Program-made: the position numbers and the translations under genes | Virus record (IMG/VR): IMGVR_UViG_3300009183_004565 | Direction: 5' to 3' (one strand) | From: a virus | Taxonomy: Duplodnaviria > Caudoviricetes | Length of the DNA: 64,000 nucleotides | Part shown: positions 1-64,000 of the stretch, one piece after another | How the letters are laid out: each line of letters begins with the position of its first letter | Position numbering within the stretch: the stretch's first letter is position 1 | Notes under the pieces: generated by a model | Database searches by the model: none | What the model saw: the letters and a program-made list of their open reading frames with translations, nothing else | What the model was told of the DNA's origin: nothing

Positions 1-327
1 AAAAAACTGTTGGTCGAAGAATCCCAACATAATAATAATATATTAAAATTCTTAAAGAAAATTAAACAGACTACTGTTGCTTTAACTAAAGACGAATACA
101 TTAATTTTGTCAAGGAAGATAGATTAATGAATCTTTTATATATTCAACACGAGTGTAAAATTCCTGATGCTAATTCTGCGGCTTTTAAAAAAGTAGTACA
201 GTTTGTTTACAATAATGCATGGCACGATAAGTTTAACGAATTACTAATTAAAAAAACATATCAATTGTCTGCTGTACTATTTCCCGAAATAACATTTGAA
301 GAATTTAAATCCGCTGTAAACGGTTGA
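1..327 (+). CDS. hypothetical protein, probably 5'-truncated by the window edge
   Basis: Open frame to TGA at 325-327; the stop lies inside the -35 box of the next promoter. Confidence 0.55.
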   Translation, partial: KKLLVEESQHNNNILKFLKKIKQTTVALTKDEYINFVKEDRLMNLLYIQHECKIPDANSAAFKKVVQFVYNNAWHDKFNELLIKKTYQLSAVLFPEITFEEFKSAVNG

Positions 328-352
328 CCAAAAATACCCATTTTGTTATACT
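324..352 (+). promoter_or_regulatory. sigma70-type early promoter (cassette copy)
   Basis: TTGACC-17 nt-TATACT, then GGGAG RBS before ATG 383. Confidence 0.8.
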
Positions 353-382
353 CTTATTATAGTAACTAATAGGGAGTTAACA

Positions 383-679
383 ATGTCACAAATATCTATT
401 CAGGATGTTAATTCAGCAATTATGTTTGGCTCGTTTACAAATGAGCAACTGGAAAGCATTGCGTCTGCTGTAAAATATCGTCGTAGCGAAATTGCCAAGT
501 CCGTCAAACGTAGTGTTGCAAAAGGTGCAACTGTGCGTTTCTATCATAACGGACAAGGGCGTGAAGTTGTTGGTACAGTGGAAAAAGTTGCAATAAAGTT
601 TATTACTGTCCGTGAAAATAATCGCGCTCTGGGCGGGCTGTGGCGTGTTTCTGCCAGCATGTTAACTGTTATTGAATAA
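383..679 (+). CDS. hypothetical early protein (SH3-like beta-rich C-terminus)
   Basis: ORF with promoter and RBS. Confidence 0.7.
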   Translation: MSQISIQDVNSAIMFGSFTNEQLESIASAVKYRRSEIAKSVKRSVAKGATVRFYHNGQGREVVGTVEKVAIKFITVRENNRALGGLWRVSASMLTVIE

Positions 680-695
680 GCAACACTTTTTTTGG

Positions 696-724
696 TAGAC
701 CAAAAATCCCCATTTTGCTATAAT
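696..724 (+). promoter_or_regulatory. sigma70-type early promoter (cassette copy)
   Basis: TAGACC-17-TATAAT followed by AAGGAG. Confidence 0.75.
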
Positions 725-754
725 ATGTTTATAGTAACTAATAAGGAGTACACA

Positions 755-1054
755 ATGTCAAAGCTAATCGCATTTACTGTTGAGCTGTATAAAACAGATC
801 GTCGTATCAAAAAAGACGAGCGTTATGGTCGTAACAAAAAAGGTCTACGTTTTGTAGAAGCGGTAGATTTCACACCCAGCACCCGGGACTATATCAGCAC
901 CGTTGAAGCTGACATGCGCGAGCGGGGTTTTGTTGTCAACGTGTTTGAAACTTTTGTTACAAAAAAGAACATGATGTCAGGTTATGAGTATCAAGAACGT
1001 TATGACACACCTGCCTTCTGTTCACCCAGTTCTGAATCTTTTTGGAGTATGTAA
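755..1054 (+). CDS. hypothetical early protein
   Basis: AAGGAG RBS then ATG 755, shorter than the ORF-track start at 692. Confidence 0.7.
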   Translation: MSKLIAFTVELYKTDRRIKKDERYGRNKKGLRFVEAVDFTPSTRDYISTVEADMRERGFVVNVFETFVTKKNMMSGYEYQERYDTPAFCSPSSESFWSM

Positions 1055-1055
1055 T

Positions 1056-1397
1056 ATGGACTTTACTCAAGACCAAATCAACAATATCGTGCGTGAAGCT
1101 AGAGATGCTGCTTATGCGGCTTCGGATGAATTTTTCCGAGAGAAACTAGGTGGTGTGGATCAATTTGCCTGTGGCTTTGCTTGGACCAACATCTACAAGG
1201 TCAAAGGCAATACTCGATTGGGTCGGATGCTAAAGGCAGCAGGTGTGCGCCAAGACTACACCAAAACCTTTCAGTTGTGGAACCCTGCAGGATATCCAGT
1301 GCAGAATATTGACACATTGGAAACAGGTGCCAGGGCTGCGGCTGATGTATTCCGCAAGTATGGCTTTGATGCTTACGCAGGTAGCCGACTAGATTGA
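1056..1397 (+). CDS. hypothetical early protein
   Basis: ATG 1056 just after the upstream stop, GGAG upstream. Confidence 0.7.
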   Translation: MDFTQDQINNIVREARDAAYAASDEFFREKLGGVDQFACGFAWTNIYKVKGNTRLGRMLKAAGVRQDYTKTFQLWNPAGYPVQNIDTLETGARAAADVFRKYGFDAYAGSRLD

Positions 1398-1447
1398 CTC
1401 TAATTGCCTATCTTGCTATAATGACACTTTTGTTATAGGAGTTATAC

Positions 1448-1729
1448 ATGTGGTCAGATACAATTCAAAAAGATCCTTATCCGCATCTTTGTGTCGCTCT
1501 TGACAAAGATACTTTCTTTGCGGATCTTGATGCCAAAGCGGAACATGCCAAATCCATGCGCGAAAGTATTTGCATAAGAGAAGAAATTGAACACAGATTC
1601 GAAAATATTACCCAATGGTTGACTAGACATGGTTACCGCTGCGGCGATGATTATTTTGAATATAGAGATAGTTACAGATTTGCAAACAATGGCCTGGCTA
1701 CAGCCTTTGCTTTAGTGTGGACAAAATAA
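1448..1729 (+). CDS. small protein with C-terminal F-x-L-x-W motif
   Basis: Promoter TTGACT..TATAAT and AGGAG; ends ATAFALVWTK. Confidence 0.65.
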   Translation: MWSDTIQKDPYPHLCVALDKDTFFADLDAKAEHAKSMRESICIREEIEHRFENITQWLTRHGYRCGDDYFEYRDSYRFANNGLATAFALVWTK

Positions 1730-1867
1730 ACAAGGAGATTGTTATGAAAAAACGATTTTTAGAAAATTTAATTGATGCAATCCCTACGCCGAGTCCTGAA
1801 TTTGGCGACACCTTGGTTAATCTAGGCTTGGCGTTTACTGCAGGATTCCTTATTGCCATGTTAGTTT

Positions 1868-2146
1868 TTGCGGGATAATGTGAACGCCCGTAGCACATAT
1901 CAAATAATGCAGGAGATGAAGGCGGCCAAGCAAGAGGAAATTGACCGCTTCAAAGCCAAGGTTGTGCATCCTGAAACACTAAAGCTGTTATTTGAAATGC
2001 AACAAGAACGTGTACCTTGTGTCAACTGTCTTGCTATTACCAAAACAGATGTACACGTAGAATATCGTACCGGCATAGCAGTGTTCACCAAATATGTTTG
2101 CCCTAGGTGTAAACATGAATTTATGGAGAAGGATATTCCACGATGA
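1868..2146 (+). CDS. putative zinc-ribbon protein
   Basis: CVNC and CPRC pairs; exact start uncertain. Confidence 0.55.
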   Translation: MRDNVNARSTYQIMQEMKAAKQEEIDRFKAKVVHPETLKLLFEMQQERVPCVNCLAITKTDVHVEYRTGIAVFTKYVCPRCKHEFMEKDIPR

Positions 2147-2412
2147 ATGAAAAGATCAAATTACTTGCTGAACAAGCCAAAGCCAGTGTTCCTGCCGGTT
2201 TACTTGTAAACGAGTGGATAGAGCGGTATAATGAAATATTTGCTAAATTGATTATTGAAGAATGTATATCAAGTGTAGGATCACAGGCAGATAAAATGTA
2301 TCTTCGCAAACGATTTGATCTTCCTGTGGAGAGTGATATTGTATACCCTGCCACAGAAGAATCGTGGTCGGTTAAATCGCAATACAATAGAGAGTATAAC
2401 TTTCCAAAATGA
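2143..2412 (+). CDS. small protein, FAKLIIEEC family
   Basis: Overlapping stop/start (ATGA); motif shared with 2914 and 30650 ORFs. Confidence 0.65.
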   Translation: MNEKIKLLAEQAKASVPAGLLVNEWIERYNEIFAKLIIEECISSVGSQADKMYLRKRFDLPVESDIVYPATEESWSVKSQYNREYNFPK

Positions 2413-2618
2413 AAGAGTTTATATCAGTTATCTTTTCAATTCCAATATTAATATTTGGATTCGTCTATGTCTTTTTATGGGTAGTTCCGTTGGATTTGAT
2501 CAAGCAGAGAATGAACAAAAAACAACCTTTTAATACTCATCCTTTACCCATGCAAAATTTAATTGATAAAGTAAAAGAAGAGAATACATTAAAATCAAAT
2601 GATTGGGGAGGAGCATAA
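2409..2618 (+). CDS. small membrane protein
   Basis: N-terminal hydrophobic stretch; ATGA coupling. Confidence 0.55.
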   Translation: MKEFISVIFSIPILIFGFVYVFLWVVPLDLIKQRMNKKQPFNTHPLPMQNLIDKVKEENTLKSNDWGGA

Positions 2619-2619
2619 T

Positions 2620-2784
2620 ATGAACGATCCACGTTGCTGCGGTACAGATAACTGTGTTATCAATCAAGATGGTGAATGTTGGTGTGGACAGCGTTGGGAT
2701 GGTGAGAAGATGTGCCAACCTTATTTCGTAAATGAATCAGGCGTAAAAGTCAGTGCTGTAACTGGAGATCTTGTGAATGATTAA
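2620..2784 (+). CDS. small Cys-rich protein
   Basis: GGAGGAG RBS; CCGTDNC..CWC..C. Confidence 0.55.
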   Translation: MNDPRCCGTDNCVINQDGECWCGQRWDGEKMCQPYFVNESGVKVSAVTGDLVND

Positions 2785-2913
2785 GAAAATTAGAGTTCGT
2801 CTGGCACGTTGGATCTTGGGTCAACATTGTCCTTGCTATGTAATGGGTTATCATCATATGGTAGACTTTCAGCAGCGTAGTGCAGATTCTTTAATGAAGA
2901 AAGTGATAAAGAA

Positions 2914-3132
2914 ATGAACAACCAATTGGAAGATTTAATGTACCAAGCCGGATTAACTGCACAAGGCTGTTGGGATGAAATGGATGATTATGCCAAAGAA
3001 GCCATTAAACGGCTTGCCGAGTTAATTGTTACAGAATGTGCCCTGATTGCCAACGAAATTGTTGAAGAATACGAAGGTGTCAACTATGGGGTTGGCCGTA
3101 TTTTGAAAAACCGTTTTGGAGTTACTGAATAA
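2914..3132 (+). CDS. small protein, LAELIVTEC family
   Basis: Motif shared with 2143 and 30650 ORFs. Confidence 0.6.
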   Translation: MNNQLEDLMYQAGLTAQGCWDEMDDYAKEAIKRLAELIVTECALIANEIVEEYEGVNYGVGRILKNRFGVTE

Positions 3133-3146
3133 GCAACTTTTTTTGG

Positions 3147-3175
3147 TTGACCAAAAATCCCTATTTTGCTATAAT
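3147..3175 (+). promoter_or_regulatory. sigma70-type early promoter (cassette copy)
   Basis: TTGACC-17-TATAAT, then AACAAGGAGCAGCAAATG. Confidence 0.85.
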
Positions 3176-3205
3176 ATGTTTATAGTAATTAACAAGGAGC
3201 AGCAA

Positions 3206-3409
3206 ATGGGCTATACTGTACTTGGAGAGCGTGATGCACGTTTTCAACCGCGTAAAGGACTAGAAGGTCCGTTTTACTTTGGTAACGGTCGTGTGTTGTA
3301 CTACGACCCAAAGGTAGGCGAGTATTGGGATCCACTCACTGACTTTTATGTGGACCGCGAAGAAGTTAACCTGTTGCACGAATACATGGCAAAAATATTG
3401 TCGCGATGA
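3206..3409 (+). CDS. hypothetical early protein
   Basis: Cassette RBS and ATG 3206. Confidence 0.7.
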   Translation: MGYTVLGERDARFQPRKGLEGPFYFGNGRVLYYDPKVGEYWDPLTDFYVDREEVNLLHEYMAKILSR

Positions 3410-3648
3410 AAGTTCTAATTAAAGACATACAACCGGCGTTCGACAATGCACATAAGCCCATGTGGGCCAAGCATTCCGGAGGACGCATATTAGATCAATA
3501 TGAAGGACGAACACTACCTTCACAGTGGTGGGAAAAAGAATACAATGTAAAGATTCACTGTGATAAATCAACTTGGCCATATAAATGGCACATGGCTGAG
3601 TTTGAAAGTTCGGAAGTGTTAACTATGTTTCTACTGAAGTGGAGTTAA
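3406..3648 (+). CDS. small protein with C-terminal F-x-L-x-W motif
   Basis: ATGA overlap; ends LTMFLLKWS. Confidence 0.65.
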   Translation: MKVLIKDIQPAFDNAHKPMWAKHSGGRILDQYEGRTLPSQWWEKEYNVKIHCDKSTWPYKWHMAEFESSEVLTMFLLKWS

Positions 3649-3650
3649 TA

Positions 3651-3761
3651 ATGCAAACTATTACCTTATCAACTGTTGTTTTTTTAGCAACAATTGCTGT
3701 TACTTTTGTTGCAAGTTTCATAACTTTGGGCAACATACTAGCCCAATACTTTTTTGGTTGA
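3651..3761 (+). CDS. 36-aa hydrophobic peptide
   Basis: MQTITLSTVVFLATIAVTFVASFITLGNILAQYFFG; GGAG upstream; stop inside the next -35 box; absent from the ORF track. Confidence 0.45.
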   Translation: MQTITLSTVVFLATIAVTFVASFITLGNILAQYFFG

Positions 3762-3825
3762 CCATAATTCCCTATTTTGCTATAATATGTGTATAGTGAA
3801 TAACAAGGAGTAGCAAATGAGCAAA
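3756..3825 (+). repeat. 70-bp promoter+RBS+start cassette, copy A
   Basis: Matches 3988-4057 with a single mismatch. Confidence 0.9.
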
Positions 3826-3984
3826 CTTTACCAAGTAACATACACTTTAGAAGTAACCGAGCTTGTTGAAGCAGATAGCAAAGAAGATGCAGAGCAAGCG
3901 TTTAGTGAGCAGTTTAGTGATGCACAAGACTTGTTGGAAATGGGCAAGTATAAAGTCAAACGTGTCACAGAACGTTCTGCTTAA
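3817..3984 (+). CDS. 55-aa acidic early protein
   Basis: MSKLYQVTYTLEV...; cassette RBS; absent from the ORF track. Confidence 0.65.
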   Translation: MSKLYQVTYTLEVTELVEADSKEDAEQAFSEQFSDAQDLLEMGKYKVKRVTERSA

Positions 3985-3987
3985 AAC

Positions 3988-4057
3988 GGTTGACCATAAT
4001 TCCCCATTTTGCTATAATATGTGTATAGTGAATAACAAGGAGTAGCAAATGAGCAAA
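3988..4057 (+). repeat. 70-bp promoter+RBS+start cassette, copy B
   Basis: Matches 3756-3825 with a single mismatch. Confidence 0.9.
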
Positions 4058-4204
4058 AAACACTTTGAGTCGTTGGCCAAATATGTTCGTGCTATTATGG
4101 ATCCGCATGCCAGACTGCAAGCGGCTTGTGCGGTAGCAAGTGCCTGTGCCGAAGCCAATCCAAGATTTGATACACAGAAATTTTTTGATGCGTGTGGAGT
4201 ATAA
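4049..4204 (+). CDS. 51-aa early protein
   Basis: MSKKHFESLAKYVR...NPRFDTQKFFDACGV; cassette RBS. Confidence 0.65.
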   Translation: MSKKHFESLAKYVRAIMDPHARLQAACAVASACAEANPRFDTQKFFDACGV

Positions 4205-4206
4205 TT

Positions 4207-4461
4207 ATGCAAACCGAACAAGAATTGGTGTTTAATATTTTAAAAGACAGCCCGCAGTTCAAACGCGAGCAGCATGGTAGTTTGTGGGATCGTGGTAGTG
4301 CAGACAGTTATTATCATCGTCCAAGAGGCCCACATTGGTGGCCTGAAGGTACGGGTAATGGCGAAAAGATTACAGACCTGACCCCTGCAGAACGTGCCGA
4401 GTATGATGCAGGTTACGATTATAACGAAGAGTACGGCGACAAGAAAAACTACGGAGATTGA
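4207..4461 (+). CDS. hypothetical early protein
   Basis: ORF coupled to the upstream stop. Confidence 0.6.
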   Translation: MQTEQELVFNILKDSPQFKREQHGSLWDRGSADSYYHRPRGPHWWPEGTGNGEKITDLTPAERAEYDAGYDYNEEYGDKKNYGD

Positions 4462-4462
4462 T

Positions 4463-4672
4463 ATGCGAATTAAAAAGAAAGCGGTAGACGTCGTTGAAGT
4501 AGCAGTAGAAACAGATCCAGCCATTATAGAGTTTTTGGCCAAAGGTGGAGTTATTCAGTCAATTCCTACAGGCAAGAGTTCTCCAGAAGCAGGCAACAGT
4601 GCCTGGGGCAATTCCAAAGCCAAACCTAAGCCAAAAGACATTACTGACATCAACATTGATGCATTGGATTAA
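4463..4672 (+). CDS. hypothetical protein
   Basis: GGAG upstream of ATG 4463. Confidence 0.55.
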   Translation: MRIKKKAVDVVEVAVETDPAIIEFLAKGGVIQSIPTGKSSPEAGNSAWGNSKAKPKPKDITDINIDALD

Positions 4673-4854
4673 TGATGACACATATTGAGAAACTAGCAAA
4701 CGACATTGCCTTTCTGTCAAATGACAGTTTACAGAAGTTGGCACAGGAGTTAGTAGTACATTATGCTACTCGTGCTGATGTGCTTGAAACAAAACTAGGC
4801 GCAGCATTTTTTGACAACGAAGTATTTTTCGGAGGAGAACTTTTAAATGGGTAA
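4672..4854 (+). CDS. hypothetical protein
   Basis: TAATG coupling. Confidence 0.55.
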   Translation: MMTHIEKLANDIAFLSNDSLQKLAQELVVHYATRADVLETKLGAAFFDNEVFFGGELLNG

Positions 4855-5010
4855 CTTTCTTGTTCAGGTAGAATACGATCCGGGCACAAACAACTATTAT
4901 GCTCAATTCGCAGATGGTGATACTGTTAATTTAAATGCAAGCAATTATCAGGATGCTGTCATTGAAGCAGATCATATCAATCCGGCCAACTACGAGTTGG
5001 GCTATAACTA

Positions 5011-5211
5011 ATGACTGCCCAGCCTGTCGCCGGCGAACTTGGACCTAAACAGCAAATGGCTGCTGACGGTCCAGACACTGGTCCAGACATGATGATATAC
5101 GTATGCGCCGGGTGCAATAGGCAGTATTATGATACCGGATTGTATTTTTATGGTACGAGTTCTACTCGTTGTATTTGGTGTACTAAATTTCCGAAAGGAT
5201 CTAAAAAATGA
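5011..5211 (+). CDS. small protein with CxxC..CxxC
   Basis: CAGC and CIWC. Confidence 0.45.
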   Translation: MTAQPVAGELGPKQQMAADGPDTGPDMMIYVCAGCNRQYYDTGLYFYGTSSTRCIWCTKFPKGSKK

Positions 5212-5457
5212 GCAAGTTTATTTTGGGTGTAGTGGTTACTTTGGCTGTACTGTATCCGGCTGTGACAAAGAATCTCTTTGGGCAGGCTGTGGATACTACG
5301 CATACCGTGGTTACAACCACTATCGAAAAGAATCAGTGATTTTGGTAATACTGCCGCCAAAAAGAGGTTGACTCAAAGTTCGAAAGGCAGTAATATAGTA
5401 GGACGTTGCAGTGAAGCAACTGGTGTTTTTATCAATTAACTTTATGGAGTATTTCTA

Positions 5458-5781
5458 ATGTCTGACAAAACTTTTAATGTTGGTGGTGTTTCTAAATCTA
5501 AAGGTGGTTACAAAGTTCGTTTTGCTAGCGACATGACTCGTGTCAAGATCCTGGCCAAAACTGATACGGATATCAACCTAGTCGAACTTCCAACAGCAAT
5601 GACCAAGCCTGAGCTGGTCGCGTTCCTTAAAACTTCCGAGCTGTATCTCAAAGCCGAGTACAAGGAAGCAATTGACGCAGCAGATACCAAGTACAACGAT
5701 GCAGGTACTGTCAAGGTCAAAGCTTCGGCGCCTAGCATGGATGCTATCAAAGCCCGTGCTAGCAAGAAGCAGGTCGCTTAA
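5458..5781 (+). CDS. hypothetical protein, Lys/Ala-rich
   Basis: GGAG RBS; followed by a terminator. Confidence 0.75.
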   Translation: MSDKTFNVGGVSKSKGGYKVRFASDMTRVKILAKTDTDINLVELPTAMTKPELVAFLKTSELYLKAEYKEAIDAADTKYNDAGTVKVKASAPSMDAIKARASKKQVA

Positions 5782-5798
5782 TAAATACTAAGCACCGG

Positions 5799-5829
5799 GA
5801 AAAGCGGGCTACGGTCCGCTTTTCTTTTA
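5799..5829 (+). terminator. intrinsic terminator
   Basis: GAAAAGCGGG-loop-TCCGCTTTTC then T-rich tract. Confidence 0.75.
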
Positions 5830-6139
5830 TAGGATACTGTAATGGGTAGTGAACAGTTGTACTTTGTAATTGGATTCTTGCTAGGCACTATCATCACAGG
5901 ATGTCTGTGTATGATAGGGTTTATCGTGTGGCATGAATGGTTTTATCGACCACCGCAGCAGGAAGAATAGTGTCAGTGTATGTTTGGACATTGGTAGTTT
6001 TTATATATGCTGATGGAGTATGGCGTGATTGGCGCAGCTACAATCGTCTTGAAGAATGTTTAGAAGCAGCTCATGTTATATCGTATCGTAGAGCAGATGT
6101 ACTTGACGTTAAATGTGAGCGTAGAGAAGTAAAATAAGA

Positions 6140-6440
6140 ATTGTTGTAATTCCTTTAAAGCAAAGGCATGTTGGACGGGGTTTCGATACCCCCATCTCCA
6201 CCAGAAGCACATTATGGAGTTACCCGCTACACTACTAAAGGATCGCTACCTTTAGTAATATACAACGTGTGGTAGTGTGTTTCTGATGGGGATGAATTGG
6301 TTTCGACAGCGTGAGATAGTAGAGAAGGCAACACGGTAGGCGATCTCCGTAAAAGAAGCAAAACTCGTAACTGCAAACGATAGTTACTACGCAATGGCCG
6401 CTTGAGCCAAAGCCGGGGGTAGCGCCTTGTTAACCAATAG
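6140..6440 (+). ncRNA. ssrA: circularly permuted (two-piece) tmRNA
   Basis: T-arm and CATCTCC-A-CCA end at 6203; 5' end GGGGATG at 6288 gives a 7-bp acceptor stem with G3.U70; tag frame GCA AAC GAT AGT TAC TAC GCA ATG GCC GCT TGA = ANDSYYAMAA* at 6373-6405; outer ends approximate. Confidence 0.92.
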
Positions 6441-6444
6441 CTAG

Positions 6445-6469
6445 AATAGGACCTTCGGGTCCTATTTTT
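6445..6469 (+). terminator. intrinsic terminator after tmRNA
   Basis: AATAGGACC-TTCG-GGTCCTATT then T-tract. Confidence 0.85.
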
Positions 6470-6514
6470 GTTTTAGATGTCTAATAGATAAATAGCTAAA
6501 ACGGAGAAAACACC

Positions 6515-6871
6515 ATGGCACAATTGTTTATACTACCTAAATCTGTTCTGCAATACAATGAGCAATCAATTCGGGTCGATTTCTGGGAATGGGCCCAAAT
6601 GACATTATCCACGGCACAATTAGAAGAATTCGAACAGGAAATAAACAGTCATTATTCCTATATAGCGGGATTAATTGAATCCAATAGATATCAAAATGTT
6701 GATTTTGAAGTGTTGCCCAATGGCGACAATTGTGAAGCATTTGTTCTACCTGGTGCCCCTACTGATATTCCCGAAACAGATGCAGCCCGATTAAAATGGG
6801 AAGCAATTTTTGCAGCCGACCCAAATGTTACCTATAGCGGTTCCATGTTTACCTATGTTCGAGATGTCTGA
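6515..6871 (+). CDS. hypothetical protein
   Basis: TAAATA motif and GGAG upstream. Confidence 0.65.
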   Translation: MAQLFILPKSVLQYNEQSIRVDFWEWAQMTLSTAQLEEFEQEINSHYSYIAGLIESNRYQNVDFEVLPNGDNCEAFVLPGAPTDIPETDAARLKWEAIFAADPNVTYSGSMFTYVRDV

Positions 6872-6879
6872 TAGTCATT

Positions 6880-7821
6880 ATGGCTATTGGATTAGAACTA
6901 GTCACTAGATCAAATAATTCTAATATTGTTATAGAGTTACTATCAAATAATTTTATTCATGATTTTGTTGTCCAATTAAAACGAAATCATGAATTATATC
7001 CCATAAATTCCTTTAAAGAAATAATACGACCCAAATCTGTAGTACCTTGGAACCAAAAAACAATAGACCAGCTGACAGAAGTTTTTAAAAAAACAATTCG
7101 CGATCTCAACGCATTAGGAGTTTCTTTTCCAGTTACAGAAAATGAAATCATTATTGCCAATAATGCGTATACCAGGGATTTGCTTAATCGATTACACAGA
7201 CATTTTACAACAAGTCATAATAGTGGAAATACTTGGAAGTATGGATCAGACCTGAATTTTGTTGTTCCGGAATCTAAATCAGATGAATGGAAAAAATTAA
7301 TACATGATATAAATCATGCTGTACACGAAATAGAAGTTTATGTTATGACTGAACATATACAAACATTTAAATCGTTATATTTTGAGTATCAAGTAATATT
7401 TGACAGATCAAGCCCAAAGCGTAATGACATGATTCCAGTAGTCACTGGTTACGATCCAAATGGCGGTTATTTTCAAGAACTCAAACAAGAACATAAACAA
7501 TATTTTTCTGACGCACTCGAATACGATGTTTGGTTAACTTTGGATCAAGTGCAAGGAAAAAACTATCACAGATGTTATTTTGAAATGGATGATCCAAGAG
7601 AATGGGATATTGACACTCACGTGGTGTACAGTGGCAGTTTATCATTGACTGATCGTGCTGTAGCCAAGGATCCTCAAATAACCAAATGGTTAAAATCCTA
7701 CGGAATTGAACCTGGCCCGGAACATTGCGGTATGCCAATTGGTAATATTGTCGAAGGAAAAGAAGCAGTCCTGTCTCTAAGAGATCAATCAATTGTTGAT
7801 ATCATAATACACGAAAGTTAA
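6880..7821 (+). CDS. hypothetical protein
   Basis: 313-aa ORF, no motif recognised. Confidence 0.7.
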   Translation: MAIGLELVTRSNNSNIVIELLSNNFIHDFVVQLKRNHELYPINSFKEIIRPKSVVPWNQKTIDQLTEVFKKTIRDLNALGVSFPVTENEIIIANNAYTRDLLNRLHRHFTTSHNSGNTWKYGSDLNFVVPESKSDEWKKLIHDINHAVHEIEVYVMTEHIQTFKSLYFEYQVIFDRSSPKRNDMIPVVTGYDPNGGYFQELKQEHKQYFSDALEYDVWLTLDQVQGKNYHRCYFEMDDPREWDIDTHVVYSGSLSLTDRAVAKDPQITKWLKSYGIEPGPEHCGMPIGNIVEGKEAVLSLRDQSIVDIIIHES

Positions 7822-7863
7822 ACATCTCTTGCTCTAAATTGAGCTTTTTGCTATAATAAGAGC

Positions 7864-8271
7864 ATGAAAACTCAATTTCAATCTCCCAATCCTGGTTGTA
7901 AAGTTGCTATTACTTTTGAGCTCAATAGCTATGTGCTGGGGCACGAAGGACCTGTTGCTACAACTGTAACAGGCATTGTTGATTCAGCAACTCGATTCAC
8001 CCCACCTAACTTTGTTAGAATCGTGACAGATTTTGATAGCCCTGTGCGTATTCGAGAAATTCCACTAGACCGTATAACTGAAATTAAATACGCAGACGGA
8101 GGAGTTGGTGAGAAGGTACTTGCAAAAGATGCCCCAAAGACCTGGGTGGTAGAAGGTAGCAAGGGATCCAAATATACTGTGGTACGATCTAAGAATATTT
8201 GGACTTGCACTTGCCCAGGTTTCCAATTTCGTAAATCTTGTCGACATGTGACGGAGTTAAAAGACTTATGA
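7864..8271 (+). CDS. SWIM zinc-finger protein
   Basis: C-terminal WTCTCPGFQFRKSCRHV (CxC..CxH). Confidence 0.75.
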   Translation: MKTQFQSPNPGCKVAITFELNSYVLGHEGPVATTVTGIVDSATRFTPPNFVRIVTDFDSPVRIREIPLDRITEIKYADGGVGEKVLAKDAPKTWVVEGSKGSKYTVVRSKNIWTCTCPGFQFRKSCRHVTELKDL

Positions 8272-8289
8272 TATTACAAAGGATCAATT

Positions 8290-8523
8290 ATGGAACGCAA
8301 GGCATTAAAAGAATTATTGTATGGCGGTATTGAAGAATTGTTACAGAACAGTAGATATTATTATCAGAGTTCTATAGGCCCAGGGTATAGTCATTTTACC
8401 GACGAAGGTAAGCGAAATCTCAATGAGTTTCTAGATATAGTTGCACATGAAATGAAGAAATGTCGTGATGCAGAAGATGAGCAACGCAGTCGAGAACTAG
8501 TTATAAAGGAACTTACACAATGA
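8290..8523 (+). CDS. hypothetical protein
   Basis: AAGGA RBS. Confidence 0.6.
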   Translation: MERKALKELLYGGIEELLQNSRYYYQSSIGPGYSHFTDEGKRNLNEFLDIVAHEMKKCRDAEDEQRSRELVIKELTQ

Positions 8524-8670
8524 CACTAGACGAGGCAGTCGTACAATTGCATAATGTAGCAAGAACATTGGAACAAGAAATTGGTCGCGGGCAACTAAGC
8601 GATGACATTAGAGACTGTGCGGACCGATTGCACAGGTTAGCACGATACGATTACATTAAGAAAGAAGAAG

Positions 8671-8931
8671 ATGGAATACAATAGAGACAATATTGCAGAC
8701 ATGCTGCGCGAAAGTGTATGCGAAGTTACCTTTACTAAAATTAATGGCGAATCAAGAACCATGCCTTGTACACTAAAAGCAGATCTAGTGCCTCCGGTCA
8801 ATGTCAAAGAATTGCGAGAAGAAAGAACTCGTAAGCCAAACCCAGATAATTTAAGTGTATGGTGCACGGATAAGAACGAATGGCGTAGTTTTAAAATTGC
8901 CAATGTTACTCGGGTAGAACGAATTGGATAA
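8671..8931 (+). CDS. WYL_2/DUF2693-like SH3-fold phage protein
   Basis: VTFTKINGESRTMPCTL...WRSF pattern typical of T4-like phage proteins. Confidence 0.65.
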   Translation: MEYNRDNIADMLRESVCEVTFTKINGESRTMPCTLKADLVPPVNVKELREERTRKPNPDNLSVWCTDKNEWRSFKIANVTRVERIG

Positions 8932-9103
8932 GACTTGGACTATAACACTAGAAGAAGATCCTGAGACTGGAGAACTAATTCTACCATTCCCGCCTGACCT
9001 ATTAGCGGAATCCGGATGGAAAGAAGGTGACACTCTCGAGTGGATTGATCGCGGTGACGGCAGTTGGGGTTTGGAAAAACAAAAAGACAAAACGGACAAA
9101 TAA
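8924..9103 (+). CDS. AbrB/MazE-like small DNA-binding protein
   Basis: TTG start; EEDPETGELILPFPPDLLAESGWKEGDTLEW; absent from the ORF track. Confidence 0.65.
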   Translation: MDKTWTITLEEDPETGELILPFPPDLLAESGWKEGDTLEWIDRGDGSWGLEKQKDKTDK

Positions 9104-9181
9104 ATTGTTGCTATTTCCTAAACGTTCGCATATAATAGATAAATGCTGTAGTACAGCATATCTATTTAGGAGATATTAAAG

Positions 9182-9451
9182 ATGTTTGATTTAAACACAA
9201 AACAAGGTAAGTTGTTCCGCGCTCTCGTCCTTGAAGGAGAGTCACTAACTGCTAGTCAGATTCAGAAGCGTTTTGGCATCAAGAATCCACGTGCTACCGT
9301 TAGCGAAATTCGTTACGCAGGTTTTCCTGTGTATGCTAACACCCGTAAAGCAGGCAACGGCGTTCGTGTAACTGAATACCGTCATGGCAAGGCAAGCCGC
9401 GCACTAGTCGCAGCAGGTTACAAAGCAATTGCAATGGGTCTAGTTGACTAA
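9182..9451 (+). CDS. winged-helix/HTH phage protein
   Basis: LTASQIQKRFGIKNPRATVSEIR; AGGAG RBS; terminator follows. Confidence 0.65.
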   Translation: MFDLNTKQGKLFRALVLEGESLTASQIQKRFGIKNPRATVSEIRYAGFPVYANTRKAGNGVRVTEYRHGKASRALVAAGYKAIAMGLVD

Positions 9452-9471
9452 TTCTAGTTCAACTTTGTAGG

Positions 9472-9498
9472 AAAGGCAGCGCAATGCTGCCTTTTTTT
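9472..9498 (+). terminator. intrinsic terminator
   Basis: AAAGGCAGC-GCAAT-GCTGCCTTT plus T-tract. Confidence 0.85.
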
Positions 9499-9517
9499 AC
9501 GGCTAATAAATATCTGT

Positions 9518-9871
9518 ATGCATAGACGTATCTTTAACCTCGAGCGGGATCTACGCAGTACTTGGTGGTTAGTGGAAAAAGTACAAGCCAAAGATGCTTA
9601 CGCTCAACATTTATATGCCACCTTGTGCAACAACGAGTTTGCACCCCGGGACACTTGGGCTATCCTACAAAATATTAAATGGAGTTGTACCTGGCGCTAT
9701 GCTGGTGGTATTATAGCCGACATACGTGGCTCCGGCGACTACTTAGATTGGTACTGTTCGGGTATGTTTAATGATGGAATAATTGACTGGGAAATGGCCG
9801 AAGAAGGTGTTGTGTACCCAGAAATTGAAGAGGACATCAATAACATAGGTTGGTTAGTTATAACCAAATAA
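9518..9871 (+). CDS. hypothetical protein (apparently leaderless)
   Basis: TAAATA (9507-9512) + 5 nt + ATG, no SD. Confidence 0.7.
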   Translation: MHRRIFNLERDLRSTWWLVEKVQAKDAYAQHLYATLCNNEFAPRDTWAILQNIKWSCTWRYAGGIIADIRGSGDYLDWYCSGMFNDGIIDWEMAEEGVVYPEIEEDINNIGWLVITK

Positions 9872-9898
9872 AAAAAGAGCCCCTAAGGGCTCTTTCTT
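9871..9898. terminator. bidirectional terminator
   Basis: A6-GAGCCC-CTAA-GGGCTC-TTTCTT between convergent genes. Confidence 0.8.
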
Positions 9899-9938
9899 AT
9901 ATGTAGTAATTGTTCGATCCATGCAATGAATCGATTTA

Positions 9939-10586
9939 TTACTTTCCCAATAGGCTGTCAACCTTTGCTTCAACGATATTTAAACGTACTTCAACAGCAT
10001 CTAATGCTGGATCAGCGGGCATAACAACTGCGTCAGCAACTTGTTGCATTACTTCAGGAGCAACAGCGTCAACACCGGTTGCGGTAGCGATAACACCAGA
10101 AACTGCAGCAACAATTTGCTCAACTACTTCTGGTGCTGGAGCTGGAGCATCAGCAACTGCTTGTACAATGGCTTCTGTTAAGGCTACTGGATCCATGACA
10201 ATCTCTGGATCGGCTGTAACAATAGCAGCAACAGCAGCAGCAACTACGTCAGACACCTGAGTATCTACTACTGATTCTGCGGCGTGTTGTTCAGCAATAA
10301 CATCGGCAACAATAGCAGCGGCTTCTGGAACTTCGGCGCTTGGTGATAGTGCAACTAGATCTTCAACTGCTACAGGTGCAGTCGCAGCCGGTGCAGCAAT
10401 AATTTCTTCAATATGTTTTTGAGTTTTTTCAGTAATTAATTGATCAACTTGAACTTCAACTACGGATAATCTTGCATCTAGTTCTTCAACGCTTGTGGCA
10501 TTGTTGGTGTTAACCGCGGTTCCGGTTAATGTTGCTAATTTAGCTTCGACAGCAACCAATCTTGCAGCCAGGTCTTCTAATCTCAT
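9939..10586 (-). CDS. Ala/Val/Glu/Pro-rich protein with three RLxxVExxxxxL helical repeats
   Basis: AAGGAG RBS; Pho-box-like element upstream. Confidence 0.8.
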   Translation of the reverse strand: MRLEDLAARLVAVEAKLATLTGTAVNTNNATSVEELDARLSVVEVQVDQLITEKTQKHIEEIIAAPAATAPVAVEDLVALSPSAEVPEAAAIVADVIAEQHAAESVVDTQVSDVVAAAVAAIVTADPEIVMDPVALTEAIVQAVADAPAPAPEVVEQIVAAVSGVIATATGVDAVAPEVMQQVADAVVMPADPALDAVEVRLNIVEAKVDSLLGK

Positions 10587-10640
10587 GAATAGCTCCTTTT
10601 AAGTTTTTTTGAGTTGGTGTACCATTTTGGAACACGCATG

Positions 10641-10675
10641 TACTTATCATTTGGGTCATTACATTATTGTTACAA
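10641..10675 (-). promoter_or_regulatory. Pho-box-like promoter (minus strand)
   Basis: TGTAAC/TGTAAT direct repeats with 11-bp period (10674-10658), TAAGTA starting 17 nt after the start of the second repeat. Confidence 0.65.
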
Positions 10676-10717
10676 ACTGCAAACTACGCCTAAATATTTT
10701 TTTACCAGATCCCTAAT

Positions 10718-10752
10718 TTGTAACACGCTTGTAATACTAGTGTGCTTAAATA
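10718..10752 (+). promoter_or_regulatory. Pho-box-like promoter of pstS
   Basis: TTGTAAC-ACGC-TTGTAAT (11-bp period), TAAATA at 10747. Confidence 0.7.
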
Positions 10753-10786
10753 TTCACTGTAACGAAATATTTCAAAGGAGAAATTA

Positions 10787-11812
10787 ATGAAGAAGTTTGT
10801 GACATTAGCAGCACTAGTATTTTCTACAGTAGTATCAGCAGCTGATTTAACAGGCGCTGGTGCAACTTTTCCCTACCCAATTTATGCCAAATGGGCAGAA
10901 GCATATAAAGCAGCAACAGGTATAGGACTCAATTATCAATCCATCGGTTCAGGTGGTGGTATTCGTCAAATCAAAGCCAAGACAGTGGACTTTGGTGCCA
11001 GTGATATGCCATTGAAAGTAGAGGAATTAGACAAAGAAGGCTTAATGCAATTCCCCGCAATCATTGGTGGTGTTGTTCCGGTATTCAACCTTGATGGTGT
11101 ACAACCTGGTGAATTGAAACTGACCAGTGATGTAATCGCTAATATTCATCTAGGTAAAATTACCAAATGGAATGATCGAGCAATTGCTGAATTGAATCCT
11201 GGTGTCACACTACCAGCAATCAATATCACTGTTGTGCATCGTGCAGATGGCTCAGGCACAACATTCATTTGGACAAACTATCTGAGCAAAGTAAACGCCG
11301 ACTTTAAGAATACTGTAGGCGAAGGCTCTGCTGTGAAATGGCCAACTGGTGTAGGCGGCAAAGGTAACGAAGGTGTTGCGGCCAACGTTCAACGTGTCAA
11401 AGGCGCTTTTGGTTACGTGGAATATGCCTACGCCAAGAAAAACAAAATTGCGTATGCACAATTGAAAAATCGTGATGGTAACTTTGTACAACCAAGTGAT
11501 GATACATTTAAAGCAGCCGCAGCAGGTGCTGATTGGAACAATGCTCCAGGAATGTATTTGTTACTGACAAACCAAACTGGCAAAGATTCATGGCCAGCAA
11601 CTGGTGCCAGTTTTATCATAATGCACAAGCAACAAGCAGATGCTTTAACTGGTCGTGCTATTCTAAAATTCTTTGATTGGTCGTATAAAAACGGCGCCAA
11701 GATGAGTGAAGATTTGGAATATGTACACATGCCTCAGTCAGTTATCAAGTTAGTTCAAGATAACTGGAAAAAAGAACTCAAAGGACCAGACGGTCAATCA
11801 ATTTGGAAATAA
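10787..11812 (+). CDS. pstS: phosphate ABC transporter substrate-binding protein
   Basis: Signal peptide; TGAGATFPYP, YQSIGSGGG, DFGASD, HRADGSGTT motifs. Confidence 0.97.
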   Translation: MKKFVTLAALVFSTVVSAADLTGAGATFPYPIYAKWAEAYKAATGIGLNYQSIGSGGGIRQIKAKTVDFGASDMPLKVEELDKEGLMQFPAIIGGVVPVFNLDGVQPGELKLTSDVIANIHLGKITKWNDRAIAELNPGVTLPAINITVVHRADGSGTTFIWTNYLSKVNADFKNTVGEGSAVKWPTGVGGKGNEGVAANVQRVKGAFGYVEYAYAKKNKIAYAQLKNRDGNFVQPSDDTFKAAAAGADWNNAPGMYLLLTNQTGKDSWPATGASFIIMHKQQADALTGRAILKFFDWSYKNGAKMSEDLEYVHMPQSVIKLVQDNWKKELKGPDGQSIWK

Positions 11813-11875
11813 ATCATTTGACATACTCTAACACTTTTAATATAGTGTTAGAGTATCAACATAAAGGAAAATGTA

Positions 11876-13291
11876 ATGAAACAATTTAAAATACTAACAG
11901 CGGCTCTGGCAATAGCTATGATGTTTGCTGGCGCAGCACAAGCAGATGAGTACACTGACACGTTAGATATTCTTTTACAAAAAGGAATTCTCACCAAGCA
12001 AGAACACGCTGCCAAAATTGAAGCACATAAAGATCGCTTGGAAAACAAAGAATTCCAATCATCTAGAATTGACAAAGATGTTAAAGACAACAACAACTAT
12101 CGTTTGAGCAAAGTGAATGATGGCGCTGTAATGGAAAATGGTCTTGGGATCAAATCAAAAGATGGCAATACCACAGCACAGTTTACTGGTCGTATTCATA
12201 TGGACTATAGAAGTTATACTCAAACATTTAGTTCTGGTCAAAGCACTGATCCATATCAAGACACACTAGAAGTTCGTCGTGGACGTTTTGGTGTACGTGG
12301 ACAGATTGCCAAAGACTTCAAATATCTGCTACTAGCAAACTTTGGTAACGATGCTGGCGCAAGTTCAACTACATCAACAATTGATGAGTTTTGGTTTAAC
12401 TATGCCGCTATCACAGAAGCACAACTACAAGTTGGTACATTCAAGATGCCTTTCAGTCTTGAACAGTTGACCAGTTCCAACAACATTGACTTTATGGAAC
12501 GTAGCCTGATTGGTCAGACCGAAGGCGAATTTATTCCTGCCAAAGAAACTGGTGTGATGCTGCATGGTATTCCTAGAACAGGATTCACCTATGCGTTGGC
12601 ACTAAGTCGTGGTCGTGCTAACAAGAGTACTACAGTTGATGGTGTAGATGTTATTGGTCGTGTGACTACAAACGTTGCAGAAGTAATTCAGAACAAAGAC
12701 TTTGTAGCACACTTAGGTGCAGCATACAGCACAGGCAATGTCAAAACAGGTGTTGCTCCCGCTAGTGGTCGTACTGAAGGACGTCAACAAAGTGCATGGT
12801 TCACAGGTTCATCTGCAATGAGTGGTGATACTGCACGAACACGCCAGGGCATTGAAGCAGCATTTGCCTGGAAGGGTTTGAAAGTACAGGGTGAGCAATT
12901 CGTCTTTAACTACGATCCTGCTACAGGAACAGACAAAGAGATCAAGGGTCACTATGTTCAAGCAATTTATAACATCACAGGTGAGAGTCACAACTACAAA
13001 GATGGCGTATTTGGTTGGATCAAACCTAACTCTGCTTTCACAAGTGGTGGCAGAGGCGCATGGCAAGTTGGCGTAAGAGCCAGTGAGTTTAATGCCGAAG
13101 ATATTACAGTTGCAACTGGTAAAGCAAATCTAGCAACGTCATTGACTTACGGTATTACTTGGTTTCTGAATGACAATGTACGCATAATGGCAAACTATGT
13201 TGACACCAAATTCAACAAACCAGTTGGTACATCTGGTGCCCGTGTAGATGGTGAACAGGCAGTTATGCTCAGAGGTCAGATCAGTTTCTAA
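11876..13291 (+). CDS. phosphate-selective outer-membrane porin (OprO/OprP family)
   Basis: Signal peptide, TLDILLQKGILT N-terminus, RRGRFGVRG, FSLEQLTSSNNIDFMER, C-terminal Phe; directly after pstS. Confidence 0.88.
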   Translation: MKQFKILTAALAIAMMFAGAAQADEYTDTLDILLQKGILTKQEHAAKIEAHKDRLENKEFQSSRIDKDVKDNNNYRLSKVNDGAVMENGLGIKSKDGNTTAQFTGRIHMDYRSYTQTFSSGQSTDPYQDTLEVRRGRFGVRGQIAKDFKYLLLANFGNDAGASSTTSTIDEFWFNYAAITEAQLQVGTFKMPFSLEQLTSSNNIDFMERSLIGQTEGEFIPAKETGVMLHGIPRTGFTYALALSRGRANKSTTVDGVDVIGRVTTNVAEVIQNKDFVAHLGAAYSTGNVKTGVAPASGRTEGRQQSAWFTGSSAMSGDTARTRQGIEAAFAWKGLKVQGEQFVFNYDPATGTDKEIKGHYVQAIYNITGESHNYKDGVFGWIKPNSAFTSGGRGAWQVGVRASEFNAEDITVATGKANLATSLTYGITWFLNDNVRIMANYVDTKFNKPVGTSGARVDGEQAVMLRGQISF

Positions 13292-13310
13292 TTTCAAAAT
13301 TAGAACAAAT

Positions 13311-13335
13311 AAAAGGCACTTAGGTGCCTTTTTTT
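13311..13335 (+). terminator. intrinsic terminator
   Basis: AAAAGGCAC-TTAG-GTGCCTTTT plus T-tract. Confidence 0.85.
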
Positions 13336-13341
13336 ACGACT

Positions 13342-13376
13342 TTGTAATGGATTTGTAATCTTGCAAACCTTAAATA
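13342..13376 (+). promoter_or_regulatory. Pho-box-like promoter of the plcP-like gene
   Basis: TTGTAAT-GGAT-TTGTAAT (11-bp period), TAAATA at 13371. Confidence 0.7.
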
Positions 13377-13381
13377 ATTAT

Positions 13382-14227
13382 ATGAGCAAGACCTATCGTA
13401 GTATTTTTATCAGTGATATACACCTTGGTACTAAAGACTGTAAGGCTGTTGAGCTAAACAATTTTTTAAAAAATAATACCTGTAACACGTTATATCTTGT
13501 TGGTGATATTATAGATGCATGGAAAATAAAACAGAACAAGTGGCGTTGGAAACAAAGTCATACAAATGTTATACGCCGCATACTGGGTCATGCCAAAAGA
13601 GATACTCGTATTATATATGTACTAGGTAATCACGATGAGTTTTTAAGACCGTTCCTGCAATACAATTTAAATTTTGGAATGGTAGAGTTACATAACCAAT
13701 ACGAGCATATAGGTGCCGACGGTAAACATTATCTAGTCACACACGGTGACCTGTTTGATGGTATTACTAGACTGGCACCTTGGCTTAGTATATTAGGAGA
13801 CAAAGCATATGATTTCATACTTACTCTCAATTCTAGATTCAATTGGCTCCGTCATAGACTTGGCTTTGGTTATTGGAGTCTTAGCCTTTATCTTAAACAA
13901 CGGGTTAAACGAGCTTTAGACTTTATATTCCAGTTTGAAAGAAATCTAGCCGCATACTGTAAAAAGCGTGGATTTGATGGTGTCATATGCGGACACATAC
14001 ATCACGCAGAAATCAAAGAAATAGATGGTGTAGTATACATGAACGACGGTGACTGGGTTGAGTCAATGACAGCATTAGTAGAACATCATAACGGTCGTTG
14101 GGAAATCATAACTTGGACGCAGGAGAAGGATGATGTGGTTGATGATATTGATGGCAGTACACATAAACGATCCACGGGACGTTCCAGCAAAAATGACCTT
14201 GGAGTTCCCGGATCAACAGACGTGTGA
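13382..14227 (+). CDS. plcP: PlcP-like phospholipase C / LpxH-like metallophosphoesterase
   Basis: FISDIHLG, LVGDIID, GNHDE, HGD, GHIHH, NDGDWVES; paired with a GT4 gene as in bacterial plcP-agt loci; ATG 13382 preferred. Confidence 0.75.
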   Translation: MSKTYRSIFISDIHLGTKDCKAVELNNFLKNNTCNTLYLVGDIIDAWKIKQNKWRWKQSHTNVIRRILGHAKRDTRIIYVLGNHDEFLRPFLQYNLNFGMVELHNQYEHIGADGKHYLVTHGDLFDGITRLAPWLSILGDKAYDFILTLNSRFNWLRHRLGFGYWSLSLYLKQRVKRALDFIFQFERNLAAYCKKRGFDGVICGHIHHAEIKEIDGVVYMNDGDWVESMTALVEHHNGRWEIITWTQEKDDVVDDIDGSTHKRSTGRSSKNDLGVPGSTDV

Positions 14228-14287
14228 ACAAAGTGCAAAGTCGATGACGTATTGGGTAAAATTTGAATCATTCAAGATTGATGTAAA

Positions 14288-15301
14288 ATGCGTAAAAAAA
14301 TATTAGTAATAACAGATAACACACCGGATCAGATTAATGGCGTGGTTACAACTTTTAAGAACCTTGAGACCATGGCTGTTCTGGACGGTTATAGTATTGT
14401 ATACCTTACTCCCCGGGAGTTCGTACATTTTGATTGCCCAGGCTACCCTGAAGTTAAATTTGCCTGGCCGTGGGGTCTGGGTAAAAAGATTAAGGAGATA
14501 TCTCCGGATTATATACACATCGCCACAGAAGGTCCTCTTGGTTTGTGTGCTAGACTTTATCTTGACCTCCGGGGCTATAGGTATAATACTAGTTACCATA
14601 CTAAGTTCCCTGAATTTCTAAAAAAGATATACAATGTTCCAGAATGTATTACCTGGGGTTACCTACGTTGGTTCCATAAACACTCAGGCATAGTGTTAAC
14701 TAACACTAATACCATGGTCAATGAATTACGCAGACATGGATTCGAAGGTGGAATCATTCCATGGACTCGCGGAGTCAATAGAGAAGAATTGCAGCCCACA
14801 CAAGCATGGCCTCATCCTAATCCAAGGCCCTTGATATTATACGTGGGCCGTGTTAGTCAAGAAAAAGACATTGATGTAGTATGTCGACTAATTGATACAT
14901 ATGACGTGGTTGTTGTTGGTGACGGACCTGACAGAAAAAGGCTAGAGCAAGAACATCCAGGGTGTCAATTTGTGGGATATAAAACTGGAAAAGAATTAGC
15001 AGACTGGTATGCAAGAGCAGATGTACTGGCTTTTCCTAGTAGAGTTGATACATTTGGTATAGTAATGATTGAAGCAATGAGTCTAGGTACTCCAGTAGCA
15101 GCATACCTAGTACCTGGACCGCAAGATATTATTCGTCAAGGTGTTTCGGGATACATGAGCGAACGATTAAGAGACGCCGTGGACTTATGCTTACATATTC
15201 CTAGAGCCAGAGTTGTAGCAGACAGTGAGCGTTGGACGTGGGAATTATGTTGGGTTATATTTCGTAACAATCTAGTAGATTTAAATCGGGTGCAACAATA
15301 G
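14288..15301 (+). CDS. GT4 glycosyltransferase, Agt-like (glycosyl-diacylglycerol synthase)
   Basis: QINGVVTT, HIATEGPLG, TSYHTKFPE, YVGRVSQEK, FPSRVDTFG..EA motifs. Confidence 0.85.
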   Translation: MRKKILVITDNTPDQINGVVTTFKNLETMAVLDGYSIVYLTPREFVHFDCPGYPEVKFAWPWGLGKKIKEISPDYIHIATEGPLGLCARLYLDLRGYRYNTSYHTKFPEFLKKIYNVPECITWGYLRWFHKHSGIVLTNTNTMVNELRRHGFEGGIIPWTRGVNREELQPTQAWPHPNPRPLILYVGRVSQEKDIDVVCRLIDTYDVVVVGDGPDRKRLEQEHPGCQFVGYKTGKELADWYARADVLAFPSRVDTFGIVMIEAMSLGTPVAAYLVPGPQDIIRQGVSGYMSERLRDAVDLCLHIPRARVVADSERWTWELCWVIFRNNLVDLNRVQQ

Positions 15302-15397
15302 AGCACCGCTGGAACTCGTAACCAGATTTCCCATTGGGGATTTTCATGTATAAATATTAGTATCAAAGGTAAAGAGCGCCTGCCCTTTTATTCAATT

Positions 15398-15649
15398 ATG
15401 TGGGAATGTTTAGTAACATTTTTTTCTATATTTTTTCTCGACATTGTATACACCTACTATCTTAGATGTGTAGCAAATGACAATGTATTAGGTGCGAGTT
15501 TTTGGAGTGTGGCCTGCTACATATTAGGAAGTGTTGCAGTTATTAGCTACACAACAAATCACTGGTTAGTTGTTCCTGCAATTGCTGGCGCATTTTGCGG
15601 AACTTATGTTGGAATGAAGATTAAAAAGCGCCAATCAAAAGACGAGTAA
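15398..15649 (+). CDS. small multi-pass membrane protein
   Basis: Three hydrophobic segments. Confidence 0.65.
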   Translation: MWECLVTFFSIFFLDIVYTYYLRCVANDNVLGASFWSVACYILGSVAVISYTTNHWLVVPAIAGAFCGTYVGMKIKKRQSKDE

Positions 15650-15656
15650 ACACCCC

Positions 15657-16301
15657 ATGAAACCTACCATTGCTATGTTCCTGTACCAGCCCCGAGCGTC
15701 TGTGCAATGTGGAAATGCAATGATGGAGGTTCTTTCTGATTACTACAAATTCAAAATTTTTACCAAGCAGGATATGGAAAAAGATTTCTTTGATGGAGTA
15801 GATATCGTGGCTTTTCCTGGCGGCGATGGGGATAGTGAAAGCTATCATTTTTTAATGAAGCATCACGAAAAACGTATACAAAACTTCGTACAAGACGGTG
15901 GTCGTTATTTAGGTATTTGTATGGGTGCTTATTGGGCCGGAAGCCATTACTTTGATATGCTAGACGGTGTAGATGCTGTACAGTATATTACACAACCCAA
16001 TACAGACACTCGCCGACCTCATGCCAAAGCCTGTCCTGTCAATTGGGACGGAGAAGATATGCGAATGTATTTTTACGATGGCTGTGCTTTAGCAGGTGAC
16101 GAGAGCAAGTTTGACACCATTGCTCGCTATGCAAACGGTGACCCAATGGCCATATTTCAAGACCGTATTGGAATCATGGGCTGTCACCCCGAAAGTGAAC
16201 AATGGTGGTATGAAATACATAACTATCTAAAACCGCATTATCATAACGGATATCATCATCAATTGTTGCTCGAATTTGTTGACCAATTAATGCAACAGTA
16301 G
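15657..16301 (+). CDS. class I glutamine amidotransferase-like (BPL-N type) protein
   Basis: FPGGDG, YLGICMGAY, HPE triad pattern. Confidence 0.75.
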   Translation: MKPTIAMFLYQPRASVQCGNAMMEVLSDYYKFKIFTKQDMEKDFFDGVDIVAFPGGDGDSESYHFLMKHHEKRIQNFVQDGGRYLGICMGAYWAGSHYFDMLDGVDAVQYITQPNTDTRRPHAKACPVNWDGEDMRMYFYDGCALAGDESKFDTIARYANGDPMAIFQDRIGIMGCHPESEQWWYEIHNYLKPHYHNGYHHQLLLEFVDQLMQQ

Positions 16302-16329
16302 TATAATAATTTTTTAGAAGGAGAAGTCA

Positions 16330-16767
16330 ATGAGTAATCTCAAAGGTAGCAAAACAGCTGAATGTCTCAAAGAAGCATTTGCCGGAGAATCAATGGCAAA
16401 TCGTCGTTACTTGTATTTTGCAAACGGTTGCGATATTGCAGGTGAAAATGATCTAGCAGCATTGTTCCGTTCAACCGCCGAAGGTGAAACAGGACATGCA
16501 CATGGTCATATGGAGTATTTGATTGAAGGTGGTGCAGGCGAACCCGGTACAGGCTTACCAGGTAAGACACCACTTGAAATGTTACAAGCAGCAATTCATG
16601 GCGAAACACACGAGTACACAGACATGTATCCGGGTATGGCACGTACTGCCCGTGACGAAGGATTTGATGAAGTTGCTGATTGGTTTGAAACATTGGCCAA
16701 AGCAGAACGCAGTCACGCCAATCGTTATCAAAAAGCACTAGAGAAGTACACTGCTGATAATGCCTAA
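16330..16767 (+). CDS. rbr: rubrerythrin (short, no rubredoxin domain)
   Basis: [44 protein letters not shown]. Confidence 0.93.
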
Positions 16768-16801
16768 CATGGTGTGGCTAAAGTTTTAAACAGTTAAACA
16801 C

Positions 16802-16822
16802 AAGCCCCCATTGGGGGCTTTT
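16802..16822 (+). terminator. intrinsic terminator
   Basis: AAGCCCCC-ATT-GGGGGCTT plus T-tract. Confidence 0.8.
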
Positions 16823-16836
16823 TCGACGGAGATTAA

Positions 16837-17070
16837 ATGGAAACACAACTAAGAACAACAGTTAAAACCATAATATGGAGATTAATTTGTATTTTGGGTT
16901 TAGCTTACTGGACTGGTTTAGGCGGATCAATATTAATAAATATTTTTTTCATGACACTTTATTACATACATGAAAGAATTTGGTTGAGAATCAGTTGGGG
17001 TCGCTCCAGCCATTCATTAGATCAAAATAATGATTTTACGCATACTGACGCAGCGCAACATCGTGTATAG
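16837..17070 (+). CDS. DUF2061-like small membrane protein
   Basis: ETQLRTTVKTIIWRL...YYIHERIWLRISWG. Confidence 0.7.
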   Translation: METQLRTTVKTIIWRLICILGLAYWTGLGGSILINIFFMTLYYIHERIWLRISWGRSSHSLDQNNDFTHTDAAQHRV

Positions 17071-17117
17071 TAATCATACATACTAATGCAGTATGTCACT
17101 TTTTAAGGAGAAATAAA

Positions 17118-17192
17118 ATGGCATGGATTACACCAGCAGCACAAGATATGCGTTTTGGTTTTGAAATCACAATGTATATTGCAAATAGATAA
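17118..17192 (+). CDS. pqqA: PQQ precursor peptide PqqA
   Basis: MAWITPAAQDMRFGFEITMYIANR (24 aa) with E-x3-Y core; AAGGAG RBS and own terminator; absent from the ORF track. Confidence 0.92.
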   Translation: MAWITPAAQDMRFGFEITMYIANR

Positions 17193-17193
17193 T

Positions 17194-17218
17194 AAAAAAG
17201 GCTTCGGCCTTTTTTTTT
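17194..17218 (+). terminator. intrinsic terminator after pqqA
   Basis: AAAAAAGGC-TTCG-GCCTTTTTT plus T-tract. Confidence 0.85.
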
Positions 17219-17362
17219 ATAATTTTTTAATCAAATTGATAAATAATTATGTTGACTAGTCCTTAGTCATCTTGTATAATTCAATTAACAGAATTAGTCT
17301 TTCTGTTTTGCACTAAAAACAAATCCACACAAAACCATTTTATATCAAGGAGAACAATTTAA

Positions 17363-18607
17363 ATGCGTTTAATTCCATCATTAGTAGTGGCACTCGCTGC
17401 GGCCTGTGTTACCTCTGTTGCATTGGCCGATAGACCTTTGCAACCAATCGTAGAAGTATCAAAGAAAGGTACAAAGTGTAAGCAAGATCCCAACTGTTTT
17501 AATCGGTTGAGTCCTGCTATCAAGCCTGTTGCCAAGGCCAAACCAGGCGAGTTAATTAGAGTCCAAACAAGGGATGCGGTGGATGCCGAACTAGACATCA
17601 ATGCAAAACCCAAAGATGTTACCGCAATTGACCTAAGTTTAGTACACCCAATGACTGGTCCAATTTATATCGAAGGCGCAAAGCGCGGTGATGTATTGGC
17701 AGTTAAGATTGTAGACGTTGAGCCAGAAAAACACGGCTGGACCACAATCATTCCAGGATTCAACTTCCTGAGTGACATGTTCCCAGAGCCGTACATTGCC
17801 AACTGGCGTTTGAATCGCCTTGAGGCAGTGAGCGAGCAAATTCCTGGTGTACGTATTCCTATGCGAGCATTTACAGGTATCATTGGTGTTATGCCTGGTG
17901 AACCAGAAATTGATAAATGGTTGGCTCGTGAAACTCAATTGGCAGATGCCGGCGGCGCAGCATTAAAACCATTACCAAGTGGAGCTCACCCTGCTAACAT
18001 TTGCGGACCTAACGGTTCACACAAAGACAAGTGCTTGAGATCTGTACCACCACGTGAAAACGGCGGTAACATGGATGTCAAACAGATGGTTGTCGGAACT
18101 ACTTTACTCTTTCCATGTTTTGTAGATGGATGCGGACTGTACATCGGTGACGTACACTATGCACAAGGCGATGGCGAAGTAGCAGGTACTGCAATCGAAA
18201 TGAATGGTGTTGTTACTGTTGAAACCAGTATTCGTAAGGGTGGTGCTGCTACACTTAAATCGATTCAATTCGAAGGCGGTTCGCAGTTGAAGGCATTGGA
18301 ACCAGATGCTTTCCATGCTACCATTGGATTCCCACTTAAGAATGCCGGCGAAATCCCACCACACTTGACTTACTTAGACAGCAAGAAAATTGGTCCTCTT
18401 ACCAATCTGTCACAAGACTTGACTCAAGCAGCACGTAGCAGTTTGATTCAAATGATTGATTGGCTACAACAAACCAAAGGTCTAACCAAAGAACAGGCCT
18501 ATGTTGTAACCAGCGTTGCTTGCGATCTGCGTATCAGCAATGTAGTTGACGTACCAAACTATGCTGTGACCACGATCTGCCCGTTGGAAATTTTTGAATC
18601 CAAGTAA
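17363..18607 (+). CDS. acetamidase/formamidase family protein with signal peptide
   Basis: HPMTGPIYIEGAKRGD, PPRENGGNMD, GDVHYAQGDGEV, DLRISNVVDVPN; N-terminal signal-like sequence. Confidence 0.9.
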   Translation: MRLIPSLVVALAAACVTSVALADRPLQPIVEVSKKGTKCKQDPNCFNRLSPAIKPVAKAKPGELIRVQTRDAVDAELDINAKPKDVTAIDLSLVHPMTGPIYIEGAKRGDVLAVKIVDVEPEKHGWTTIIPGFNFLSDMFPEPYIANWRLNRLEAVSEQIPGVRIPMRAFTGIIGVMPGEPEIDKWLARETQLADAGGAALKPLPSGAHPANICGPNGSHKDKCLRSVPPRENGGNMDVKQMVVGTTLLFPCFVDGCGLYIGDVHYAQGDGEVAGTAIEMNGVVTVETSIRKGGAATLKSIQFEGGSQLKALEPDAFHATIGFPLKNAGEIPPHLTYLDSKKIGPLTNLSQDLTQAARSSLIQMIDWLQQTKGLTKEQAYVVTSVACDLRISNVVDVPNYAVTTICPLEIFESK

Positions 18608-18662
18608 TTGATTGTCAACCACAAGGGAGGAAAATTTCCTCCTTTATTTTGTAGGAAAAATA

Positions 18663-19235
18663 ATGAAACTCACAAAATTGTTTATTGTTACCATGTTGGT
18701 AGCAAGTACTTCAGTCTCTGCACATACACCTTACGGACAATGGGATGTTTTTCGTAGTAGATTTTTACAGATAGTTACTTCTAAAAGTGACCTGCCCGGA
18801 GACACTATTGGCGAAGAATGGGCGTCTGATCTAAGAAGTAAACTGCCAGAGTCAAGAGCTTTGGTAAGTCGTGCCGGCAGTATGGAACATTTGGCCAGTT
18901 TGATTAAAACTGATCAAGCAAAGTTGGCAATCATTTCTTATGCCGATGCCAAAGCTATACAATCAGGCAAGCCGCCTTTTGCAGAATTTAATCCAATACC
19001 GTTACAAGTACTAGTTGACAACGGAACCCACTTACTAGTGGCAAGAGATAACTTGCCTTTATATCACGGTTATCTAATAACATCTGCTTTGATGCAAGAA
19101 CCAAATTGGTTACGTGTTAAAATTCCCTCTAATGGTAAATTTGGAATTCCATTACATCCTGGAGCAAAAGCAACTGCCGATGGAGAAAAGCTAGTTGCGC
19201 CTGTGGCCAAAGAGCAAACCGTACATAATCATTAA
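18663..19235 (+). CDS. exported protein, possibly periplasmic-binding-protein (TAXI-like) fold
   Basis: Signal peptide ending SVSA; C-terminal IPLHPGAK reminiscent of TAXI proteins. Confidence 0.55.
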   Translation: MKLTKLFIVTMLVASTSVSAHTPYGQWDVFRSRFLQIVTSKSDLPGDTIGEEWASDLRSKLPESRALVSRAGSMEHLASLIKTDQAKLAIISYADAKAIQSGKPPFAEFNPIPLQVLVDNGTHLLVARDNLPLYHGYLITSALMQEPNWLRVKIPSNGKFGIPLHPGAKATADGEKLVAPVAKEQTVHNH

Positions 19236-19237
19236 AA

Positions 19238-20449
19238 ATGTATAAACTAGAGCAAAACGACAAAATTGGCTATTACACCGTTGGCACAAAAAAGTTTTAT
19301 GCCAAGGTTGAAGCATTAATCGAAGCCACCAAAGTTAATCAATTTCCGCAGTGGCATTTTAATACTGATGTTTATGGTTCTATAAAATGGGATCATGATC
19401 CCCAAGTTTCATTGCGTGAACTATACAGGCTTAGAGCAGTACAATTACGAGAAAAATACGACTGGATCAGAATTGAAGCTTCCGGTGGTGGTGACAGTAC
19501 CACTGCACTATTGAGCTTTTTGAATAATGGCATTCATATAGACGAGGTAGTGTTTAGATATCCAAAGACAGGAGAAAAAAATGTACACGGAGATCCGTTT
19601 AATACCAAATGTGAAAATACATTGAGTGAATGGGATTTTGCAGCAAAACCTTTACTAAACTGGATCTCCACTCATCATCCTCGAGTAAAAATTACAGTGC
19701 ATGATTTCACTGACAGCATGGTCAATGCTTCATACGAGGAAGATTGGGTATTTAGATCAAAGGATTATTTTTTACCTAGTCATCCTTTTAAACACGATCC
19801 TGTTGGGTATGCAGATCACCGCAAAGATGCTGATGCGGGTAAAAAGATTGCAGTATTGTACGGAATAGACAAACCAAGAGTATGCGTTAAGGATAATAAA
19901 TGGTATGTTTATTTTATGGATCTACAGGCCAATCATTCAAATTCTGTAGTTAACGAGTACAATAACATTACCAACGAATATTTTTATTGGACTCCAGATT
20001 TACCAGAAATTGTACACAAACAAGCACACATGATTAAAAATTGGTTCATGTTGCCACAAAATCAATCGTTGCAACATCTAGTAAAGTGGCCCAATAACAG
20101 TATCGCAGCTCGTACTACATATGAACAAGTTGTTAAACCTATCTTGTATCCAGATTATGATCCAGCTACATTTCAAACCATAAAGCCAACAAATAGTTTT
20201 TACAATGAGATGGATTATTGGTTTTATGTAAATTTCAAAGAAACTCGAGCATATCAAATTTGGAAAGCAGGACTCAAATTCCTAGTAGATAATATTGACC
20301 AGAAATATATGTATAAAGAAATGGGAGAGCCAATGGGATTTGTGGGTTTTCTAAGTCCATTCTATTATCTAGGACCAGCTACTTATGTTGATACCGGGGT
20401 AAACAATTATGCTAGATTTGATCAACCACCAACAGAAAATATAACTTAA
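19238..20449 (+). CDS. PP-loop (adenine nucleotide alpha-hydrolase-like) protein
   Basis: SGGGDS motif, GIDKP motif. Confidence 0.6.
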   Translation: MYKLEQNDKIGYYTVGTKKFYAKVEALIEATKVNQFPQWHFNTDVYGSIKWDHDPQVSLRELYRLRAVQLREKYDWIRIEASGGGDSTTALLSFLNNGIHIDEVVFRYPKTGEKNVHGDPFNTKCENTLSEWDFAAKPLLNWISTHHPRVKITVHDFTDSMVNASYEEDWVFRSKDYFLPSHPFKHDPVGYADHRKDADAGKKIAVLYGIDKPRVCVKDNKWYVYFMDLQANHSNSVVNEYNNITNEYFYWTPDLPEIVHKQAHMIKNWFMLPQNQSLQHLVKWPNNSIAARTTYEQVVKPILYPDYDPATFQTIKPTNSFYNEMDYWFYVNFKETRAYQIWKAGLKFLVDNIDQKYMYKEMGEPMGFVGFLSPFYYLGPATYVDTGVNNYARFDQPPTENIT

Positions 20450-20493
20450 ATAACATTATTAGATAATAGTTTGTTATATAAGGAGTTCATAGC

Positions 20494-20721
20494 ATGACTA
20501 CAGATTGGATACGAAAACACGTTAAACCTAGTCTTGTAGCTAAGTATGAGCAAGAAATGACCAAGCTTCGTGGAGAACCAAGTAGTAGTAGACACATAGT
20601 AGAAAATATCAAAAAGTTAAACGAGGAATCAGACAAAATTGAAACTGATGAAGAGCGGCATGCTCGAGAATTAGCCGAGGACGAAGAAGATAACAGACGT
20701 TTTCATGAACGAAAAAAATAG
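20494..20721 (+). CDS. charged hypothetical protein
   Basis: AAGGAG RBS. Confidence 0.6.
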   Translation: MTTDWIRKHVKPSLVAKYEQEMTKLRGEPSSSRHIVENIKKLNEESDKIETDEERHARELAEDEEDNRRFHERKK

Positions 20722-20722
20722 C

Positions 20723-21382
20723 ATGAATGCCATTGTTGTAGGAGGGGGATCTAAGTTTGGCCAATTTGTTGTTGATAGTTTAAGGTCTTTAGATTATCAG
20801 GTTTACGTTCTGAGTCATCAAGATTACAACACTGGCGATCCTACACATTTAAGTGCTGATTTTAAAAATACCAATAGTGTTAAATCTCAATTTCAAAAAA
20901 TACTAGAACAAATTGACACGTTAGATTTATTTTTATACGTGTCAAATTTTGACTTTGGACCCGGAAAACCGGAACACTTTGGGTTATTAACTTCGACAGT
21001 TGAAAAAATGTGGTTTGACACAACTAGAGTAAACGTCGTACTACCGCATGAATTATCTTTACTGGCCTTACGAAAAACTCACAATGATAGTAAAATTGTC
21101 TTTATGGCATCAGGCTTGGCTTATGAATTTGAAAGAACTGACTACACTGAAATGGCTGCTTATGCAGGATCAAAAGCAGCACTAAATCATTTGATGACAG
21201 CATTATCTGCGCACAACAAAGAAATCATATGTGCTCTAAGTCCACACTTTCCGGCCGATGAAGAATTAAAAATTAAAGAATATCAATTTGCGTTTAATCG
21301 ATTGGTTTCATTGACTCGTGCCGATAAAGGTAAAATTATAAAACTATATCTTGAAAGCCCGCATAGGCTACAAAATCATTAA
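20723..21382 (+). CDS. short-chain dehydrogenase/reductase
   Basis: VVGGGSKFG Rossmann motif; YAGSK (YxxxK-like). Confidence 0.8.
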   Translation: MNAIVVGGGSKFGQFVVDSLRSLDYQVYVLSHQDYNTGDPTHLSADFKNTNSVKSQFQKILEQIDTLDLFLYVSNFDFGPGKPEHFGLLTSTVEKMWFDTTRVNVVLPHELSLLALRKTHNDSKIVFMASGLAYEFERTDYTEMAAYAGSKAALNHLMTALSAHNKEIICALSPHFPADEELKIKEYQFAFNRLVSLTRADKGKIIKLYLESPHRLQNH

Positions 21383-21425
21383 CAAACTAGCAACATTGTT
21401 GCTAAAGATGCAACAAAATAAATAG

Positions 21426-21454
21426 TTGACCATTAATCAGTATTTTGCTATACT
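21426..21454 (+). promoter_or_regulatory. sigma70-type promoter for the RNA cluster
   Basis: TTGACC-17-TATACT with no downstream ORF/RBS. Confidence 0.7.
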
Positions 21455-21536
21455 ATTGAAACTGTGTAAAACAACACAGCCCGTGCAGTAACAAAAACGT
21501 TCTATAACAATTTAGAAGTTTAATACAAAAAGACAA

Positions 21537-21607
21537 CGCATCAGGACCTAGTCCTTCTCTGCGACACAACACAAACGGCACACCAGGACTTGGCTCCTTC
21601 TCTGTGC
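21537..21607 (+). ncRNA. tandem duplicated hairpin motif (unknown RNA element)
   Basis: CGCA-TCAGGACCTAGTCCTTCTC-TGCG and GCACA-CCAGGACTTGGCTCCTTCTC-TGTGC. Confidence 0.45.
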
Positions 21608-21622
21608 AGTTTAAAAATTTTT

Positions 21623-21706
21623 GCCTGGGTGGTGTAATGGTAGCCACGCTGGTCTTAGAAGCCAGTGTCGAAAGACGTGCGAGTTCGAGTCTCGCCCCAG
21701 GCACCA
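21623..21706 (+). tRNA. tRNA-Leu(UAG)
   Basis: Cloverleaf, CTGGT-CT TAG AA-GCCAG, variable arm, encoded CCA. Confidence 0.95.
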
Positions 21707-21780
21707 TATTAAAACACATTTCGAACGGTGAAAGTCCGTCCCAAAGATTTATCTAGGATAGTGTGTTTCAATATGGTAGA

Positions 21781-22153
21781 GACACAAGGGAGTGGGTAGG
21801 CCCGCCGCGTTAGCACCACGTAAGGCATCCTTGTTATACTTAATGTTGGAGTAAGGACCAACCTACCAACCAAACGTTCCAGCGTCACTGGATACTCTGA
21901 CCCAGAGGATGAGAAGTGGTATGACAACCACGGGTGGTACCGTTCCAACCGAAAGTGCGCTGGCAATGCGAGAACGGACCCTGTTGTGGAGCGGGTGGAG
22001 GCCGTAGCAATACGGTATAATTACCGCCAGGGGTCGCAGAGCATTTAACTTGAGTTATGGCAAGAGGTCCATAAACGGGAGTGTAACCCGATGGATACAG
22101 AACATAAGTATTCAACGTGAATGAGCCTTGTTTGACCGTAGAGTTTAGGCAAG
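21781..22153 (+). ncRNA. large structured RNA of unknown family
   Basis: ORF-free on the sense strand, GC-richer, at least 10 helices including long-range pairings and a GCAA tetraloop; lies between tRNA-Leu and tRNA-Glu; ends approximate. Confidence 0.7.
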
Positions 22154-22216
22154 AAACACATAACGAAACGGCAGGCGTTAAACAGGATTACAATCGCCTA
22201 GGTAATCAATAATTAT

Positions 22217-22291
22217 GCACCGTTCGTCTATCGGTTAGGACACCCGCCTTTCACGCAGGTAAGAGGAGTTCGATTCTCCTACGGTGTACCA
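22217..22291 (+). tRNA. tRNA-Glu(UUC)
   Basis: Cloverleaf, loop CT TTC AC, one mismatch in the anticodon stem, CCA. Confidence 0.92.
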
Positions 22292-22300
22292 AGTTTTAAA

Positions 22301-22375
22301 GCGGGCGTAACTCAGAGGTAGAGTGTCAGCCTTCCAAGCTGTTCGTCGCAGGTTCGAATCCTGTCGCCCGCTCCA
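22301..22375 (+). tRNA. tRNA-Gly(UCC)
   Basis: Cloverleaf, loop CT TCC AA, CCA. Confidence 0.95.
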
Positions 22376-22384
22376 ATTTCCCAA

Positions 22385-22413
22385 TTGACCATAATTCCTT
22401 TTTATCATATAAT
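22385..22413 (+). promoter_or_regulatory. sigma70-type early promoter (cassette copy)
   Basis: TTGACC-17-TATAAT then AAGGAG and GTG. Confidence 0.8.
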
Positions 22414-22442
22414 ATGTGTAGTTCAATTACAAGGAGTTTTAC

Positions 22443-23678
22443 GTGGGTACAGCAATTTCAACAAAATCAATGAATGCAGTAAAAAATGCTTACATTGATT
22501 GGCGATTTGATCAACCCAACGATTTTAATTTACTAGGACAACCAGTTAACTCTTTGGCAGCAATAAAGCCCATGATTAACCAGATCAAGTCCGACGGATT
22601 TACGGGTATTGTTTTAAACACCAATGTGCCCATCGATCCCGAAACTGGTCGATTGACTCTTTATGATCCTGCTCCTGGTGCGTTTATTACTAATAAAAAT
22701 GTACCTGCGGACACTTGGGCTGTGATAAAACATGCTAAAAAAAGTGGTTTAGCTGTTACACTTAATCTTAATATTGTTGATTATAGAAATGATAAGGCAC
22801 TTACTGCTGACTCTGTAGGCAGTGGTTTTTCAACTGATACCTTTTTTAAAGATGTTGCCAGTTATGAAGCCATGCTTGCTGGTAAAGCTAAATCAAGTGG
22901 CGTTAATGTAATAGGTATTGGCGTGTGTCAATATGGGCTAGACACTGATGCATATAAAGAACAATGGCAAACTATTATTAATGCTATACGTAAAAATTAC
23001 TCAGGTAAACTGACATACTCATCCGGAGAATATAGTACTCCGGTCTGGTCTATGGTTGATATTGTTAGCACCGTAGGTTGGGATAATGTAGGCGGAGCAC
23101 TAGACAGAATGAACTCTTTAGCAGATACCTATCGTAAACCAGTATATATAGATAGTGTTACTGCTGGTGGTGGCGAAGGACAAGCAGCAAGGATTAGAGA
23201 TATAATAAAGGCGTCGATCATTGACCGTAAAGAAGATCTAGCCGGACTATCATTTCATGAATTTGCACCATGGCAACAATCCAACTGGATTGTAAACCCG
23301 CAAACAGAAAACGATAAACAATGGTTGGCCTCAAATAATTATTCAAATGACCTTTATAACAAAGAAGCAGCAAATGCGTTAACAAACTGGTTTAATTATT
23401 CTACAGCTCCTATCAACGGGTCAAAAAAGAATGATAGACTTAAAGTATATGCCGGAGATAAAACAGTAGATGGTGGCAAAGGCGTTGATACTGTAGTGGT
23501 ATTAAATAAAGCAAAGGACTGTCAATTGTCTTTTGACAGTCCGGGAAGTTTTACATTAGTAAACAACACAGAAGGTACTAACAAGTTACTTAACTGTGAA
23601 TATATCCAATTTATGGATACACGGGTTAGTTTAATTGGACGCCAAGACTATAGCCAATACGGTTGGACGTCATGGTAA
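22443..23678 (+). CDS. GH113-like TIM-barrel protein with C-terminal RTX-like repeat
   Basis: WQTIINAIRKNYSGKLTYS resembles GH113; VDGGKGVDTVV...EGTNKLLNCEYIQFMD resembles RTX/Ca-binding tails. Confidence 0.55.
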   Translation: MGTAISTKSMNAVKNAYIDWRFDQPNDFNLLGQPVNSLAAIKPMINQIKSDGFTGIVLNTNVPIDPETGRLTLYDPAPGAFITNKNVPADTWAVIKHAKKSGLAVTLNLNIVDYRNDKALTADSVGSGFSTDTFFKDVASYEAMLAGKAKSSGVNVIGIGVCQYGLDTDAYKEQWQTIINAIRKNYSGKLTYSSGEYSTPVWSMVDIVSTVGWDNVGGALDRMNSLADTYRKPVYIDSVTAGGGEGQAARIRDIIKASIIDRKEDLAGLSFHEFAPWQQSNWIVNPQTENDKQWLASNNYSNDLYNKEAANALTNWFNYSTAPINGSKKNDRLKVYAGDKTVDGGKGVDTVVVLNKAKDCQLSFDSPGSFTLVNNTEGTNKLLNCEYIQFMDTRVSLIGRQDYSQYGWTSW

Positions 23679-23711
23679 TTTAATTGCAATTTTAGCAACA
23701 TTATCTTTTGG

Positions 23712-23740
23712 TTGACCAAAAAGATCCATTTTGCTATAAT
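23712..23740 (+). promoter_or_regulatory. sigma70-type early promoter (cassette copy)
   Basis: TTGACC-17-TATAAT then AACAAGGAGCAGCAAAATG. Confidence 0.85.
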
Positions 23741-23771
23741 AGCAGTATAGTAATTAACAAGGAGCAGCAAA

Positions 23772-24095
23772 ATGAAGCTACTAATCACTACCCAAGTTTA
23801 CGAAAACTACGCATGGAACCAAGACGGTACTACCATTGGCACCGGCGATGCGGCTTACTGGAAAGCCAAGGGTGGTAACGATTATGTTATCAGCAATTTT
23901 GATCCCACTCGTTATGCGCCGGGTATAGTAGTTGAACTCGTTCGTTCCAAAGTTGAATCCAACAACGACTACTTTCGTGAACACATTTTGGATTGGTCTG
24001 TTGTAGAAGACGATTACCTTACCGAATTCGAGCGTAGTCAACTGGAGTACGAAGGTCGGATTACTTATCCGGCTCAAGAATTAGAATTAGCATAA
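23772..24095 (+). CDS. hypothetical early protein
   Basis: Cassette RBS. Confidence 0.75.
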   Translation: MKLLITTQVYENYAWNQDGTTIGTGDAAYWKAKGGNDYVISNFDPTRYAPGIVVELVRSKVESNNDYFREHILDWSVVEDDYLTEFERSQLEYEGRITYPAQELELA

Positions 24096-24111
24096 TTATA
24101 AGGAGAACAAA

Positions 24112-24675
24112 ATGCCAGCAGTATTTCTTGTAAGTGACACGCATTTTGGTCACGCTGGCGTTTGCCGCTTCTTGCGTAACGACGGTGTAACTAAACTGCG
24201 TCCTTGGGATAATCCTGAGGAAATGGACGAGTTTATGGTCAAGGCCTGGAACGAGCGTGTTCGGCCCAACGACAAAGTGTACCATCTTGGTGACGTTGTT
24301 ATCAACAGACGGGCACTTGCTACACTTGAACGTCTAAACGGTGACAAAGTTTTAATACGTGGTAACCACGATATCTTCCGTGACGACGAATATAGAAAGT
24401 ACTTCCGTGAACTACGTGCGTATCATGTCATGAACGGAATGATACTGAGCCATATTCCCATACACGAAGAAAGTCTGGGTCGCTTTGGTACCAACATACA
24501 CGGACATCTACATAGCAACAGAGTTATGAAAGATGGTGCAGTTGACGTTAGATACCATTGCGTCTGCGTAGAACAAACAGACTTTGCGCCCATCTTGTTT
24601 GAAGATGTTATCAAGCGTATCACGGCAGAAGGTGGTAGTATAGGCTTCAAAAACGGTAACGGCCCTACAATGTAA
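24112..24675 (+). CDS. calcineurin-like metallophosphoesterase
   Basis: SDTHFGH, HLGDV, GNHD, SHIP, HGHLH. Confidence 0.92.
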   Translation: MPAVFLVSDTHFGHAGVCRFLRNDGVTKLRPWDNPEEMDEFMVKAWNERVRPNDKVYHLGDVVINRRALATLERLNGDKVLIRGNHDIFRDDEYRKYFRELRAYHVMNGMILSHIPIHEESLGRFGTNIHGHLHSNRVMKDGAVDVRYHCVCVEQTDFAPILFEDVIKRITAEGGSIGFKNGNGPTM

Positions 24676-24715
24676 TTGTTGACAGGGCTGTTACTAACAT
24701 ATATACTAAGAACAT

Positions 24716-24807
24716 GGAGCGTTGGCCGAGGGGTCGAAGGCAGCGGTTTGCTAAACCGTCGTATTGAGTAATCAGTACCATTAGTTCGAATCTAATACGC
24801 TCCGCCA
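24716..24807 (+). tRNA. tRNA-Ser(GCU)
   Basis: Cloverleaf, GCGGT-TT GCT AA-ACCGT, long variable arm, CCA. Confidence 0.93.
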
Positions 24808-24825
24808 AGTTTACCAGGAGGCAAC

Positions 24826-24984
24826 ATGGGCGCCAGTGACGTTCTAAAAGCAGCATTAGAAAAAAAGAAACAACAAACAACCTCAGTAGCAAAATCTAAA
24901 AACAATACCGCAGGTAAAAATGCTGTAGGTAATCAAGTAACCAGTAATAAACCAACCAAGAAATCCTCGGGTCGAGGACGATAG
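24826..24984 (+). CDS. 52-aa basic peptide
   Basis: AGGAGG RBS; MGASDVLKAALEKKK...KKSSGRGR; absent from the ORF track. Confidence 0.65.
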   Translation: MGASDVLKAALEKKKQQTTSVAKSKNNTAGKNAVGNQVTSNKPTKKSSGRGR

Positions 24985-24987
24985 TAG

Positions 24988-26349
24988 ATGACCAAAATTG
25001 CATCTGTACTCTACGACAACATTCCTGAAAACTTAAATGACATTAGAAATAATCTAATAGATCTTACCAAATTCAAGATGCAAGGGATGTTGCCAATTGA
25101 CATCATTAAAACCAATAAACTAAGCGACACGCTAGATAATATCAAGCAGGATGTGGATTGGGCAGTGGTAATTGCTGCAGGACATTATCTTGAAGGTCAA
25201 TATCTAATACAAGAAACTGTTGATCACGCCATAAAAGAAAATGTACCACTGGCCTGCCATATCCTGGCCAAAGGTGGTTACTTTCATTTTCATCAGCAAT
25301 GGTTCGCTATACACTTACCAACATGGCGGGCGGTTGGATCGCCAAGATTTGAAGAATCCCGCGGTAGGACCTTGACTGTTAAAGAAACTGTGCGTGACCC
25401 AAACAATGTACACGATGACTATACTCCGTGGTGGTTAAAACCCGGTGATTCAGATAAAACATATAGAACTGACTACGGGTACTTCGGGTTGAATGTGATT
25501 GAAGCATTGATTAATCACAATCATGCAATCACAAACATACCGCAGAATATACGTAATCGTAAATGTTATCCTTATCCAGATGCAAATCATCAAGAGATTA
25601 GAGAAATAATCAACAATCCAAAAAAAGAGTTTCCTAAAGAAACCACAAACTCATCTGTATGGTGGTTTAAACAATTGTTGGATAGATTAACTGATCAATT
25701 GGATCGCGGCTTTTATGTATTAAACACTGAACCATTTACATTAAATTCTCGAGTTGATAATGCTAAATTTGATTGTTTTGTGGGAGTATGCGGTGGAATT
25801 AAACCTGCTTGTATTGTTGGACGAGATAACTTTATAGCACCGTCATCGGTACACTTGTTTGATATAAGTGACGCAGCACTTGATTGGCAAAAGTATCTAA
25901 TAGAACATTGGGACGGCGATTTTTCAACGTTTGAGTCTGTGTTTAAATCTTTTATGGACAAGAACCCAGGATATTACCCCATGTATCATTCCCATCTTTC
26001 AATAGAAGAAAATATTGGGTGGTACTTTAAGAGTGGAAACTTAACTAAAGAAGAATTTCAAATTAGATGGAACAAGTATCGTACTTCGGAATTTAATTTT
26101 CATAAATTAGATTTGTTGGCACCAGACGCTGCAGACCAAATATTATCATTAATTGGTGATAAAAAATGTTGTTACCTCTGGGCCAGTAATGCATTTTCTA
26201 TGGATTATTTAATGTTCTATAAAACTGAAAAGGGTTCTGAACTAATTGGCGAAACCTTTAAACGAACTCTTCAGAACAAATCATCTACAGAAATATTCTA
26301 CGAAGAATGTAATCAAATAAAGTACATTAGGCCTGTTGGTAACTGTTAA
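24988..26349 (+). CDS. hypothetical protein
   Basis: 453-aa ORF, no confident motif. Confidence 0.75.
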   Translation: MTKIASVLYDNIPENLNDIRNNLIDLTKFKMQGMLPIDIIKTNKLSDTLDNIKQDVDWAVVIAAGHYLEGQYLIQETVDHAIKENVPLACHILAKGGYFHFHQQWFAIHLPTWRAVGSPRFEESRGRTLTVKETVRDPNNVHDDYTPWWLKPGDSDKTYRTDYGYFGLNVIEALINHNHAITNIPQNIRNRKCYPYPDANHQEIREIINNPKKEFPKETTNSSVWWFKQLLDRLTDQLDRGFYVLNTEPFTLNSRVDNAKFDCFVGVCGGIKPACIVGRDNFIAPSSVHLFDISDAALDWQKYLIEHWDGDFSTFESVFKSFMDKNPGYYPMYHSHLSIEENIGWYFKSGNLTKEEFQIRWNKYRTSEFNFHKLDLLAPDAADQILSLIGDKKCCYLWASNAFSMDYLMFYKTEKGSELIGETFKRTLQNKSSTEIFYEECNQIKYIRPVGNC

Positions 26350-27025
26350 CAACTATTTGATCCCATTCTGGTCCACGCCAAGTTCCATGTACAATAATGT
26401 GAAATCGATCTTGGGTGCTATCATTGTAAACTGCATGATCATAATGATTGTTGAATAAAAAGGCACTGCCGGTATTTTCAAAAGGAACTGTACCTTGCGT
26501 AGTTACCAGTTGACAACCTTCAGGATTGTTCAGCGATATGTTAACTGCTCCACCTAAAAAAGTATCACGATTGTCACTATGAGGCATTATGTATCCTTGG
26601 GGTTCTACCAGCATGTAACGCAGTCGCTGGTATGATCTATAAGGAAAAACATTTTTAAAATAATTCACAGTTACAGGGCAATACTCTGCGATTTCAGTCC
26701 ATTGATAAGTGACTTCGTTGGAATTTAATCCGTGCATTTCCGGAACGTTAGTAACATGCGATGCTACGCCATGTATGGTAAGACTACGCCATCCTTCACT
26801 TTGATCATCCCTATGTACTACAAATCGTTCTTTAAGAGCTCGAGCTTCGGCCAACATTTCTGCATACGGAGCATCAATGATTAATTTTAGCCAAGCAGCA
26901 CGAGCTTTAGTAAGAATCCAATGTGAGCAATGATTTATACTTCTATCTTCGGGCAATGGTTCGTACTCAAATGAGTTATTTTGATTGTCGTTGACGAATT
27001 TTTTAACTAGATTGATATGTTTCAT
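26327..27025 (-). CDS. Asp/Asn beta-hydroxylase-like 2OG-Fe(II) oxygenase
   Basis: IMPHSD (HxD), HAVYN, RFHIIVHG. Confidence 0.82.
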   Translation of the reverse strand: MKHINLVKKFVNDNQNNSFEYEPLPEDRSINHCSHWILTKARAAWLKLIIDAPYAEMLAEARALKERFVVHRDDQSEGWRSLTIHGVASHVTNVPEMHGLNSNEVTYQWTEIAEYCPVTVNYFKNVFPYRSYQRLRYMLVEPQGYIMPHSDNRDTFLGGAVNISLNNPEGCQLVTTQGTVPFENTGSAFLFNNHYDHAVYNDSTQDRFHIIVHGTWRGPEWDQIVVNSYQQA

Positions 27026-27080
27026 ATTTGATATTGACTGTAATATATTTATATGCTACAATTTGTTTTAAATAGTTAAA

Positions 27081-27165
27081 GCCCGGGTGGAGAAATGGTA
27101 TACTCAGGAGACTTAAAATCTCCCGCTCACAAGGCATGCCGGTTCGAGTCCGGCCCCGGGCACCA
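27081..27165 (+). tRNA. tRNA-Leu(UAA)
   Basis: GGAGA-CT TAA AA-TCTCC, variable arm, CCA. Confidence 0.95.
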
Positions 27166-27170
27166 AACAA

Positions 27171-27245
27171 CTGGCTATAGTATAATGGATAATACAGGGG
27201 ATTTCTACTCCCTCGATGTGGGTTCGATTCCTGCTAGCCGGACCA
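27171..27245 (+). tRNA. tRNA-Arg(UCU)
   Basis: GGGGA-TT TCT AC-TCCCT, CCA. Confidence 0.88.
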
Positions 27246-27253
27246 AGTTTTAT

Positions 27254-27331
27254 GCAACGGTGGCAGAGAGGCCCAATGCAAGGGACTGCAAATCCCTAAA
27301 ACCGTCAGTTCGAATCTGACCCGTTGCTCCA
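27254..27331 (+). tRNA. tRNA-Cys(GCA)
   Basis: AGGGA-CT GCA AA-TCCCT, CCA. Confidence 0.93.
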
Positions 27332-27357
27332 GGTTAAATACATAGAAGGGAGCCACT

Positions 27358-27663
27358 ATGTCCGACGATAACAATAAAATTAAAAATAGCAGTCGTAGAT
27401 ATAAAGATGAAGTAGCAATTGAAAGACAAATCCGTATTGCCAAAGACTATCATATGCATCAAGGCGGCGGCGACAAGTGGAAGTATATTGAACAACCACA
27501 CCGTAATCACAAGAAGCATATACTAAACTGCGGTGATCCAAAGTGTTATATGTGTGCCAATCCTCGCAAAGTGTTCAAAGAAGAAACCATGCAGGAACGT
27601 AAACATAAGCAAGATAAATTTTACTTAGAGTCTAATGTTGACATTAAAGATGAATTCAAGTAA
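27358..27663 (+). CDS. hypothetical basic protein with CxxxxCxxC
   Basis: CGDPKCYMCANPRK. Confidence 0.7.
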   Translation: MSDDNNKIKNSSRRYKDEVAIERQIRIAKDYHMHQGGGDKWKYIEQPHRNHKKHILNCGDPKCYMCANPRKVFKEETMQERKHKQDKFYLESNVDIKDEFK

Positions 27664-27675
27664 AATATAAAGTAT

Positions 27676-27749
27676 TCCGGTGTAGTATAGTGGCAGTGCA
27701 ACGGTCTCCAAAACCGTGAGTGGCAGTTCGATTCTGTCCACCGGAGCCA
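27676..27749 (+). tRNA. tRNA-Trp(CCA)
   Basis: ACGGT-CT CCA AA-ACCGT, CCA. Confidence 0.93.
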
Positions 27750-27957
27750 AACTTTTTAGGAGCATATTCAATGAAACAATTAAAAGTAGCAGTTCCAGTT
27801 CTTCTAGTAATCATAGCTGCAATGAACATAGCAGTAAATTATATGTCAGGCAACGACAATGCGGCATGGGCAAATTTTTCTGCTTTGTGTGCCTGGCTTA
27901 TTGTTGCCGGTGATGAAATTGTCAAGTTTCTAGACGAAAGAAAATCTATTTAAAATT

Positions 27958-28710
27958 ATGAGACTTGGATTTTTTGGCGATAGTTATATTGATGTACAAC
28001 ACGCTGTACATTCTAATTTCAAAGATAAATCTTTATACACAGACACTTGGGCGGCAAAATTATTAAGCGATTTAAATAAAGAAGTATTAAGTACTGGGTT
28101 TGGTGGATCAAGTATTTACTATGCTGTTTCTCGATGGAAAGAGGATTTGGTAAAATATCATGATCAGTCTTACGATTATGCAATTTTTACATTCACATGG
28201 GATGATCGATTATATACTGATCGTGATTACAGATCTGTCTATGCTGCCATGGCCGAAAAAAGAGATGTTGACGTAAACAACGAACCTGAATTAGCTAAAG
28301 TGTTAGAAGCATTAAATCTCTATTATCAATATATTCACAGCAACGAACAGTCTAAATTTAACTACGAGCTTACGCTAAAATGGATATTAGATCTGCCAGC
28401 TCAACATCCTGAAACAAAGTTTATTTTTTTACCATGCACTGAATTTGCCAGATCAACAGCATTAAAATATTTTCAAAGCGGAGTGTTATTAAATTTTAGT
28501 TTTGAAACATTATCTAATTTAGAATCCGGAAGTCCTTGTATCATGCCTTGTATGTGTAATAGATCAGGCCATTTAAATGAACAAAATAATACCTTGTTCA
28601 AGGATCTAATAAAAAATATATTATTTGATTACCCAAACTTTGAAAATACAGTACTTGACCCGGATTTTACAAACTTCGATTTAACTGAAATACCTAAATT
28701 TGAAAGATAA
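27958..28710 (+). CDS. SGNH-hydrolase-like protein
   Basis: N-terminal GFFGDSY, GFGGSS, C-terminal GHLN. Confidence 0.6.
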   Translation: MRLGFFGDSYIDVQHAVHSNFKDKSLYTDTWAAKLLSDLNKEVLSTGFGGSSIYYAVSRWKEDLVKYHDQSYDYAIFTFTWDDRLYTDRDYRSVYAAMAEKRDVDVNNEPELAKVLEALNLYYQYIHSNEQSKFNYELTLKWILDLPAQHPETKFIFLPCTEFARSTALKYFQSGVLLNFSFETLSNLESGSPCIMPCMCNRSGHLNEQNNTLFKDLIKNILFDYPNFENTVLDPDFTNFDLTEIPKFER

Positions 28711-28730
28711 TTAAATTTTTTAATTTTATC

Positions 28731-28751
28731 AAAAAGCCCATTGGGCTTTTT
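28731..28751 (+). terminator. intrinsic terminator
   Basis: AAAAAGCCC-ATT-GGGCTTTTT. Confidence 0.75.
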
Positions 28752-28980
28752 CTTGACTCGATATTTTAATTTTGCTAAAATATGTAACGAGGTAACATAT
28801 TATGCGTAAACCAGACAAAATTTATAAAGTAAAAAATCTTCGTACCAATGAAGTTTTTACTACCAGCACAATCTATGAAAAAAATATTGACGGTGAACCC
28901 TTTATTGGTGTGTGGCGGGAATCTGACTCGCATCGCAGAATAAACTGGATCAGAAAAGACAGCACAGAAAAGGTAAAATA

Positions 28981-29379
28981 GTGGCGGCCACACCAATTAA
29001 AAATACAGCAACATCTAATCTAACAGTTACAATTCCGACTGGTGGTTCTGCTAGCACCATATCAATAGTTGGTGGTGGCGGTGGTGGTGGCGGAACTTAT
29101 GGACCAATTTATACCATAAACGGTACAGTATCCAATCCTGCCACTTCGGGCCAAATTCATGTACAGGGCGATGCTACGTTCGAAGGTAACATTACTTGGC
29201 AAGGGCGAGATATGCGAGAATGGTTCGCAACTGTGGAATCTCGTCTTGGCATGCTGCAGCCAAACCCCAAACTCGAAGAAGGTTGGGGAGAATTGGCCGA
29301 TCTTAGAATGAAGTATGTAGAGCTGGAGCGAAAGTTGCTAGAACAGCAACGTGTGTTTGATATCCTTAAACAGGAATAG
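28981..29379 (+). CDS. hypothetical protein, Gly-rich N-terminus and coiled-coil C-terminus
   Basis: Poly-Gly run; heptad-like tail. Confidence 0.65.
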   Translation: MAATPIKNTATSNLTVTIPTGGSASTISIVGGGGGGGGTYGPIYTINGTVSNPATSGQIHVQGDATFEGNITWQGRDMREWFATVESRLGMLQPNPKLEEGWGELADLRMKYVELERKLLEQQRVFDILKQE

Positions 29380-29410
29380 ACACAAAATCGTAAATATTTT
29401 ATAATACGTT

Positions 29411-29584
29411 ATGACTAAAATATTAATTGATGTTAATCATGCCAGCGATGCTATTAGATGGGCCGTTACTCATTTTGGCAGCGGCAATAACTTTACTGTA
29501 CAGCATGATTTTCCTAGTAGCAAGTATCGGTTTGAATTTGATGATGATAATCAAGCAACAATGTTTGCCTTAAAATGGGTGTAA
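29411..29584 (+). CDS. small protein with C-terminal F-x-L-x-W motif
   Basis: Ends ATMFALKWV; TATAAT 5 nt upstream; absent from the ORF track. Confidence 0.65.
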   Translation: MTKILIDVNHASDAIRWAVTHFGSGNNFTVQHDFPSSKYRFEFDDDNQATMFALKWV

Positions 29585-29585
29585 T

Positions 29586-30425
29586 ATGAAAATCGCAGTA
29601 TGCAGCGATCTCCATTTAGAGTTTGGAGATTTGGACTTAGAGAACACCAAGAACGCCGACGTGCTGATTCTTGGTGGTGACATCTTCATTGCCGAAGATT
29701 TAAATCACTTTGAGCCCAACTTGATCAATAATGATGTGTTGATTCCGACTCGCATGGCTCTACGTGCCCAGCGTTCATATGACTTTGTTCAACGCTGTTG
29801 CGAACGGTTTCCGCATGTTGTATTAATCGCAGGTAACCACGAACACTATCACGGTGATTTTGCTGAGACTCATTGGACGTTGCGTAAGGTGTTTGCAGAC
29901 TTTACTAATCTACACATCTTGGACAAACAGTTTACTATAATTGACAATGTTGTATTCTTTGGTGGCACACTATGGACCAACATGAACAGCGAAGATCCTG
30001 AAACCATGCGGACTGTTCGTGGCATAATGAATGACTACAACTGTATCAAGAATACATCAGAAGAAGGTATGAAAGTATTCATGCCCGAAGATTCTGTTAC
30101 GGATCATAAAAAGTTCTTGGCCGAACTTGATCGGGTGTTGCGTGTTTATCCCACACAACCTACAGTGGTAGTCGGGCATCATGCACCTAGCAAAGCAAGC
30201 ACTCATCCTCGTTATAAAACTGAAACAATAATGAATGGTGCATATAGCAGCAACTTGGACAATTTTATTCTTGACAATCGTCAGATCAAACTTTGGACAC
30301 ATGGACACACACACGAAGATTTTGATTACATGATCGGATCTACTCGTATTGTTTGCAACCCACGTGGCTATGATGGGTACGAGGCCAAGGCTGATACATT
30401 TACTCTTAAATACGTGGAGATCTAA
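29586..30425 (+). CDS. metallophosphoesterase
   Basis: SDLHLEF, GGDI, AGNHEHY, GHHAP, HGHTH. Confidence 0.92.
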   Translation: MKIAVCSDLHLEFGDLDLENTKNADVLILGGDIFIAEDLNHFEPNLINNDVLIPTRMALRAQRSYDFVQRCCERFPHVVLIAGNHEHYHGDFAETHWTLRKVFADFTNLHILDKQFTIIDNVVFFGGTLWTNMNSEDPETMRTVRGIMNDYNCIKNTSEEGMKVFMPEDSVTDHKKFLAELDRVLRVYPTQPTVVVGHHAPSKASTHPRYKTETIMNGAYSSNLDNFILDNRQIKLWTHGHTHEDFDYMIGSTRIVCNPRGYDGYEAKADTFTLKYVEI

Positions 30426-30647
30426 ATGAAAACATTTGATACATTTGAAGAAGTAGTTGGAATGCAGCATTGCATGAAGAGGCCGATTGTGGTGCATGCC
30501 AAGAAGATGGATGTGGAATTCCGTGTTGACACACTAGAAGGCAATTACAAACAAGGCAAGCCCGGTGACTATCTTATGCGAGGTATCAACGGCGAACTTT
30601 ATATCTGTGATGGTACTATCTTTGAACGAACATACGATTGGGTTTAA
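30426..30647 (+). CDS. PGDYG-like small protein
   Basis: TLEG...GKPGDYL..G..GE.Y.C. Confidence 0.65.
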   Translation: MKTFDTFEEVVGMQHCMKRPIVVHAKKMDVEFRVDTLEGNYKQGKPGDYLMRGINGELYICDGTIFERTYDWV

Positions 30648-30649
30648 TA

Positions 30650-30907
30650 ATGGACAGTGACTTTCCTGACTTTGATGAAGCGTATGTTAAATTGATGTTG
30701 CCTGAGAATCCCAATCAATTTGATCTACTGGCTGCTCGGGCAAACTTTGGCATTTATCGTCATGATCTATGGCAGGGTACAGGTCGACGCTTTGCTGAGT
30801 CTATTGTTAAAGAATGTATGAGTGTTGTGCAAAATGCTGTAGATCATCGCGAACCCGCAAGTACCTATGCGGATAAGATTCGAGAACGTTTTGGAATCGA
30901 CGAATGA
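30650..30907 (+). CDS. small protein, FAESIVKEC family
   Basis: Motif shared with 2143 and 2914 ORFs. Confidence 0.6.
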   Translation: MDSDFPDFDEAYVKLMLPENPNQFDLLAARANFGIYRHDLWQGTGRRFAESIVKECMSVVQNAVDHREPASTYADKIRERFGIDE

Positions 30908-31149
30908 AAAATCTACTTGATATTCTTCCAAAGTTATTGGAATTAATGCCGGGAATTGTACAATTCCTAAAGTATATTCCTATTCTGATGGTTTTGGCGG
31001 GTATTGGGTACGGTGCATTTTATTGGAGTCAGAACTACAAAGATCCTTTTAAGTGTGTTGACAATCAAATTTACGAACAAGTGAGAGTGGACTCTAATGT
31101 GTATGAATTCAAAGGCGGCTACTGTGTGGATGGAGCTAGTATAAAATGA
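30904..31149 (+). CDS. small membrane protein
   Basis: One transmembrane segment, C-terminal Cys pair. Confidence 0.6.
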   Translation: MKNLLDILPKLLELMPGIVQFLKYIPILMVLAGIGYGAFYWSQNYKDPFKCVDNQIYEQVRVDSNVYEFKGGYCVDGASIK

Positions 31150-31970
31150 GAAACCATTATTGGACTTGCAGTAAATTTGCAGACTGGTTACGTGGCACAC
31201 CTAGTCCCGGTGCTTTGACCAGCAAAGACTGGAAAGCGTGGCATAAAGAAGCCAAGGCAGCACACCCTGTTCGTTATTGGCTAGCCGATGATGGACTTGA
31301 TTATATACAACAATTTGTTTTCTACATTCCGGATCAACTATATGCGATCAAATATTATATCAACAATCGATGGGTTACTGGAACCCACTCACTCCGTGCT
31401 CACCCTCGTGATATTACCCCTGGTGATTGGTGCGATGTTGGCAATCGTTTCCTGCCATGTCTTTTTAACGAACTTGTTGATTTTGTTGAAGTAGAACTGG
31501 CATGGTGGCATATTGCCTGGAGTGATCGAGCAGAACGGGCCAAGTACGATGCTCCTTTTTGGGCAACTGGATGGTTCCGTTGGCGTAACTGGCGCTGCCC
31601 ACAAGCAGGCCTAGATAATCTTGCCTGGCAAATGACCTGTGATAATAAAGATTATACTCCTGAAGATCATCCTGATTATGGCCAACTTACCCCACAGGCA
31701 CACAATGCAGCAGAAATCTTGGCGTTGTACACTTGGTGGACCCAAGAGCGTCCCAAGCGTGTGGATCCTATGGAAGCTAGTGGATGGACAGCCTACTGTG
31801 AGAGTAAACGCCAAGCAGGTGGCAGTGTACTGGATACTCTTGATCATGACGATGGTGTTGATACCACACCCATGCATGACATAATGCGTGACTTAGAAGA
31901 TAAGTATGAAATGGAGGACGAAAAGATGATGATTCGTCTAATTAAAATTCGCCAAGCACTTTGGACCTAA
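31146..31970 (+). CDS. hypothetical Trp-rich protein
   Basis: 274-aa ORF, ATGA coupling. Confidence 0.75.
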   Translation: MRNHYWTCSKFADWLRGTPSPGALTSKDWKAWHKEAKAAHPVRYWLADDGLDYIQQFVFYIPDQLYAIKYYINNRWVTGTHSLRAHPRDITPGDWCDVGNRFLPCLFNELVDFVEVELAWWHIAWSDRAERAKYDAPFWATGWFRWRNWRCPQAGLDNLAWQMTCDNKDYTPEDHPDYGQLTPQAHNAAEILALYTWWTQERPKRVDPMEASGWTAYCESKRQAGGSVLDTLDHDDGVDTTPMHDIMRDLEDKYEMEDEKMMIRLIKIRQALWT

Positions 31971-31979
31971 GGAGCAGAG

Positions 31980-32324
31980 ATGTTAGATGTTTTAATATAT
32001 GCATTTGTTGGATGGTTAATTTATCGTATGATTGTTTCCTGGTTAGCTCTTAAAGAACTAGAAAAAAATGTAGACTATGCTGTTGAACTATTAGCAGAAA
32101 AGGAAAAATATAAAATGCTAATGTTTGAACAAGTTGAACAAAATGGTCATAATGTTGTTCTTTGCTATGATATTAATAATAACTTCGTTGCACAAGGCGC
32201 AACCAAAGAAGAAGTGATCGACCTAGCACGACAGCGTTATCCAAATCAAAATCTTGCCACACATAAAATTGAAGAACTTCAATGGATCAAGCCCAAATCC
32301 GAGAAAAACTCAACCAATGGTTAA
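31980..32324 (+). CDS. membrane-anchored hypothetical protein
   Basis: AAGGAG RBS; N-terminal transmembrane segment. Confidence 0.65.
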   Translation: MLDVLIYAFVGWLIYRMIVSWLALKELEKNVDYAVELLAEKEKYKMLMFEQVEQNGHNVVLCYDINNNFVAQGATKEEVIDLARQRYPNQNLATHKIEELQWIKPKSEKNSTNG

Positions 32325-32776
32325 TCAACTTTGTTGAAAAACCCAATCCGTTATTAAACAACTGGCCTCCTTGTCCGTATGCAAGGAAGTCCAGACTTGA
32401 TAATAAAATTCACGTAGTATTTGACAGCCCTTTGGAGATTGCTCGCTATGTCACCTTTCTGGATGATTATGATGTTGTGGTGTTATGTTTTAATCCAGCA
32501 GACTATTCCGCTAGTCAGATAGAGCTGTTTACTCGACACATTAACAGTATCTTATTATGGCGAGATTATGTGGTACTCGAAGATCATCCTGATAGTGAAG
32601 AAATAGTTTCAGGAATACAAATGAACTTTGGAGAATGTGGACTCATGGTACTACAGCGACTAAGTAAATTAAACGCAGCCGCAAACTCTCTCAATGAAAA
32701 AGGTTACTACCACACTTGGTCAAAAGAATCATATAACGACGTTGTTCAATGGCGAAATGACATTCTGCAGAATTAA
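32282..32776 (+). CDS. DUF1415-like protein
   Basis: WLINFVE...PCPYARK pattern. Confidence 0.55.
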   Translation: MDQAQIREKLNQWLINFVEKPNPLLNNWPPCPYARKSRLDNKIHVVFDSPLEIARYVTFLDDYDVVVLCFNPADYSASQIELFTRHINSILLWRDYVVLEDHPDSEEIVSGIQMNFGECGLMVLQRLSKLNAAANSLNEKGYYHTWSKESYNDVVQWRNDILQN

Positions 32777-33182
32777 CTTGGATGAGACCAATTACGCACT
32801 ATCAGACAATTGGAAGTATATCCGTGATCCAGATCTGTATGTACTCAATTTGATTTATAAAAAATACTGTCAATACAAGAAGTTCGCCAGTGTAATGCCT
32901 ATTTTCAATTCCCAATACACAGATCCTGCAACAGACATCATAGGATATACACACAACGATAATCTAGTGGCATTTAGTCTTGTCAAACGATACGATTCTT
33001 ATAATGTCGAAAGCATACAGTTTGCATGGGATTATAATAATCCGGAATTAAAACTAGGAATACGCAGCTTAGAAAACGAATGTGCCTTATACAAATTCCG
33101 TGGATTTAAGTTTCTGTATTTGGGTCTAGCACATCCGTACAAATCGCAAATAGCAGGATACGAAGTTCTTGGTCCGTTGTAA
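32757..33182 (+). CDS. ATE/Bpt-like aminoacyl-tRNA:protein transferase C-terminal (GNAT) domain
   Basis: LVAFS...AWDY..PELKLGIRSLENEC...GFKFLYLG...YK resembles ATE_C; ATG 32757 preferred. Confidence 0.6.
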   Translation: MTFCRINLDETNYALSDNWKYIRDPDLYVLNLIYKKYCQYKKFASVMPIFNSQYTDPATDIIGYTHNDNLVAFSLVKRYDSYNVESIQFAWDYNNPELKLGIRSLENECALYKFRGFKFLYLGLAHPYKSQIAGYEVLGPL

Positions 33183-33193
33183 TTGCACAACAC

Positions 33194-33222
33194 TTGACCA
33201 TTAATACTACTTTTGCTATACT
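33194..33222 (+). promoter_or_regulatory. sigma70-type promoter
   Basis: TTGACC-17-TATACT. Confidence 0.75.
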
Positions 33223-33251
33223 ATAACTCTGTCAACTTAATTGGAACAACT

Positions 33252-33641
33252 ATGTCAATGCACATGGCACACCCTGCACTTAGCACAACGGGCAAGCGAA
33301 AGGGCAAACAAAAATGGGCTAGTTCTGAGCAAAAGCAGCAAGCTCAAAAACTAGATGCAGAATGGAACGAGCTAATGAAGAAGTGGGGCTCCGAACAGCG
33401 TGAACGCGAACGTACTCGTGGACTTCGTGCAGCCACTTACAAACCCGCAGTCAATCCCCGACTTGCTGAAGCACGTAGTATTCCTAGTCTACCGGACCAG
33501 CATGTAGGTGCTGTAACAGTCAAACAGACTCCACGGTACACCGGAGATAAAATTGTAGGCATTGGTACGATGCATAAATCCAATGCTGTTCCTATCTTTA
33601 GCGATCAAGAAGCTAAAGAGATCTCATCCATGCGGAGATAA
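33252..33641 (+). CDS. basic phage protein (HKSNAVP motif)
   Basis: YTGDKIVGIGTMHKSNAVPIF resembles a conserved T4-like phage protein. Confidence 0.7.
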   Translation: MSMHMAHPALSTTGKRKGKQKWASSEQKQQAQKLDAEWNELMKKWGSEQRERERTRGLRAATYKPAVNPRLAEARSIPSLPDQHVGAVTVKQTPRYTGDKIVGIGTMHKSNAVPIFSDQEAKEISSMRR

Positions 33642-33645
33642 TGTA

Positions 33646-34137
33646 ATGAACAAAAAACTAGCTAAATTAGCATTTTCAAGACACGAATTAAGTAAATCAA
33701 TGACTTTTGAAGATGCATTGGAAATTTTATGGGACAGAAAACTAATAGCTAAAGGAGAAATGGCTGAGCAAGCTCTAGTTAAACAGAGCCACGGAATCTT
33801 AGTAAAACATTCTTATAACAAAAAAGGTAGCGACTATACAGACGGTACAGATAGCAAATATACCGAGGTTTGTTATTATGGTCCTTCGGCTTATGCTACA
33901 CTTGGGGGGTTGAAGAATAAAACCGGCACATTACGTGTAATGGTTTATGAACCAAAAACTAAAAAGAATTACTTCTTTTTAATTCCGCATAAAATTTATG
34001 CAAAGTATGGGGTTAACGGAGATAGCATGAAATTCTGGTTTACTAGAGACGGCCAACCAAGATCTCCTACTAATATTAATGCAGTTAAACCTGATCTTTG
34101 GGAACACAAATGTAGTGTTATGGAATGGGCAAAATAA
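33646..34137 (+). CDS. hypothetical protein
   Basis: GGAG upstream of ATG 33646. Confidence 0.6.
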
Positions 34138-34157
34138 ATAGTTTTTTTAAGGAATAT

Positions 34158-34376
34158 GTGAGTAAAGAAGATTTAATTAGACTGACCGGAGTAGTAGATG
34201 AGCTATTACCCAGCGCCATGTTTCGTGTTATATTAGAAAATAACCATCCAATTATTGCTACTATTAGTGGTAGACTACGTAAAAATAATATACGCATATT
34301 AGCAGGTGATAATGTTGAAATAGAAATGAGTCCATACGATTTAAACCGTGGGCGCATAGTGTATCGCAATAAATAG
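34158..34376 (+). CDS. infA: translation initiation factor IF-1
   Basis: [18 protein letters not shown]...[35 protein letters not shown]; GTG start after AAGGA. Confidence 0.95.
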
Positions 34377-34380
34377 CAGT

Positions 34381-34932
34381 ATGCGCGAACTTATTGAATT
34401 AACCGAAGATAAACAAACCCTAGAGCTTAAGAAGCTGCCCTATGCCGAGGGCGGATTGGCTCCAGTTATGAGTCGTACTACAATACAAAATCACTACGGT
34501 AAACTGGCTCGTGGTTATGTTGATCGTTACAACAAGGGTGAGGGCGATGCCGCTTTTAACGAAGCAGGCGCATACTTACACAACATATTCTTCCCACAGC
34601 TTAGAGCACCCAAAAATGGAAACAGCCCATCGGGGGCAAGTCTAGCATTAATTAACAAGCATTTTGGAACTTTCACTGACTTCAAAAAAGAGTTTGCCGA
34701 AGAAGCAATGAAATTACAAGGATCTAATTGGATTTATCTTAGCCGTAACGGGCAAATTAAAACAATTAAAAATCATGCTAAACGCACAGATATTACACTG
34801 TTAGTTGATTGGTGGGAACATGCCTGGGCATTAGACTACGGTACAGACAAGAAAAAGTATTTACAGAATATATGGCGTATTATTAATTGGGAATATGTCA
34901 ATCGCAGAATTTACGCCGGAGATCGAGCATGA
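34381..34932 (+). CDS. Fe/Mn superoxide dismutase
   Basis: NHYGK, LHNIFF, DWWEHAW metal ligands. Confidence 0.92.
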
Positions 34933-35255
34933 TAGAACTAAATGAAAGTGCAGTAAGTAAGCTAAAACAGCTTTTCGAAGAAGAGGGAAATCCTAATCTT
35001 AAACTACGTGTATTTGTGCAGGGCGGCGGGTGCTCGGGTATGCAATACGGGTTCACTTTTGATGAAGAGCAAAATGAAGATGATTTTGATGTCAGTGTTG
35101 ATGGGGTAACAATGCTGGTAGATAGCATGAGCGCACAGTATCTGCAAAATGCCAAGATCAAATATACCGAAGATGCAATGGGTTCTAGCTTTAGCATTGA
35201 TAATCCGCAAGCCCAAACCACCTGCGGCTGCGGCAGTAGCTTCAATCCTTATTGA
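34929..35255 (+). CDS. erpA: A-type Fe-S carrier protein (ErpA/IscA/HesB)
   Basis: [25 protein letters not shown]. Confidence 0.92.
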
Positions 35256-35313
35256 TTTCTCAAAACCCAATCTACTTTAACTGCCATAAATACCTAGTAT
35301 ATTAGGATGATCT

Positions 35314-37782
35314 ATGGCAAAACAAACTGTTGATGTAGGTACTTCGGCTAGCGATGGCACAGGCGATGATCTACGTGTTGCTTTTACAAAAATAAACGAA
35401 AATTTTGATGAACTTTACAGCGGAAACGTAGAAGTTACAGCCGCTAATGTACTAGTTTATTCTGTAGCTGGGCGCACAGGTAACGTTGTATTAACTGTCA
35501 ATGATGTATCCCAGGCAGCAAGCAAGTCATATGTAAACACTTCTATCGCCAGTAATTTAGCCAACGTAACAGGGTCTATTACTAACAGCATCAATGCCAA
35601 TGTAGCTGCTGCAAATGTAGTTATAAGCAATCATTCAGCAAGAATAACCACTCTTGAAAGTAATTCAGCTGCCCAGGCCGCGCAGATTAATAGTTTAGTT
35701 ATAGTCAAAGCGAACGTAAGTTATGTTGATACTAGTATTAACAATGCCCTCGGTAATGCAGCCGTTTCTGTACAGTTTGCACAGATTAATGCAAATGTAA
35801 CTGCTGCAAATGCAGCTATTGCTACCAAAGCAAATGGAACAGCACACACATTCAGCGGTAACGTTACTGCCAATTGGTTACTAGCAAATGTTAACCTTAA
35901 AGTCAAAGATCATATTATAGTAGGCCCTGCTCATGACACTGGCGAAATCTGGGCCAATCCTGCAGGATTGTTTTTTGGCAATACTGCACTTACCGCCAAC
36001 TTGTACAGTGGAAGTCGATATTTCCAATTAAATTTACAAAACGTTGATCCATTGGGATCTGGGGATTTTGTCATAACTGCCGACGACGGTAACGATGCCA
36101 GTAATTTTTTATCAATGGGAGTAGCTGGTAGTAACTATAGTGATCCTGGCTATCCAGAAGTACTACCGCATGAAGGATACATATGGCATACTGGCGGTAA
36201 TTTACTACTGCACACACAAACCAATGCTATAAAATTACAAACACAAGATATTACTAGAGTAGAGATTACCAATGCCGGAGTCGTTAAATTACAATTAGGA
36301 ACTCAAATTCAGTTCTCAGATGGGTCTGTACAAAGTACTGCTTTCGTCGGCAACACAAATGTTGCTCCAATCAATGCTAATGTAACTGCAGCCAATTTGG
36401 CTATCTCAGCATTACAATCTAATGCAGGCACTCAACAAGCAAGTATTAATACTTTATTATCAAATGCCGCTACACAGGCCACAACACTTAACACATTAAC
36501 TGCAAATGCTGCTACCCAAGCCTCAGAATTAAGTACGTTAACTGCAAATGCAATTGTTCAAGACACATTAATTAATAATCTACGTGCAAATATTACAGCC
36601 GCAAATGCAAATGCAGCTACACAATCAACTTTAATATCAGCGTTACAAGCAAACATTATTGCAGCTAATTTGCGAATTGTATCCATTGATGCAAATTTAG
36701 GGTCTCAATCGTTATCCATTGATAACTTGATTTCAAATTCTGCCAGTCAAGGTAGTATTCTAAATACCTTACTTGCTAATGCTGGTAGCCAGGCTTTGAC
36801 ATTAAATACCCTAAGTTCAAATGCAGCAGCGCAGGCTATACTAATTAGTAGCCTAGATACAACTGTTTCTGGGCATACATCAAACATTGTCACACTAACT
36901 GCAAATGCTGCTGTACAAGCAGGAAATATTAATACTCTCCGAGGAAATATAACATCTATAGATGTTACCTTAGGAACACTAACAACTAATGCATCTTCTC
37001 AGCAGGCTAGTATTACTTCATTGACATCAAATGCCGCTACACAGGCTGTAACAATTAATAATTTATATACTCAAAGTAATGCACTTACAACAAATGTAGC
37101 AACGATTTACAATATGGTTAACGTAGGTAATGTTTCTATAACTGAATTATATTCTAATTTGCAATTTACAGCAAATACAGTGGAAGGTGCTATATTCAGG
37201 GCCAATCTTCAGGTACCAACACTTATTGCAAATGCAAACATATTTGTCGGAGAAAGTATACATGTAGGTGCATATCCTCAATTTGATGATGCTAATATCG
37301 CAGCATCGTTCTTGGGGAATATTAATTCAAAGTTTTTTATTGCTTTGCAAAATACTAACACAGGATCAAAGTCCGAGGGTGCAATAAAAATTATTGCCGA
37401 TGATGGCGACACCACAAATAATTATATCAATATTGGTATGTACGGTGAGAATTTCAGTGGAAACTTTGAGCAATCAGGTTTACCTTCATTCCCCCATGAT
37501 GGATATTTTACCACAATAGGAGGAAATGCTGCTGTACGTTCTACTGGTAACGTATATCTGAATGCAAATACATCATTAGTCAGACTTGAAAAAGATGGAG
37601 CTTTTACTTTAATAAATTGTGGATTAAAATTTGATTTAAATGGCAATTCACAAACAATACCGTATATTCCCGGCAGTGAACCGTTTACTGTAGCAAATAT
37701 CAGTAACTGGAATGCGGGAGTTAATACTATATCAGCAGCACTTAATCAACTAGCAGCTAGACTAAAGGCCCTTGGTGGTTAA
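35314..37782 (+). CDS. baseplate/tail-fibre protein with long coiled-coil stalk
   Basis: N-terminal GTSASDGTGDDLRVAFTKINENFDELY (T4 gp9/gp10-like); ~14-aa repeats TLxxNAAxQ. Confidence 0.75.
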   Translation: MAKQTVDVGTSASDGTGDDLRVAFTKINENFDELYSGNVEVTAANVLVYSVAGRTGNVVLTVNDVSQAASKSYVNTSIASNLANVTGSITNSINANVAAANVVISNHSARITTLESNSAAQAAQINSLVIVKANVSYVDTSINNALGNAAVSVQFAQINANVTAANAAIATKANGTAHTFSGNVTANWLLANVNLKVKDHIIVGPAHDTGEIWANPAGLFFGNTALTANLYSGSRYFQLNLQNVDPLGSGDFVITADDGNDASNFLSMGVAGSNYSDPGYPEVLPHEGYIWHTGGNLLLHTQTNAIKLQTQDITRVEITNAGVVKLQLGTQIQFSDGSVQSTAFVGNTNVAPINANVTAANLAISALQSNAGTQQASINTLLSNAATQATTLNTLTANAATQASELSTLTANAIVQDTLINNLRANITAANANAATQSTLISALQANIIAANLRIVSIDANLGSQSLSIDNLISNSASQGSILNTLLANAGSQALTLNTLSSNAAAQAILISSLDTTVSGHTSNIVTLTANAAVQAGNINTLRGNITSIDVTLGTLTTNASSQQASITSLTSNAATQAVTINNLYTQSNALTTNVATIYNMVNVGNVSITELYSNLQFTANTVEGAIFRANLQVPTLIANANIFVGESIHVGAYPQFDDANIAASFLGNINSKFFIALQNTNTGSKSEGAIKIIADDGDTTNNYINIGMYGENFSGNFEQSGLPSFPHDGYFTTIGGNAAVRSTGNVYLNANTSLVRLEKDGAFTLINCGLKFDLNGNSQTIPYIPGSEPFTVANISNWNAGVNTISAALNQLAARLKALGG

Positions 37783-37811
37783 ATGATAACAAAATAATGG
37801 ATTAAAAAAAT

Positions 37812-39695
37812 ATGCCAACATCATTAGTATCTATAGGTTCAGCAGCAAACGACGGGTCCGGTGACCCAATTCGAACAGCATTTGGTACAGTAAACGATAA
37901 TTTTGACCTTATAAATGCAACACTATTTGCAGGAACTGAGTCTAGTATTATTAGTGCAGTTAGCGTTACTGCCGGACAATTGATTTCGAATACATTTATA
38001 TTTGCAAATACCTACGTGAATGCCAATAGTATTGTTGGTAACACAGTGACTAGTAACGGAAACTTATACGTTAGTCAAGGTGGCGGTTATATCATTGGTA
38101 ACTTAACTGTTGTTGGAAATCTAAATGTTACCGGAAGTCAAGCAGCAAGTCAGAGTCAACAGTCCGGATCACCAATTCTTGCATTGCACTATTCTGCAAC
38201 GCCATTAACTATCAATGACGGAACCGATATTGGATTAGAATGGCAATATTACAAAGGCGCACAGAGACTAGGTTTCTTGGGTTGGCAAAATACCACTGGT
38301 ACGCTGGTGTACATGGACAATATCACTGATACTGCAAATGTTATCAGTGGGACCTACGGTAATGTCAGATTTGGTTCTTTACTAATAAGCAATACTACCG
38401 CTGCTACCAGCAATACGTCGGGCGCATTGCAAGTGACCGGTGGTGTTAGTACTCAAGGCAACTTGTATGTACAAGGAAATTTAAGAGCAACATTTGCAAA
38501 TGTGGCAAATTTATCTGTGTCTGGTTATTATGTCGGTAGTTTAAATTTTGCTGGGTCAGATACCATTTACATCAATGGAAGCCCAGTGCAAACAGCAGCT
38601 ACTTCTTTTAACGGTGGTCCTGTTGGATTGGCTACAACATTTAATTCTCTAACACAATCAACTTCAACTTCAACTGGTGCTGTTATTGTGCTAGGTGGGT
38701 TAGGAGTTGCTGGTAATATTTGGTCCGGTAATTTACATACCGCCGCCGGCGGTAATGTTAGAGCAAATGTACAAGGAACTATTTTTACCGTTGCACAACC
38801 TTTCATTACCAGTCTTGGAACGCTAACCAGCCTGTCTGTACAAGGACAAATTAATAGTAGGAATATTGTTCCAGAAACAAATTTAACATACAGTATAGGA
38901 TCAAGTACAAGTACACGATGGGCCAAAATTTGGGCATTTGACACTGACTTTAGTGGTGCAATGACTTTGGCTGGAATATTAACCTCAACTGCAAATATCA
39001 ATATCAACACTACCGGTGCTGCTTCTTTAAGCACAACCACTGCGGTAGCGGAGGTATTTAACACCGGTGCAACCACAGTTCGTATTGGTGGTGGCGGTGT
39101 AACAGAATTTGATAGTAACACTCAGTCAACATCTACAACAACCGGTGCAGTACAAATCATTGGTGGAGTTGGCATTGCAACTGGTAATTTGCACATTGGG
39201 GGCTCCGGTGGACGAGCAATTACTCATGCTGGGGATATTATACCGTCGGCAAATTTGGTTTCTAACTTGGGGTCACCAACTGCCTGGTATAACACATTCT
39301 TTGGAGTGTCAACTCAAGCCAAATATGCTGACTTGGCAGAAAACTATCTGTCAGATTATAATTATGAAACTGGTACTGTTGTTGTATTTGGTGGCGAACA
39401 AGAAATTACAATTACCAATGAATTTGCTGACACTAGAGTAGCCGGAGTTATTTCAACCAATCCTGCTTACTTAATGAATGCTGATCTTGACGGACTGCCA
39501 GTGGCACTACGAGGAAGGGTTCCTGTGAGAGTAACCGGTCCAGTAACAAAAGGTGATCTTTTAGTTACTTCTACCACCGAAGGATATGCAAGGAGTATTG
39601 GCCGAGACAACGGGTATGGTTTAGCTGTATTTGCAAAAAGTCTTGAATCAAATCAGGCCAATGGAACAAAAATAATTGAGGCAGTAATAATATAA
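37812..39695 (+). CDS. tail-fibre protein with C-terminal intramolecular-chaperone (peptidase G2-like) domain
   Basis: NDGSGDPIRTAF N-terminus; TTTGA repeats; KYADLAENY...STNPAYLMN...VALRGRVPV. Confidence 0.78.
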   Translation: MPTSLVSIGSAANDGSGDPIRTAFGTVNDNFDLINATLFAGTESSIISAVSVTAGQLISNTFIFANTYVNANSIVGNTVTSNGNLYVSQGGGYIIGNLTVVGNLNVTGSQAASQSQQSGSPILALHYSATPLTINDGTDIGLEWQYYKGAQRLGFLGWQNTTGTLVYMDNITDTANVISGTYGNVRFGSLLISNTTAATSNTSGALQVTGGVSTQGNLYVQGNLRATFANVANLSVSGYYVGSLNFAGSDTIYINGSPVQTAATSFNGGPVGLATTFNSLTQSTSTSTGAVIVLGGLGVAGNIWSGNLHTAAGGNVRANVQGTIFTVAQPFITSLGTLTSLSVQGQINSRNIVPETNLTYSIGSSTSTRWAKIWAFDTDFSGAMTLAGILTSTANININTTGAASLSTTTAVAEVFNTGATTVRIGGGGVTEFDSNTQSTSTTTGAVQIIGGVGIATGNLHIGGSGGRAITHAGDIIPSANLVSNLGSPTAWYNTFFGVSTQAKYADLAENYLSDYNYETGTVVVFGGEQEITITNEFADTRVAGVISTNPAYLMNADLDGLPVALRGRVPVRVTGPVTKGDLLVTSTTEGYARSIGRDNGYGLAVFAKSLESNQANGTKIIEAVII

Positions 39696-42600
39696 TGAGT
39701 GTAATTACTTGGGTAACTGCTAAAGGAAATCTTGGTACTATCCCGGAAACGCAATTCTATTCGTATCAACTTGAAGCAGTTGACAGCGATGAGCAATCTC
39801 TTTTCTATAGTGTTATTTCTGGGGATTTGCCGGGTGGCATGTATGTTAACCGATCCACTGGAGAAGTCCGAGGAACACCCAGTATTCAAAGTACAGTAGC
39901 TCAATCATTGACGTATGCCTTTACAATTAGAGCCACAAATCCCAATGGTGTAGTAGCAGATAGATCTTTTTCTTTAACTGTAAGTAACACTAGCGGTCCA
40001 GAAATTTTTCCTAAACCTGATTTGGTTGGTGCCTGGTTTGATGGTAATTTTTTAGATTATACTTTTCAAGCCATAAACAATAATTCTTCAGCACTACAAA
40101 CATGGTCTATACTATCCGGCGATTTGCCTCCCGGAACCACACTGTCTCCCAACGGAAGACTGTCAGGATATGTGTCGTTAATTGCGGCTAACTCAGACGA
40201 GTTAGGCTATGAAGCCAATGGCATTGATAATAAATCATTTGATATTTTACCCAAGAGTAGAGACAAATATTATAATTTCACTTTGCAAGTGACCGACGGT
40301 GCAAAATATAACACTCTAACTGTTAGAGTTTTGATTGTAAGCAAGGGCAGTTATACTGCCGATAATCTTATTACTGTAATCAATAATACCTTTATCAAGG
40401 TTGATGCAGATAATAAGTATAGACCAATTATTATCAATGCGCCACAAGTGTCAACAATTACAACATTGGGTAATAGTCTACAACGAAACGACACTATCAC
40501 AACAGTGTACGAATATCCCACATTATTGGCCGGGGATACATTTGCCTTTAAGATGATTGCATATGATCCTGAAGAAGCAAGCATATCGTGGAGTGCAGAC
40601 GAATTTCTGTTCAGTGGTCTAGATGAACTAGATGCTGCACAAAGAGATACTTTGATTATTGGTAATGCTACTGTAGGACCATATACACTTAACAGTACTC
40701 CGGCAAGTGCCAACGCAATCTCGGTAAGGATTAACGGACAACTTTTAATACCAATTGACGATTATTCAGTAAGTGGTGCCAATTTAACTTTTTCTCATTA
40801 TGCTATATCTAGTATAAACAGGGTATCAAATCTAGTAACTGTTACTACTGCTTCACATAGTTATACTGCCAATTCTGTAATTAAAGTAGCGAATGTTGCT
40901 AATTCAACTTTCAATGGTACCTTTACTGTTAGTAATGTGACCCCAACGACTATCACATACGTCCAGGTGATAGCCAATGCAAGTGCTTCATCAGGTACTG
41001 TATCCACGTATGCACCAACAATAAACGACGAAATTGAAATTTATTATATAGTAACTGGATCGGCACCAACTGGTACTGGATTTGATACCATTTTATTTGA
41101 TCAAGGCGTCGAAGGATTACCTGCAGGTGTTAGCATTGATACGAATACTGGTTGGCTGTCTGGACAACTTCCTGCCCAAGTCGAAGATGAAAAAATTTAT
41201 AGCTTGACTATCAATGCGTATAGAACTTTAACACCTTCTTATAAAAGCGATCCTGTAACTTTTAGTTTTAAAGCACGAAGAACAATCAATGAAGAAATTT
41301 CATGGAGTACGCCATTTGATTTAGGATATATCAATAACGGATCAATCAGTGAATTGTCAATTGCGGCTACAAACACATTAGGAAAAGAATTAGAGTATAG
41401 TTTAGTATATAATCCGTACAAACGTATACCGCAAGGATTAAAATTACTATCAACTGGACGATTTGTTGGCAGAGTTACGTTTCGATATTTTTCACTGGAT
41501 GGCAGTATAGGTCGAATAAATCTACTATCAACTACAAATATTAACATAGGAATGAGTATTCAGGGAGTTGGAGTTGCGGCTGGCTGTGAAGTAACTGCAA
41601 TCATTGACGATAACCAAATTGAAGTACGTCCGGCCATCTATGTGAGTCAAGGAACAGTTCTTACTTTTAGTGACATTACTACTACAACTGTAGCATCTAC
41701 TAGCTCAAATTCAATTTCTACAGCAATTGACGGAGGTTCTACTACTTTTGATCAAGATTGTTATTTTACTGCCAAGGCTATTGCAATCGACGGTAGTATC
41801 AGCAGTGAGAAAAATTTTGTAATACATATCAGTCAACGCAATCTTGCGCCGTACGAAAATTTATGGCTTAAGGCATTACCATCAAAAGAGCAAAGATTGG
41901 CATACAAGAACTTGATTGAAGATCAAGACCTATTTCCAGAATCAGTACTATACAGACCTGATGATCCTTACTTTGGAATTAGAAAAAGTTTACGTATACA
42001 ATTCTTATCTGGATTAAGTCCTTCTCAGATTGCGACATACACATCTGCCGTTGAGCGTAATCATTATACCAAAGTTATCAATTTTGGAGATATTAAAATC
42101 GCCCGTGCAATAGACGCCAATGGTAATATTGTTTACGAAATAGTATATGTTGATGCAGTAGATACTCAAACGTATGCCACCGCAGGGCCTCCGCTAAGTA
42201 AAGAACTTAATATTGCAAATGGATATTTAATAGGCAATACCGAATATAAAACTATCTATCCGAACAGTTTTACAAATATGCAATATCAAATTGATAATGC
42301 AATTGGATACACCAATAGGGGAGCATTGCCAAGTTGGATGACGTCTGTGCAAGAAAATGGTCAAGTACTTGGCCCAATTAAGGCTATTATATTAGCCTAT
42401 GTTCAACCCGGCGCTGGAAAATTAGTTCAATATAGATTAAAAAATACTCCAAAATTTCCAGCTGGAAATTTTTCTTTTGTAGCTGATAGATATCAGTGGG
42501 AAAACTATCTTTCTAAATTTTATGATGTGGTTAACGCAACATTCTTGCCTAGTAGGGATACTACCTTTGATAAATATCCCAACTTGGGCCAAGGATCTGA

Positions 42601-43501
42601 CAGTGTTGTTACTAGTTTCAAATTTGCAGTAACTTCGGCAAACACTATTGTAGTTGGTAACGATTTGGCGTTCGGGGTAGGATGGCAAATTTCTAATTTG
42701 GATTCTACTTCAACTATACCTGCCGATACTTATATCACTGAAATTGTAGATAATACTATTACAGTATCAAATGACGTGACTGGAATAATTGGCTCTAGTA
42801 TCAAGATTAACGGATCTGCAAATGCTGATTATGCTGTTTCGACCTATTTTAGTAATATAAATGGTTCATTAAGATCTAGATTAATACGTGAATCATTGAT
42901 TGATGGAGTGCAAAGTTTTCAAAACAACGAAACTATAATTTTTGCTCAGCAAGAAAACTTTGGCGGTGACCCAACTAACGATGGATGGTTACTCGAAGAT
43001 GGTACTACTAGTATTCCGGGGTACCTAGATAAACTAAGTGGGTTAAGTACTAAAAATCAAAGATGCGGAATTTGGGCCTTTAAATTCAACTCAATACCCA
43101 CTGTTGGATTTGATAGCGATGACACAGGATTTGATAGTCCCAGCACTGGACTATTTAATGGGTACTATGATCAAAGTGATGACTCGGAAATCCATTTAGA
43201 GTTTGTACAAGAGTTAATTGTAAATCAAACTATTAAAATACGTAGCGGTAAAACATACCCGGCATCAACGCTACAATACAAACTATCCAAAAATGTATCT
43301 ATTCCTAAATATTTGCCTTTTGAAGGCACTTTGGGTAGTGATGAAACCACATTTGACGGGGGTAGCTGTTACTGTCGTGAGGGCGACGAGCGTGGTGGAA
43401 TCCGTGGTGGAACTGCATTTAGCAACAACAGAGACAAATATGAGGTTCCAGAATCATTAGATAAATATATTAAATTCCCACAGGATGGAGTATTCGTATA
43501 A
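39695..43501 (+). CDS. large baseplate/structural protein with Ig-like (He_PIG) domains
   Basis: SGDLPGGM, SGDLPPGTTL, LPAGVSIDTNTGWLSG, TTFD repeats. Confidence 0.72.
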   Translation: MSVITWVTAKGNLGTIPETQFYSYQLEAVDSDEQSLFYSVISGDLPGGMYVNRSTGEVRGTPSIQSTVAQSLTYAFTIRATNPNGVVADRSFSLTVSNTSGPEIFPKPDLVGAWFDGNFLDYTFQAINNNSSALQTWSILSGDLPPGTTLSPNGRLSGYVSLIAANSDELGYEANGIDNKSFDILPKSRDKYYNFTLQVTDGAKYNTLTVRVLIVSKGSYTADNLITVINNTFIKVDADNKYRPIIINAPQVSTITTLGNSLQRNDTITTVYEYPTLLAGDTFAFKMIAYDPEEASISWSADEFLFSGLDELDAAQRDTLIIGNATVGPYTLNSTPASANAISVRINGQLLIPIDDYSVSGANLTFSHYAISSINRVSNLVTVTTASHSYTANSVIKVANVANSTFNGTFTVSNVTPTTITYVQVIANASASSGTVSTYAPTINDEIEIYYIVTGSAPTGTGFDTILFDQGVEGLPAGVSIDTNTGWLSGQLPAQVEDEKIYSLTINAYRTLTPSYKSDPVTFSFKARRTINEEISWSTPFDLGYINNGSISELSIAATNTLGKELEYSLVYNPYKRIPQGLKLLSTGRFVGRVTFRYFSLDGSIGRINLLSTTNINIGMSIQGVGVAAGCEVTAIIDDNQIEVRPAIYVSQGTVLTFSDITTTTVASTSSNSISTAIDGGSTTFDQDCYFTAKAIAIDGSISSEKNFVIHISQRNLAPYENLWLKALPSKEQRLAYKNLIEDQDLFPESVLYRPDDPYFGIRKSLRIQFLSGLSPSQIATYTSAVERNHYTKVINFGDIKIARAIDANGNIVYEIVYVDAVDTQTYATAGPPLSKELNIANGYLIGNTEYKTIYPNSFTNMQYQIDNAIGYTNRGALPSWMTSVQENGQVLGPIKAIILAYVQPGAGKLVQYRLKNTPKFPAGNFSFVADRYQWENYLSKFYDVVNATFLPSRDTTFDKYPNLGQGSDSVVTSFKFAVTSANTIVVGNDLAFGVGWQISNLDSTSTIPADTYITEIVDNTITVSNDVTGIIGSSIKINGSANADYAVSTYFSNINGSLRSRLIRESLIDGVQSFQNNETIIFAQQENFGGDPTNDGWLLEDGTTSIPGYLDKLSGLSTKNQRCGIWAFKFNSIPTVGFDSDDTGFDSPSTGLFNGYYDQSDDSEIHLEFVQELIVNQTIKIRSGKTYPASTLQYKLSKNVSIPKYLPFEGTLGSDETTFDGGSCYCREGDERGGIRGGTAFSNNRDKYEVPESLDKYIKFPQDGVFV

Positions 43502-45094
43502 ATGACAAGCCAAGTTAATCCAAATAATATTGATGGTACATACCCAGTTGCAGGCCAAGACAATGACAGTCAGGGCTTTCGTGACAACTTTACCAACATT
43601 CGAAACAATTTTACATATATTAAAGCAGAAGTCGAAGATTTACAGTCCAAGGCTGTACTCAAAACTGCGTTAACTAACACTACTATAGATAACAATCTAC
43701 AAGGTAATGCTATTGTTGGTGCCAGTTTAACCAGCTATAGAGAAACTTATAACGATATTGGTAGTGTTAGCGGGTCAATTACAGTTGACTTTACTAACGG
43801 TAATTTCCAAAAAATTACCATGAGCGGGTCAACTACCCTAGCTTTCAGTTTCCCTGACAGCGCAAGCGGACAATATTCAAGCATTAAATTATGGGTATCC
43901 AATCCCAGTGCTGGATATACATTGACATTACCAAGTACATGTACACTTGGTGATCCTGACACAATTGCAGGCTTAGCAGGAACTAGTCCTCCGATCATCA
44001 CATTTAATAGTGCAGAAATTGCCAATAATACCAATTATTTGTTTGAGTTCTTCACAGTAGACAAAGGTACTACAATTGGTATTAGAGATTTAATCCGCAA
44101 CAGAGACATTGATCTAAGCGGTTTAAGTATTACCGGAAATCTAACTATAGACAATGTTAGATCTACTGGCAATGTTGTTACTACTAACGGCATTTTTTGG
44201 GCAGCGAACGGTAATCCATATGCCCCACCAGCTAGTGGTTCATTTACTGGCAATGTTACATCAACTGCTGACTTCGTCGCCACAGGCAATGTATGGGCAC
44301 AAGCAGGTCATTTTAGAACAAGTGCAAGCACAGTATTTCTGGCCAACACAACACCAACCACCGGTTTCCTATTAGGCGGTGCAACTCAAATTTTTATCGG
44401 TGCAACAGCCGGTACTTCAACGTTTGCTGGTGTAATTAAGGCAAACGGTAACATTGTAGCTTCGGCAACAACAACATCTGTTGATACTAACACCGGAGCA
44501 CTAGTAGTAAAAGGTGGTGCTGCTGTTGTTGGCGTATTAAACGTTGGTGGTAATGTTGTAGCTGCCGCAACAACAGTATCAACGTCTACTACTACTGGTG
44601 CATTAGTTGTTGCTGGTGGTGCAGGTATCGCTGGCGTAGCAGTTGTAGGTGGTAACCTTGTTGCTGCTGCAACAACTACATCGGCTGCTGCTTCTACTAC
44701 TACTGGTGCATTAGTTGTTGCTGGTGGTGTTGGTGTTGCTAGTAACATCAATGTTGGTGGCAATCTTGTTACCACTGGTGGAAGAATTAACACTAGCAAT
44801 TTCTTAGCCACTGTGGTTACTGGACAAGAACTAGTAGCCAACGTAGCATATAATACATTCATCATTGATACTGCAAGTAGTGCAACAATTGCAAATCTAT
44901 GGGTTACTATCCCAGCATCAGCAGTTAATGGTACAGAAATGGTAATCAGTACATTAGCACCATTAACTTCGTGCAATGTTCGAGCCATTGGTGGTACTGT
45001 AAAATGGGTACCAACTACTTTTGCCTCAGCTGGTAATGTAGCAATTAAGTTAATTTACAGCTCAACAAGTAGCGCCTGGTTACGATCAGCTTAA
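43502..45094 (+). CDS. tail-fibre/structural protein
   Basis: YPVAGQDNDSQGFRDNF N-terminus; STTTGALVVAGG repeats. Confidence 0.72.
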   Translation: MTSQVNPNNIDGTYPVAGQDNDSQGFRDNFTNIRNNFTYIKAEVEDLQSKAVLKTALTNTTIDNNLQGNAIVGASLTSYRETYNDIGSVSGSITVDFTNGNFQKITMSGSTTLAFSFPDSASGQYSSIKLWVSNPSAGYTLTLPSTCTLGDPDTIAGLAGTSPPIITFNSAEIANNTNYLFEFFTVDKGTTIGIRDLIRNRDIDLSGLSITGNLTIDNVRSTGNVVTTNGIFWAANGNPYAPPASGSFTGNVTSTADFVATGNVWAQAGHFRTSASTVFLANTTPTTGFLLGGATQIFIGATAGTSTFAGVIKANGNIVASATTTSVDTNTGALVVKGGAAVVGVLNVGGNVVAAATTVSTSTTTGALVVAGGAGIAGVAVVGGNLVAAATTTSAAASTTTGALVVAGGVGVASNINVGGNLVTTGGRINTSNFLATVVTGQELVANVAYNTFIIDTASSATIANLWVTIPASAVNGTEMVISTLAPLTSCNVRAIGGTVKWVPTTFASAGNVAIKLIYSSTSSAWLRSA

Positions 45095-45158
45095 TTAACC
45101 AAAACTAATTGACTCCTAGTGTTGCATAGTGTATAATTGTGCAAACTAGGAGTTTTTT

Positions 45159-45593
45159 ATGACTGTAGACTTGAATCGTTATTCCGAATTTGTTGGTGCA
45201 GTTACCAGCCAACCATCACGAGATCTAACCACATTTATGAATCGGTTGGATGAGCTGGACGCCAACTTCAATTACGAAACAGACACACATGGCCCAGATA
45301 TTAATGTTCCGCTATTAATCACCGGCGCACTGGGACTTGCTGCCGAAACCGGAGAGTTTTGCGAGATACCCAAGAAAATGTTGTTCCAAGGTAAACCGTT
45401 AACCGAAGAAAACGTATTTCACATGAAACGTGAACTGGGTGATATCATGTGGTACTGGATCAATGCTTGTCGTGCATTGAACCTAGATCCCAATGACGTT
45501 ATTGCAGAAAACGTAAATAAACTTATGAGCCGCTACCCCGGCGGACATTTTGATGTACACTACTCCGAAAACAGGAGAGAAGGAGATTTGTAA
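45159..45593 (+). CDS. MazG-like nucleotide pyrophosphohydrolase
   Basis: GLAAETGEFCE, ELGDIMWY, ENVNKLMSRYP. Confidence 0.88.
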   Translation: MTVDLNRYSEFVGAVTSQPSRDLTTFMNRLDELDANFNYETDTHGPDINVPLLITGALGLAAETGEFCEIPKKMLFQGKPLTEENVFHMKRELGDIMWYWINACRALNLDPNDVIAENVNKLMSRYPGGHFDVHYSENRREGDL

Positions 45594-45829
45594 TGCACCC
45601 ACTTGTATCCGACTTATCTAATTTATCCAATGAAGATTTGCATAAAAAATACAATGAGTTAATGGCCAAGATGAATCAAGCATATCGTTCAGGACCCACA
45701 AGCATAATCCCACAGATGCAAATGATTATAGAAAACTATCGCTATGAAATGGATAAGCGTAATCGTAAAACACTAGAAGAGATGGAAGCCAAGAACGACA
45801 AACTCAAAGGAATAATTGATATCAAATGA
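45593..45829 (+). CDS. hypothetical helical protein
   Basis: TAATG coupling. Confidence 0.65.
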   Translation: MHPLVSDLSNLSNEDLHKKYNELMAKMNQAYRSGPTSIIPQMQMIIENYRYEMDKRNRKTLEEMEAKNDKLKGIIDIK

Positions 45830-46344
45830 AGTACGATAAGTTTGGTCAGGCATACACAATCACCAATCAACTTTGCGAAATATTGTACCAACAGCCCGAT
45901 GTTGACATTGGTAAATTTTTTGTAGAAGATTGGGATCAGTACAACAGCGCAGTTCGTGACACTTATGCTGATCTTCCATTGGTTGGAGAATATCACCCTT
46001 GCCCACCCAATTACGATGTTGATATGTTTCATCAAACTCAACAAAGTTTGTGGCACATGCCCGAAGAATATTTGAGTTTAGATATTGCACAATGGGTGTT
46101 GGGTCAATGTAAAACACAACAAGAATTACAACGTGTAGGCCAAGAATTACTATTGTACCAAGAAAGAAATTTATTTAACTTACTACGACAATTAAAATAC
46201 GTAGTGGATACATGGCGTACCAATAATATAGTTTGGGGAGTTGGTAGAGGTAGTAGTGTTGCTAGTTATGTGTTATACTTACTAGGTGTTCACAAAATTA
46301 ACAGCATATATTATGATTTAGATATTGAGGAATTTTTGCGGTAA
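45826..46344 (+). CDS. stand-alone fragment of DNA polymerase III alpha (DnaE-like)
   Basis: IVWGVGRGSSVASYVLYLLGVHKINSIYYDLDIEEFLR matches the DnaE GRGS segment; stops before the catalytic DxD. Confidence 0.78.
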   Translation: MKYDKFGQAYTITNQLCEILYQQPDVDIGKFFVEDWDQYNSAVRDTYADLPLVGEYHPCPPNYDVDMFHQTQQSLWHMPEEYLSLDIAQWVLGQCKTQQELQRVGQELLLYQERNLFNLLRQLKYVVDTWRTNNIVWGVGRGSSVASYVLYLLGVHKINSIYYDLDIEEFLR

Positions 46345-46366
46345 ATAGGAACATAGGAGGCTATAC

Positions 46367-46771
46367 ATGAAACGAGTTTATACTACAGCAAATGGCAAAA
46401 AGATTAATATTGATGCCATTATTGCTACTAACGAAGATACTATTGCAGTAGGTAATATGCGAGTAAACGCTAGAGGTGATCAATTAGGGCCTGGCGGTGT
46501 TGTGGAAATGTCAAAAAGTCAAGTAATGAGTGAGTATTACAAACTAAACACTCCAGTTGCTGTTGATACTCCACTTGAACCTCATAAAAAACCTGTTCGA
46601 AAAGAACTAACTGACGATTGGGTCGAGCCTGTTGCAGAAACTGCTACTCAGGAAATCGTCGAAGAAGAAGCACCACGATCAACCTTGCGTGGAAGTCTAG
46701 CAGCATCAGTGTCAACAAATCAATTACCAGTAGCGCCAACTGCTAAAAAAACTGGTCCATCAAGAATCTAA
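46367..46771 (+). CDS. hypothetical protein
   Basis: AGGAGG RBS; TAAATA upstream. Confidence 0.7.
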   Translation: MKRVYTTANGKKINIDAIIATNEDTIAVGNMRVNARGDQLGPGGVVEMSKSQVMSEYYKLNTPVAVDTPLEPHKKPVRKELTDDWVEPVAETATQEIVEEEAPRSTLRGSLAASVSTNQLPVAPTAKKTGPSRI

Positions 46772-46783
46772 AGAGAGGAATCA

Positions 46784-47206
46784 ATGGCAGTCTCAAATCC
46801 GTTTGATCAAAAACGTGGATATCAATTTGGAATAGAAATAGAAGGTGAAATCAAACCGTTGCATGACAGTGTTATTGTCACCGACATGGACTTCAATGAT
46901 CGTAAATTGGCCAGTGGAATACTTTTGCTCGGCGACGACGGAAAGACGGATGGTATCCGTCCCCGGTGGTCAAAAGTATATGCCATTGGTCCAGAACAAA
47001 AAGATGTTCAAGTAGGGCAATGGATACTAGTCGAACACGGACGATGGAGTCGTGGTCTCAAGATTGTCAAGGATGAAGAAGAGTTTGTTATACGTCGCGC
47101 AGATCCTGAAGCAATCATCTTTGTCTCTGATGATGAACCCGAAGATATAAACACCATTTCAACCGCAGTACATGCAGAACGCAAACGTAGAGAACAATAC
47201 GAATGA
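46784..47206 (+). CDS. groES: GroES-like co-chaperonin
   Basis: IKPLHDSVIV, ASGILL, VYAIGP, VQVGQWIL. Confidence 0.8.
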   Translation: MAVSNPFDQKRGYQFGIEIEGEIKPLHDSVIVTDMDFNDRKLASGILLLGDDGKTDGIRPRWSKVYAIGPEQKDVQVGQWILVEHGRWSRGLKIVKDEEEFVIRRADPEAIIFVSDDEPEDINTISTAVHAERKRREQYE

Positions 47207-48003
47207 TAACAACATTACCTTTTAGAACAGGTCACAAGTTGGACCTGGATGAGTACGGCTGGCCTGACCAGAGTTGCTACTGGTTTGAAATGGATCATCA
47301 ATATGAACAAGTGCCTGATTTTAAAACTATCTTTGATTACTATATTGTTAAAAATCATTGGAGCCAGTGGATCAAGCCCGGAATGACTTGTATTGATATT
47401 GGTGGGCATTCAGGAGATACTGCTATACCCATGATGACACAATGTCGATCAACTGTGTTGACTGTGGAACCCAATCCTGTTGTACTGCCTTACTTGAAAT
47501 TCAACTGTGGCGTTAACACACATCTAGGTCGATTTGTTGTTGCTACCGAAGCTGTTACAAATCAAAATGCCGATGGCCTCACATTCAAAGATCATCAAAA
47601 TGGTATGTGTAACGGTGGCCTAGTTGGCGAAACTTGGGATGCTGAAACCACTGCCAGGATGCAAGGTATGAGTGGCGAAAGTATCACAGTGACCGGTATG
47701 ACACTAGAAACAATGTTAACCAAATATCTAACTGCAGAAGAAATTGCAAAGATTGGATTTATTAAAACTGACACTGAAGGCCATGACATAGAAATCATTC
47801 GCAATATTCGTGATATTCTAGTAAAATATAAACCTGTGCTGTTCACTGAGTGGTTCGCTCAATATAGTGCAGCAGACACAGCAGAATTATTTAAAGTAAT
47901 AGACGAAGCAGGATACGCAGCATTCAACCCCGAAACAATGGAACCAGCAGACCCTAGTGTTCGCTGTGAAGATTTGGTTTGCTTACATCAAGATAATCTA
48001 TGA
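47203..48003 (+). CDS. FkbM-family methyltransferase
   Basis: IDIGGHSGD, VEPNP, FIKTDTEGHDIEII. Confidence 0.88.
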   Translation: MITTLPFRTGHKLDLDEYGWPDQSCYWFEMDHQYEQVPDFKTIFDYYIVKNHWSQWIKPGMTCIDIGGHSGDTAIPMMTQCRSTVLTVEPNPVVLPYLKFNCGVNTHLGRFVVATEAVTNQNADGLTFKDHQNGMCNGGLVGETWDAETTARMQGMSGESITVTGMTLETMLTKYLTAEEIAKIGFIKTDTEGHDIEIIRNIRDILVKYKPVLFTEWFAQYSAADTAELFKVIDEAGYAAFNPETMEPADPSVRCEDLVCLHQDNL

Positions 48004-48923
48004 AAGAACTTTGGACTGAGAAATATCGCCCATCAACAATAGATGGGTATGTATTCACTGACCCTGGCCAACGTGAACAAATTGAATACTTTATCAAGGA
48101 AAAAAGTGTTCCGCATTTACTGTTCACTGGTCCAGCTGGTACTGGTAAAACAACATTGGCTAAAATTCTAGTTAACAGTTTGGACATTGATCCGTATGAC
48201 TTCCTACAAGTCAATGCCAGCCGCGACAATGGTGTAGAATTTCTTAAAAGCAAAATTGAAGGCTTTGTTAGCACAATGCCATTTGGTGATTTAAAAATTG
48301 TACTATTAGACGAAGCAGATTATCTGTCACACAATGCACAGGCTATTTTGCGTGGCTTAATGGAGACATATCAAAGCCAGGCTAGGTTTATCTTAACTGC
48401 AAATCTAGCACACAAGATTATTAATCCACTAAAGAGTCGATGCACACAAATTGTAATTGATAAAACAGATCAAACAGAGTTTACTGCTCGTGCTGCCACG
48501 GTGTTGGTCACTGAAGGTGTAGAATTTGATCTTGACACCATTGATAGTTATGTTAAAGCCACGTATCCGGATCTACGTAGTTGTTTAAAACTTTTACAAA
48601 GTAATAGTGTAAGTGGTGCGTTAACTATTTCTAAAAGTGCCGGCGATGCTAGTACTATGGACTATAAACTAGGAGTTGTGGAACTATTTAAGAAAGGTGA
48701 CTTAAGAGGGGCACGAACACTACTATGTACTCATGCCACTGCCGATGACATGGAAGAGATCTTTACTTGGATGTATCAGAATTTGGATTTGTGGTCGCCT
48801 ACACCAGAAGGGCAAGATGAGGCAATTAAAATTATACGCAAAGGTGCAGCTACGCATTCGTTAGTAGCAGACTTTGAAATCAATCTTTCGGCAACCTTAG
48901 TAGAACTTAGTCAAATATCATGA
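48000..48923 (+). CDS. sliding-clamp loader subunit (RFC/T4 gp44-like AAA+)
   Basis: LWTEKYRP, GPAGTGKT, NAS, DEAD, SRC. Confidence 0.93.
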   Translation: MKELWTEKYRPSTIDGYVFTDPGQREQIEYFIKEKSVPHLLFTGPAGTGKTTLAKILVNSLDIDPYDFLQVNASRDNGVEFLKSKIEGFVSTMPFGDLKIVLLDEADYLSHNAQAILRGLMETYQSQARFILTANLAHKIINPLKSRCTQIVIDKTDQTEFTARAATVLVTEGVEFDLDTIDSYVKATYPDLRSCLKLLQSNSVSGALTISKSAGDASTMDYKLGVVELFKKGDLRGARTLLCTHATADDMEEIFTWMYQNLDLWSPTPEGQDEAIKIIRKGAATHSLVADFEINLSATLVELSQIS

Positions 48924-49288
48924 AAACTAAATCAATTTATCTTGTAGCACATTACGTAACTAGACCAAAGAATCCCAAGATGACACATATCGCAGGTTAC
49001 ATGAAAGATCCTGCTAATCATCAATACGACGAACAGGTTCAAGTCAGCACAAGGCTGCGTTCAAAAGATATCACTGGTGCTAAGATCATCATGAATCTCA
49101 GTGAGAAGCAGGTACAAACAAATGTGTTTAACGGTAATAAAAACTTTGACGAATTGTTTAAGTATTTCTTTAAAGGCTATCACAAGTATATCACCGACGT
49201 AATGGTTCAACTTGATGCAGAATATTTCAACAAAATGCTCGATGAAATGCAAGCAGAGGAGAAGAATGAAGAAACTCAAACACAGTGA
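48920..49288 (+). CDS. hypothetical protein
   Basis: ATGA coupling. Confidence 0.65.
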   Translation: MKTKSIYLVAHYVTRPKNPKMTHIAGYMKDPANHQYDEQVQVSTRLRSKDITGAKIIMNLSEKQVQTNVFNGNKNFDELFKYFFKGYHKYITDVMVQLDAEYFNKMLDEMQAEEKNEETQTQ

Positions 49289-49589
49289 ATCCGGCGACCG
49301 AGGATGGTTCGTAGGTAACTTTCCTGAGGCTGTTATACAATCAGAACATTTTGAAGCCTGTTGGCAATCTAATCCAGCTGGTAAAAAAGATGTTCCGCAC
49401 TACCATTTAAAAGCCACAGAACTACAGTTAATTACTCGAGGTCGTATGATAATTAACAATGTTGAGTTTGGTGTAGGTGATATTTGCGTACTAGAACCTG
49501 GGGAAGCATATTACGCCGAATACGTCGAAGACACCGAAGTTTTCGCCATTAAAACTCCCAGTGTACCCGACGATAAATACTATATATGA
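49266..49589 (+). CDS. cupin-fold protein
   Basis: RGWFVGNF, HYHLKATE..LITRGRM. Confidence 0.65.
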   Translation: MKKLKHSESGDRGWFVGNFPEAVIQSEHFEACWQSNPAGKKDVPHYHLKATELQLITRGRMIINNVEFGVGDICVLEPGEAYYAEYVEDTEVFAIKTPSVPDDKYYI

Positions 49590-49822
49590 ACCCAAAATTG
49601 TTTAAGGCCATGCGGTCTAAGAAGAAACGTGCTGTCGATCCTGACGCACCGCCGCGCCCCAATCTAATGACACATCAAGTAAAATTGCGTGATCAAGACG
49701 CTGTTATCAATATGTTGTCCGGTGATGTACATAGGTTAAAAGATACTATACAGCGTCTTGAGAATAAATTAAACAATCAAACCAATTATCTACAAGCATT
49801 ACATTCAAAACTTAAAAAATAA
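49586..49822 (+). CDS. basic coiled-coil protein
   Basis: ATGA coupling. Confidence 0.6.
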   Translation: MNPKLFKAMRSKKKRAVDPDAPPRPNLMTHQVKLRDQDAVINMLSGDVHRLKDTIQRLENKLNNQTNYLQALHSKLKK

Positions 49823-50326
49823 ATGCCAACACTTTACTTAGATATGGACGGAGTTGTAGCTGACTTCGACGAATACGCTGCTCGCACCTTGGGTGTTCCA
49901 CCTAGTCAAGGAATCTATCCCGACGAAACATGGTATAAACTGGCAACTAATGCTAGACTATATCGTGACCTGATTCCAACACCTTATGCCAGTCAATTGG
50001 TTTATCAGTGTGAACAGTTTTGTAGTAAAAAACAATACGACCTTAAATTTCTAACTGCAGTGCCAAAAGGTAACGATGTACCTTGGGCATTCTATGATAA
50101 AGTGTATTGGGCTCGTAATTACTTTGCAACTATACCTGTCATGTTTGGTCCTTTTAGCAAAGACAAACATGTACATTGTCAGCCTGGTGATATATTAATT
50201 GACGATCGGCGAAGCAATATCGAAGAATGGCGTAACTCTGGTGGTATAGGTATATTGCATAAAGATTATACAGATACCATTAATCAACTTAATGTTCTCT
50301 TCCCGCAAGTTTCGTTGCAATTATAA
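49823..50326 (+). CDS. HAD-family 5'(3')-deoxyribonucleotidase-like protein
   Basis: YLDMDGVVADF, LTA, ILIDDR. Confidence 0.85.
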   Translation: MPTLYLDMDGVVADFDEYAARTLGVPPSQGIYPDETWYKLATNARLYRDLIPTPYASQLVYQCEQFCSKKQYDLKFLTAVPKGNDVPWAFYDKVYWARNYFATIPVMFGPFSKDKHVHCQPGDILIDDRRSNIEEWRNSGGIGILHKDYTDTINQLNVLFPQVSLQL

Positions 50327-51285
50327 ATTTTTCCTTCTAGAACAGTCTTACTCCAAGTACTTTCAATTTGATTGAACCATGCAATTGCGTGTTCTATTCC
50401 GTAATCAAAACTATTGTTTTCTTTGACTAACGGACGTAATTGATACATACTAGGGTTTCCTTTTTTACTCAATGGGTAGAACCCTAGCCAACAACAAGGA
50501 TAAACTTCACCATTTGCTGCTATATAAATTTCACGATTTTTATTCGAATAACAGTCTATTTCTCTTTCTTGTACTTTGATCTTTTTTAGAATACTGCCCG
50601 GATCACTAATAGAGTGCTGATACTGATTGTATAATGTTTCATAGTCGGTGGGCCCTTGGTAATTGCCTATTACGTGACTAAGTTGTTTATCTCTAGTAAA
50701 GACTACAGTTTTATCTCTACCTGCATCAACTAGTTCAAATCTCTTAAATCCCATTGCTTTAGATAATATTTCGGCTTGAGATATCTGATGCTTGTTATGA
50801 TCAAATTTAATCATTGCCCATACAGCACGGCCTCCTGCTTGTATAAACTTTAATGCATTCTCCAATATTAATTCAAAGTTTGTATATTGTCTGTATAGAT
50901 GATGAGTATCTGCCAATCCATCAATTCTAAACTGAACTTCTACTCCAAGCTCACCCAATCTACGCCATATATGTGGGCGCCCACTAGCATTGGTACTAAT
51001 ACTAATTTTTAATTGTGGATTTACAGCAACAAAGTATTCAATAATTGACAAACCATCCCGGGCCGTGATGAAATCACCATAGTTGCCGTTAATTAATATT
51101 TGATCAAGTTGTTGTAAAAAAGGAACAGTAAAGATTTTTTGAGCTTGCTCTAAGCTCATATCACAAACAGGATAGGTGTCTACGATATCTACACCACGAA
51201 AATTTCTTGGACATTCAGGACACGCCGCATTGCACCTAGTTGATATTTCTAAATGAACACGGCGGATCTCAGAATAACTTAGCAT
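50284..51285 (-). CDS. radical SAM protein with SPASM/twitch-like C-terminus
   Basis: CNAACPEC, GNYGD, GEVYPCCW. Confidence 0.9.
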   Translation of the reverse strand: MLSYSEIRRVHLEISTRCNAACPECPRNFRGVDIVDTYPVCDMSLEQAQKIFTVPFLQQLDQILINGNYGDFITARDGLSIIEYFVAVNPQLKISISTNASGRPHIWRRLGELGVEVQFRIDGLADTHHLYRQYTNFELILENALKFIQAGGRAVWAMIKFDHNKHQISQAEILSKAMGFKRFELVDAGRDKTVVFTRDKQLSHVIGNYQGPTDYETLYNQYQHSISDPGSILKKIKVQEREIDCYSNKNREIYIAANGEVYPCCWLGFYPLSKKGNPSMYQLRPLVKENNSFDYGIEHAIAWFNQIESTWSKTVLEGKIYNCNETCGKRTLS

Positions 51286-51302
51286 TCAGTATTTACAATG
51301 AT

Positions 51303-52025
51303 TTAATCCTCCCCGTACAATTTAAGAACTTCTGCCACAGCCGGATGTCTACGAACATCCTTGACGGCAAATTCCACACCAGCAATGTATTGGCTGTCTT
51401 CAAAGTCGGCCATGAGCCGCTGAAAGTCTAGCAATCCGTTGTCCTTGGCCTTACGGTCGGCCTGCTGTGTGTCGCCTGTTACAACCATCTTGGAATTTTC
51501 TCCTAGTCTAGTGAGCAGCATTTTCATCTGAGAAGGCGTGGCGTTCTGCATTTCGTCAGCAACGATCCACGAGTTTTTAAATGTCCGCCCCCGCATGTAT
51601 GCTAGTGGAGCAATCTCTATATATTTTTCGTCTAGCAAACGAGCTACTTCCTGTGGTTTGTAATACTCCTCTATTATATCAAAGATAGGGCGTGTCCATG
51701 GCTCCATCTTTTGATTCAATGTACCCGGCAAAAATCCATGTTGCTCGTCATCAACGCCCACTGCAGGCCTAGTAATAACAATTCGAGAGCACTCTCCTGC
51801 TCTAAATGCTTTTAGTGCGGCCAACACAGCCAGCATAGTTTTACCTGTGCCTGCCGGGCCAGTAGCGAAAACTATTAAGCGTTGGGGATCTTCTAGTAAA
51901 TCTATGTATGTTTCTTGGTTACGACTTTTTGGCGTTAGTGCAATTGTTTTTCTTTGTTTTTGATATGGTTCAATGTTGCTTACTACAGATAATTGTGTTA
52001 CTTCGCTTCTACGGCGTTTGCTCAA
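51303..52025 (-). CDS. phoH: PhoH-family ATPase
   Basis: GPAGTGKT, GFLPG, YMRGRT, DEMQN, GDTQQAD; TTG start at 52025 after GGAGG preferred over GTG 52097. Confidence 0.95.
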   Translation of the reverse strand: MSKRRRSEVTQLSVVSNIEPYQKQRKTIALTPKSRNQETYIDLLEDPQRLIVFATGPAGTGKTMLAVLAALKAFRAGECSRIVITRPAVGVDDEQHGFLPGTLNQKMEPWTRPIFDIIEEYYKPQEVARLLDEKYIEIAPLAYMRGRTFKNSWIVADEMQNATPSQMKMLLTRLGENSKMVVTGDTQQADRKAKDNGLLDFQRLMADFEDSQYIAGVEFAVKDVRRHPAVAEVLKLYGED

Positions 52026-52153
52026 GACTGCCTCCTTTGTATGTGGTGGTTCTGTTGACATTTGCCAGTTAGTGGGCTTGTCAATAAGTCCACGCAAATA
52101 TTTAAGGATTAGAATTGTTCATTTAATGACTATAGAAATTTAAATATATTGGA

Positions 52154-52678
52154 CTAAGTATTAGACCGTGTCCACTCACAATAAAGTCTATTGTTTAGAT
52201 CTTGTTTGATATCCGCTGCTTCAAATCCAAACTGTTCGGCATATTCTTTTAATAGTTTTGGTGACCATGGAAAAAAATCTATTTCTTTACACTCTTTGTT
52301 TCCGTGGTCCTGTAACCCAGGATTAACTCTCCAATAGATTCTAGCGGCAGGATTAAGTAAATTAACTATACACTTAATTTGTTTCTTAATTGTTTCTTCT
52401 GGGCCAAAGTTTATACTACCTAAACAAAATGCAACGTCGAATCGTTGTTCTGTTTTGAAATCTTCAATTGTGGTTTGATGATCAGCTTGCTCAAATGCAG
52501 GATCTATTCCCACTAGGTTAGCAATTAACGTTTTAAATGGATTTATCCCGCATCCAACATCTAATACCCATTCATCCGGGTTAATTTTTTTAGCGAGACT
52601 TAATCCAGAATATTGATAAAGATTAAGATGCCCACGCCAGTGCTGGCTGAAATAATTATTGAGTAGTTGTTGATTCAT
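52154..52678 (-). CDS. class I SAM-dependent methyltransferase
   Basis: VLDVGCG, FDVAFCLGSINF; ATG 52678 preferred. Confidence 0.78.
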   Translation of the reverse strand: MNQQLLNNYFSQHWRGHLNLYQYSGLSLAKKINPDEWVLDVGCGINPFKTLIANLVGIDPAFEQADHQTTIEDFKTEQRFDVAFCLGSINFGPEETIKKQIKCIVNLLNPAARIYWRVNPGLQDHGNKECKEIDFFPWSPKLLKEYAEQFGFEAADIKQDLNNRLYCEWTRSNT

Positions 52679-52691
52679 ATAATTACTTATT

Positions 52692-53276
52692 ATGCTACCT
52701 GACAGAATATTTTTTACTGGCGTTCCCGGCTCGCGTTGGAGCGGCATTGCCCAAACGTTGGAATCCATTCCGGGATTCAATACTAGCGATCGCACACCCG
52801 AACGCACATATGAGCATCATGCCTATACAGGGCATGTGGGTGCTTACTTTGGATGGAAGATGGAATTTGATCCTGTGATCAGCTGGGTGGGGCAAGAACA
52901 TATTGATCAAGCGTGGACCGAGCCAGGTGGATGTCGCTTGGTCAAGAGCCATCAATGGCCCGATAAGTTTGCTGAAATAGAACGTCATTATCCTGATGAT
53001 TGGATCATGCTGGTATATCGCCCGGACATGGCCAGCTTTGCTTGGTGGCACGAAGCAGGTGGATTTCAGATTAAGTACCCTAGTTATAAATGGTACCAAG
53101 ACGAAGCAGATATGTTACACGAGATATCAAGGAACAATAAATTAATGCTACAGTATGCCTGTGAAAAACGTGCCACGTGGAATTACTTTACCGCAGACTG
53201 GATTAAAGAAAACTTTGATGCTGATGTAGCAGTTCCAGTTATTCATCCAGATATATTAGTAACTGTAATAAAATGA
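52692..53276 (+). CDS. P-loop/sulfotransferase-like protein
   Basis: FFTGVPGSRWS, LVKSH, IMLVYRP. Confidence 0.5.
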   Translation: MLPDRIFFTGVPGSRWSGIAQTLESIPGFNTSDRTPERTYEHHAYTGHVGAYFGWKMEFDPVISWVGQEHIDQAWTEPGGCRLVKSHQWPDKFAEIERHYPDDWIMLVYRPDMASFAWWHEAGGFQIKYPSYKWYQDEADMLHEISRNNKLMLQYACEKRATWNYFTADWIKENFDADVAVPVIHPDILVTVIK

Positions 53277-53503
53277 AAGATCACGTTTGGTATATTAAAT
53301 ACAGTAGTGCCTGTACGATTTTAGTAGCAATGGTGTTTCATGTACTAGGTATAACTCCCTGGAATAGTTTCTTACAAATGATTGGAGCCGCAGGCTGGAT
53401 CTATGTTGGCTATCGCTGGAACGAACGTGCGCTGATGCTCAATTTTATCCCACAGTTTTTTATAATCATCCCTGGATTAATTTATATGTATTTTTTCAAA
53501 TAA
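53273..53503 (+). CDS. small membrane protein
   Basis: Three hydrophobic segments. Confidence 0.65.
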   Translation: MKDHVWYIKYSSACTILVAMVFHVLGITPWNSFLQMIGAAGWIYVGYRWNERALMLNFIPQFFIIIPGLIYMYFFK

Positions 53504-53512
53504 GGATAGCAC

Positions 53513-54193
53513 ATGTCAAACAAGCATTTATTAATTGTTACCGGACCGCAAGGATCAGGTAATCATCTTTTTAGTAGAATTCTAAGTCAACACCCAGATG
53601 TTGAGGGATGGGAAGATCTTAAAAAAGAATATTGGGTTCCTAGTGATATAGAACCATTTGCTGAATACTGGCGATTTCCTGAACGATTAACTATAGATAA
53701 ATTTGCAAATAGTCAGTATTTTTTAGCCAATGTATCTTGTCCAGTTTATATGGACGGAACTCGTATTATTCCTAAAATTCGTGAAGTCGCTGATCGTGCG
53801 CGAAAGCTGGGTGTGCAAGTAACTATCGCTATAATTGTACGTGATAAGAATATCAACACAGTGCAGCAGCAAAGATTAATGAACGGATTTAGTTCCTTGG
53901 CAACGGCACAAGAATACTACTATGATAACATTTTAACTAGTGAGCATGAAGTACATTTTGTAGATCATGAAGCATTTTTCTTGCACGGAAAGCACTATCT
54001 TAAATGGTTGTCTAAAATTATGAATTTTCCTATTGCATGGAATAGCGACTCCGTTTATGACTTTATAGAAAAAGACGCTAACCATAAATACATTACACCA
54101 ATTGAAACACATTGGTTAGATGAGCACATTCGAGCAGGTCGCAGACCCTACAAAGATCGAAATATAGACGATCCAGCCAACAAAATAGCATAA
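53513..54193 (+). CDS. P-loop/sulfotransferase-like protein
   Basis: IVTGPQGSGNHLFSRIL, IIVRD. Confidence 0.55.
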   Translation: MSNKHLLIVTGPQGSGNHLFSRILSQHPDVEGWEDLKKEYWVPSDIEPFAEYWRFPERLTIDKFANSQYFLANVSCPVYMDGTRIIPKIREVADRARKLGVQVTIAIIVRDKNINTVQQQRLMNGFSSLATAQEYYYDNILTSEHEVHFVDHEAFFLHGKHYLKWLSKIMNFPIAWNSDSVYDFIEKDANHKYITPIETHWLDEHIRAGRRPYKDRNIDDPANKIA

Positions 54194-54220
54194 ATATAAT
54201 AATATACAAGGAGTTCCATA

Positions 54221-54916
54221 ATGGACGCAAAACAATTTGTAAACAAAATCGTTGATGAAAATCAAGCCCTTTTCCGCGCCAGCCAACATAATGTAAAGGC
54301 TTACTTCGATAGCAAGCCAGCTAAAGAAGAGTTAGTAGAACATTTTATTGGTCGTATGATCAACGAGCGTATGAACATGGTTGAAATTGCCCAACAAGTA
54401 GCTAACATGCCTGCAGATGCTGACCCAGTTGAATTACAACTGTTGACTCAACAGGCACACGACGAAGCTGTACACTTTCGATTAGTTAAAGAAGTTATTG
54501 AACACATCCAAGGCTCGCCAGTGGATGTACAAGCTGCTATTGCTGCCGAAGCTGCAAAACCCACAGCAAAAGGTGCCAGCCTACTACAAAAATATGATGC
54601 ACAAGATGATGCTGCTGCGCTAGCTGCTTATCAATTGGTTGCCGAAGGTCGTGCAGAAGCTGTGTGGAATCAAATGGCTGAATGCATTGAAGATGAGTTT
54701 ATTAGTAATGCTTACGCTAAAATTGCCAAGGATGAAGGTTTCCACAGCAAAATTGGTGCTAGAGCTTTAGAAAAGCTAGTTACCACTGAAGCAGAACAAG
54801 TACGAATCGAAGCACTGGTTGCTCAGATGCGTAAAGACTTGTATGATATCAGTTGCCGGAATACCACTGCTGCTGCGGATGGTAAGCGACTAGTAGCCGA
54901 CGCTTACGGCTGGTAA
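54221..54916 (+). CDS. ferritin-like diiron protein
   Basis: NERMN..E, DEAVH, EGRA, DEGFH (two ExxH). Confidence 0.78.
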   Translation: MDAKQFVNKIVDENQALFRASQHNVKAYFDSKPAKEELVEHFIGRMINERMNMVEIAQQVANMPADADPVELQLLTQQAHDEAVHFRLVKEVIEHIQGSPVDVQAAIAAEAAKPTAKGASLLQKYDAQDDAAALAAYQLVAEGRAEAVWNQMAECIEDEFISNAYAKIAKDEGFHSKIGARALEKLVTTEAEQVRIEALVAQMRKDLYDISCRNTTAAADGKRLVADAYGW

Positions 54917-55464
54917 TGAATATAGGACTCAGTCAACGAGTCCTGTTACACAAAAATAGAGCGTATGACGCCTTAGAGCATGGATGGTATTCATACTTAA
55001 AAGCGCATACGCTCTTTCCTATTGCAAACAGGCCTGGTCAAGATTTTAACAGTTTAGCTAACGAGCTAGATTGTTTTGTTATCACCGGCGGGGATGACAG
55101 CACAGTCAGACGGTTAACCGAAGTAAGATTGGCCACACACATGATTGCCAGACAAAAGCCCGTGATTGGTATTTGTCATGGAGCATTTTTGATTACAGAA
55201 ATGCTTGGTGGAGAAATAGCAGAAATTGGCAATCACGTAGATTGCGAACATCAGGTCAACTACTTTGGTGAACTGATTACTGTAAACAGCTATCACTCAT
55301 TGGCAATTAAAACCCCACAGAAATCAGCTACTATTTTAGCCTACGACGAGCACGGCAACTGCGAAGCCTGGATTGACGGGAATACTGCTGGTATAGTGTG
55401 GCATCCTGAGCGAATGAATGTGCCCTGGATTCCGGAAGAGATCGAGCAATTATTAGGTAAATAA
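54916..55464 (+). CDS. class I glutamine amidotransferase (peptidase C26-like)
   Basis: ITGGDD, GICHG, VNSYH, WHPE. Confidence 0.88.
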   Translation: MNIGLSQRVLLHKNRAYDALEHGWYSYLKAHTLFPIANRPGQDFNSLANELDCFVITGGDDSTVRRLTEVRLATHMIARQKPVIGICHGAFLITEMLGGEIAEIGNHVDCEHQVNYFGELITVNSYHSLAIKTPQKSATILAYDEHGNCEAWIDGNTAGIVWHPERMNVPWIPEEIEQLLGK

Positions 55465-55480
55465 TACAACAGGATCAATC

Positions 55481-56053
55481 ATGGCTACAAATATTAAAGA
55501 TATTATTGAAAATTTAAAGACACTATCAATGACTGATAGTGCCATTAACAGCTTAATGGATTATGAGCGTGTAATTGACGAACTAGACGTATACACTTTT
55601 GATAATTGGAAAAAAGGCGAATTAGTTGAAGGGCCAAAATATGAAAAATATTTTGTAACCTGTACATTTATGTGGCCTTACAAAATGATGCCCGATCCCA
55701 GAGGCGGCGAGCGTCTATTAGATTACGGCTGCGAAATAAAATTTAAAAAAGATCATTTACAATATCCAATTAAGTTAAAGGATCCTGATGATTTTAAACC
55801 AGGAACAAAAGTACCAAAACAAGCTCGTGTTCCAGTTTGGTTAGTGGAAATTGTTATGCCCAAGCAGCTCATGCAGGAAATTAATCAAGGCAGCGTTGAA
55901 CTAGAATCTGGTACTGTTGATGCTGAAGATATTGAGCAAAGTTACGAAACAGGATTAGATGACAACATGTACAAAACAGATAGCCAAGCACCAACGTCTG
56001 CTAGCCAAGGTGAGGATACTACCCCACAAGGAGCCCAAAATGGACCATTCTAA
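55481..56053 (+). CDS. hypothetical protein (late)
   Basis: TAAATA upstream. Confidence 0.75.
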   Translation: MATNIKDIIENLKTLSMTDSAINSLMDYERVIDELDVYTFDNWKKGELVEGPKYEKYFVTCTFMWPYKMMPDPRGGERLLDYGCEIKFKKDHLQYPIKLKDPDDFKPGTKVPKQARVPVWLVEIVMPKQLMQEINQGSVELESGTVDAEDIEQSYETGLDDNMYKTDSQAPTSASQGEDTTPQGAQNGPF

Positions 56054-56591
56054 TATCAACGAAGGCTTGGAGAAAAACGATCTAAAAAGATTAGTACACC
56101 CTGAATTGCACATTGACGAATACAAAAGTAAAATGGGCAAAGATGAAGATATTATTGTGCTCAGTTTTAAAGTCACTGGGCGCGAGCCGGCTGAAGATCT
56201 TGTTAACTTCATTGAAAAAGGTTACGAATGGGTAATTGATGCCGATATCAGTTCTGGCGAAATGGGCGACGGGGATTATATTGTGTTTGTAGAAGCTGAT
56301 AGAACACGCGATATTCCTGAGAACATAATAAGTATGGTGGAAGATGTAATGAATTTGACCGAGCAGTCAATTGACGATTGGAGACTGCAACTAAGATCAA
56401 ATCCAACACAACTTGAGCTAACAGTAGATAATATTAAAAACAACGTTCCACTTACTACAAAAGATTACCTACGTCAGTACGGTTCAAAAGAACTAGACGA
56501 AATGCGTACTGCTGCTGGTATTTCAGTTAACACAAAAGCACCCAAAAACGACTATACCCAAAGCCTCAGAAGTTTAGCAGGCATCCTCTAA
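56040..56591 (+). CDS. hypothetical acidic protein
   Basis: ATG 56040 preferred. Confidence 0.7.
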   Translation: MDHSNINEGLEKNDLKRLVHPELHIDEYKSKMGKDEDIIVLSFKVTGREPAEDLVNFIEKGYEWVIDADISSGEMGDGDYIVFVEADRTRDIPENIISMVEDVMNLTEQSIDDWRLQLRSNPTQLELTVDNIKNNVPLTTKDYLRQYGSKELDEMRTAAGISVNTKAPKNDYTQSLRSLAGIL

Positions 56592-56631
56592 AAACATCCA
56601 AAATCCATAAATACTGTATCGAGGATACAGT

Positions 56632-57084
56632 ATGTGGATACTACAATTTTTACCAGATAGCTTCATTTTATATGTAGTTTATTCAGCAATAGCACTAGGT
56701 GCTGTTGGGCTACTGGCTAGCTACATCATCAAAGTTATTCCTTTCTTAAACATCTATAGAATCCCTATACAGATTTTATCTATTCTGTTGCTAACAGCTG
56801 GTGTGTACTGGTACGGCGGGTACAGCACTGAAATGTGGTGGCGCGGCGAAACTGCACGACTACAAGAAGAGATTAGAAAATCCGAAGAACGGGCTCCTGT
56901 AATTACCAAAGAAGTAGTTACAAAGTATAAAGATAAAATTCTTATTGTAAAACGTGGTGTGGAAGTTGTTAAAAAAGAAATTGAAATTAAACGTGAAATT
57001 ATTAACGAAGGCTGTAAGTTAAATCCTACAGCAGTCGAAATGTATAACAAAGGTGTAACAGGATCTGTGGAGGAAACAAAATGA
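56632..57084 (+). CDS. inner-membrane spanin-like protein
   Basis: N-terminal transmembrane segments then charged coiled coil; upstream of lipoprotein and endolysin genes. Confidence 0.55.
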   Translation: MWILQFLPDSFILYVVYSAIALGAVGLLASYIIKVIPFLNIYRIPIQILSILLLTAGVYWYGGYSTEMWWRGETARLQEEIRKSEERAPVITKEVVTKYKDKILIVKRGVEVVKKEIEIKREIINEGCKLNPTAVEMYNKGVTGSVEETK

Positions 57085-57344
57085 GATACTTCTTGTTATT
57101 AACAGTTTTCCTTGCAGCATGTACAACCACTGTTCCTGTTAAGCGTAAGTTTCCTGATGCAGACCCTTATATGTTCGAGGCTGCACCTACACTAGAAAAA
57201 CTTCCATCAAACACACAAGACCTAGACAAGTTAATTGCTAACTCCGCAGACAACTACGGAAAGTACAGAGAACTTGTACAACGTTACGAGATGTGGAAAG
57301 AGTGGTACATTAAACAAAAAGAAAACTTTGACAGCGTAAAATGA
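57081..57344 (+). CDS. lipoprotein, outer-membrane spanin-like
   Basis: Lipobox LAAC, Pro-rich; overlaps the previous gene. Confidence 0.6.
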   Translation: MRYFLLLTVFLAACTTTVPVKRKFPDADPYMFEAAPTLEKLPSNTQDLDKLIANSADNYGKYRELVQRYEMWKEWYIKQKENFDSVK

Positions 57345-57706
57345 AAAAAATAATAACAATAGCCATATTGGCAATCACATTATCAGGCTGTGCTACAGTA
57401 GACACAGTTAAAAAATACTGGCCAAGAGATCATGATCCTGTAATGTTCAATCAATTAGTAACAGCGAGTATTGCAATTGAAACAATTAATTGCGATCATC
57501 CAGATTGGAGTCCGGTAGTAGAAGTAACAAATCATTTATCCCGCTCAGCAGAATGGCGCGGTGATCCTCAAGCAGACAATCTTAAGGGATTGTTAAATCA
57601 TGCGGAACGTATGAGTCACGGTGGTAGCCGAACGTTCTGTGAACTAGGTAAGAAGACCGCTATACAAAGAATAGAAGCAGCAAAGTCTGCATGGAAAGGA
57701 AGATAA
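57341..57706 (+). CDS. lipoprotein
   Basis: Lipobox LSGC. Confidence 0.7.
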   Translation: MKKIITIAILAITLSGCATVDTVKKYWPRDHDPVMFNQLVTASIAIETINCDHPDWSPVVEVTNHLSRSAEWRGDPQADNLKGLLNHAERMSHGGSRTFCELGKKTAIQRIEAAKSAWKGR

Positions 57707-57895
57707 ATGCATCCATTGGAAACAGAAATACAAGCAATTAACGAACAATGTCAGATGGGTAATATAAGCGCCGAAGAGCGAAATTACCTATTGACAGAAA
57801 TTAGAGATATTCGTGTAGCACAAGAATGTGCAGGTAATGAACAACTGTTCAGGCAATTAGTACAAGCATGTAATATCGCTATGGCTGTAGTTTAA
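57707..57895 (+). CDS. hypothetical protein
   Basis: Adjacent ORF with GGAAGA upstream. Confidence 0.55.
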   Translation: MHPLETEIQAINEQCQMGNISAEERNYLLTEIRDIRVAQECAGNEQLFRQLVQACNIAMAVV

Positions 57896-57909
57896 TAAAA
57901 GGAGATGAA

Positions 57910-58524
57910 ATGCAATTAACGGTAAGTCAAATAAAAGAAATGGTTCCGGGTATTCCTTATGCGGACCATTGGGTTGGGGCTTTAAATCAACTATTACCTG
58001 ATTATGAAATTAACACACCCAAGCGTGTAGCAGCATTCATTGCTCAGTGTGCTCATGAGTCGGGCGGATTTAAGTTTTTATCTGAGAACTTGAATTATAA
58101 AGCAGAAAGCCTAATGAAAGTATTCCCAAAATACTTTACCGACATGGGCACTGCAAAAGCTTATGAAAAGCAACCTGCAAAGATTGCAAATAAGATTTAC
58201 GGAGGTCGTATGGGCAACGGCGACGAGGCCTCGGGCGATGGTTTTAAGTACCGCGGTCGTGGACTAATTCAATTGACTGGTAAAACAAACTACGAATGGT
58301 TTGCAGCTAGTATTGAAGTTAGTCCTGAAGTGGCAAGTGCATACCTAGAAACATTTGAAGGTGCTGCACAAAGTGCTTGCTGGTTTTGGGAAAGCAACAA
58401 CCTAAACAAAGAAGCCGATGCTGGTGATATCAAGTTAATGACTAAAAAAATCAATGGTGGTTACATTGGGTTAGATGATCGCATCAAGCATTACAATCAC
58501 ATGTTGCATGTGCTAGGAGCATAA
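57910..58524 (+). CDS. GH19 endolysin
   Basis: AAFIAQCAHESGGF, YRGRGLIQLTGKTNY, TKKINGG. Confidence 0.95.
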   Translation: MQLTVSQIKEMVPGIPYADHWVGALNQLLPDYEINTPKRVAAFIAQCAHESGGFKFLSENLNYKAESLMKVFPKYFTDMGTAKAYEKQPAKIANKIYGGRMGNGDEASGDGFKYRGRGLIQLTGKTNYEWFAASIEVSPEVASAYLETFEGAAQSACWFWESNNLNKEADAGDIKLMTKKINGGYIGLDDRIKHYNHMLHVLGA

Positions 58525-58525
58525 T

Positions 58526-58771
58526 ATGAAATATCTACTAGTTCTATTATTACCCATGACTCTCATGGCGTGTACTGAAGGGTATCGTTACCCTTGCCAA
58601 GATCCAGACAACTGGGATAAAAAAGAATGCAAGAAGCCGTACTGTAGTGCAAACGGAACTTGCCCCGAAGACTTGCAACATTACGAAAAAGATAAAGCAG
58701 GTAACCCTATTCAACAAGTGGTACCCATGCAACCATCACAAAAAAATACATCTAAAGGAGATTGTAAATGA
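58526..58771 (+). CDS. Cys-rich lipoprotein
   Basis: LMAC lipobox; YRYPCQDPDNW...CKKPYCSANGTCP. Confidence 0.7.
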   Translation: MKYLLVLLLPMTLMACTEGYRYPCQDPDNWDKKECKKPYCSANGTCPEDLQHYEKDKAGNPIQQVVPMQPSQKNTSKGDCK

Positions 58772-59214
58772 TATTCGCAAAAGAAAAATATACTACTGAC
58801 GAATTAAACGCACGACTGAAGTTTTTTATTGGTATTATTCTTGGTTTAACCCTGTTTGGTATTGTGTTTGTTGTTTTATTCAGTTTGATTTTTGTAACAC
58901 AACCAATGAACGGAATGAGTCCAGTTGATAACAAGTTCTTTGAACTTATTATTCCTGTTGCCACATTCTTGACTGGTACATTGTCAGGCATTATGCTGGC
59001 CGGCGATGACAAGGATTTGCGTGGTAAAGCGATTGATGCTGCAACTAAACCGTATACACCACCACCAGAACCATCATCAGTTGCAAAAGCATCAGCACCT
59101 AGCTTTAGCCCAGCACCAGTTGTAGCAGCAGCGGCAGCACCCGCAGCAACCGATTCAGTACAAATGGTAAATGGTAAGCCAGCTCCAGTGCAGCCAGCAT
59201 TTCCAGAAATTTAA
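58768..59214 (+). CDS. two-TM membrane protein (holin/antiholin candidate)
   Basis: Two hydrophobic helices, Pro/Ala-rich tail, inside the lysis cluster. Confidence 0.55.
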   Translation: MIFAKEKYTTDELNARLKFFIGIILGLTLFGIVFVVLFSLIFVTQPMNGMSPVDNKFFELIIPVATFLTGTLSGIMLAGDDKDLRGKAIDAATKPYTPPPEPSSVAKASAPSFSPAPVVAAAAAPAATDSVQMVNGKPAPVQPAFPEI

Positions 59215-59226
59215 GGAAAAGGTACA

Positions 59227-59454
59227 ATGAGCTTTATAACTGATATGTTAAAAGCAGAAGGCGATAGTAATCCTAGTAGTAAAAGGACTATTGCCCTTTT
59301 GGCTTTTTTATTACTTGGTACTAGTTTTATCACTGAATTGTTCTATGGTATGAAAGTAAGTCAACCTACCATTGACACAATGATGTATATTGTAATTGGT
59401 GGATTAGGATTTACATCTGCAGAAAAATTTATTAAAAAGGAAGAAAAGAAATGA
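59227..59454 (+). CDS. holin-like two-TM protein
   Basis: PSSKRTIALLAF..., GLGFTSAEKF. Confidence 0.55.
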   Translation: MSFITDMLKAEGDSNPSSKRTIALLAFLLLGTSFITELFYGMKVSQPTIDTMMYIVIGGLGFTSAEKFIKKEEKK

Positions 59455-59639
59455 AATATCTATTAGCACTTATGATTGGTTTATTTGCAACCACAGCAGT
59501 ATATGCCGAAGCAGAAACTAAAAAGGCATGTGTAAAACAAATGGATCCAAAGACCAAGAAGGAAAAAGAAGTTTGCAAAACTATCAAGGTTCATAAGAAA
59601 CTTGAAGGTACTGCAATTCCCGACGGCAAGAAGAAGTAA
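59451..59639 (+). CDS. small exported Lys-rich protein
   Basis: Signal peptide, Cys pair. Confidence 0.6.
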   Translation: MKYLLALMIGLFATTAVYAEAETKKACVKQMDPKTKKEKEVCKTIKVHKKLEGTAIPDGKKK

Positions 59640-59712
59640 TTCTCTGTAACTCAATTGTACGGTCAATGCCAAAAGTGTTGACCGTATTTCATTTATACTA
59701 TATAATATTACT

Positions 59713-60576
59713 ATGACACATTATGATACCTTGGGAGTTCCTGAGTCCGCCAGTCTGGATGAAATTAAAAAGGCCTATCGTAAGTTGGCCAATCAACATC
59801 ATCCTGACAAAGGCGGTGATACAAATCAATTCCAACAAATACAAGCGGCATATGACGCTGTCGGAGACGAACAAAAACGTGCCCAGTATGATGCCGAACG
59901 CCGTGGCGGTGGCGGATTCAGATTTACAGTAAATGGACAGGATGTTGGCGGTGGTGGTATGCCGCATGAAATGGAAGATATGTTGCGTAATTTTGGATTT
60001 GCATTTGGGCCGGGCTTTGCTGGGCACGGAGATCCATTTGCACAATTTAGGCAACCGCGACGTAACAAAGATCTGCAAGTGGATGTAATTGTTAGTCTTG
60101 CTAGTACACTAGATGCTCAAACAAAAACAATCAGCGTTCAAAATACCAATGGTGATCGTACTACAGTTGAAGTACAAATACCACGTGGTGTGAAACCCAA
60201 TAGTACAATTAAATATCCCGGGCTCGGAGATAACTTCTTTACCTCGTTACAGCGTGGAGATCTTTATGTTAGAATTCACGTAGAAGGTGATACTAGATTT
60301 ACAGTAGATAATTTAGATTTATATAAGACCATTGAAGTTTCATGTGTTGATGCTATGCTTGGTTGTGTATTAACTGTAGAAGGTTTGGATAATAAAAAAT
60401 TTGATATTACTCTCCCAGCTGGCTCGCAACACGGATCTAAATTTAGACTGCCACAACAAGGATTGTATGCAATGAACCAAACCCATAGAGGATCATTGAT
60501 TGTAGTATTGCATATTAACATTCCTACTAATTTATCTGAGTCACAAATCGCTGTATTACGCAACATCTTCAACTAA
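59713..60576 (+). CDS. dnaJ: DnaJ/CbpA-type co-chaperone
   Basis: J-domain HHPDKGG, G/F region, C-terminal domains, no zinc finger. Confidence 0.92.
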   Translation: MTHYDTLGVPESASLDEIKKAYRKLANQHHPDKGGDTNQFQQIQAAYDAVGDEQKRAQYDAERRGGGGFRFTVNGQDVGGGGMPHEMEDMLRNFGFAFGPGFAGHGDPFAQFRQPRRNKDLQVDVIVSLASTLDAQTKTISVQNTNGDRTTVEVQIPRGVKPNSTIKYPGLGDNFFTSLQRGDLYVRIHVEGDTRFTVDNLDLYKTIEVSCVDAMLGCVLTVEGLDNKKFDITLPAGSQHGSKFRLPQQGLYAMNQTHRGSLIVVLHINIPTNLSESQIAVLRNIFN

Positions 60577-60592
60577 TAATATAAATATTTTT

Positions 60593-62875
60593 ATGTTACA
60601 AACCAATCCCGAAATTGATCATGTTGTGTCCGAAGCTACGCTTTTAGCAAAATCTTTCAGTCACGAGTATGTAACACTGGAGCATGTCTTTTTAAGTATG
60701 GTTAGATATGATCCATTTAAAGATTTCATTGTCAGTTACGGTGCCGATGTTGAGGGTCTAGATGCAGACCTTGATGCTTATCTTGGTGCACAAGACTTGT
60801 TGGTAGTAAACGATTCTGATCCTAAAAAAACACATGCCTTAGAGCGTGTTTTTAATCGTGCATTCACCCAGGTACTTTTTAGTTCCAGAACCCATGTACA
60901 AATGATGGATTTATTTCTAAGTATCCATGCAGAAACTAGTAGCTATGCACATTACTTTATGGTCAAGTACAATCTTGATCGTGCAAAGCTTGTTGAAATG
61001 TACAATAAAAGTTATAAATCTGAAGCAGGTAAAGCTGTAGCAAGTGCAAGTCAAGCAGATAAGATTCTTGAACACTACTGTGACAACTTAAACAAAAAAG
61101 CCGAAGAGGGTAATATAGATCCGGTTATCGGAAGAGAAAACGAAACTAACGAAATTGTTGAAACTTTAGCACGTCGTAACAAATCAAATGTACTAATGAT
61201 TGGCGATCCAGGTGTTGGTAAAACAGCAATTGCCGAAGGATTAGCTCTAGCTATTGTTCTCAAAACAGTGCCAGAATATCTACTAGACTATACAGTATAC
61301 AATCTTGATATCAGCAGCTTGTTGGCAGGTAGTAAGTACCGCGGCGACTTTGAAGAAAAGATACACGAAATACTTGCAGCACTTAATGTTAAAGGCAAGT
61401 CAATACTGTTCATTGACGAAGCACATCAAATGCGCGGTGCAGGTGCAGGAAGTCAAAATAGTGTAGACTTTAGTAATATAATTAAACCTGCACTAAGCAA
61501 AGGTAAAATTAAAGTTATTGCTAGTACTACATGGGAAGAATATACGCAGAGTTTTGAAAAGGATCGTGCATTAATGCGACGCTTTCAACGTATTACTATC
61601 GACGAACCAAGTCCAGTAATAGCCAAAGAAATTTTATACGGATTACGTCTAAATTTTGAAAAGTTTCATGACGGTACTATTACCGACGATGCTATTGATG
61701 CAGCAGTTGAGCTCAGTGTGCGTTATCAAACAGATAAAAAACTCCCAGATAAGGCAATTGATCTTATTGATGCTTCTTGTGCCAAGTTAAAAATTAAAGG
61801 TACAGCATGGATTGTGGATCGTGCTGTTATCATTAACACTATCAGTAGACTTACTAGAATTCCTGTAGAACAGATTGGTAATACTGAAGGCGCAAAAGGA
61901 ATTGAAGGTCTAGAAGCAAATGTCAAAGATCGACTGTACGGACAAGATGCTGCTGTAGATACTGTGCTAGAAAAAATCTATGTTAGCCGTGCAGGATTGA
62001 AATCATTGAGTAAGCCAATTGGTAACTTCTTGTTCTTGGGTCCAACTGGTACTGGTAAAACAGAACTAGCAAAGTTACTGGCAGAAAATCTTGGCATGAA
62101 ACTGTTACGTTACGATATGAGTGAATATCAAGAACGTCATACTGTTGCTAAACTAATTGGTGCTCCTCCAGGCTATGTGGGCTACGAAGATGGCAACTTG
62201 GGTGGTGGGTTACTGATCAGTGATATTGAAAAGAATCCAAACTGTATTATACTAATGGACGAAATTGAAAAAGCTCATCCTGATGTAAGCAACATCTTAC
62301 TGCAAATGATGGATGAAGGAACTATTACCAGCAGTAACGGTAAGAAAGCCGACTGTCGCAATGCTATTGTTATTCTAACCAGTAATCTTGGTGCTGCGGA
62401 TAACGAACGTAACACAATTGGTTTTACCAAAGAACTGCAGAAATCCGGCGAAGATGACAAAGCAGTTAAAGACTTCTTTAAACCTGAATTTCGTAATCGT
62501 TTAGATGGCATTGTCAAGTTTGCCAAACTTGATGATCTAAGTATGCGTAAGATTGTTGGCAAGTTTATTGGTGAACTAAACGATTTACTACTAGAAAAAC
62601 AATTACGTGTTAGACTAACTGAAGCTGCAGTAGACGAATTGGTTACTAAAGGGTTTGATCCCAAGATGGGTGCTCGTCCATTGCAACGAAAGATCAATGA
62701 CTTAATTAAAGTACCTCTAAGTAAAAAGATCTTGTTTGACAAAATTCCTAGTAACAGTATAATAGTAGTAGGTTTTGTCGATGATAAGTTTGATTTTCAA
62801 ATTATAGCTTCGGCTGATACCACATATAGAATAGACGAAAATGGATATATCCTTTTGGAAGAGCCTATCATCTGA
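60593..62875 (+). CDS. clpA: ClpA-like AAA+ unfoldase
   Basis: Clp-N domain, GDPGVGKT and GPTGTGKT, IGAPPGYVG, FKPEFRNRLD; no ClpB middle domain; IGF-like IGFT loop. Confidence 0.92.
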   Translation: MLQTNPEIDHVVSEATLLAKSFSHEYVTLEHVFLSMVRYDPFKDFIVSYGADVEGLDADLDAYLGAQDLLVVNDSDPKKTHALERVFNRAFTQVLFSSRTHVQMMDLFLSIHAETSSYAHYFMVKYNLDRAKLVEMYNKSYKSEAGKAVASASQADKILEHYCDNLNKKAEEGNIDPVIGRENETNEIVETLARRNKSNVLMIGDPGVGKTAIAEGLALAIVLKTVPEYLLDYTVYNLDISSLLAGSKYRGDFEEKIHEILAALNVKGKSILFIDEAHQMRGAGAGSQNSVDFSNIIKPALSKGKIKVIASTTWEEYTQSFEKDRALMRRFQRITIDEPSPVIAKEILYGLRLNFEKFHDGTITDDAIDAAVELSVRYQTDKKLPDKAIDLIDASCAKLKIKGTAWIVDRAVIINTISRLTRIPVEQIGNTEGAKGIEGLEANVKDRLYGQDAAVDTVLEKIYVSRAGLKSLSKPIGNFLFLGPTGTGKTELAKLLAENLGMKLLRYDMSEYQERHTVAKLIGAPPGYVGYEDGNLGGGLLISDIEKNPNCIILMDEIEKAHPDVSNILLQMMDEGTITSSNGKKADCRNAIVILTSNLGAADNERNTIGFTKELQKSGEDDKAVKDFFKPEFRNRLDGIVKFAKLDDLSMRKIVGKFIGELNDLLLEKQLRVRLTEAAVDELVTKGFDPKMGARPLQRKINDLIKVPLSKKILFDKIPSNSIIVVGFVDDKFDFQIIASADTTYRIDENGYILLEEPII

Positions 62876-63560
62876 CGTTCAGATTGAGTATACTTCTAAG
62901 CAGTTTTACAAACAATACCTATATCGATTAGAGATAAATGCACCCGGATGCAAAAGTATTCGTAGTGAAGATATAGGTGAAAATATTGAACGTAGAAAGT
63001 CTTTTGCTCGAGATTACAACTATGGTGGTTCGTGGTGGGATAAAAGATTAAGGGAGATTCTATCATCTGCGGATATAGGATTTTTATACGCCCTTAAAGA
63101 TTTATTCTACGAATACCCGGATGTTAAAATTCGCACAGAAGAACCAAAAGTATCCATTTATGCTGATTGCGAGATCATGCTGCAAAGTGTAGCTAAATCT
63201 ATCAGTCCCGATTATAGACATCATATCATTTCAGCTACAGGCCCAGAGAGCAGTTTCAAAGAAAACATCTTAAAGGGTAATGCTGTTTTGGTAAAACGGC
63301 AACCGGCATTTAAATATCGTGTTTATTTCAAAGAAAAACGGTTTGACATAACGTCAAGAGTCCAAATACACAACTATCTTGTAAGCCTTGGTGATTTAGT
63401 AAAGATGACTTCAAATACTCAAGAACAATTAACTAGATCCGGAGATTGGATGTGGGGTTGTTATTTCTACACCAACGATCCCGGAGTAGCTAATTTGGTG
63501 CGTATTATTAATCCAGATATCATCAGAGAAGTTTGTGAGCTGGTATATATACAGGAATAA
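62841..63560 (+). CDS. hypothetical protein
   Basis: 239-aa ORF. Confidence 0.7.
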   Translation: MDISFWKSLSSDVQIEYTSKQFYKQYLYRLEINAPGCKSIRSEDIGENIERRKSFARDYNYGGSWWDKRLREILSSADIGFLYALKDLFYEYPDVKIRTEEPKVSIYADCEIMLQSVAKSISPDYRHHIISATGPESSFKENILKGNAVLVKRQPAFKYRVYFKEKRFDITSRVQIHNYLVSLGDLVKMTSNTQEQLTRSGDWMWGCYFYTNDPGVANLVRIINPDIIREVCELVYIQE

Positions 63561-63582
63561 ATACCTGTATATCAAGGAGCCC

Positions 63583-63756
63583 ATGATGGCAAAAATACAC
63601 GAAGAAGTAATTGTAATTACAGTCAGTAAACTAGTAAAAGACTCTGATGCAGTAGATGCACCTGATCTTGCAAATACAGAGATCATTGCAGCTTTAGGAT
63701 CAGTAGCAGAAGAATTATTCGGCAACGGCGTTGTTGTCGAAGTAAACAAAGCCTAA
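63583..63756 (+). CDS. small hypothetical protein
   Basis: TAAATA and AAGGAG upstream. Confidence 0.65.
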   Translation: MMAKIHEEVIVITVSKLVKDSDAVDAPDLANTEIIAALGSVAEELFGNGVVVEVNKA

Positions 63757-63781
63757 TCAAATTTAACCAAGAGAGAAATCA

Positions 63782-64000
63782 ATGACCAAAAAAGTAATTG
63801 GAGATAATGCCTCTACGCAGGCAAGCGCAGTGGCCGCGATTAAAGCAGCAGCAGCACAACGTGCAGGTGCTACCCCTTCACCAACTGATGCAGTTGCAAT
63901 GATTAAAGCAGCAGCAGCAAAGCAACAACAAGCACCACAACAACAAGGTCAACAATTTGACTTTAGTAAATGTCATTTACATATTGGTATGCCTTGTTAC
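63782..64000 (+). CDS. 3'-truncated ORF, Ala/Gln-rich N-terminus then HIGMPCY (possible glycosyltransferase-like)
   Basis: ATG 63782, open to the window end. Confidence 0.55.
   Translation, partial: MTKKVIGDNASTQASAVAAIKAAAAQRAGATPSPTDAVAMIKAAAAKQQQAPQQQGQQFDFSKCHLHIGMPCY

Follow-up and report, generated by a model that had tools for sequence, protein, structure and literature searches.

The question raised by this phage sequence is whether the hairpin that fills the spacer of a permuted tmRNA and the hairpin that trails a tRNA-Leu gene are copies of one element and, if so, what that element might do. The window is the whole 64-kb stretch of DNA that was analyzed. An identical 11-mer, TAGTGTGTTTC, had been claimed for both hairpins in an earlier note, and it occurs exactly twice in the window, once in the tmRNA spacer and once in the tRNA-Leu trailer. 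A covariance model (R1) was made from 110 copies, all of them from other phages and none from the window. Run on the 64-kb window with filters off, it gave two significant matches only, at 21703-21777 and at the tmRNA spacer. Since a model built without the window recovers exactly both places, the likeness of the two hairpins exceeds chance. The features are collected in Table 1.

Table 1. Features of the tmRNA locus and of the RNA operon in the window
Feature	Coordinates	Strand	Basis
tmRNA acceptor piece (tRNA-like 3' half)	6142..6203	+	RF04321/RF01850 Rfam alignments and reading of the sequence
tmRNA intervening segment, family-variant cassette	6204..6287	+	Fold, R1 match, likeness to L011
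tmRNA coding piece, GGGGAUG acceptor strand, tag ANDSYYAMAA	6288..6469	+	Rfam alignments
Terminator hairpin of tmRNA coding piece	6443-6468	+	Terminator scan
Promoter-like site ahead of RNA operon (TTGACC, 17 nt, TG-TATACT)	21426..21454	+	Consensus scan alone
tRNA-Leu(TAG), CCA encoded	21623..21706	+	ARAGORN; Rfam tRNA 56.1 bits
Canonical hairpin cassette	21703..21777	+	R1 57.7 bits, E 1.7e-12; + strand outscores - strand
Further non-coding RNAs between cassette and tRNA-Glu	21778..22216	+	No ORF support, no Rfam match
GAAACACATAAC, proposed degenerate copy, not a family member	22153..22164	+	No partner arm, no R1 match, chance-level
tRNA-Glu(TTC) and tRNA-Gly(TCC), next tRNAs of operon	22217..22375	+	ARAGORN

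The tRNA-Leu trailer is the canonical case. Its 18-bp closing stem, described before with one mismatch, can be read directly as 21703-21720 paired with 21760-21777 and is reproduced by folding (z −2.6). The mismatch is an A.C at position 9, there is one U.G, the 3' arm ends in UGGU, and the arms enclose an insert at 21721-21759. The first four bases of the stem are A73-C-C-A of tRNA-Leu(TAG), and the R1 match, which is to the full model and on the tRNA strand, starts at this A73; the trailer is thus a member of the family that R1 describes. The same cassette is also found behind tRNA-Lys in two other phage loci (L011 and L083), where the homology stops at the stem base. A third copy, AAACACATA at about 22153, had been proposed as well, but it is without a complementary partner, is missed by R1, and is a one-mismatch match to the 12-mer core of a kind expected by chance. 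No antisense target of the insert was found elsewhere in the window. A link to RNase P was rejected: GAAAGUCCG, within the insert, is similar to the conserved P4 region of RNase P RNA, but its proposed partner does not pair and there is no Rfam match.

The permuted tmRNA of the window, likewise noted before, is confirmed by Rfam (RF04321, 141.7 bits; RF01850, 156.7 bits). The intervening segment of such a tmRNA is removed during maturation. Segments of this kind in two-piece (permuted) tmRNA genes are known (Keiler, Shapiro and Williams 2000; Sharkady and Williams 2004, as cited in PMC9004378). Like them, 6204-6287 separates the acceptor-piece CCA from G1 of the coding piece, and it appears as an insertion in the Rfam tmRNA alignment; it differs in being closed by a stem common to tRNA-linked hairpins in the same group of phages and in holding a conserved structured insert (6215-6272). 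The acceptor piece ends in A-C-C-A at 6200-6203, with CCA at 6201-6203. The stem, 6202-6214 with 6273-6285, has 13 bp, as had been proposed, including G6207.U6280 and U6212.G6275; its 3' arm, however, stops at 6285 and not at 6287, with A6286 and U6287 between it and G1 (6288). As the earlier note held, both stems take in the CCA end of the upstream RNA, A73-CCA of tRNA-Leu in one case and CCA bases of the tmRNA in the other. The spacer folds with a z of −5.2, and R1 matches it at 6197-6290 (24.7 bits, E 4e-4), where UAUU/AAUA is absent and the upper 11 bp alone match. It is 94% identical over 80 nt to the spacer of L011, the sole match to the tmRNA insert in a search elsewhere, and the insert shows compensatory changes between the two, while the tmRNA acceptor stems have diverged.

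Is the tmRNA spacer of the window an isolated case? In at least 71 phage two-piece tmRNAs, the spacer is closed by the upper half of the hairpin stem (GAAGCACAUU / AGUGUGUUUC); a complementary 3' arm is found in 71, and in 62 of these UGAU comes next, with the tmRNA 5' end right behind it. These spacer stems repeat the irregularities of the hairpin, A.C, G.U and U.G at positions 9, 12 and 17. Because the 71 tmRNAs have the same variant together with these idiosyncratic mismatches, the spacer of the window is, as judged from sequence, probably a related sub-type of the CCA-anchored hairpin family and not a canonical member. R1 was also run on 74 loci with a tmRNA; in that larger search space few spacers reached about 24 bits, so that the tmRNA link rests mainly on the R1 match in the window and on the comparison of the 71 tmRNAs. 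The 13-bp stem, a 2x2 loop and the 7-bp acceptor stem form a continuous helix comparable to the hairpin stem of about 20 bp; the upper stem is stacked on the acceptor stem, which makes the excised spacer another cassette slot. Related permuted tmRNAs have other spacers, for example one with a Shine-Dalgarno (SD) sequence and a small ORF (L345). The spacer thus acts like a slot filled at a later time, and the suggestion that the hairpin explains the tmRNA permutation finds no support.

The family comprises 305 copies at 147 IMG/VR loci from uncultured aquatic phages of the T4 type, nearly all in tRNA arrays and on the tRNA strand, counts that lack phylogenetic independence; among 319 candidates, these 305 are no farther than 1 kb from tRNAs on a single strand. 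The consensus arms are ACCAUAUUGAAACACAUU (5') and AGUGUGUUUCAAUAUGGU (3'). Stem length is uniform: positions 1-19 or 1-20 are paired, which makes 19-20 bp or roughly two turns of helix and corresponds to the size of an RNase III substrate, about 20 bp of near-continuous double-stranded RNA. Alignment A1 has 96.2% of its cells paired, and 15 of the 19 pairs are changed on both sides, which none of 500 shuffles reached. The stem sequence, with its conserved U.G at position 17 and a recurrent A.C at the base of the conserved box, is kept well beyond the needs of pairing, although this apparent conservation is inflated by the sampling, copies having been collected by exact arm patterns and then by a regular expression with at most one mismatch. 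At positions 12-17, G.U accounts for 6-74% of copies and A.C for 1% at most, and where T:G and A:C mismatches were used to infer the orientation, it was that of the tRNAs in 220 cases and the opposite in 22. This asymmetry points to selection at the level of RNA.

How closely is the hairpin tied to CCA ends? Of all 305 elements, 158 begin exactly at A73 of a tRNA called by ARAGORN, with A73-CCA as their first four bases. Stems anchored at the CCA, with at least 15 of 16 pairs, follow 175 of 1979 CCA-ending tRNAs, compared with 2 in a shuffled-arm control, and 38 of the 175 have other, fully compensated sequences. The layout is constant: the stem base is made of the discriminator and CCA of the preceding RNA, the stem stops a few bases before the next RNA, and a variable insert, structured and 30-100 nt long, sits inside it. 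Association with tRNA and tmRNA 3' ends and covariation, both of which the likeness had been said to need, are therefore present, and the proposed reusable RNA-level module tied to CCA ends is well borne out by the copies, their strand, their covariation and the inclusion of the upstream CCA in the stem. Its role in RNA processing is plausible rather than proven. Adjacent tRNAs (1585 pairs) are less than 20 nt apart in 883 cases and have the hairpin between them in only 136; because most junctions of the same arrays are without it, the hairpin is not required for tRNA maturation as such.

The inserts are diverse. All 305 fall into 196 sequence clusters, each type is conserved among phages, and some contain T-arm-like hairpins. 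Among 202 cassette pairs with at least 80% identity, 113 have unrelated flanks on both sides; identical cassettes occur in unrelated flanks, with homology boundaries exactly at ACCA and UGGU. These observations agree with the small mobile element suggested earlier, but target-site duplications are lacking, direct repeats of 2-6 nt in the flanks being no commoner than in permuted pairings, and the copies are clustered. Two complete genomes with matches (400 kb and 329 kb) have three each, confined to about 10 kb in the larger and about 2 kb in the smaller; they sit in the stable-RNA cluster and are not dispersed over the genome. Given no target duplications, this confinement and the mismatch asymmetry, the pattern looks like shuffling of cassettes by recombination and not like transposition.

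The hairpin family is uncatalogued, with no Rfam family and no description found in the literature searched. Rfam 15 gave no match to the hairpin region at E up to 10 (21300-22500), only the tmRNA and weak terminator-region matches at 6000-6600, and, on 15 hairpin-rich loci at gathering scores, nothing but tRNA, tmRNA and a single group I intron. Full-text searches found no paper that describes the CCA-anchored hairpin or the tmRNA spacer stem that shares it, and the Melnitz paper does not mention the hairpin. A consensus-like copy had only chance-level matches by blastn against 50,697 GenBank phage records, and of the 4-kb region around the cassette the tRNAs alone match GenBank phages. A two-arm pattern searched in 596 Gb of bacterial genomes gave 8 matches, 6 of them tRNA-free chance palindromes and 2 in tiny tRNA-packed MAG contigs; as both true matches are in phage-like MAG contigs, bacterial genomes are essentially without the element.

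What, then, might the hairpin do? We consider it moderately probable that the two hairpins of the window belong to a family of small-RNA cassettes, each closed by a stem, which host tRNA-processing enzymes release with the insert as payload. The cassette would be co-transcribed with the tRNAs from the promoter-like site at 21426, as a terminator scan of the operon found none on the + strand before 22385. In maturing the neighboring RNAs, host enzymes would then free the hairpin, which would persist as a separate small RNA resistant to exonucleases. An endonuclease of RNase E type or RNase III type would cut at or just after the CCA, possibly at the base of the conserved GAARCACAUU box, and RNase P would cut at the 5' end of the next RNA. 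The constant stem could serve as folding insulator, as processing frame and as homology handle for cassette exchange between slots and phages. Against this reading, the near-invariant 18 nt and the inclusion of the neighbor's CCA seem to exceed the needs of a pure scaffold, which hints at a sequence-specific reader of the stem; none was found. Partner enzymes were sought in five other T4-type contigs with hairpins, which span 177-400 kb and of which three are estimated complete; there was no match to RNase III (PF14622, PF00636), RtcB (PF01139) or Rnl2-type RNA ligase (PF09414), so that host enzymes are expected to process the cassettes. RNase E of E. coli cuts 0-3 nt past the CCA in AU-rich sequence (PMC5291269). 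The cassette is similar in having UAUU right after the CCA and a hairpin beyond the tRNA, and its consensus fits (A/G)N|AU one base past the CCA; it differs in that the AU-rich stretch, there a cleavage site ahead of a terminator, is here base-paired within the stem, and that the tmRNA variant is without UAUU.

A bolder version, which we put forward tentatively and hold to be doubtful, is an RNA-cassette platform in aquatic T4-type phages. The constant CCA-anchored stem would be a universal frame and recombination handle by which hundreds of unrelated small structured RNAs, for example decoys or mimics against host defense or translation factors, are captured, exchanged and expressed from any slot that the tRNA-processing enzymes of the host excise, including the tmRNA spacer, and it would have a dedicated reader.

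Annotations of phage tRNA arrays usually list tRNAs and empty spacers, and a sizeable share of the spacers here is a conserved, covarying RNA family whose frame is also used in a two-piece tmRNA segment thought to be discarded. If the inserts are functional small RNAs, they would amount to a large, unexplored reservoir of non-coding RNAs in phages and a natural counterpart of engineered tRNA-flanked arrays for RNA expression. The consensus and the covariance model give a handle for annotating cassettes, and the finding makes it possible to test directly how permuted tmRNAs and polycistronic precursors of stable RNAs are cleaved.

The cassette reading has to be weighed against others. Rather unlikely, in our judgment, is a pure processing or punctuation site, in which the helix of about 20 bp is a double-strand-specific, RNase III-type cleavage site that only separates stable RNAs and sets their ends, and the insert is filler. 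The uniform stem length, the comparable continuous helix in the tmRNA and the recurrent A.C at the conserved-box base would suit it, as would the analogy with the stems flanking rRNAs and the RNase III sites of the T7 early region, where a helix of about 20 bp also spans a stable-RNA boundary in a polycistronic precursor. The phage stem differs in that it encloses an insert and not a mature RNA, includes the neighbor's CCA and is near-invariant; moreover, the hairpin is missing from most tRNA junctions of the same arrays, the inserts are conserved within types and covary, and the five phage contigs encode no RNase III.

Ro60 binds Y RNA stems, and by analogy the invariant stem could be a ribonucleoprotein scaffold that binds a specific phage or host protein, with inserts as decoys, guides or tRNA mimics such as anti-defense RNAs. 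The conservation beyond pairing, including the U.G at position 17, the extreme diversity of inserts, some with T-arm-like hairpins, and the near-absence from bacterial genomes would fit such a scaffold. We think it quite unlikely, as no partner protein was found, 38 CCA-anchored stems have other sequences, and the apparent stem conservation is inflated by sampling bias. As far as phage genes go, the Y RNA/Ro60 system does not fit either, a co-encoded TROVE protein (PF05731) being absent from the five T4-type contigs.

Very unlikely is an element that acts as DNA, a MITE-like element or an attC- or REP-like single-stranded hairpin that inserts at tRNA 3' ends and whose RNA folding is incidental. 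Terminal inverted repeats and identical cassettes with sharp boundaries in unrelated flanks could be read this way, and single-stranded DNA hairpins also tolerate G:T mismatches, but there are no target-site duplications, copies stay in the stable-RNA cluster of the two complete genomes, the mismatch asymmetry tracks the transcribed tRNA strand, the inserts have covarying RNA helices of their own, and a non-exhaustive search linked no transposase or integrase to the element. Identity with a MITE or transposon was rejected, neither target-site duplication nor genome dispersal being seen. Coincidence can practically be dismissed: one 11-mer shared within 64 kb is, taken alone, unremarkable and one-mismatch matches are at chance level, but the independent R1 finds exactly both sites and hundreds of homologues stand in the same context.

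Other repeats and small RNAs of T4-type phages bear comparison with the cassettes. PeSL, promoter-terminator cassettes of T4-like phages, are short conserved repeats for which modular shuffling by recombination was proposed (PMC2839356, PMC4122927), and in this link between conserved repeats and shuffling the cassettes resemble them. PeSL differ in being a small stem-loop with sigma-70 hexamers that flanks ORFs in hyperplastic regions (PMC4122927), whereas the cassette has a 19-bp stem, a large insert and no promoter hexamers, and sits in RNA operons; identity with PeSL was rejected, as no promoter-like site is found within or abutting 21703-21777. T4 species 1 and 2 (rnaC and rnaD) are also small structured RNAs beside tRNA genes of a T4-type phage. 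Folded and read, they lack the shared closing stem and were rejected as relatives; they have no sequence similarity and are single-copy RNAs, not a repeated frame. Both have tRNA-like 3' features, and rnaC has a T-arm-like hairpin.

The two segments that the earlier note took for copies of one hairpin linker, following the CCA of a permuted tmRNA and of tRNA-Leu, both fold as it described, and the 11-mer that they share is present in the window at exactly these two sites. A lone 11-mer repeat in 64 kb says little, and relatives were therefore sought. The hairpins form a co-oriented, covarying RNA family that shares the CCA of the RNA upstream; their inserts are conserved yet exchangeable, and the excised spacer of the tmRNA is occupied as well. 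A covariance model (R1) was trained on 110 hairpins from other phages, with the window left out, and the whole window was searched with filters off. Only the tmRNA spacer and the tRNA-Leu trailer gave significant matches, which independently confirms their pairing. The third, degenerate copy proposed at 22153 is unsupported.

Coordinates of the tmRNA, the tRNA-Leu and the two hairpins in the window
Feature	Position	Description	Score
Circularly permuted tmRNA	6142-6469		Rfam RF04321 141.7 bits; RF01850 156.7 bits
R1 match	6197-6290	+ strand scores above - strand	24.7 bits, E 4e-4
tmRNA acceptor piece end	6200-6203	A-C-C-A	
tmRNA spacer stem (sequence read)	6202-6214 / 6273-6285	13 bp, two wobble pairs; closes 84-nt spacer	
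tmRNA coding piece	from 6288	first bases GGGGAUG	
tRNA-Leu(TAG)	21623-21706		
R1 match	21703-21777	+ strand scores above - strand	57.7 bits, E 1.7e-12
tRNA-Leu trailer stem	21703-21720 / 21760-21777	18 bp, one A.C mismatch, one U.G pair	

Three IMG/VR loci were retrieved with the 3' end of the window tRNA-Leu as query, and all three have the same stem 3' of the CCA. In two of them (L001 and L002) the insert within the stem is different and tRNA-Glu comes next; in the third (L003) one stem surrounds ~190 nt, and another copy lies ahead of the next tRNA. An exact-pattern search with either arm identified more than 118 viral contigs, many with several copies. Our sample comprised 215 fetched loci (1.93 Mb in total), in which ARAGORN called 2086 tRNA genes, and contained 305 well-paired hairpins spread over 147 loci. 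A T4-type major capsid protein is encoded in all five large contigs tested, and cultured phages in GenBank gave no match to the hairpin. Among 185,579 bacterial species genomes, the hairpin was found only in two small, tRNA-packed MAG contigs that look like mis-binned phage DNA. One (L337, 1478 nt, binned as Planktophila) carries the hairpin and nine tRNAs in 1.5 kb, and the other (L338, 3540 nt, binned as Sediminibacterium) has the order tRNA-Glu, hairpin, tRNA-Leu(TAG). Both resemble phage tRNA arrays binned with bacteria and are weak hints of a host at most.

For analysis of the stem (19-20 bp, positions counted from its base), copies were oriented by the strand of the adjacent tRNAs. The stem is 96.2% paired with both-sided changes at 15 of 19 pairs, which was reached by none of 500 shuffles. 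Since the copies were gathered through arm patterns, the near-invariance of other stem positions is partly a matter of ascertainment; covariation is seen at positions that the detection pattern left free. Position 8, one of these, is U-A, A-U, G-C or C-G in 99% of copies, and at position 19, also free, all six standard pair types occur. G.U pairs make up 29%, 6%, 8%, 13% and 74% at positions 12, 13, 14, 15 and 17, respectively, against at most 1% for opposite-strand A.C, and copies oriented by this asymmetry alone match the tRNA strand in 220 cases and conflict with it in 22.

CCA is encoded by 97% of the tRNAs in these loci, and A73 of the upstream tRNA is the first hairpin base in 158 of the 305 copies; many other hairpins are preceded by a non-tRNA helix likewise ending in NCCA. 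In a sequence-blind test, a stem of at least 15 out of 16 pairs starting at the discriminator base was found for 175 of 1979 CCA-ending tRNAs, compared with two in the shuffled-arm control. Quite different, fully compensated sequences make up 38 of these 175 stems (e.g., L208, L104, L113 and L055, with 15-16 of 16 pairs), which points to additional sub-families with this architecture. What stays constant is thus that the CCA pairs with a UGG downstream, the consensus being the mark of a dominant sub-family. On the other side, the next tRNA begins 3-22 nt past the stem in about 80 copies, and in 42 the GGU of the stem forms its first three bases. In counts uncorrected for shared ancestry, the upstream tRNA is Glu (40), Lys (38), Leu (29) or Gln (12) far above their share among the 2086 tRNAs, and the hairpin is almost never 3' of tRNA-Met, Arg, Ser or Gly. 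Some cassettes (L192 at ~3630-3675, L085 and L092) are preceded by short hairpins that resemble a T-arm and lead straight into ACCA (e.g., CCGAG-UUCGAGU-CUCGG-ACCA); ARAGORN calls no tRNA at these minihelix-like units.

The cassette behaves as a module. By sequence, the 305 inserts form 196 clusters, and inserts of one cluster are conserved between phages and found 3' of different tRNAs. Unrelated flanks on both sides were observed for 113 of 202 cassette pairs with at least 80% identity. In the window, A73-CCA of tRNA-Leu provides the first four bases of the trailer stem, and the cassette is ~93% identical to copies that lie 3' of tRNA-Lys in two other loci (L011 and L083); this homology begins with ACCA, ends with UGGU and includes a compensatory change at position 8. 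No target-site duplications were found at cassette flanks. Copies are confined to one short region in both complete genomes with matches (400 kb and 329 kb), and a third complete genome had no hairpin match. Sigma-70-like, near-consensus promoters (TTGACC, 17 nt, TATACT or TATAAT) flank the tRNA-Leu-to-tRNA-Gly operon of the window at 21426-21454 and 22385-22413, and no + strand terminator is present between them.

The tmRNA spacer of the window is the hairpin consensus minus UAUU/AAUA, with arms CCA-GAAGCACAUU and AGUGUGUUUC-UG, and a 2x2 loop separates its stem from the acceptor stem beneath. The spacers of the window and of L011 are ~94% identical over 80 nt, with compensatory changes in the inner hairpin; the insert alone (window 6215-6272, L011:14041-14098) is 91% identical, whereas the acceptor stems of the same two tmRNAs are unlike (GGGGAUG and GGGCCAG, respectively). 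Conservation of a supposedly discarded spacer therefore exceeds that of a portion of the tmRNA. Three observations tie the window spacer to the hairpin family. A search with CUCCACCA followed by RAAGCAYA, a pattern that includes neither the 3' arm nor UGAU, retrieved 120 loci; a complementary 3' arm is present in 71, and in 62 of those it is followed by UGAU and the tmRNA 5' end. The first, fourth and ninth pairs of the tmRNA stem, equivalent to hairpin positions 9, 12 and 17, vary in the same way in both: A-U, G-C or A.C; G-C or G.U; and C-G, U.G or U-A. Three permuted tmRNAs were found by Rfam in hairpin-carrying genomes with no use of spacer sequence. Two (L346 and L347) have family-like spacer stems, and the third (L345, ~1540-1680, - strand) has a different closing stem, AGAGGAGAUU / AAUCUCCUC, which includes a Shine-Dalgarno sequence and has a small ORF after it. 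The spacer is thus a slot often, not always, filled by a family-type stem. We found no evidence for the proposal that the element caused the permutation of the tmRNA, and the varied spacers of related permuted tmRNAs make it less likely.

How might the hairpin function? We propose that the enzymes maturing the neighboring RNAs would cut it out, and that it would then persist as a small RNA guarded by its stem. Such an excised small RNA is favored over a pure processing signal because the majority of junctions between tRNAs in these arrays (883 of 1585) measure less than 20 nt and have no hairpin, because the inserts are under selection, and because a tmRNA spacer is excised by definition. The uniform ~20-bp helix with an A.C irregularity at the foot of the conserved box fits an RNase III-type endonuclease as a candidate. 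A rule for RNase E cleavage after CCA is described for E. coli tRNAs (PMC5291269); by analogy, UAUU after the CCA would fit RNase E as another candidate, but UAUU is paired here. RNase III, Ro60, RtcB and an Rnl2-type ligase were all absent from the phages tested, so host enzymes are expected, and nothing supports circularization through a ligase of the phage. A simple scaffold leaves the strong conservation of the stem sequence and the inclusion of the CCA unexplained, which makes room for a stem-specific reader.

Among known systems, the nearest are tmRNA intervening segments, RNase III processing stems, RNase E sites 3' of CCA, the T4 species 1 and 2 RNAs, which have no common stem, and the PeSL shuffling cassettes, whose anatomy is different. 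Phage tRNA operons are already known to carry small stable RNAs and structured hairpins of the spacer or processing type; new here are the constant CCA-anchored frame, its hypervariable inserts and the use of this frame in the tmRNA spacer too. A full-text literature search found no published description of the family, and no Rfam family covers the hairpin. Within one hairpin-rich phage tRNA array (L030:13185-13378, - strand) there is a match to the group I intron family (RF00028, 53.4 bits, barely above the gathering score), which may interrupt a tRNA gene.

What the first reader, a model, noticed from the sequence alone, without database searches (positions are those of the whole stretch)
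10641..15301. Phage Pho-type regulon linking phosphate import to a PlcP/Agt membrane-lipid remodelling pair
Seen: pstS and an OprO/P-type porin are followed by a PlcP-like metallophosphoesterase and an Agt-like GT4 glycosyltransferase, and both pstS and the plcP-like gene carry their own Pho-box-like promoter. Established: in P-starved heterotrophic bacteria, PlcP cleaves phospholipid head groups and Agt glycosylates the released diacylglycerol, replacing phospholipids with glycolipids under PhoB control. Inference: the phage could sense host P status, then both import phosphate and mine host membrane phospholipids for P to build its genome. It could also change the lipid surface. Phage pstS is well known; I do not know of a characterised phage-borne, Pho-regulated lipid remodelling module.
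Basis: partly seen in the sequence, partly recalled or inferred. Interest (0 to 1): 0.88.

Follow-up and report, generated by a model that had tools for sequence, protein, structure and literature searches.

The report
Phage phosphate-uptake and lipid-swap module
A very large freshwater phage carries genes to import phosphate plus a bacterial-type enzyme pair that probably strips phosphate from the host's membrane lipids and replaces them with sugar lipids; two of the units sit behind promoters that look like phosphate-starvation switches, and virus surveys have so far listed the key enzyme under the wrong name.

Summary
Window 10787-15301 encodes an exported PstS, an exported OprO/P-type porin, a PlcP-family metallophosphoesterase (true start 13382) and a GT4 of the Agt/GTcp clade.

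- The phosphoesterase is not LpxH. It scores 42 bits against a cut-off of 134, has GNHD rather than GNRD, and sits inside the cellular PlcP-like clade.
- In 57 of 80 proteobacterial genomes its homologue is followed by a homologue of this GT4. The GT4 keeps every published Agt/GTcp motif that could be checked.
- TGTAAY-N5-TGTAAY-N11-TAAATA occurs exactly twice in 64 kb, before pstS and before plcP. It is conserved at both promoters in four diverged relatives.
- It has the architecture of betaproteobacterial Pho boxes, but every half-site reads TGTAA, not TGTCA. PhoB control is therefore plausible, not shown.

New here:
- A hidden phage-only 58-codon gene (14130-14306) overlaps plcP and the GT.
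- plcP appears to be leaderless.
- The porin has its own sigma-70-type promoter.
- Relatives swap GT4 for GT2 and OprO/P for Porin_4.

At least 575 IMG/VR viral contigs carry the plcP-like gene. Pelagibacter phage Mosig carries it next to pstS, annotated as LpxH. No paper describing it was found. This scan found the same module before on other genomes (e1-5342588, e1-5342583). Function and regulation remain untested.

The parts
9939..10586 (-). 215-aa gene of unknown family, divergent from pstS; possible third member of the regulon
   Evidence: ORF list. No Pfam or PHROG family. An AAGGAG precedes its ATG on the minus strand. No divergent gene stands before pstS in L002 or L109.
10641..10674 (-). 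Third Pho-box-like repeat (TGTAAC-N5-TGTAAT) with TAAGTA 11 nt downstream, facing gene 9939-10586
   Evidence: Pattern search, 2 mismatches to the extended pattern; 1 mismatch to the repeat alone.
10718..10753 (+). pstS promoter: TTGTAAC-N4-TTGTAAT, 11 nt, TAAATA (10748-10753), followed by a 33-nt leader with an AAGGAG ribosome-binding site
   Evidence: Exact match. The same architecture stands before pstS in L109, L002, L004 and L107, with invariant TGTAA, GTAA and TTAAATA columns and variable spacers.
10787..11812 (+). pstS, periplasmic phosphate-binding protein with a Sec signal peptide
   Evidence: NF008171 443 bits (cut-off 339), TIGR00975 395 bits. phrog_5385 phosphate transporter subunit, 219 bits. 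Signal peptide. 61-63% identical to PstS of Limnohabitans and Acidovorax genomes.
11818..11856 (+). Sigma-70-type promoter TTGACA-17-TATAGT (11818-11846) embedded in a 12-bp-arm inverted repeat (about 11823-11856) between pstS and the porin
   Evidence: Promoter scan, 11 of 12 positions. TTGACx-17-TAnAnT and an inverted repeat with different arm sequences recur at the same place in L109 and L004.
11876..13291 (+). OprO/OprP-family outer-membrane porin with signal peptide
   Evidence: PF07396, 141.7 bits, E 4.6e-41. Signal peptide. At most 42% identical to the best Burkholderiales-order porins listed. Only one weak hit in 50,697 deposited phage records.
13311..13336 (+). Hairpin plus T-run terminator closing the pstS-porin unit
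   Evidence: Sequence. The terminator scan finds the hairpin at 13311-13332. A hairpin at this place is kept in L109, L002 and L004, but not in L107, where plcP does not follow the porin.
13331..13376 (+). plcP promoter: a weak third half-site (TTTTTAC), then TTGTAAT-N4-TTGTAAT (13342-13359), 11 nt, TAAATA (13371-13376); only 5 nt separate TAAATA from ATG 13382, so the mRNA is probably leaderless
   Evidence: The same repeat, spacing and TAAATA-N5-ATG occur in L109, L002, L004 and L107.
13382..14227 (+). PlcP-family metallophosphoesterase (phospholipase C type), 281 aa; its last ~30 residues are a poorly conserved tail overlapped by the small gene
14130..14306 (+). Hidden 58-codon gene, in the +1 frame relative to plcP, overlapping the plcP tail and the first 19 nt of the GT4; found only in phages
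   Evidence: Open and conserved in all 6 phage loci examined and in 74 of 77 IMG/VR loci. Length is 56-58 aa in most of 75 loci; mean pairwise identity is 54%, against 28% for the overlapped plcP tail. Not found in 80 cellular plcP loci. No Pfam-type family.
14288..15301 (+). Agt/GTcp-clade GT4 glycosyltransferase (predicted diacylglycerol glycosyltransferase), 337 aa
15328..15356 (+). Weak terminator-like hairpin (15328-15340), then TATAAATA (15349-15356) for the next gene; marks the end of the module

Best explanation
This is a phosphorus-stress auxiliary module of a roughly 350-kb freshwater phage with T4-type TAAATA promoters. It consists of two transcription units.

Unit 1 (pstS and the OprO/P porin) adds a high-affinity periplasmic phosphate-binding protein and an outer-membrane anion channel to the host's uptake system.

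Unit 2 (plcP, a 58-codon gene, and agt) is a virus-borne copy of the bacterial PlcP-Agt lipid-renovation pathway.
- The metallophosphoesterase cleaves the phospho-head group from phospholipids, leaving diacylglycerol.
- The GT4 glycosylates the diacylglycerol to a phosphorus-free glycolipid. The membrane therefore stays intact while lipid phosphorus is released for the phage's large DNA demand: about 700,000 phosphates per ~350-kb genome copy, by arithmetic.

Both units start with two 11-bp-spaced TGTAAY direct repeats in the -35 position, 11 nt upstream of TAAATA. This is the layout of a PhoB-activated promoter, so expression is probably raised when the host's PhoR/PhoB system reports phosphate starvation.

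Shown here:
- gene identities at family and clade level;
- the operon homology with bacteria;
- conservation and non-randomness of the promoter motif;
- phage context and wide distribution.

Inferred:
- enzymatic activities;
- PhoB binding;
- the timing of expression;
- the benefit to the phage.
For: PlcP identity
- The LpxH equivalogs score only 42 and 31 bits against cut-offs of 134 and 190.
- In five proteobacterial genomes a true LpxH (227-332 bits) coexists with a PlcP-like paralogue scoring 38-56 bits in four of them; the phage protein scores in the same range.
- GNHD and the C-terminal GDW[VIL]E motif occur in 5 of 5 phage and 74 of 75 cellular PlcP-like proteins. GNRD occurs in 4 of 4 LpxH proteins.
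- All metallophosphoesterase metal-binding motifs are invariant.
- In the ML tree the phage clade (SH-aLRT 100) lies inside the cellular PlcP-like family, which is separated from LpxH by a branch of length 5 (SH-aLRT 100).
- The protein is 45-58% identical to cellular homologues. Characterised PlcPs are 46-47% identical to each other (PMC8528852).
- In the AF2 model (pLDDT 83) the 25 best PDB matches are all LpxH at 16-22% identity, and the model has a two-helix insertion.

Agt identity
- A same-strand GT4 homologue (33-42% identity) follows the PlcP-like gene in 57 of 80 genomes. This is the published type-2 plcP-agt arrangement (PMC4796936).
- In three genomes the phage GT4's best genome-wide hit is the plcP-adjacent gene: 192-219 bits, with the next hit at 33 bits or absent.
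- The GTcp motifs GRVAxEKN and FPSxTDTFG, the His104/Asp dyad and the mutated residues all have counterparts: GRVSQEKD, FPSRVDTFG, H104, D254, G82, G85, R188, K193, T255, F256, G257, E262, W318. These are also conserved in 50 cellular plcP-adjacent GT4s.

Module coherence
- Relatives keep the four functions while shuffling their order and replacing parts: GT4 by GT2, and OprO/P by Porin_4.
- Of 77 IMG/VR loci with enough downstream sequence, 32 have a GT4 and 36 have a GT2 after plcP.
- Another phage type adds a fatty-acid desaturase.

Regulation
- The motif is exact only at the two promoters.
- It is conserved in 5 phages at 2 promoters each, with variable spacers.
- Limnohabitans pstS has TTGTCAC-N4-TTGTCAC-N10-TAAAGT, and a 40%-GC Burkholderiales-order genome has TTGTCAC-N4-ATGTCAC-N10-TATAAT. 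Both share the phage architecture.
- Cellular plcP upstream regions are enriched in Pho boxes: 31 of 80 score at least 10 of 14, against about 4 expected.
- Precedent: cyanophage pstS is controlled by host PhoBR (Zeng and Chisholm 2012, as cited in PMC10976474).

Phage context
- The window encodes a clamp loader, an endolysin and virion proteins.
- An 81%-identical GT4 is deposited as 'uncultured Caudovirales phage' and its longest contig on record is 368,830 bp.
Against: - No activity, lipid or expression data exist for any phage copy. No RNA run was available to test expression.
- No direct alignment with an experimentally characterised PlcP or Agt sequence could be made, because none could be fetched. 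Membership therefore rests on orthologous operons and published motifs.
- All phage half-sites read TGTAA (a few GGTAA, one GGTCA). The betaproteobacterial Pho boxes inspected read TGTCA. Against CTGTCAT-N4-CTGTCAT the two sites score only 9 and 10 of 14.
- PMC10976474 found that predicted Pho boxes in a cyanophage did not reliably predict PhoB binding or P-dependent expression.
- TAAATA is a general promoter element of this phage. The units may therefore simply be late genes.
- PlcP releases phosphoethanolamine or glycerol-3-phosphate, not free phosphate. Further host enzymes are needed to use it.
- The host is unknown.
- The phage PlcP clade is not nested among Burkholderiales sequences.
Confidence: 0.6

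Rival explanations
1. The enzymes are PlcP and Agt, but the direct repeats are not PhoB sites. They bind another winged-helix response regulator of the host or a phage-encoded factor, or they merely modulate a late promoter. Expression would then follow the infection programme rather than phosphate status.
For: - Half-sites are consistently TGTAA rather than the TGTCA seen in the bacterial Pho boxes inspected.
- The downstream element is the phage's own general TAAATA promoter core. It is enriched in non-coding DNA (16 observed against 8.4 expected) and present before many unrelated genes.
- Pho-box prediction in phage genomes has been shown to be unreliable (PMC10976474).
- Many OmpR/PhoB-family regulators bind 10-11-bp-spaced direct repeats (general knowledge).
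Against: - The motif occurs only in front of the two classical Pho-regulon functions and one divergent gene, not before other TAAATA promoters.
- Spacing, orientation and distance to the -10 element match bacterial pstS Pho promoters base for base, apart from one position in each half-site.
- The spacer ACGC is even shared with a bacterial plcP Pho box.
- Cellular homologues of the same genes carry Pho boxes (PMC4796936, PMC8528852).
Confidence: 0.25
2. The lipid unit is used mainly to change the membrane rather than to obtain phosphorus. Possible purposes are blocking superinfection, stabilising or re-tuning the envelope of a cell that must support a very long jumbo-phage cycle, or altering sensitivity to lysis or to grazers.
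For: - In 9 of 77 related viral loci a fatty-acid desaturase follows the GT, which points to membrane tuning in general.
- Most viral loci carry the plcP/small-gene/GT core without pstS within 3.5 kb; pstS is present in 14 of 66.
- Lipid remodelling changes phage attachment and predator interactions in bacteria, according to paper titles and abstracts listed (PMC9938194, PMC9457565).
Against: - In this phage and four relatives the unit is adjacent to pstS and a porin and shares the same promoter motif with pstS.
- In bacteria the pathway is a phosphate-starvation response (PMC4796936, PMC8528852).
- The two readings are not mutually exclusive.
Confidence: 0.12
3. The phosphoesterase is a true LpxH (as it is annotated in databases) and the GT4 an LPS-core transferase, so that the pair modifies lipid A or LPS.
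For: - Source annotations read 'UDP-2,3-diacylglucosamine pyrophosphatase LpxH' and 'RfaG glycosyltransferase'.
- The closest solved structures are LpxH.
- Viral surveys list lpxH under LPS biosynthesis (PMC10653327, PMC9611531).
Against: - Scores are far below both LpxH equivalog cut-offs.
- The motif is GNHD, not GNRD.
- In the tree the protein is separated from LpxH of the same genomes by a long, fully supported branch.
- It is 16-22% identical to solved LpxH and 22-33% to the LpxH proteins of those genomes in local alignments, against 45-58% to PlcP-like proteins.
- The GT4 carries the Agt/GTcp motifs and groups with plcP-linked genes.
Confidence: 0.03

Closest known systems
Bacterial PlcP-Agt lipid renovation pathway (S. 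meliloti SMc00171; Phaeobacter MED193_17359; SAR11 HTCC7211 PlcP with Agt PB7211_960/GTcp; A. tumefaciens Agt atu2297; P. aeruginosa PA3219/PA3218)
   Same: - The two enzyme families, in the same order and strand, with a short or no gap.
- The same signature motifs.
- A direct-repeat promoter in the Pho-box position.
- Sequence identities (45-58% for PlcP, 33-42% for Agt) in the range seen between characterised members.
   Different: - Carried by a phage.
- An extra phage-only 58-codon gene overlaps both enzymes.
- Half-sites read TGTAA instead of TGTCA.
- The -10 element is the phage's TAAATA, and the plcP mRNA appears leaderless.
- In sister phages a GT2 replaces the GT4.
- No activity data exist.
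Cyanophage phosphate-stress auxiliary genes (pstS, phoA) under host PhoR/PhoB control (Zeng and Chisholm 2012; S-PM2d study PMC10976474)
   Same: Phage-borne pstS behind a putative Pho box; a virus exploiting the host's phosphate sensor; a T4-like promoter grammar.
   Different: - The host is a heterotrophic Gram-negative bacterium, probably betaproteobacterial on the evidence of a phage tmRNA of the RF01850 type.
- The Pho-box type is proteobacterial, not the cyanobacterial PyTTAAPyPy(T/A).
- The module adds an outer-membrane porin and a lipid-renovation operon. These are not part of the cyanophage set described in the papers read.
Pelagibacter phage Mosig EXVC030M, genes Mosig_00119 (pstS) and Mosig_00120 ('putative UDP-2,3-diacylglucosamine hydrolase')
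   Same: An isolated phage with a PlcP-family gene (50.6% identity, E 1e-77) directly next to pstS and divergently transcribed from it. It groups with the phage clade, beside two cellular sequences, in the tree.
   Different: - No glycosyltransferase, porin or small gene is annotated beside it.
- Its intergenic repeats are of a TTAAC type.
- It is annotated as an LPS enzyme.
LpxH (UDP-2,3-diacylglucosamine diphosphatase)
   Same: Calcineurin-like metallophosphoesterase core with a helical insertion. It is the best structural match: 25 of the top 25 PDB hits, TM-score normalised to the target 0.56-0.67.
   Different: - Fails both equivalog cut-offs.
- GNHD instead of GNRD.
- 16-22% identity.
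- A separate clade.
- Coexists with true LpxH in four of the five genomes searched.

Membership tests
PlcP (metallophosphoesterase-type phospholipase C of lipid remodelling) | Calcineurin-like metallophosphoesterase motifs (DxH, GD, GNHD/E, H, GHxH) intact | tested here: met
   D19, H21, D49, N90, H91, H128, H212 and H214 are invariant in 28- and 8-sequence alignments. Pfam Metallophos, 44.6 bits.
PlcP (metallophosphoesterase-type phospholipase C of lipid remodelling) | A paralogue distinct from LpxH | tested here: met
   NF003743 42 bits (cut-off 134) and TIGR01854 31 bits (cut-off 190). GNHD and GDW[VIL]E occur in the phage and 74 of 75 cellular PlcP-like proteins, against GNRD in 4 of 4 LpxH. 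Tree split has SH-aLRT 100. A true LpxH is present elsewhere in all five genomes searched, beside a PlcP-like paralogue in four of them.
PlcP (metallophosphoesterase-type phospholipase C of lipid remodelling) | Groups with an experimentally characterised PlcP (SMc00171, MED193_17359, PA3219, PB7211) | not testable with these tools
   No characterised sequence could be fetched: the genomes held are unnamed and the one genome-contig scan did not return those species. Indirect evidence: 54-56% identity to the PlcP-like gene of three Pseudomonas species (locus coordinates re-derived) and 45-58% to 80 proteobacterial homologues. Characterised PlcPs share 46-47% with each other (PMC8528852).
PlcP (metallophosphoesterase-type phospholipase C of lipid remodelling) | Linked to a gene that makes a phosphorus-free lipid from diacylglycerol | tested here: met
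   A GT4 of the Agt clade lies 60 nt downstream in the window. A GT4 or a GT2 follows in 68 of 77 related viral loci. An Agt-type GT4 follows in 57 of 80 cellular loci. This is type 2 of PMC4796936.
PlcP (metallophosphoesterase-type phospholipase C of lipid remodelling) | Metal-dependent hydrolysis of PE, PG or PC to diacylglycerol | not testable with these tools
   Needs an enzyme assay. The key biochemical paper (Wei et al. 2018, PMC6052262) is not held.
Agt/GTcp clade of GT4 (diacylglycerol glucosyl/glucuronosyl transferase) | GT-B GT4 domains, about 334 aa | tested here: met
   337 aa; Glyco_transf_4 plus Glycos_transf_1. GTcp is 334 aa (PMC8231724).
Agt/GTcp clade of GT4 (diacylglycerol glucosyl/glucuronosyl transferase) | UDP-sugar motifs GRVAxEKN and FPSxTDTFG; dyad His104 with Asp in place of the usual GT4 Glu | tested here: met
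   GRVSQEKD, FPSRVDTFG, H104 and D254 are present. G82, G85, R188, K193, T255, F256, G257 and E262 are present and invariant or nearly so in 50 cellular plcP-adjacent GT4s. Numbering matches GTcp or is offset by 2. The GTcp sequence itself was not aligned.
Agt/GTcp clade of GT4 (diacylglycerol glucosyl/glucuronosyl transferase) | DAG-binding residues (GTcp Thr162, Arg163, Trp320) | tested here: inconclusive
   T160, R161 and W318 are plausible counterparts, and W318 is invariant in 50 homologues. Equivalence is inferred from position only.
Agt/GTcp clade of GT4 (diacylglycerol glucosyl/glucuronosyl transferase) | Orthology with the plcP-linked GT4 of bacteria | tested here: met
   The best genome-wide hit in G001, G003 and G004 is the plcP-adjacent gene (192-219 bits). 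The next hit is 33 bits or absent.
LpxH | Reaches the curated equivalog score and carries GNRD | tested here: not met
PstS (phosphate ABC transporter binding protein) | Equivalog score and export signal | tested here: met
   NF008171, 443 bits against 339. Signal peptide.
OprO/OprP phosphate-selective porin | Pfam PF07396 over the gathering score, with an export signal | tested here: met
   141.7 bits against 20.9. Signal peptide. Anion or phosphate selectivity residues were not examined.
PhoB-activated promoter (Pho box) | Two 7-bp direct repeats with an 11-bp period replacing the -35 element, 10-11 bp upstream of the -10 element | tested here: met
   The layout is identical to the pstS promoters of a Limnohabitans genome and an unnamed Burkholiales-order genome, where Burkholderiales is the GTDB order.
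PhoB-activated promoter (Pho box) | Half-site consensus CTGTCAT | tested here: inconclusive
   9 and 10 of 14 positions match. There is a systematic C-to-A change at position 5 in nearly all 20 phage half-sites inspected.
PhoB-activated promoter (Pho box) | PhoB~P binding and low-phosphate induction | not testable with these tools
   No RNA run was listed for this DNA. Needs EMSA and reporter assays.

The most novel reading that the evidence does not exclude
Freshwater and marine phages carry a virus-adapted, three-gene lipid-mining cassette: plcP, a phage-only 56-58-aa protein, and an interchangeable GT4 or GT2.

- The small protein would be a phage-specific partner of PlcP. The interface prediction gives weak support: ipSAE 0.39 against 0.00 for the best control.
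- The cassette would be fired from a hybrid promoter that joins a host PhoB site to the phage's own TAAATA element, giving a leaderless mRNA.
- In jumbo phages it is joined to pstS and a porin, forming a complete virus-encoded phosphate-starvation response.

If true, during infection of P-limited bacteria a sizeable share of membrane phosphorus would be redirected into virions. The many 'viral lpxH' entries in auxiliary-gene surveys would then be misassigned.
Probability: 0.3. Interest if true: 0.8.

Novelty: new variant of a known kind. Interest (0 to 1): 0.66.

Why it matters
Phage phosphate genes (pstS, phoA) are a textbook case of viruses reprogramming host nutrient physiology. Membrane-lipid renovation is the other major bacterial answer to phosphate scarcity, and no paper found here describes it for phages.

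- A phage-borne PlcP-Agt pathway would mean that viruses also tap the phospholipid pool. This matters most for jumbo phages, whose genomes need several hundred thousand phosphates per copy.
- It would change how viral 'lpxH' genes are read in metagenome surveys, where they are now filed under LPS biosynthesis.
- It adds a new term to phosphorus budgets of P-limited lakes and oceans.
- It offers a compact, testable system: two promoters, three small genes, and interchangeable glycosyltransferases.

Tried and rejected
- Megablast of the region against 50,697 phage records gave no match.
It was repeated with 8 rows.
- Host naming:
  - The genome search gives no names.
  - The porin is at most 42% identical to the best of 301 Burkholderiales-order genomes listed.
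  - Small low-GC genomes gave no informative pstS promoter.
  - The lead that Comamonadaceae carry the RF01850 tmRNA type was tested and not met. Three of 151 sampled genomes carry it, one of them with about 40% GC, but it cannot be named and has no PlcP hit with this query. The host remains unknown.
- RNA evidence: no RNA holder was listed for the 4.8-kb region or for the 2-kb lipid unit.
- One LpxH outgroup row (L090) was extracted in the wrong frame and behaved as an artefact in the tree (branch length 10). The other four LpxH rows form the outgroup.
- The papers PMC13691135 and PMC9239053 gave no defining residues for PlcP. PMC6052262 is not held.
- The small gene has no NCBIfam or PHROG family.
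- The LpxH/LPS reading was considered and rejected on scores, motif and tree.
- A CpxR-type site (GTAAA-N5-GTAAA, 10-bp period) and an ArcA-type site (TGTTA) were considered from memory. They were set aside because the period or half-site does not fit. Neither was tested.

Full report
**Context.** The window is phage DNA.
- It encodes a T4-type clamp loader (phrog_168, 243 bits), an endolysin (phrog_181, 250 bits), virion structural proteins and a tail-fibre-like protein, plus a cluster of eight tRNAs.
- It also carries a permuted tmRNA of the Rfam beta_tmRNA type (RF01850, 157 bits).
- Near-identical and 75-95% identical copies of the genes studied lie on metagenomic contigs of 350-369 kb.
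- An 81%-identical GT4 is deposited as 'uncultured Caudovirales phage', CAB4133526.1; its longest contig on record is 368,830 bp.
- The DNA is held by lake and freshwater metagenome runs from several studies.

**The observation.**
- PstS (10787-11812) passes the curated PstS equivalog: 443 bits against 339.
- The next gene (11876-13291) is an OprO/P-family porin: PF07396, 141.7 bits.
- Both have classical signal peptides.
- The third gene is a calcineurin-like metallophosphoesterase and the fourth a GT4 glycosyltransferase.
- The ORF finder starts the third gene at TTG 13361. All close homologues are 276-281 aa and begin MxKTYRSIF, so the start is ATG 13382.

- The protein scores 42 and 31 bits on the two LpxH equivalogs, whose cut-offs are 134 and 190.
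- It matches solved LpxH sequences only at E about 0.003.
- I searched five proteobacterial genomes. Each has a true LpxH (227-332 bits). Four of them also show a second, PlcP-like paralogue scoring 38-56 bits, the range of the phage protein.
- In a maximum-likelihood tree of 85 rows, the window's protein forms a tight clade with three other phage copies (SH-aLRT 100). That clade lies inside the cellular PlcP-like family. Its nearest neighbours are Pelagibacter phage Mosig and two cellular sequences (a Hyphomonas MAG and an unclassified Pseudomonadota MAG), and the next clade out is gammaproteobacterial.
- Four LpxH rows sit across a branch of length 5 with full support. A fifth LpxH row was mis-framed by my extraction and should be ignored.
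- GNHD and a C-terminal GDW[VIL]E motif occur in all 5 phage and 74 of 75 cellular PlcP-like rows. All four LpxH rows have GNRD and lack the tail motif.
- All metal-binding motifs are intact.
- An AlphaFold2 model (pLDDT 83) has the phosphoesterase core plus two long inserted helices (140-167, 174-202). Its 25 best PDB matches are all LpxH, at only 16-22% identity. The fold is thus that of a lipid-handling relative of LpxH, but the family is different.
- Identity to 80 proteobacterial homologues is 45-58%. Characterised PlcPs share 46-47% with each other (PMC8528852).
- I could not fetch a characterised PlcP sequence, so direct grouping with one remains untested.

**Is the GT4 an Agt?**
- In 57 of the 80 cellular loci a same-strand GT4, 33-42% identical to the phage enzyme, starts within a few dozen bases of the PlcP-like gene. 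This is the commonest published arrangement, plcP followed by agt (PMC4796936).
- In three genomes the phage GT4's best genome-wide hit is exactly that neighbour (192-219 bits), with the next hit at 33 bits or absent.
- The SAR11 enzyme GTcp defines the clade by three features: the motifs GRVAxEKN and FPSxTDTFG, a His104/Asp dyad in which Asp replaces the usual GT4 Glu, and a set of residues whose mutation abolishes activity (PMC8231724).
- The phage protein has GRVSQEKD, FPSRVDTFG, H104, D254, G82, G85, R188, K193, T255, F256, G257, E262 and W318. These are invariant or nearly so in 50 cellular plcP-adjacent homologues.

**Promoters.**
- TTGTAAY-N4-TTGTAAY has two exact matches in 64 kb, immediately upstream of pstS and of plcP, each followed after 11 nt by TAAATA.
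- The extended pattern has 3 matches at up to 3 mismatches, against 0.13 expected. The third faces the divergent gene 9939-10586.
- In four relatives whose PlcP is roughly 80% identical or less, both promoters keep the half-sites, the 11-bp period, the 11-nt distance and TTAAATA, while spacers and flanks vary.
- The layout equals that of bacterial pstS Pho promoters I read out. A Limnohabitans genome has TTGTCAC-N4-TTGTCAC-N10-TAAAGT. An unnamed 40%-GC genome of the same order has TTGTCAC-N4-ATGTCAC-N10-TATAAT. A bacterial plcP has TTGTCAC-ACGC-CTGTCAC, sharing even the spacer with the phage pstS site.
- Cellular plcP upstream regions are enriched in Pho boxes: 31 of 80 score at least 10 of 14, against about 4 expected.
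- The systematic difference is position 5 of the half-site, A in the phage and C in the bacteria.
- From memory, E. coli phoE uses CTGTAAT, so PhoB can tolerate this base. That is a lead, not a test.
- PMC10976474 shows that predicted Pho boxes in a cyanophage were poor predictors of PhoB binding.
- I therefore rate PhoB control as the most likely reading, but unproven.

**Transcription units.**
- A hairpin with a T-run (13311-13336) closes pstS-porin.
- Between pstS and the porin lies TTGACA-17-TATAGT, matching 11 of 12 positions. It is embedded in an inverted repeat. Two relatives keep both the promoter-like hexamers and an inverted repeat with different arm sequences. The porin may therefore also be expressed independently of the repeat-bearing promoter.
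- plcP has only 5 nt between TAAATA and its ATG and no ribosome-binding site, in all five phages. The same TAAATA-N5-ATG occurs at 9507 and 60582. This suggests leaderless late-type transcripts.

**A hidden gene.**
- In the +1 frame, overlapping the last ~100 nt of plcP and the first 19 nt of the GT4, lies a 58-codon ORF (14130-14306) beginning MMWLMIL.
- It is open and conserved in all six phage loci first examined, whether a GT4 or a GT2 follows, and in 74 of 77 IMG/VR loci.
- Its length is 56-58 aa in most of 75 loci. Mean pairwise identity is 54%, against 28% for the overlapped plcP tail, whose length varies from 0 to 45 aa.
- It was not found in the 80 cellular plcP loci and has no family.
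- An interface prediction with PlcP gave weak support:
  - Score 0.39, best of three controls 0.00.
  - The mark was reached by 51 of 78 solved complexes and 2 of 108 mismatched pairs.
  - At 0.60 or under it was reached by only 5 of those 78 solved complexes and by all 4 mismatches that passed.
  - Runs agree in at least 71% of contacts, and the partner's pLDDT is at least 67.
- This makes a PlcP partner a hypothesis, no more.

**Distribution.**
- Among the best 80, of 77 with enough downstream sequence, a GT4 follows in 32, a GT2 in 36 and neither in 9.
- A fatty-acid desaturase is present in 9 of those 77.
- Of 66 with enough upstream sequence, pstS lies within 3.5 kb in 14 and an OprO/P porin in 7.
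- One relative has the order plcP, small gene, GT4, pstS, and a Porin_4-type porin. Another, on a 173-kb contig of a different phage type, has plcP, small gene, GT4 and a desaturase.
- Non-orthologous replacement of the transferase and of the porin, with the functions retained, argues that selection acts on the module.
- Pelagibacter phage Mosig has the plcP-like gene (50.6% identity) divergent from pstS, and Synechococcus phage S-SRM01 has one at 38%. Both are annotated as LpxH.
- The OprO/P porin has only one weak hit in 50,697 deposited phage records.

**Literature.**
- Searches for PlcP with phage, pelagimyophage with phospholipase, lipid remodelling with auxiliary genes, and pstS with phosphate porin found no description of a phage PlcP/Agt module.
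- Viral surveys list 'lpxH' under LPS biosynthesis (PMC10653327, PMC9611531).
- Earlier follow-ups of this scan reached the same reading on other genomes. My tests here are independent of them, except for three leads I took and checked: the small gene, GNHD against GNRD, and the tmRNA.

**Mechanism proposed.**
1. Under phosphate starvation, host PhoB~P (inferred) activates both units.
2. PstS and the porin raise phosphate capture.
3. PlcP (inferred activity) cleaves PE or PG to diacylglycerol plus a phospho-head group.
4. The GT4 (inferred activity) converts diacylglycerol to glycosyl-diacylglycerol, keeping the membrane intact until lysis.
5. Host enzymes must still release phosphate from the head groups.

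**Verdict.** Gene identities are well supported. The promoter motif is real and conserved. Phosphate control and the benefit to the phage are inferred. This is a new variant of two known kinds (bacterial lipid renovation, and phage phosphate auxiliary genes) rather than a new category.

Noticed in passing
window 14130-14306 (+): Hidden, phage-only 58-codon gene overlapping the plcP tail and the GT4 start. It is conserved in 74 of 77 related viral loci and not found in 80 bacterial plcP loci. The interface prediction with PlcP gave weak support: 0.39 against a best control of 0.00; the mark was reached by 51 of 78 solved complexes and 2 of 108 mismatched pairs, but at 0.60 or under by only 5 of those 78 and by all 4 mismatches that passed; runs agree in at least 71% of contacts; partner pLDDT at least 67.
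   Followed up: yes
window 9507-9520, 13371-13384, 60582-60595 (+): TAAATA followed after exactly 5 nt by an ATG with no ribosome-binding site, three times in the window and at plcP in four relatives. This suggests leaderless mRNAs from the phage's late-type promoters.
   Followed up: partly
window 11818-11856 (+): A near-consensus sigma-70 promoter (TTGACA-17-TATAGT) inside a 12-bp-arm inverted repeat between pstS and the porin. Relatives L109 and L004 keep the hexamers, and the arms differ in sequence yet still pair. It could be an intercistronic RNA hairpin, an operator, or both.
   Followed up: partly
window 6089-6469 (+): Phage-borne permuted tmRNA matching Rfam beta_tmRNA (RF01850, 157 bits). 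The type was over the cut-off in 3 of 151 sampled Burkholderiales-order genomes and not in the Limnohabitans or Acidovorax genomes tested. It is a lead to the host lineage.
   Followed up: partly
window 9939-10586 (-) with 10641-10674: The only minus-strand gene in this part of the window, of no known family. It is preceded by a third Pho-box-like repeat with TAAGTA. No divergent gene stands before pstS in relatives L002 and L109.
   Followed up: partly
window 29586-30425 (+): A second, unrelated metallophosphoesterase (phrog_1649, 193 bits) elsewhere in the window.
   Followed up: no
L006:8004-8729 and 9 of 77 IMG/VR loci: A fatty-acid desaturase directly follows the plcP/small-gene/GT4 cassette in another phage type. 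This suggests wider phage control of membrane lipids.
   Followed up: partly
L053, L063, L066, L067, L069, L077, L084, L045 (about 3800-4000): In Comamonadaceae-type genomes the plcP-like gene overlaps the stop of an upstream gene ending ...RYRKHFLG, so plcP-agt is part of a longer operon there. The upstream gene was not identified.
   Followed up: no
L001:5842-5991 (Pelagibacter phage Mosig): The pstS/plcP divergent intergenic region holds repeated (C)TTAAC(A) units about 11 bp apart, a different candidate regulator site from the TGTAAY of the freshwater phages.
   Followed up: no
window 15657-16767 (+): A BPL_N-like glutamine-amidotransferase-fold protein and a rubrerythrin travel with the module in relatives L002, L109 and L107. 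Their role is unknown.
   Followed up: no

What the first reader, a model, noticed from the sequence alone, without database searches (positions are those of the whole stretch)
21781..22153. ~370-nt highly structured non-coding RNA embedded in the tRNA cluster
Seen: an ORF-free, GC-richer segment between tRNA-Leu and tRNA-Glu with many helices. These include ACAAGGG/TCCTTGT (21784-90/21828-34), GGTAGG/CCTACC (21795-800/21862-67, crossing the first helix, so a possible pseudoknot), GTTGG/CCAAC, TCCAG/CTGGA, long-range CTCTGACCC/GGGTCGCAGAG (21895-903/22031-41), GTGGT/ACCAC, CCGTTC/GAACGG, GCCGTA-GCAA-TACGGT, and a closing hairpin at 22127-22153. Established: GOLLD and ROOL are large ncRNAs found in phages, often near tRNAs, with unknown function. 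Inference: this is a member or fragment of such a class, or a new one. I cannot assign the family by eye.
Basis: partly seen in the sequence, partly recalled or inferred. Interest (0 to 1): 0.82.

Follow-up and report, generated by a model that had tools for sequence, protein, structure and literature searches.

The report
Three phage RNAs, not one
The flagged 370 bases are three separate folded RNA modules inside a phage tRNA operon; the middle one is a compact member of a widespread, uncatalogued family of about 200-base RNAs that large environmental phages carry once per genome among their tRNA genes, and its job is still unknown.

Summary
The region is real, non-coding, GC-rich (about 50% against 36%) and has no Rfam 15 match even at E<=10. 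It is not one 370-nt RNA.

Relatives show three separable modules:
- Module A (21774-21868).
- A conserved core (21871-22046).

The core belongs to a family found in at least 119 IMG/VR phage contigs. I found none in 50,697 GenBank phage records, and none among the 54 bacterial-genome matches to its 20-base signature, which are all chance.

Across 92 sequences, 45 base pairs are 96% canonical and 33 show compensatory changes. The fold has eight helices, an L1-L3 kissing loop and an L2 pseudoknot.

The RNA lies on the tRNA strand. It abuts the CCA of an upstream tRNA in 45 of 94 loci and a downstream tRNA in 27. Host tRNA-processing enzymes therefore probably cut it out as a stable RNA.

The window's copy is the shortest form (176 nt). 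It is a recombinant, and two pairs in P4 are broken.

The function is unknown. My best guess is a trans-acting binder linked to tRNA or translation. An invariant UGGUA between two helices resembles the T-box bulge that binds the tRNA 3' end.

This scan has already met the same family on other phage DNA (16 genomes).

The parts
21426..21454 (+). Sigma-70-like promoter (TTGACC-17-TATACT, with TG) that probably drives the whole RNA operon
   Evidence: The next promoter-like site on this strand is at 22385-22413, and there is no + strand terminator between them. This is a consensus match only.
21623..21706 (+). tRNA-Leu(UAG) with encoded CCA
21703..21779 (+). Closing-helix ('linker') hairpin. CCAUAUUAAAACACAUU pairs with UAGUGUGUUUCAAUAUGG, so the tRNA's CCA lies inside the stem.
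   Evidence: Read. The same element follows tRNAs in L001, L004, L106 and others. L002 carries compensatory changes. After core RNAs the stem reads AGCAUAUU/AAUAUGCU.
21774..21868 (+). Module A: a tRNA-sized branched element (stem UGGUAG/CUACCA, arm ACAAGG/CCUUGU with a variable interior, hairpin GUUGG/CCAAC). It is an independent module.
   Evidence: It is 95.7% identical in L118, where it sits about 690 nt from the core and directly before tRNA-Glu. It is partly conserved in L001 and L004. No covariation is available, and the MFE z-score is 0.02.
21871..22046 (+). Core RNA: the 176-nt, shortest-form member of the uncatalogued ~200-nt phage tRNA-array RNA family
   Evidence: nhmmer E=3.9e-46 against the family profile, and the only hit in the window. 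Alignments A1 and A2. Covariation.
21878..21892 (+). P1 hairpin UCCAG/CUGGA. Its loop GUCA (21884-21887) kisses the P3 loop.
   Evidence: All 5 pairs show compensatory changes and 99% are canonical. For the kissing loop, pairs 14-55, 15-54 and 16-53 covary.
21895..21907 (+). P2 hairpin CUCU/AGAG with the invariant loop GACCC (21899-21903)
   Evidence: The loop ACCC pairs with GGGU at 21932-21935. L068 (GUCC/GGAC) and L006 show changes on both sides.
21916..21931 (+). P3 hairpin GUGGU/ACCAC. Its loop UGAC (21922-21925) is the partner of the P1 loop.
21932..21939 (+). Invariant GGGUGGUA: GGG(U) is the pseudoknot strand, and UGGUA is an unpaired joint between the pseudoknot helix and P4
   Evidence: identical in nearly all members. 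The likeness to the T-box bulge UGGN next to helix A1 (PMC7583486) is inference.
21940..21957 (+). P4 hairpin. In this window two of its five pairs are broken (C.U and G.G).
   Evidence: In the family P4 is 97% canonical and all 5 pairs covary. The window's 5' strand matches L002 and its 3' strand matches L001, which marks a recombination joint in the loop.
21958..21976 (+). Invariant CGC-UGGCAAU-GCG hairpin (P5, a 7-nt T-loop-like loop) followed by AGAACG
   Evidence: Invariant in 63 of 63 sequences, but part of this stretch is the search pattern itself, so the invariance is biased. The pairing cannot be tested by covariation.
21977..22035 (+). 3' domain: P6 (21977-21982 with 22030-22035), P7 (21991-21994 with 22024-22027), P8 (22001-22016, capped by GCAA), and the joints UGGAGG and UAUAAUUA
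   Evidence: In most relatives P8 carries 30-90 extra nt with a tandem-GA (k-turn-like) internal loop.
22036..22046 (+). Invariant single-stranded 3' tail GCAGAGCAUUU
   Evidence: In relatives it is followed at 0-7 nt by a tRNA, or by a closing helix that pairs with its AGCAU.
22047..22207 (+). Module B: a second, rare structured RNA (about 160 nt) with three covarying hairpins
   Evidence: It has 7 members: the window, L002, L034, L036, L050, L174 and L175. 10 of 39 predicted pairs show compensatory changes. Its position relative to the core varies.
22217..22375 (+). tRNA-Glu(UUC) and tRNA-Gly(UCC), the end of the operon

Best explanation
Shown:
- The stretch is part of one tRNA operon: promoter-like site, tRNA-Leu, closing hairpin, module A, core, module B, tRNA-Glu, tRNA-Gly.
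- It holds three independent RNA modules.
- The central 176 nt (21871-22046) is a member of a large, uncatalogued family of about 200-nt RNAs. Big environmental tailed phages carry it once per genome inside their tRNA arrays.
- The fold is compact. Three 5' hairpins are tied together by an L1-L3 kissing loop and an L2 pseudoknot. Then come two more hairpins and a stacked P6-P7-P8 arm. Long invariant unpaired joints lie between them.

Inferred:
- The RNA is punched out of the array transcript by the host's tRNA-maturation enzymes. RNase P makes its 3' end where a tRNA follows. The nucleases that trim the upstream tRNA to CCA, or that cut the closing helix, make the other ends.
- It then accumulates as a stable RNA that acts in trans.

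Most likely role (weakly supported): a scaffold or decoy that binds a conserved partner from the tRNA or translation world. It may dock a tRNA 3' ACCA end on the invariant UGGUA that sits between the pseudoknot helix and P4, as T-box and RNase P RNAs do.

The window's copy is a recombinant minimal form with a weakened P4.
For: Family and structure:
- At least 119 IMG/VR loci match, all with full-length profile hits.
- 26 of 33 RNAalifold pairs are compensatory.
- 45 modelled pairs are 96% canonical over 92 sequences, and 33 are compensatory. Partners slid by 1-2 columns give about 40%.
- Kissing-loop and pseudoknot covariation.

Context:
- 45 of 94 loci have the upstream tRNA's CCA directly before the RNA. 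27 have a tRNA within 7 nt after it, and 24 have both.
- All 967 tRNAs within 3 kb lie on the same strand.
- Each of five 93-100% complete genomes of 320-357 kb has exactly one copy.

3' end handled like a tRNA end: the closing helix that pairs with CCAUAUU after tRNAs pairs with AGCAUAUU after this RNA, and its far strand changes to match (AAUAUGCU).

Module independence.

No conserved protein-gene neighbour: the commonest cluster occurs in 23 of the 95 loci examined. This fits an RNA that works with host factors or alone.

T-box parallel: UGGN lies immediately next to a helix and pairs with NCCA (PMC7583486). RNase P L15 pairs with the tRNA 3' end (PMC4919913).
Against: - Processing and stability are therefore inferred from gene layout only.
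- Single-sequence folding energy is not better than shuffles.
- About a quarter of loci have no tRNA within 400 nt, so tRNA-coupled processing cannot be the only route.
- The tRNA-end docking idea rests on an 8-nt likeness. One member (L068) lacks the free GGU. The discriminators of the upstream tRNAs are mixed (A, G, U) while UGGU does not vary.
- The invariance of P5 is partly an artefact of the search pattern.
- The window's copy has two broken pairs in P4 and could be impaired.
Confidence: 0.55

Rival explanations
1. One single large ornate RNA of about 370-500 nt, of the GOLLD/ROOL type, spans the whole spacer.
For: The modules are contiguous and co-transcribed here. L036 and L034 keep the core-module B order. 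There is no internal promoter or terminator.
Against: The modules shuffle. Module B lies upstream of the core in L002 and L050, and no core was found in the stretch held for L174 and L175. Module A is 690 nt from the core in L118. Most family members have tRNAs touching both ends of the core alone. There is no GOLLD or ROOL hit at E<=10.
Confidence: 0.05
2. A purely cis-acting processing or spacing element. The fold only insulates neighbouring tRNAs or guides nucleases, and the excised RNA has no job of its own.
For: It always lies in tRNA arrays on the tRNA strand, often with zero-nt spacers. Closing helices in these arrays show that the phages invest in processing signals.
Against: An eight-helix fold with a kissing loop, a pseudoknot and about 60 near-invariant unpaired positions is far more than a spacer needs. 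There is only one copy per genome although arrays hold 10-30 tRNAs. Some members lie far from any tRNA.
Confidence: 0.15
3. A catalytic RNA, for example one that cuts at its own 5' boundary right after the tRNA's CCA, or that acts on tRNAs.
For: Conservation starts sharply at (A)GAACG immediately after CCA in 45 loci. The 5' domain is knotted and has invariant joints, as in small ribozymes.
Against: There is no match to any ribozyme family in Rfam. Half of the members have no tRNA directly upstream. Cutting that left a cyclic phosphate would leave the tRNA unusable.
Confidence: 0.07
4. The family is functional, but this window's copy is a decaying or crippled recombinant.
For: P4 has C.U and G.G where relatives pair. 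The 5' 80 nt match L002 (93.8%) and the 3' 96 nt match L001 (100%). P8 is reduced to a tetraloop hairpin.
Against: All other 40 modelled pairs and all invariant joints are intact. The same short P8 is shared with L001-L005, so it is a lineage trait and not damage. P4 keeps three pairs.
Confidence: 0.1
5. A protein-coding gene on the minus strand (the 85-aa and 76-aa ORFs).
For: ORFs 21709-21966 and 21885-22115 on the minus strand. 'Conserved' ORF clusters overlap the RNA in relatives.
Against: Substitutions are compensatory in helices. Family lengths are spread evenly over the classes modulo 3 (34/34/27). No frame is open in most members. The start codons are TTG, and the ORFs run antisense to an all-plus-strand operon.
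Confidence: 0.01

Closest known systems
T4 stable RNAs species 1 and 2 (rnaC, rnaD), from my own knowledge of the T4 tRNA cluster
   Same: Non-tRNA stable RNAs encoded inside a phage tRNA cluster, co-transcribed with the tRNAs and released by the tRNA-processing machinery. Their function is still unknown.
   Different: There is no detectable sequence likeness: blastn of the family against 50,697 phage records, which should include T4-like phages, found nothing even at E<=10. This family is larger, has a pseudoknot and a kissing loop, and is so far known only from uncultured phages.
GOLLD (RF02032) and ROOL RNAs
   Same: Elaborately folded RNAs associated with phages or prophages, often beside tRNA genes, with no known function (PMC12286853, listed).
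   Different: There is no covariance-model match at E<=10. This RNA is about 200 nt against roughly 600-800. It has a different helix plan, and no evidence of self-assembly was obtained here.
T-box discriminator (antiterminator bulge UGGNACC) and the RNase P L15 loop
   Same: An invariant UGGUA lies directly 3' of a short G-rich helix strand (GGG paired to CCC) and 5' of the next helix. [quoted passage not shown] RNase P likewise pairs GGU with the tRNA 3' end (PMC4919913). In the window the match even reads GGGUGGUACCG.
   Different: This is a local likeness only. There is no T-box or RNase P model hit, and no Stem I, specifier, terminator or P4. The helix order differs, and the 'ACC' of the window is paired in P4 and absent in most members.
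Intervening segment of two-piece (permuted) tmRNA genes and the shared closing helix of phage tRNA arrays
   Same: In relatives it also follows the core RNA.
   Different: It is a flanking processing element, not part of the core RNA. In this window the core is not enclosed by such a helix.

Membership tests
Uncatalogued ~200-nt phage tRNA-array RNA family (this scan, e.g. e1-5342656) | Full-length sequence-profile match | tested here: met
   nhmmer E=3.9e-46, profile positions 2-205, window 21873-22046
Uncatalogued ~200-nt phage tRNA-array RNA family (this scan, e.g. e1-5342656) | Helices P1-P8, the L1-L3 kissing loop and the L2 pseudoknot can all form | tested here: met
   43 of 45 modelled pairs are canonical in the window. 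The exceptions are two pairs in P4.
Uncatalogued ~200-nt phage tRNA-array RNA family (this scan, e.g. e1-5342656) | Invariant joints GAUGAGAAG, GGGUGGUA, CGCUGGCAAUGCGAGAACGG, UAUAAUUA and GCAGAGCAUU | tested here: met
   All are present in the window.
Uncatalogued ~200-nt phage tRNA-array RNA family (this scan, e.g. e1-5342656) | Lies in a tRNA array on the tRNA strand, with a single copy | tested here: met
   It lies between tRNA-Leu and tRNA-Glu on the + strand, with one hit in 64 kb. It does not abut the tRNAs directly (164 and 170 nt).
GOLLD (RF02032) / ROOL | Match to the family covariance model | tested here: not met
   No hit at the gathering threshold or at E<=10
Bacterial RNase P RNA (RF00010/RF00011) | Covariance-model match, and a long-range P4 helix between the CR-I-like and CR-V-like strands | tested here: not met
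   No hit at E<=10. The GAGAAGU stretch is followed by a local hairpin (P3) that covaries with its neighbour, not with the 3' tail.
Group I intron (RF00028) | P3-P7 pseudoknot topology with the P4-P6 domain, and a model match | tested here: not met
   No hit. P6, P7 and P8 are nested rather than knotted, and the flanking tRNAs are complete.
T-box riboswitch (RF00230) | Stem I with a specifier, discriminator helices A1 and A2 with a 7-nt UGGNACC bulge, and a competing terminator | tested here: not met
   No model hit at E<=10. Only the GGG-UGGUA element resembles it (PMC7583486).
tRNA / tmRNA / tRNA-like | Cloverleaf, or acceptor and T arm, detected by ARAGORN or Rfam | tested here: not met
   No call inside 21707-22216

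The most novel reading that the evidence does not exclude
The core RNA is a new natural tRNA-binding RNA, which would join the three already known (RNase P, T-box leaders and the ribosomal L1 stalk). It would clamp a tRNA by pairing the 3' ACCA end with the invariant UGGU (21935-21938), stacked on the L2 pseudoknot helix, and perhaps by stacking a T-loop-like hairpin (P5) on the elbow. Large phages would then use it to sense, sequester or protect uncharged tRNAs during infection. Possible purposes are blunting the host's starvation alarm or shielding tRNAs from defence nucleases.
Probability: 0.12. Interest if true: 0.9.

Novelty: new variant of a known kind. Interest (0 to 1): 0.6.

Why it matters
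Phage tRNA clusters have been known for fifty years to hold extra stable RNAs whose function is unknown. GOLLD and ROOL recently showed that such RNAs can be structurally extraordinary.

This family is a third, smaller class, and it stands out in several ways:
- It is abundant: at least 119 viral contigs, with one copy in each complete jumbo-phage genome checked.
- Its fold is as constrained as a riboswitch or ribozyme.
- It is absent from Rfam, from cultured phages, and from every bacterial-genome locus that matched its signature.

The window supplies the shortest natural version (176 nt, with P8 reduced to a GNRA hairpin). That makes it a practical construct for structure probing, cryo-EM or crystallography, and binding assays.

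If the T-box-like UGGUA site does bind tRNA ends, this would be a new natural RNA 'ruler' for tRNA and a new layer of phage control over host translation.

Tried and rejected
- Rfam at the gathering threshold and at E<=10, on the window and on a typical member: only tRNAs, tmRNA and a meaningless miRNA hit.
- blastn against GenBank phages with the spacer, a typical member, and its most conserved 137 nt at E<=10: only tRNA matches or none.
- Scan of 185,579 bacterial and archaeal genomes with the 20-mer: 54 hits, all chance. Only the 20-mer matches; one lies beside glycine riboswitches and none is in RNase P.
- Loci related to the neighbouring GH113-like protein: none.
- No whole genome is held for the window.
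- Neighbour-gene clustering found no conserved partner. The commonest were an RNaseH-like protein, a metallophosphatase, a DD-carboxypeptidase, a dCMP deaminase and a 5'-3' exonuclease, each in 23 or fewer of the 95 loci examined.
Covariation was therefore counted with RNAalifold and my own script instead of the count of structure pairs.
- My first pattern for module A had one N too many and found nothing, so that result is uninformative.
- Supplementary tables of PMC10690425 (10,006 candidate viral structured RNAs) are not held, so I could not check whether this family is among them.
- Literature searches found no description of it.
- Considered and rejected on topology: RNase P (CR-I, L15 and CR-V-like strings in the right order but no P4) and group I intron (no P3-P7 knot).
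- Considered and rejected on motifs read by eye: HDV-like or hammerhead ribozymes and SRP RNA.
Position 22026 covaries with 21992 (C-G, U-A, A-U), not with the invariant U at 21935.

Full report
**What is at the coordinates.** The 510-nt gap between tRNA-Leu(UAG) (21623-21706) and tRNA-Glu(UUC) (22217-22291) is GC-rich, about 0.50 against 0.33-0.39 nearby. It lies in a phage-like window. That window also carries eight tRNAs, a permuted beta-proteobacterial-type tmRNA gene (6089-6469) and phage structural and auxiliary genes. A sigma-70-like site at 21426-21454 precedes the gap. The next one on this strand is at 22385-22413, and there is no + strand terminator between them. One transcript should therefore cover tRNA-Leu, the gap, tRNA-Glu and tRNA-Gly. 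Rfam 15 gives nothing in the gap at the gathering threshold or at E<=10. By another (covariation) it passes strongly.

**Finding relatives.** Cultured phages share only the tRNAs. A 20-mer from the GNRA hairpin hit five IMG/VR contigs. Aligning them showed a sharply bounded conserved block, window 21871-22046, with variable flanks. All 119 give full-length hits to a profile built from the block, and the window has exactly one hit (E=3.9e-46). The same pattern hit 54 bacterial genome contigs, but there only the 20-mer itself matches. About that many hits are expected by chance in 6e11 bases, so I saw no bacterial or prophage member. No GenBank phage record matches a typical member, even at E<=10. 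Family length is mostly 200-208 nt, with a range of 176-271. The window's 176 nt ties for the shortest. Many carrier contigs exceed 100 kb, and several are 320-357 kb. In five such genomes, 93-100% complete, there is exactly one copy each. Two extra two-mismatch pattern hits proved to be chance.

**Structure of the core.** RNAalifold on 63 diverse members predicts 33 pairs, and 26 of them have compensatory changes. A mutual-information scan over 92 sequences recovered the same helices and added tertiary pairs. My model has 45 pairs:
- P1: 21878-82 with 21888-92.
- P2: 21895-98 with 21904-07.
- P3: 21916-20 with 21927-31.
- P4: 21940-44 with 21953-57.
- P5: 21958-60 with 21968-70.
- P6: 21977-82 with 22030-35.
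- P7: 21991-94 with 22024-27.
- P8: 22001-05 with 22012-16.
- A four-pair kissing interaction between the P1 loop (GUCA, 21884-87) and the P3 loop (UGAC, 21922-25).
- A four-pair pseudoknot between the P2 loop (ACCC, 21900-03) and GGGU (21932-35).

Over 92 sequences these pairs are 96% canonical, and 33 pairs show double compensatory changes. Partners slid by one or two columns give 36-43%. The kissing loop changes in step: GUCA/UGAC, AUCA/UGAU, UGUC/GACA, GUUA/UGAC and UAACG/CGUUA. One subgroup of about eight sequences has GUAGCA in both loops and does not fit simple pairing. The pseudoknot is almost invariant. Two members change both sides (L068 GUCC/GGAC; L006 with G-C plus a bulge) and none contradicts it.

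**What cannot be tested in the core.** P5 and the long joints are invariant, so their pairing cannot be tested. The joints are GAUGAGAAG, GGGUGGUA, AGAACG, UGGAGG, UAUAAUUA and GCAGAGCAUUU. Part of P5's invariance is imposed by my search pattern. Most members extend P8 by 30-90 nt through an internal loop with tandem G.A pairs (UGAUG opposite UGAUG). That loop looks like a k-turn, which is inference. A subgroup has a different, larger P8 domain, and four members carry an extra hairpin between GGGUGGU and P4. The region is not coding. Lengths fall 34/34/27 over the three classes modulo 3, and no single frame is open across the family.

Three of the nine are right (P1, P3, P8). Two lie in module A and are conserved but untested. 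The long-range CTCTGACCC/GGGTCGCAGAG helix is wrong. Covariation splits it into the local P2, the pseudoknot and P6. The 3' CAGAG is an invariant tail that does not follow the changes in CUCU. CCGTTC/GAACGG is also not supported.

**The window's copy is a mosaic.** Positions 1-80 of the core are 93.8% identical to L002 and 86% identical to L001. Positions 81-176 are 100% identical to L001 and L004. The joint falls in the P4 loop. It combines an L002-type 5' strand (CCGUU) with an L001-type 3' strand (AAGUG), which leaves C.U and G.G where both parents pair. Everything else is intact.

**Three modules, not one RNA.**
- Module A (21774-21868) recurs at 95.7% identity in L118. There it sits about 690 nt from that phage's core, directly before a tRNA-Glu. 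It is partly conserved in L001 and L004, with a different interior.
- Module B (22047-22207) recurs after the core in L034 and L036. It lies upstream of the core in L002 and L050, and it appears with no core in the stretch held for L174 and L175.
- Module B has seven members. Three of its hairpins covary, and 10 of 39 predicted pairs have compensatory changes. In L002 it is fused to a T-arm-like end with CCA.

**Genomic grammar.** In 94 loci the upstream tRNA's CCA is followed at once by the RNA's (A)GAACG in 45. A tRNA starts within 7 nt of the tail in 27, and both are true in 24. Seventy loci have a tRNA within 400 nt. All 967 tRNAs within 3 kb are on the RNA's strand. In several loci the tail is followed by the same closing helix that follows tRNAs. 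After a tRNA this helix pairs CCAUAUU with AAUAUGG. After the core it pairs AGCAUAUU with AAUAUGCU. That is a compensatory change, and it puts the RNA's last bases inside the processing stem, just like a tRNA's CCA. The hairpin at 21703-21779 is of this kind. No protein family is a constant neighbour.

**How it most likely works.**
- Shown: a conserved, intricately folded, single-copy RNA gene embedded in tRNA operons.
- Inferred with fair confidence: host tRNA-maturation nucleases release it, and it accumulates as a stable RNA. T4's species 1 and 2 RNAs behave this way (my own knowledge).
- The role is open. The density of invariant unpaired nucleotides argues for a specific partner or chemistry rather than a spacer.
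- One concrete lead: GGG paired to the P2 loop is followed directly by an unpaired, invariant UGGUA and then by P4. [quoted passage not shown] RNase P L15 also pairs with the tRNA 3' end, and reviewers have predicted further tRNA 'rulers' in viral transcriptomes (PMC4919913).
- A second UGGA(R) joint lies between P7 and P8.
- I rate tRNA-end docking at roughly one in eight. It rests on a short motif, one member lacks it, and there is no covariation with the neighbouring tRNAs' discriminators.

**Comparison and novelty.** This is not GOLLD, ROOL, RNase P, a group I intron, a T-box or a tRNA-like RNA by model or by topology. In kind it resembles the stable RNAs of phage tRNA clusters. In family it is undescribed in Rfam 15 and in the papers I could search. 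This scan has already flagged the same family in 16 other genomes, and one follow-up reached the same 'real, uncatalogued, function unknown' verdict. What this window adds:
- The separation into three modules.
- The kissing loop and the pseudoknot.
- The compensatory closing helix at the RNA's 3' end.
- The minimal 176-nt form.
- The recombinant P4.

No expression data could be obtained.

Noticed in passing
window 6089-6469: A circularly permuted (two-piece) tmRNA gene of the beta-proteobacterial type (156.7 bits). It suggests a betaproteobacterial host. L001 and L002 carry permuted tmRNAs too.
   Followed up: partly
window 21703-21779; L011, L076, L115, L067 downstream of their core RNAs: The closing helix that starts at a tRNA's CCA (CCAUAUU/AAUAUGG) also follows the core RNA, with a matching change (AGCAUAUU/AAUAUGCU). 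The stem therefore always includes the last bases of whatever RNA precedes it. Its 3' arm recurs many times per array.
   Followed up: partly
window 21538-21606: Two tandem copies of a hairpin-plus-tail motif of about 25 nt (CAGGACCUAGUCCUUCUCUGCG and CAGGACUUGGCUCCUUCUCUGUG) lie between the promoter-like site and tRNA-Leu.
   Followed up: no
window 21940-21957: A recombination joint lies inside the P4 loop of the core RNA. The 5' part is L002-like and the 3' part is identical to L001/L004, which leaves two mismatched pairs.
   Followed up: yes
window 22047-22207; L002 2221-2395; L174 about 806-972; L175 800-972 (minus strand): Module B is a small family of its own (7 members) with covarying hairpins and an invariant GGCAAGAAACACAUAA. 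In L002 it ends in a T-arm-like sequence plus CCA, as if fused to the 3' half of a tRNA.
   Followed up: partly
L018, L027, L028, L033, L051, L066, L113, L008 (core P8 region): A subgroup of the family replaces the k-turn-type P8 with a larger, different domain (CCUGCUGAGGGACCGGAAGCCGAUGGG...AACCAAC). In several of these members both the P1 and P3 loops read GUAGCA.
   Followed up: no
L007, L014, L040, L056 (between GGGUGGU and P4): Four members carry an extra hairpin of 30-50 nt, inserted exactly after the invariant GGGUGGU.
   Followed up: no
window 10787-11812 and 60593-62875: A PstS-like phosphate-transporter subunit (phrog_5385, E=1e-64) and a ClpA/B-like ATP-dependent protease (phrog_4871, E=1e-237). 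These are auxiliary genes typical of large aquatic phages.
   Followed up: no
Genome-contig loci L120-L173: All 54 bacterial hits to the 18-specified-base pattern are chance matches. This is a reminder that such patterns need profile confirmation in a collection of 6e11 bases.
   Followed up: yes
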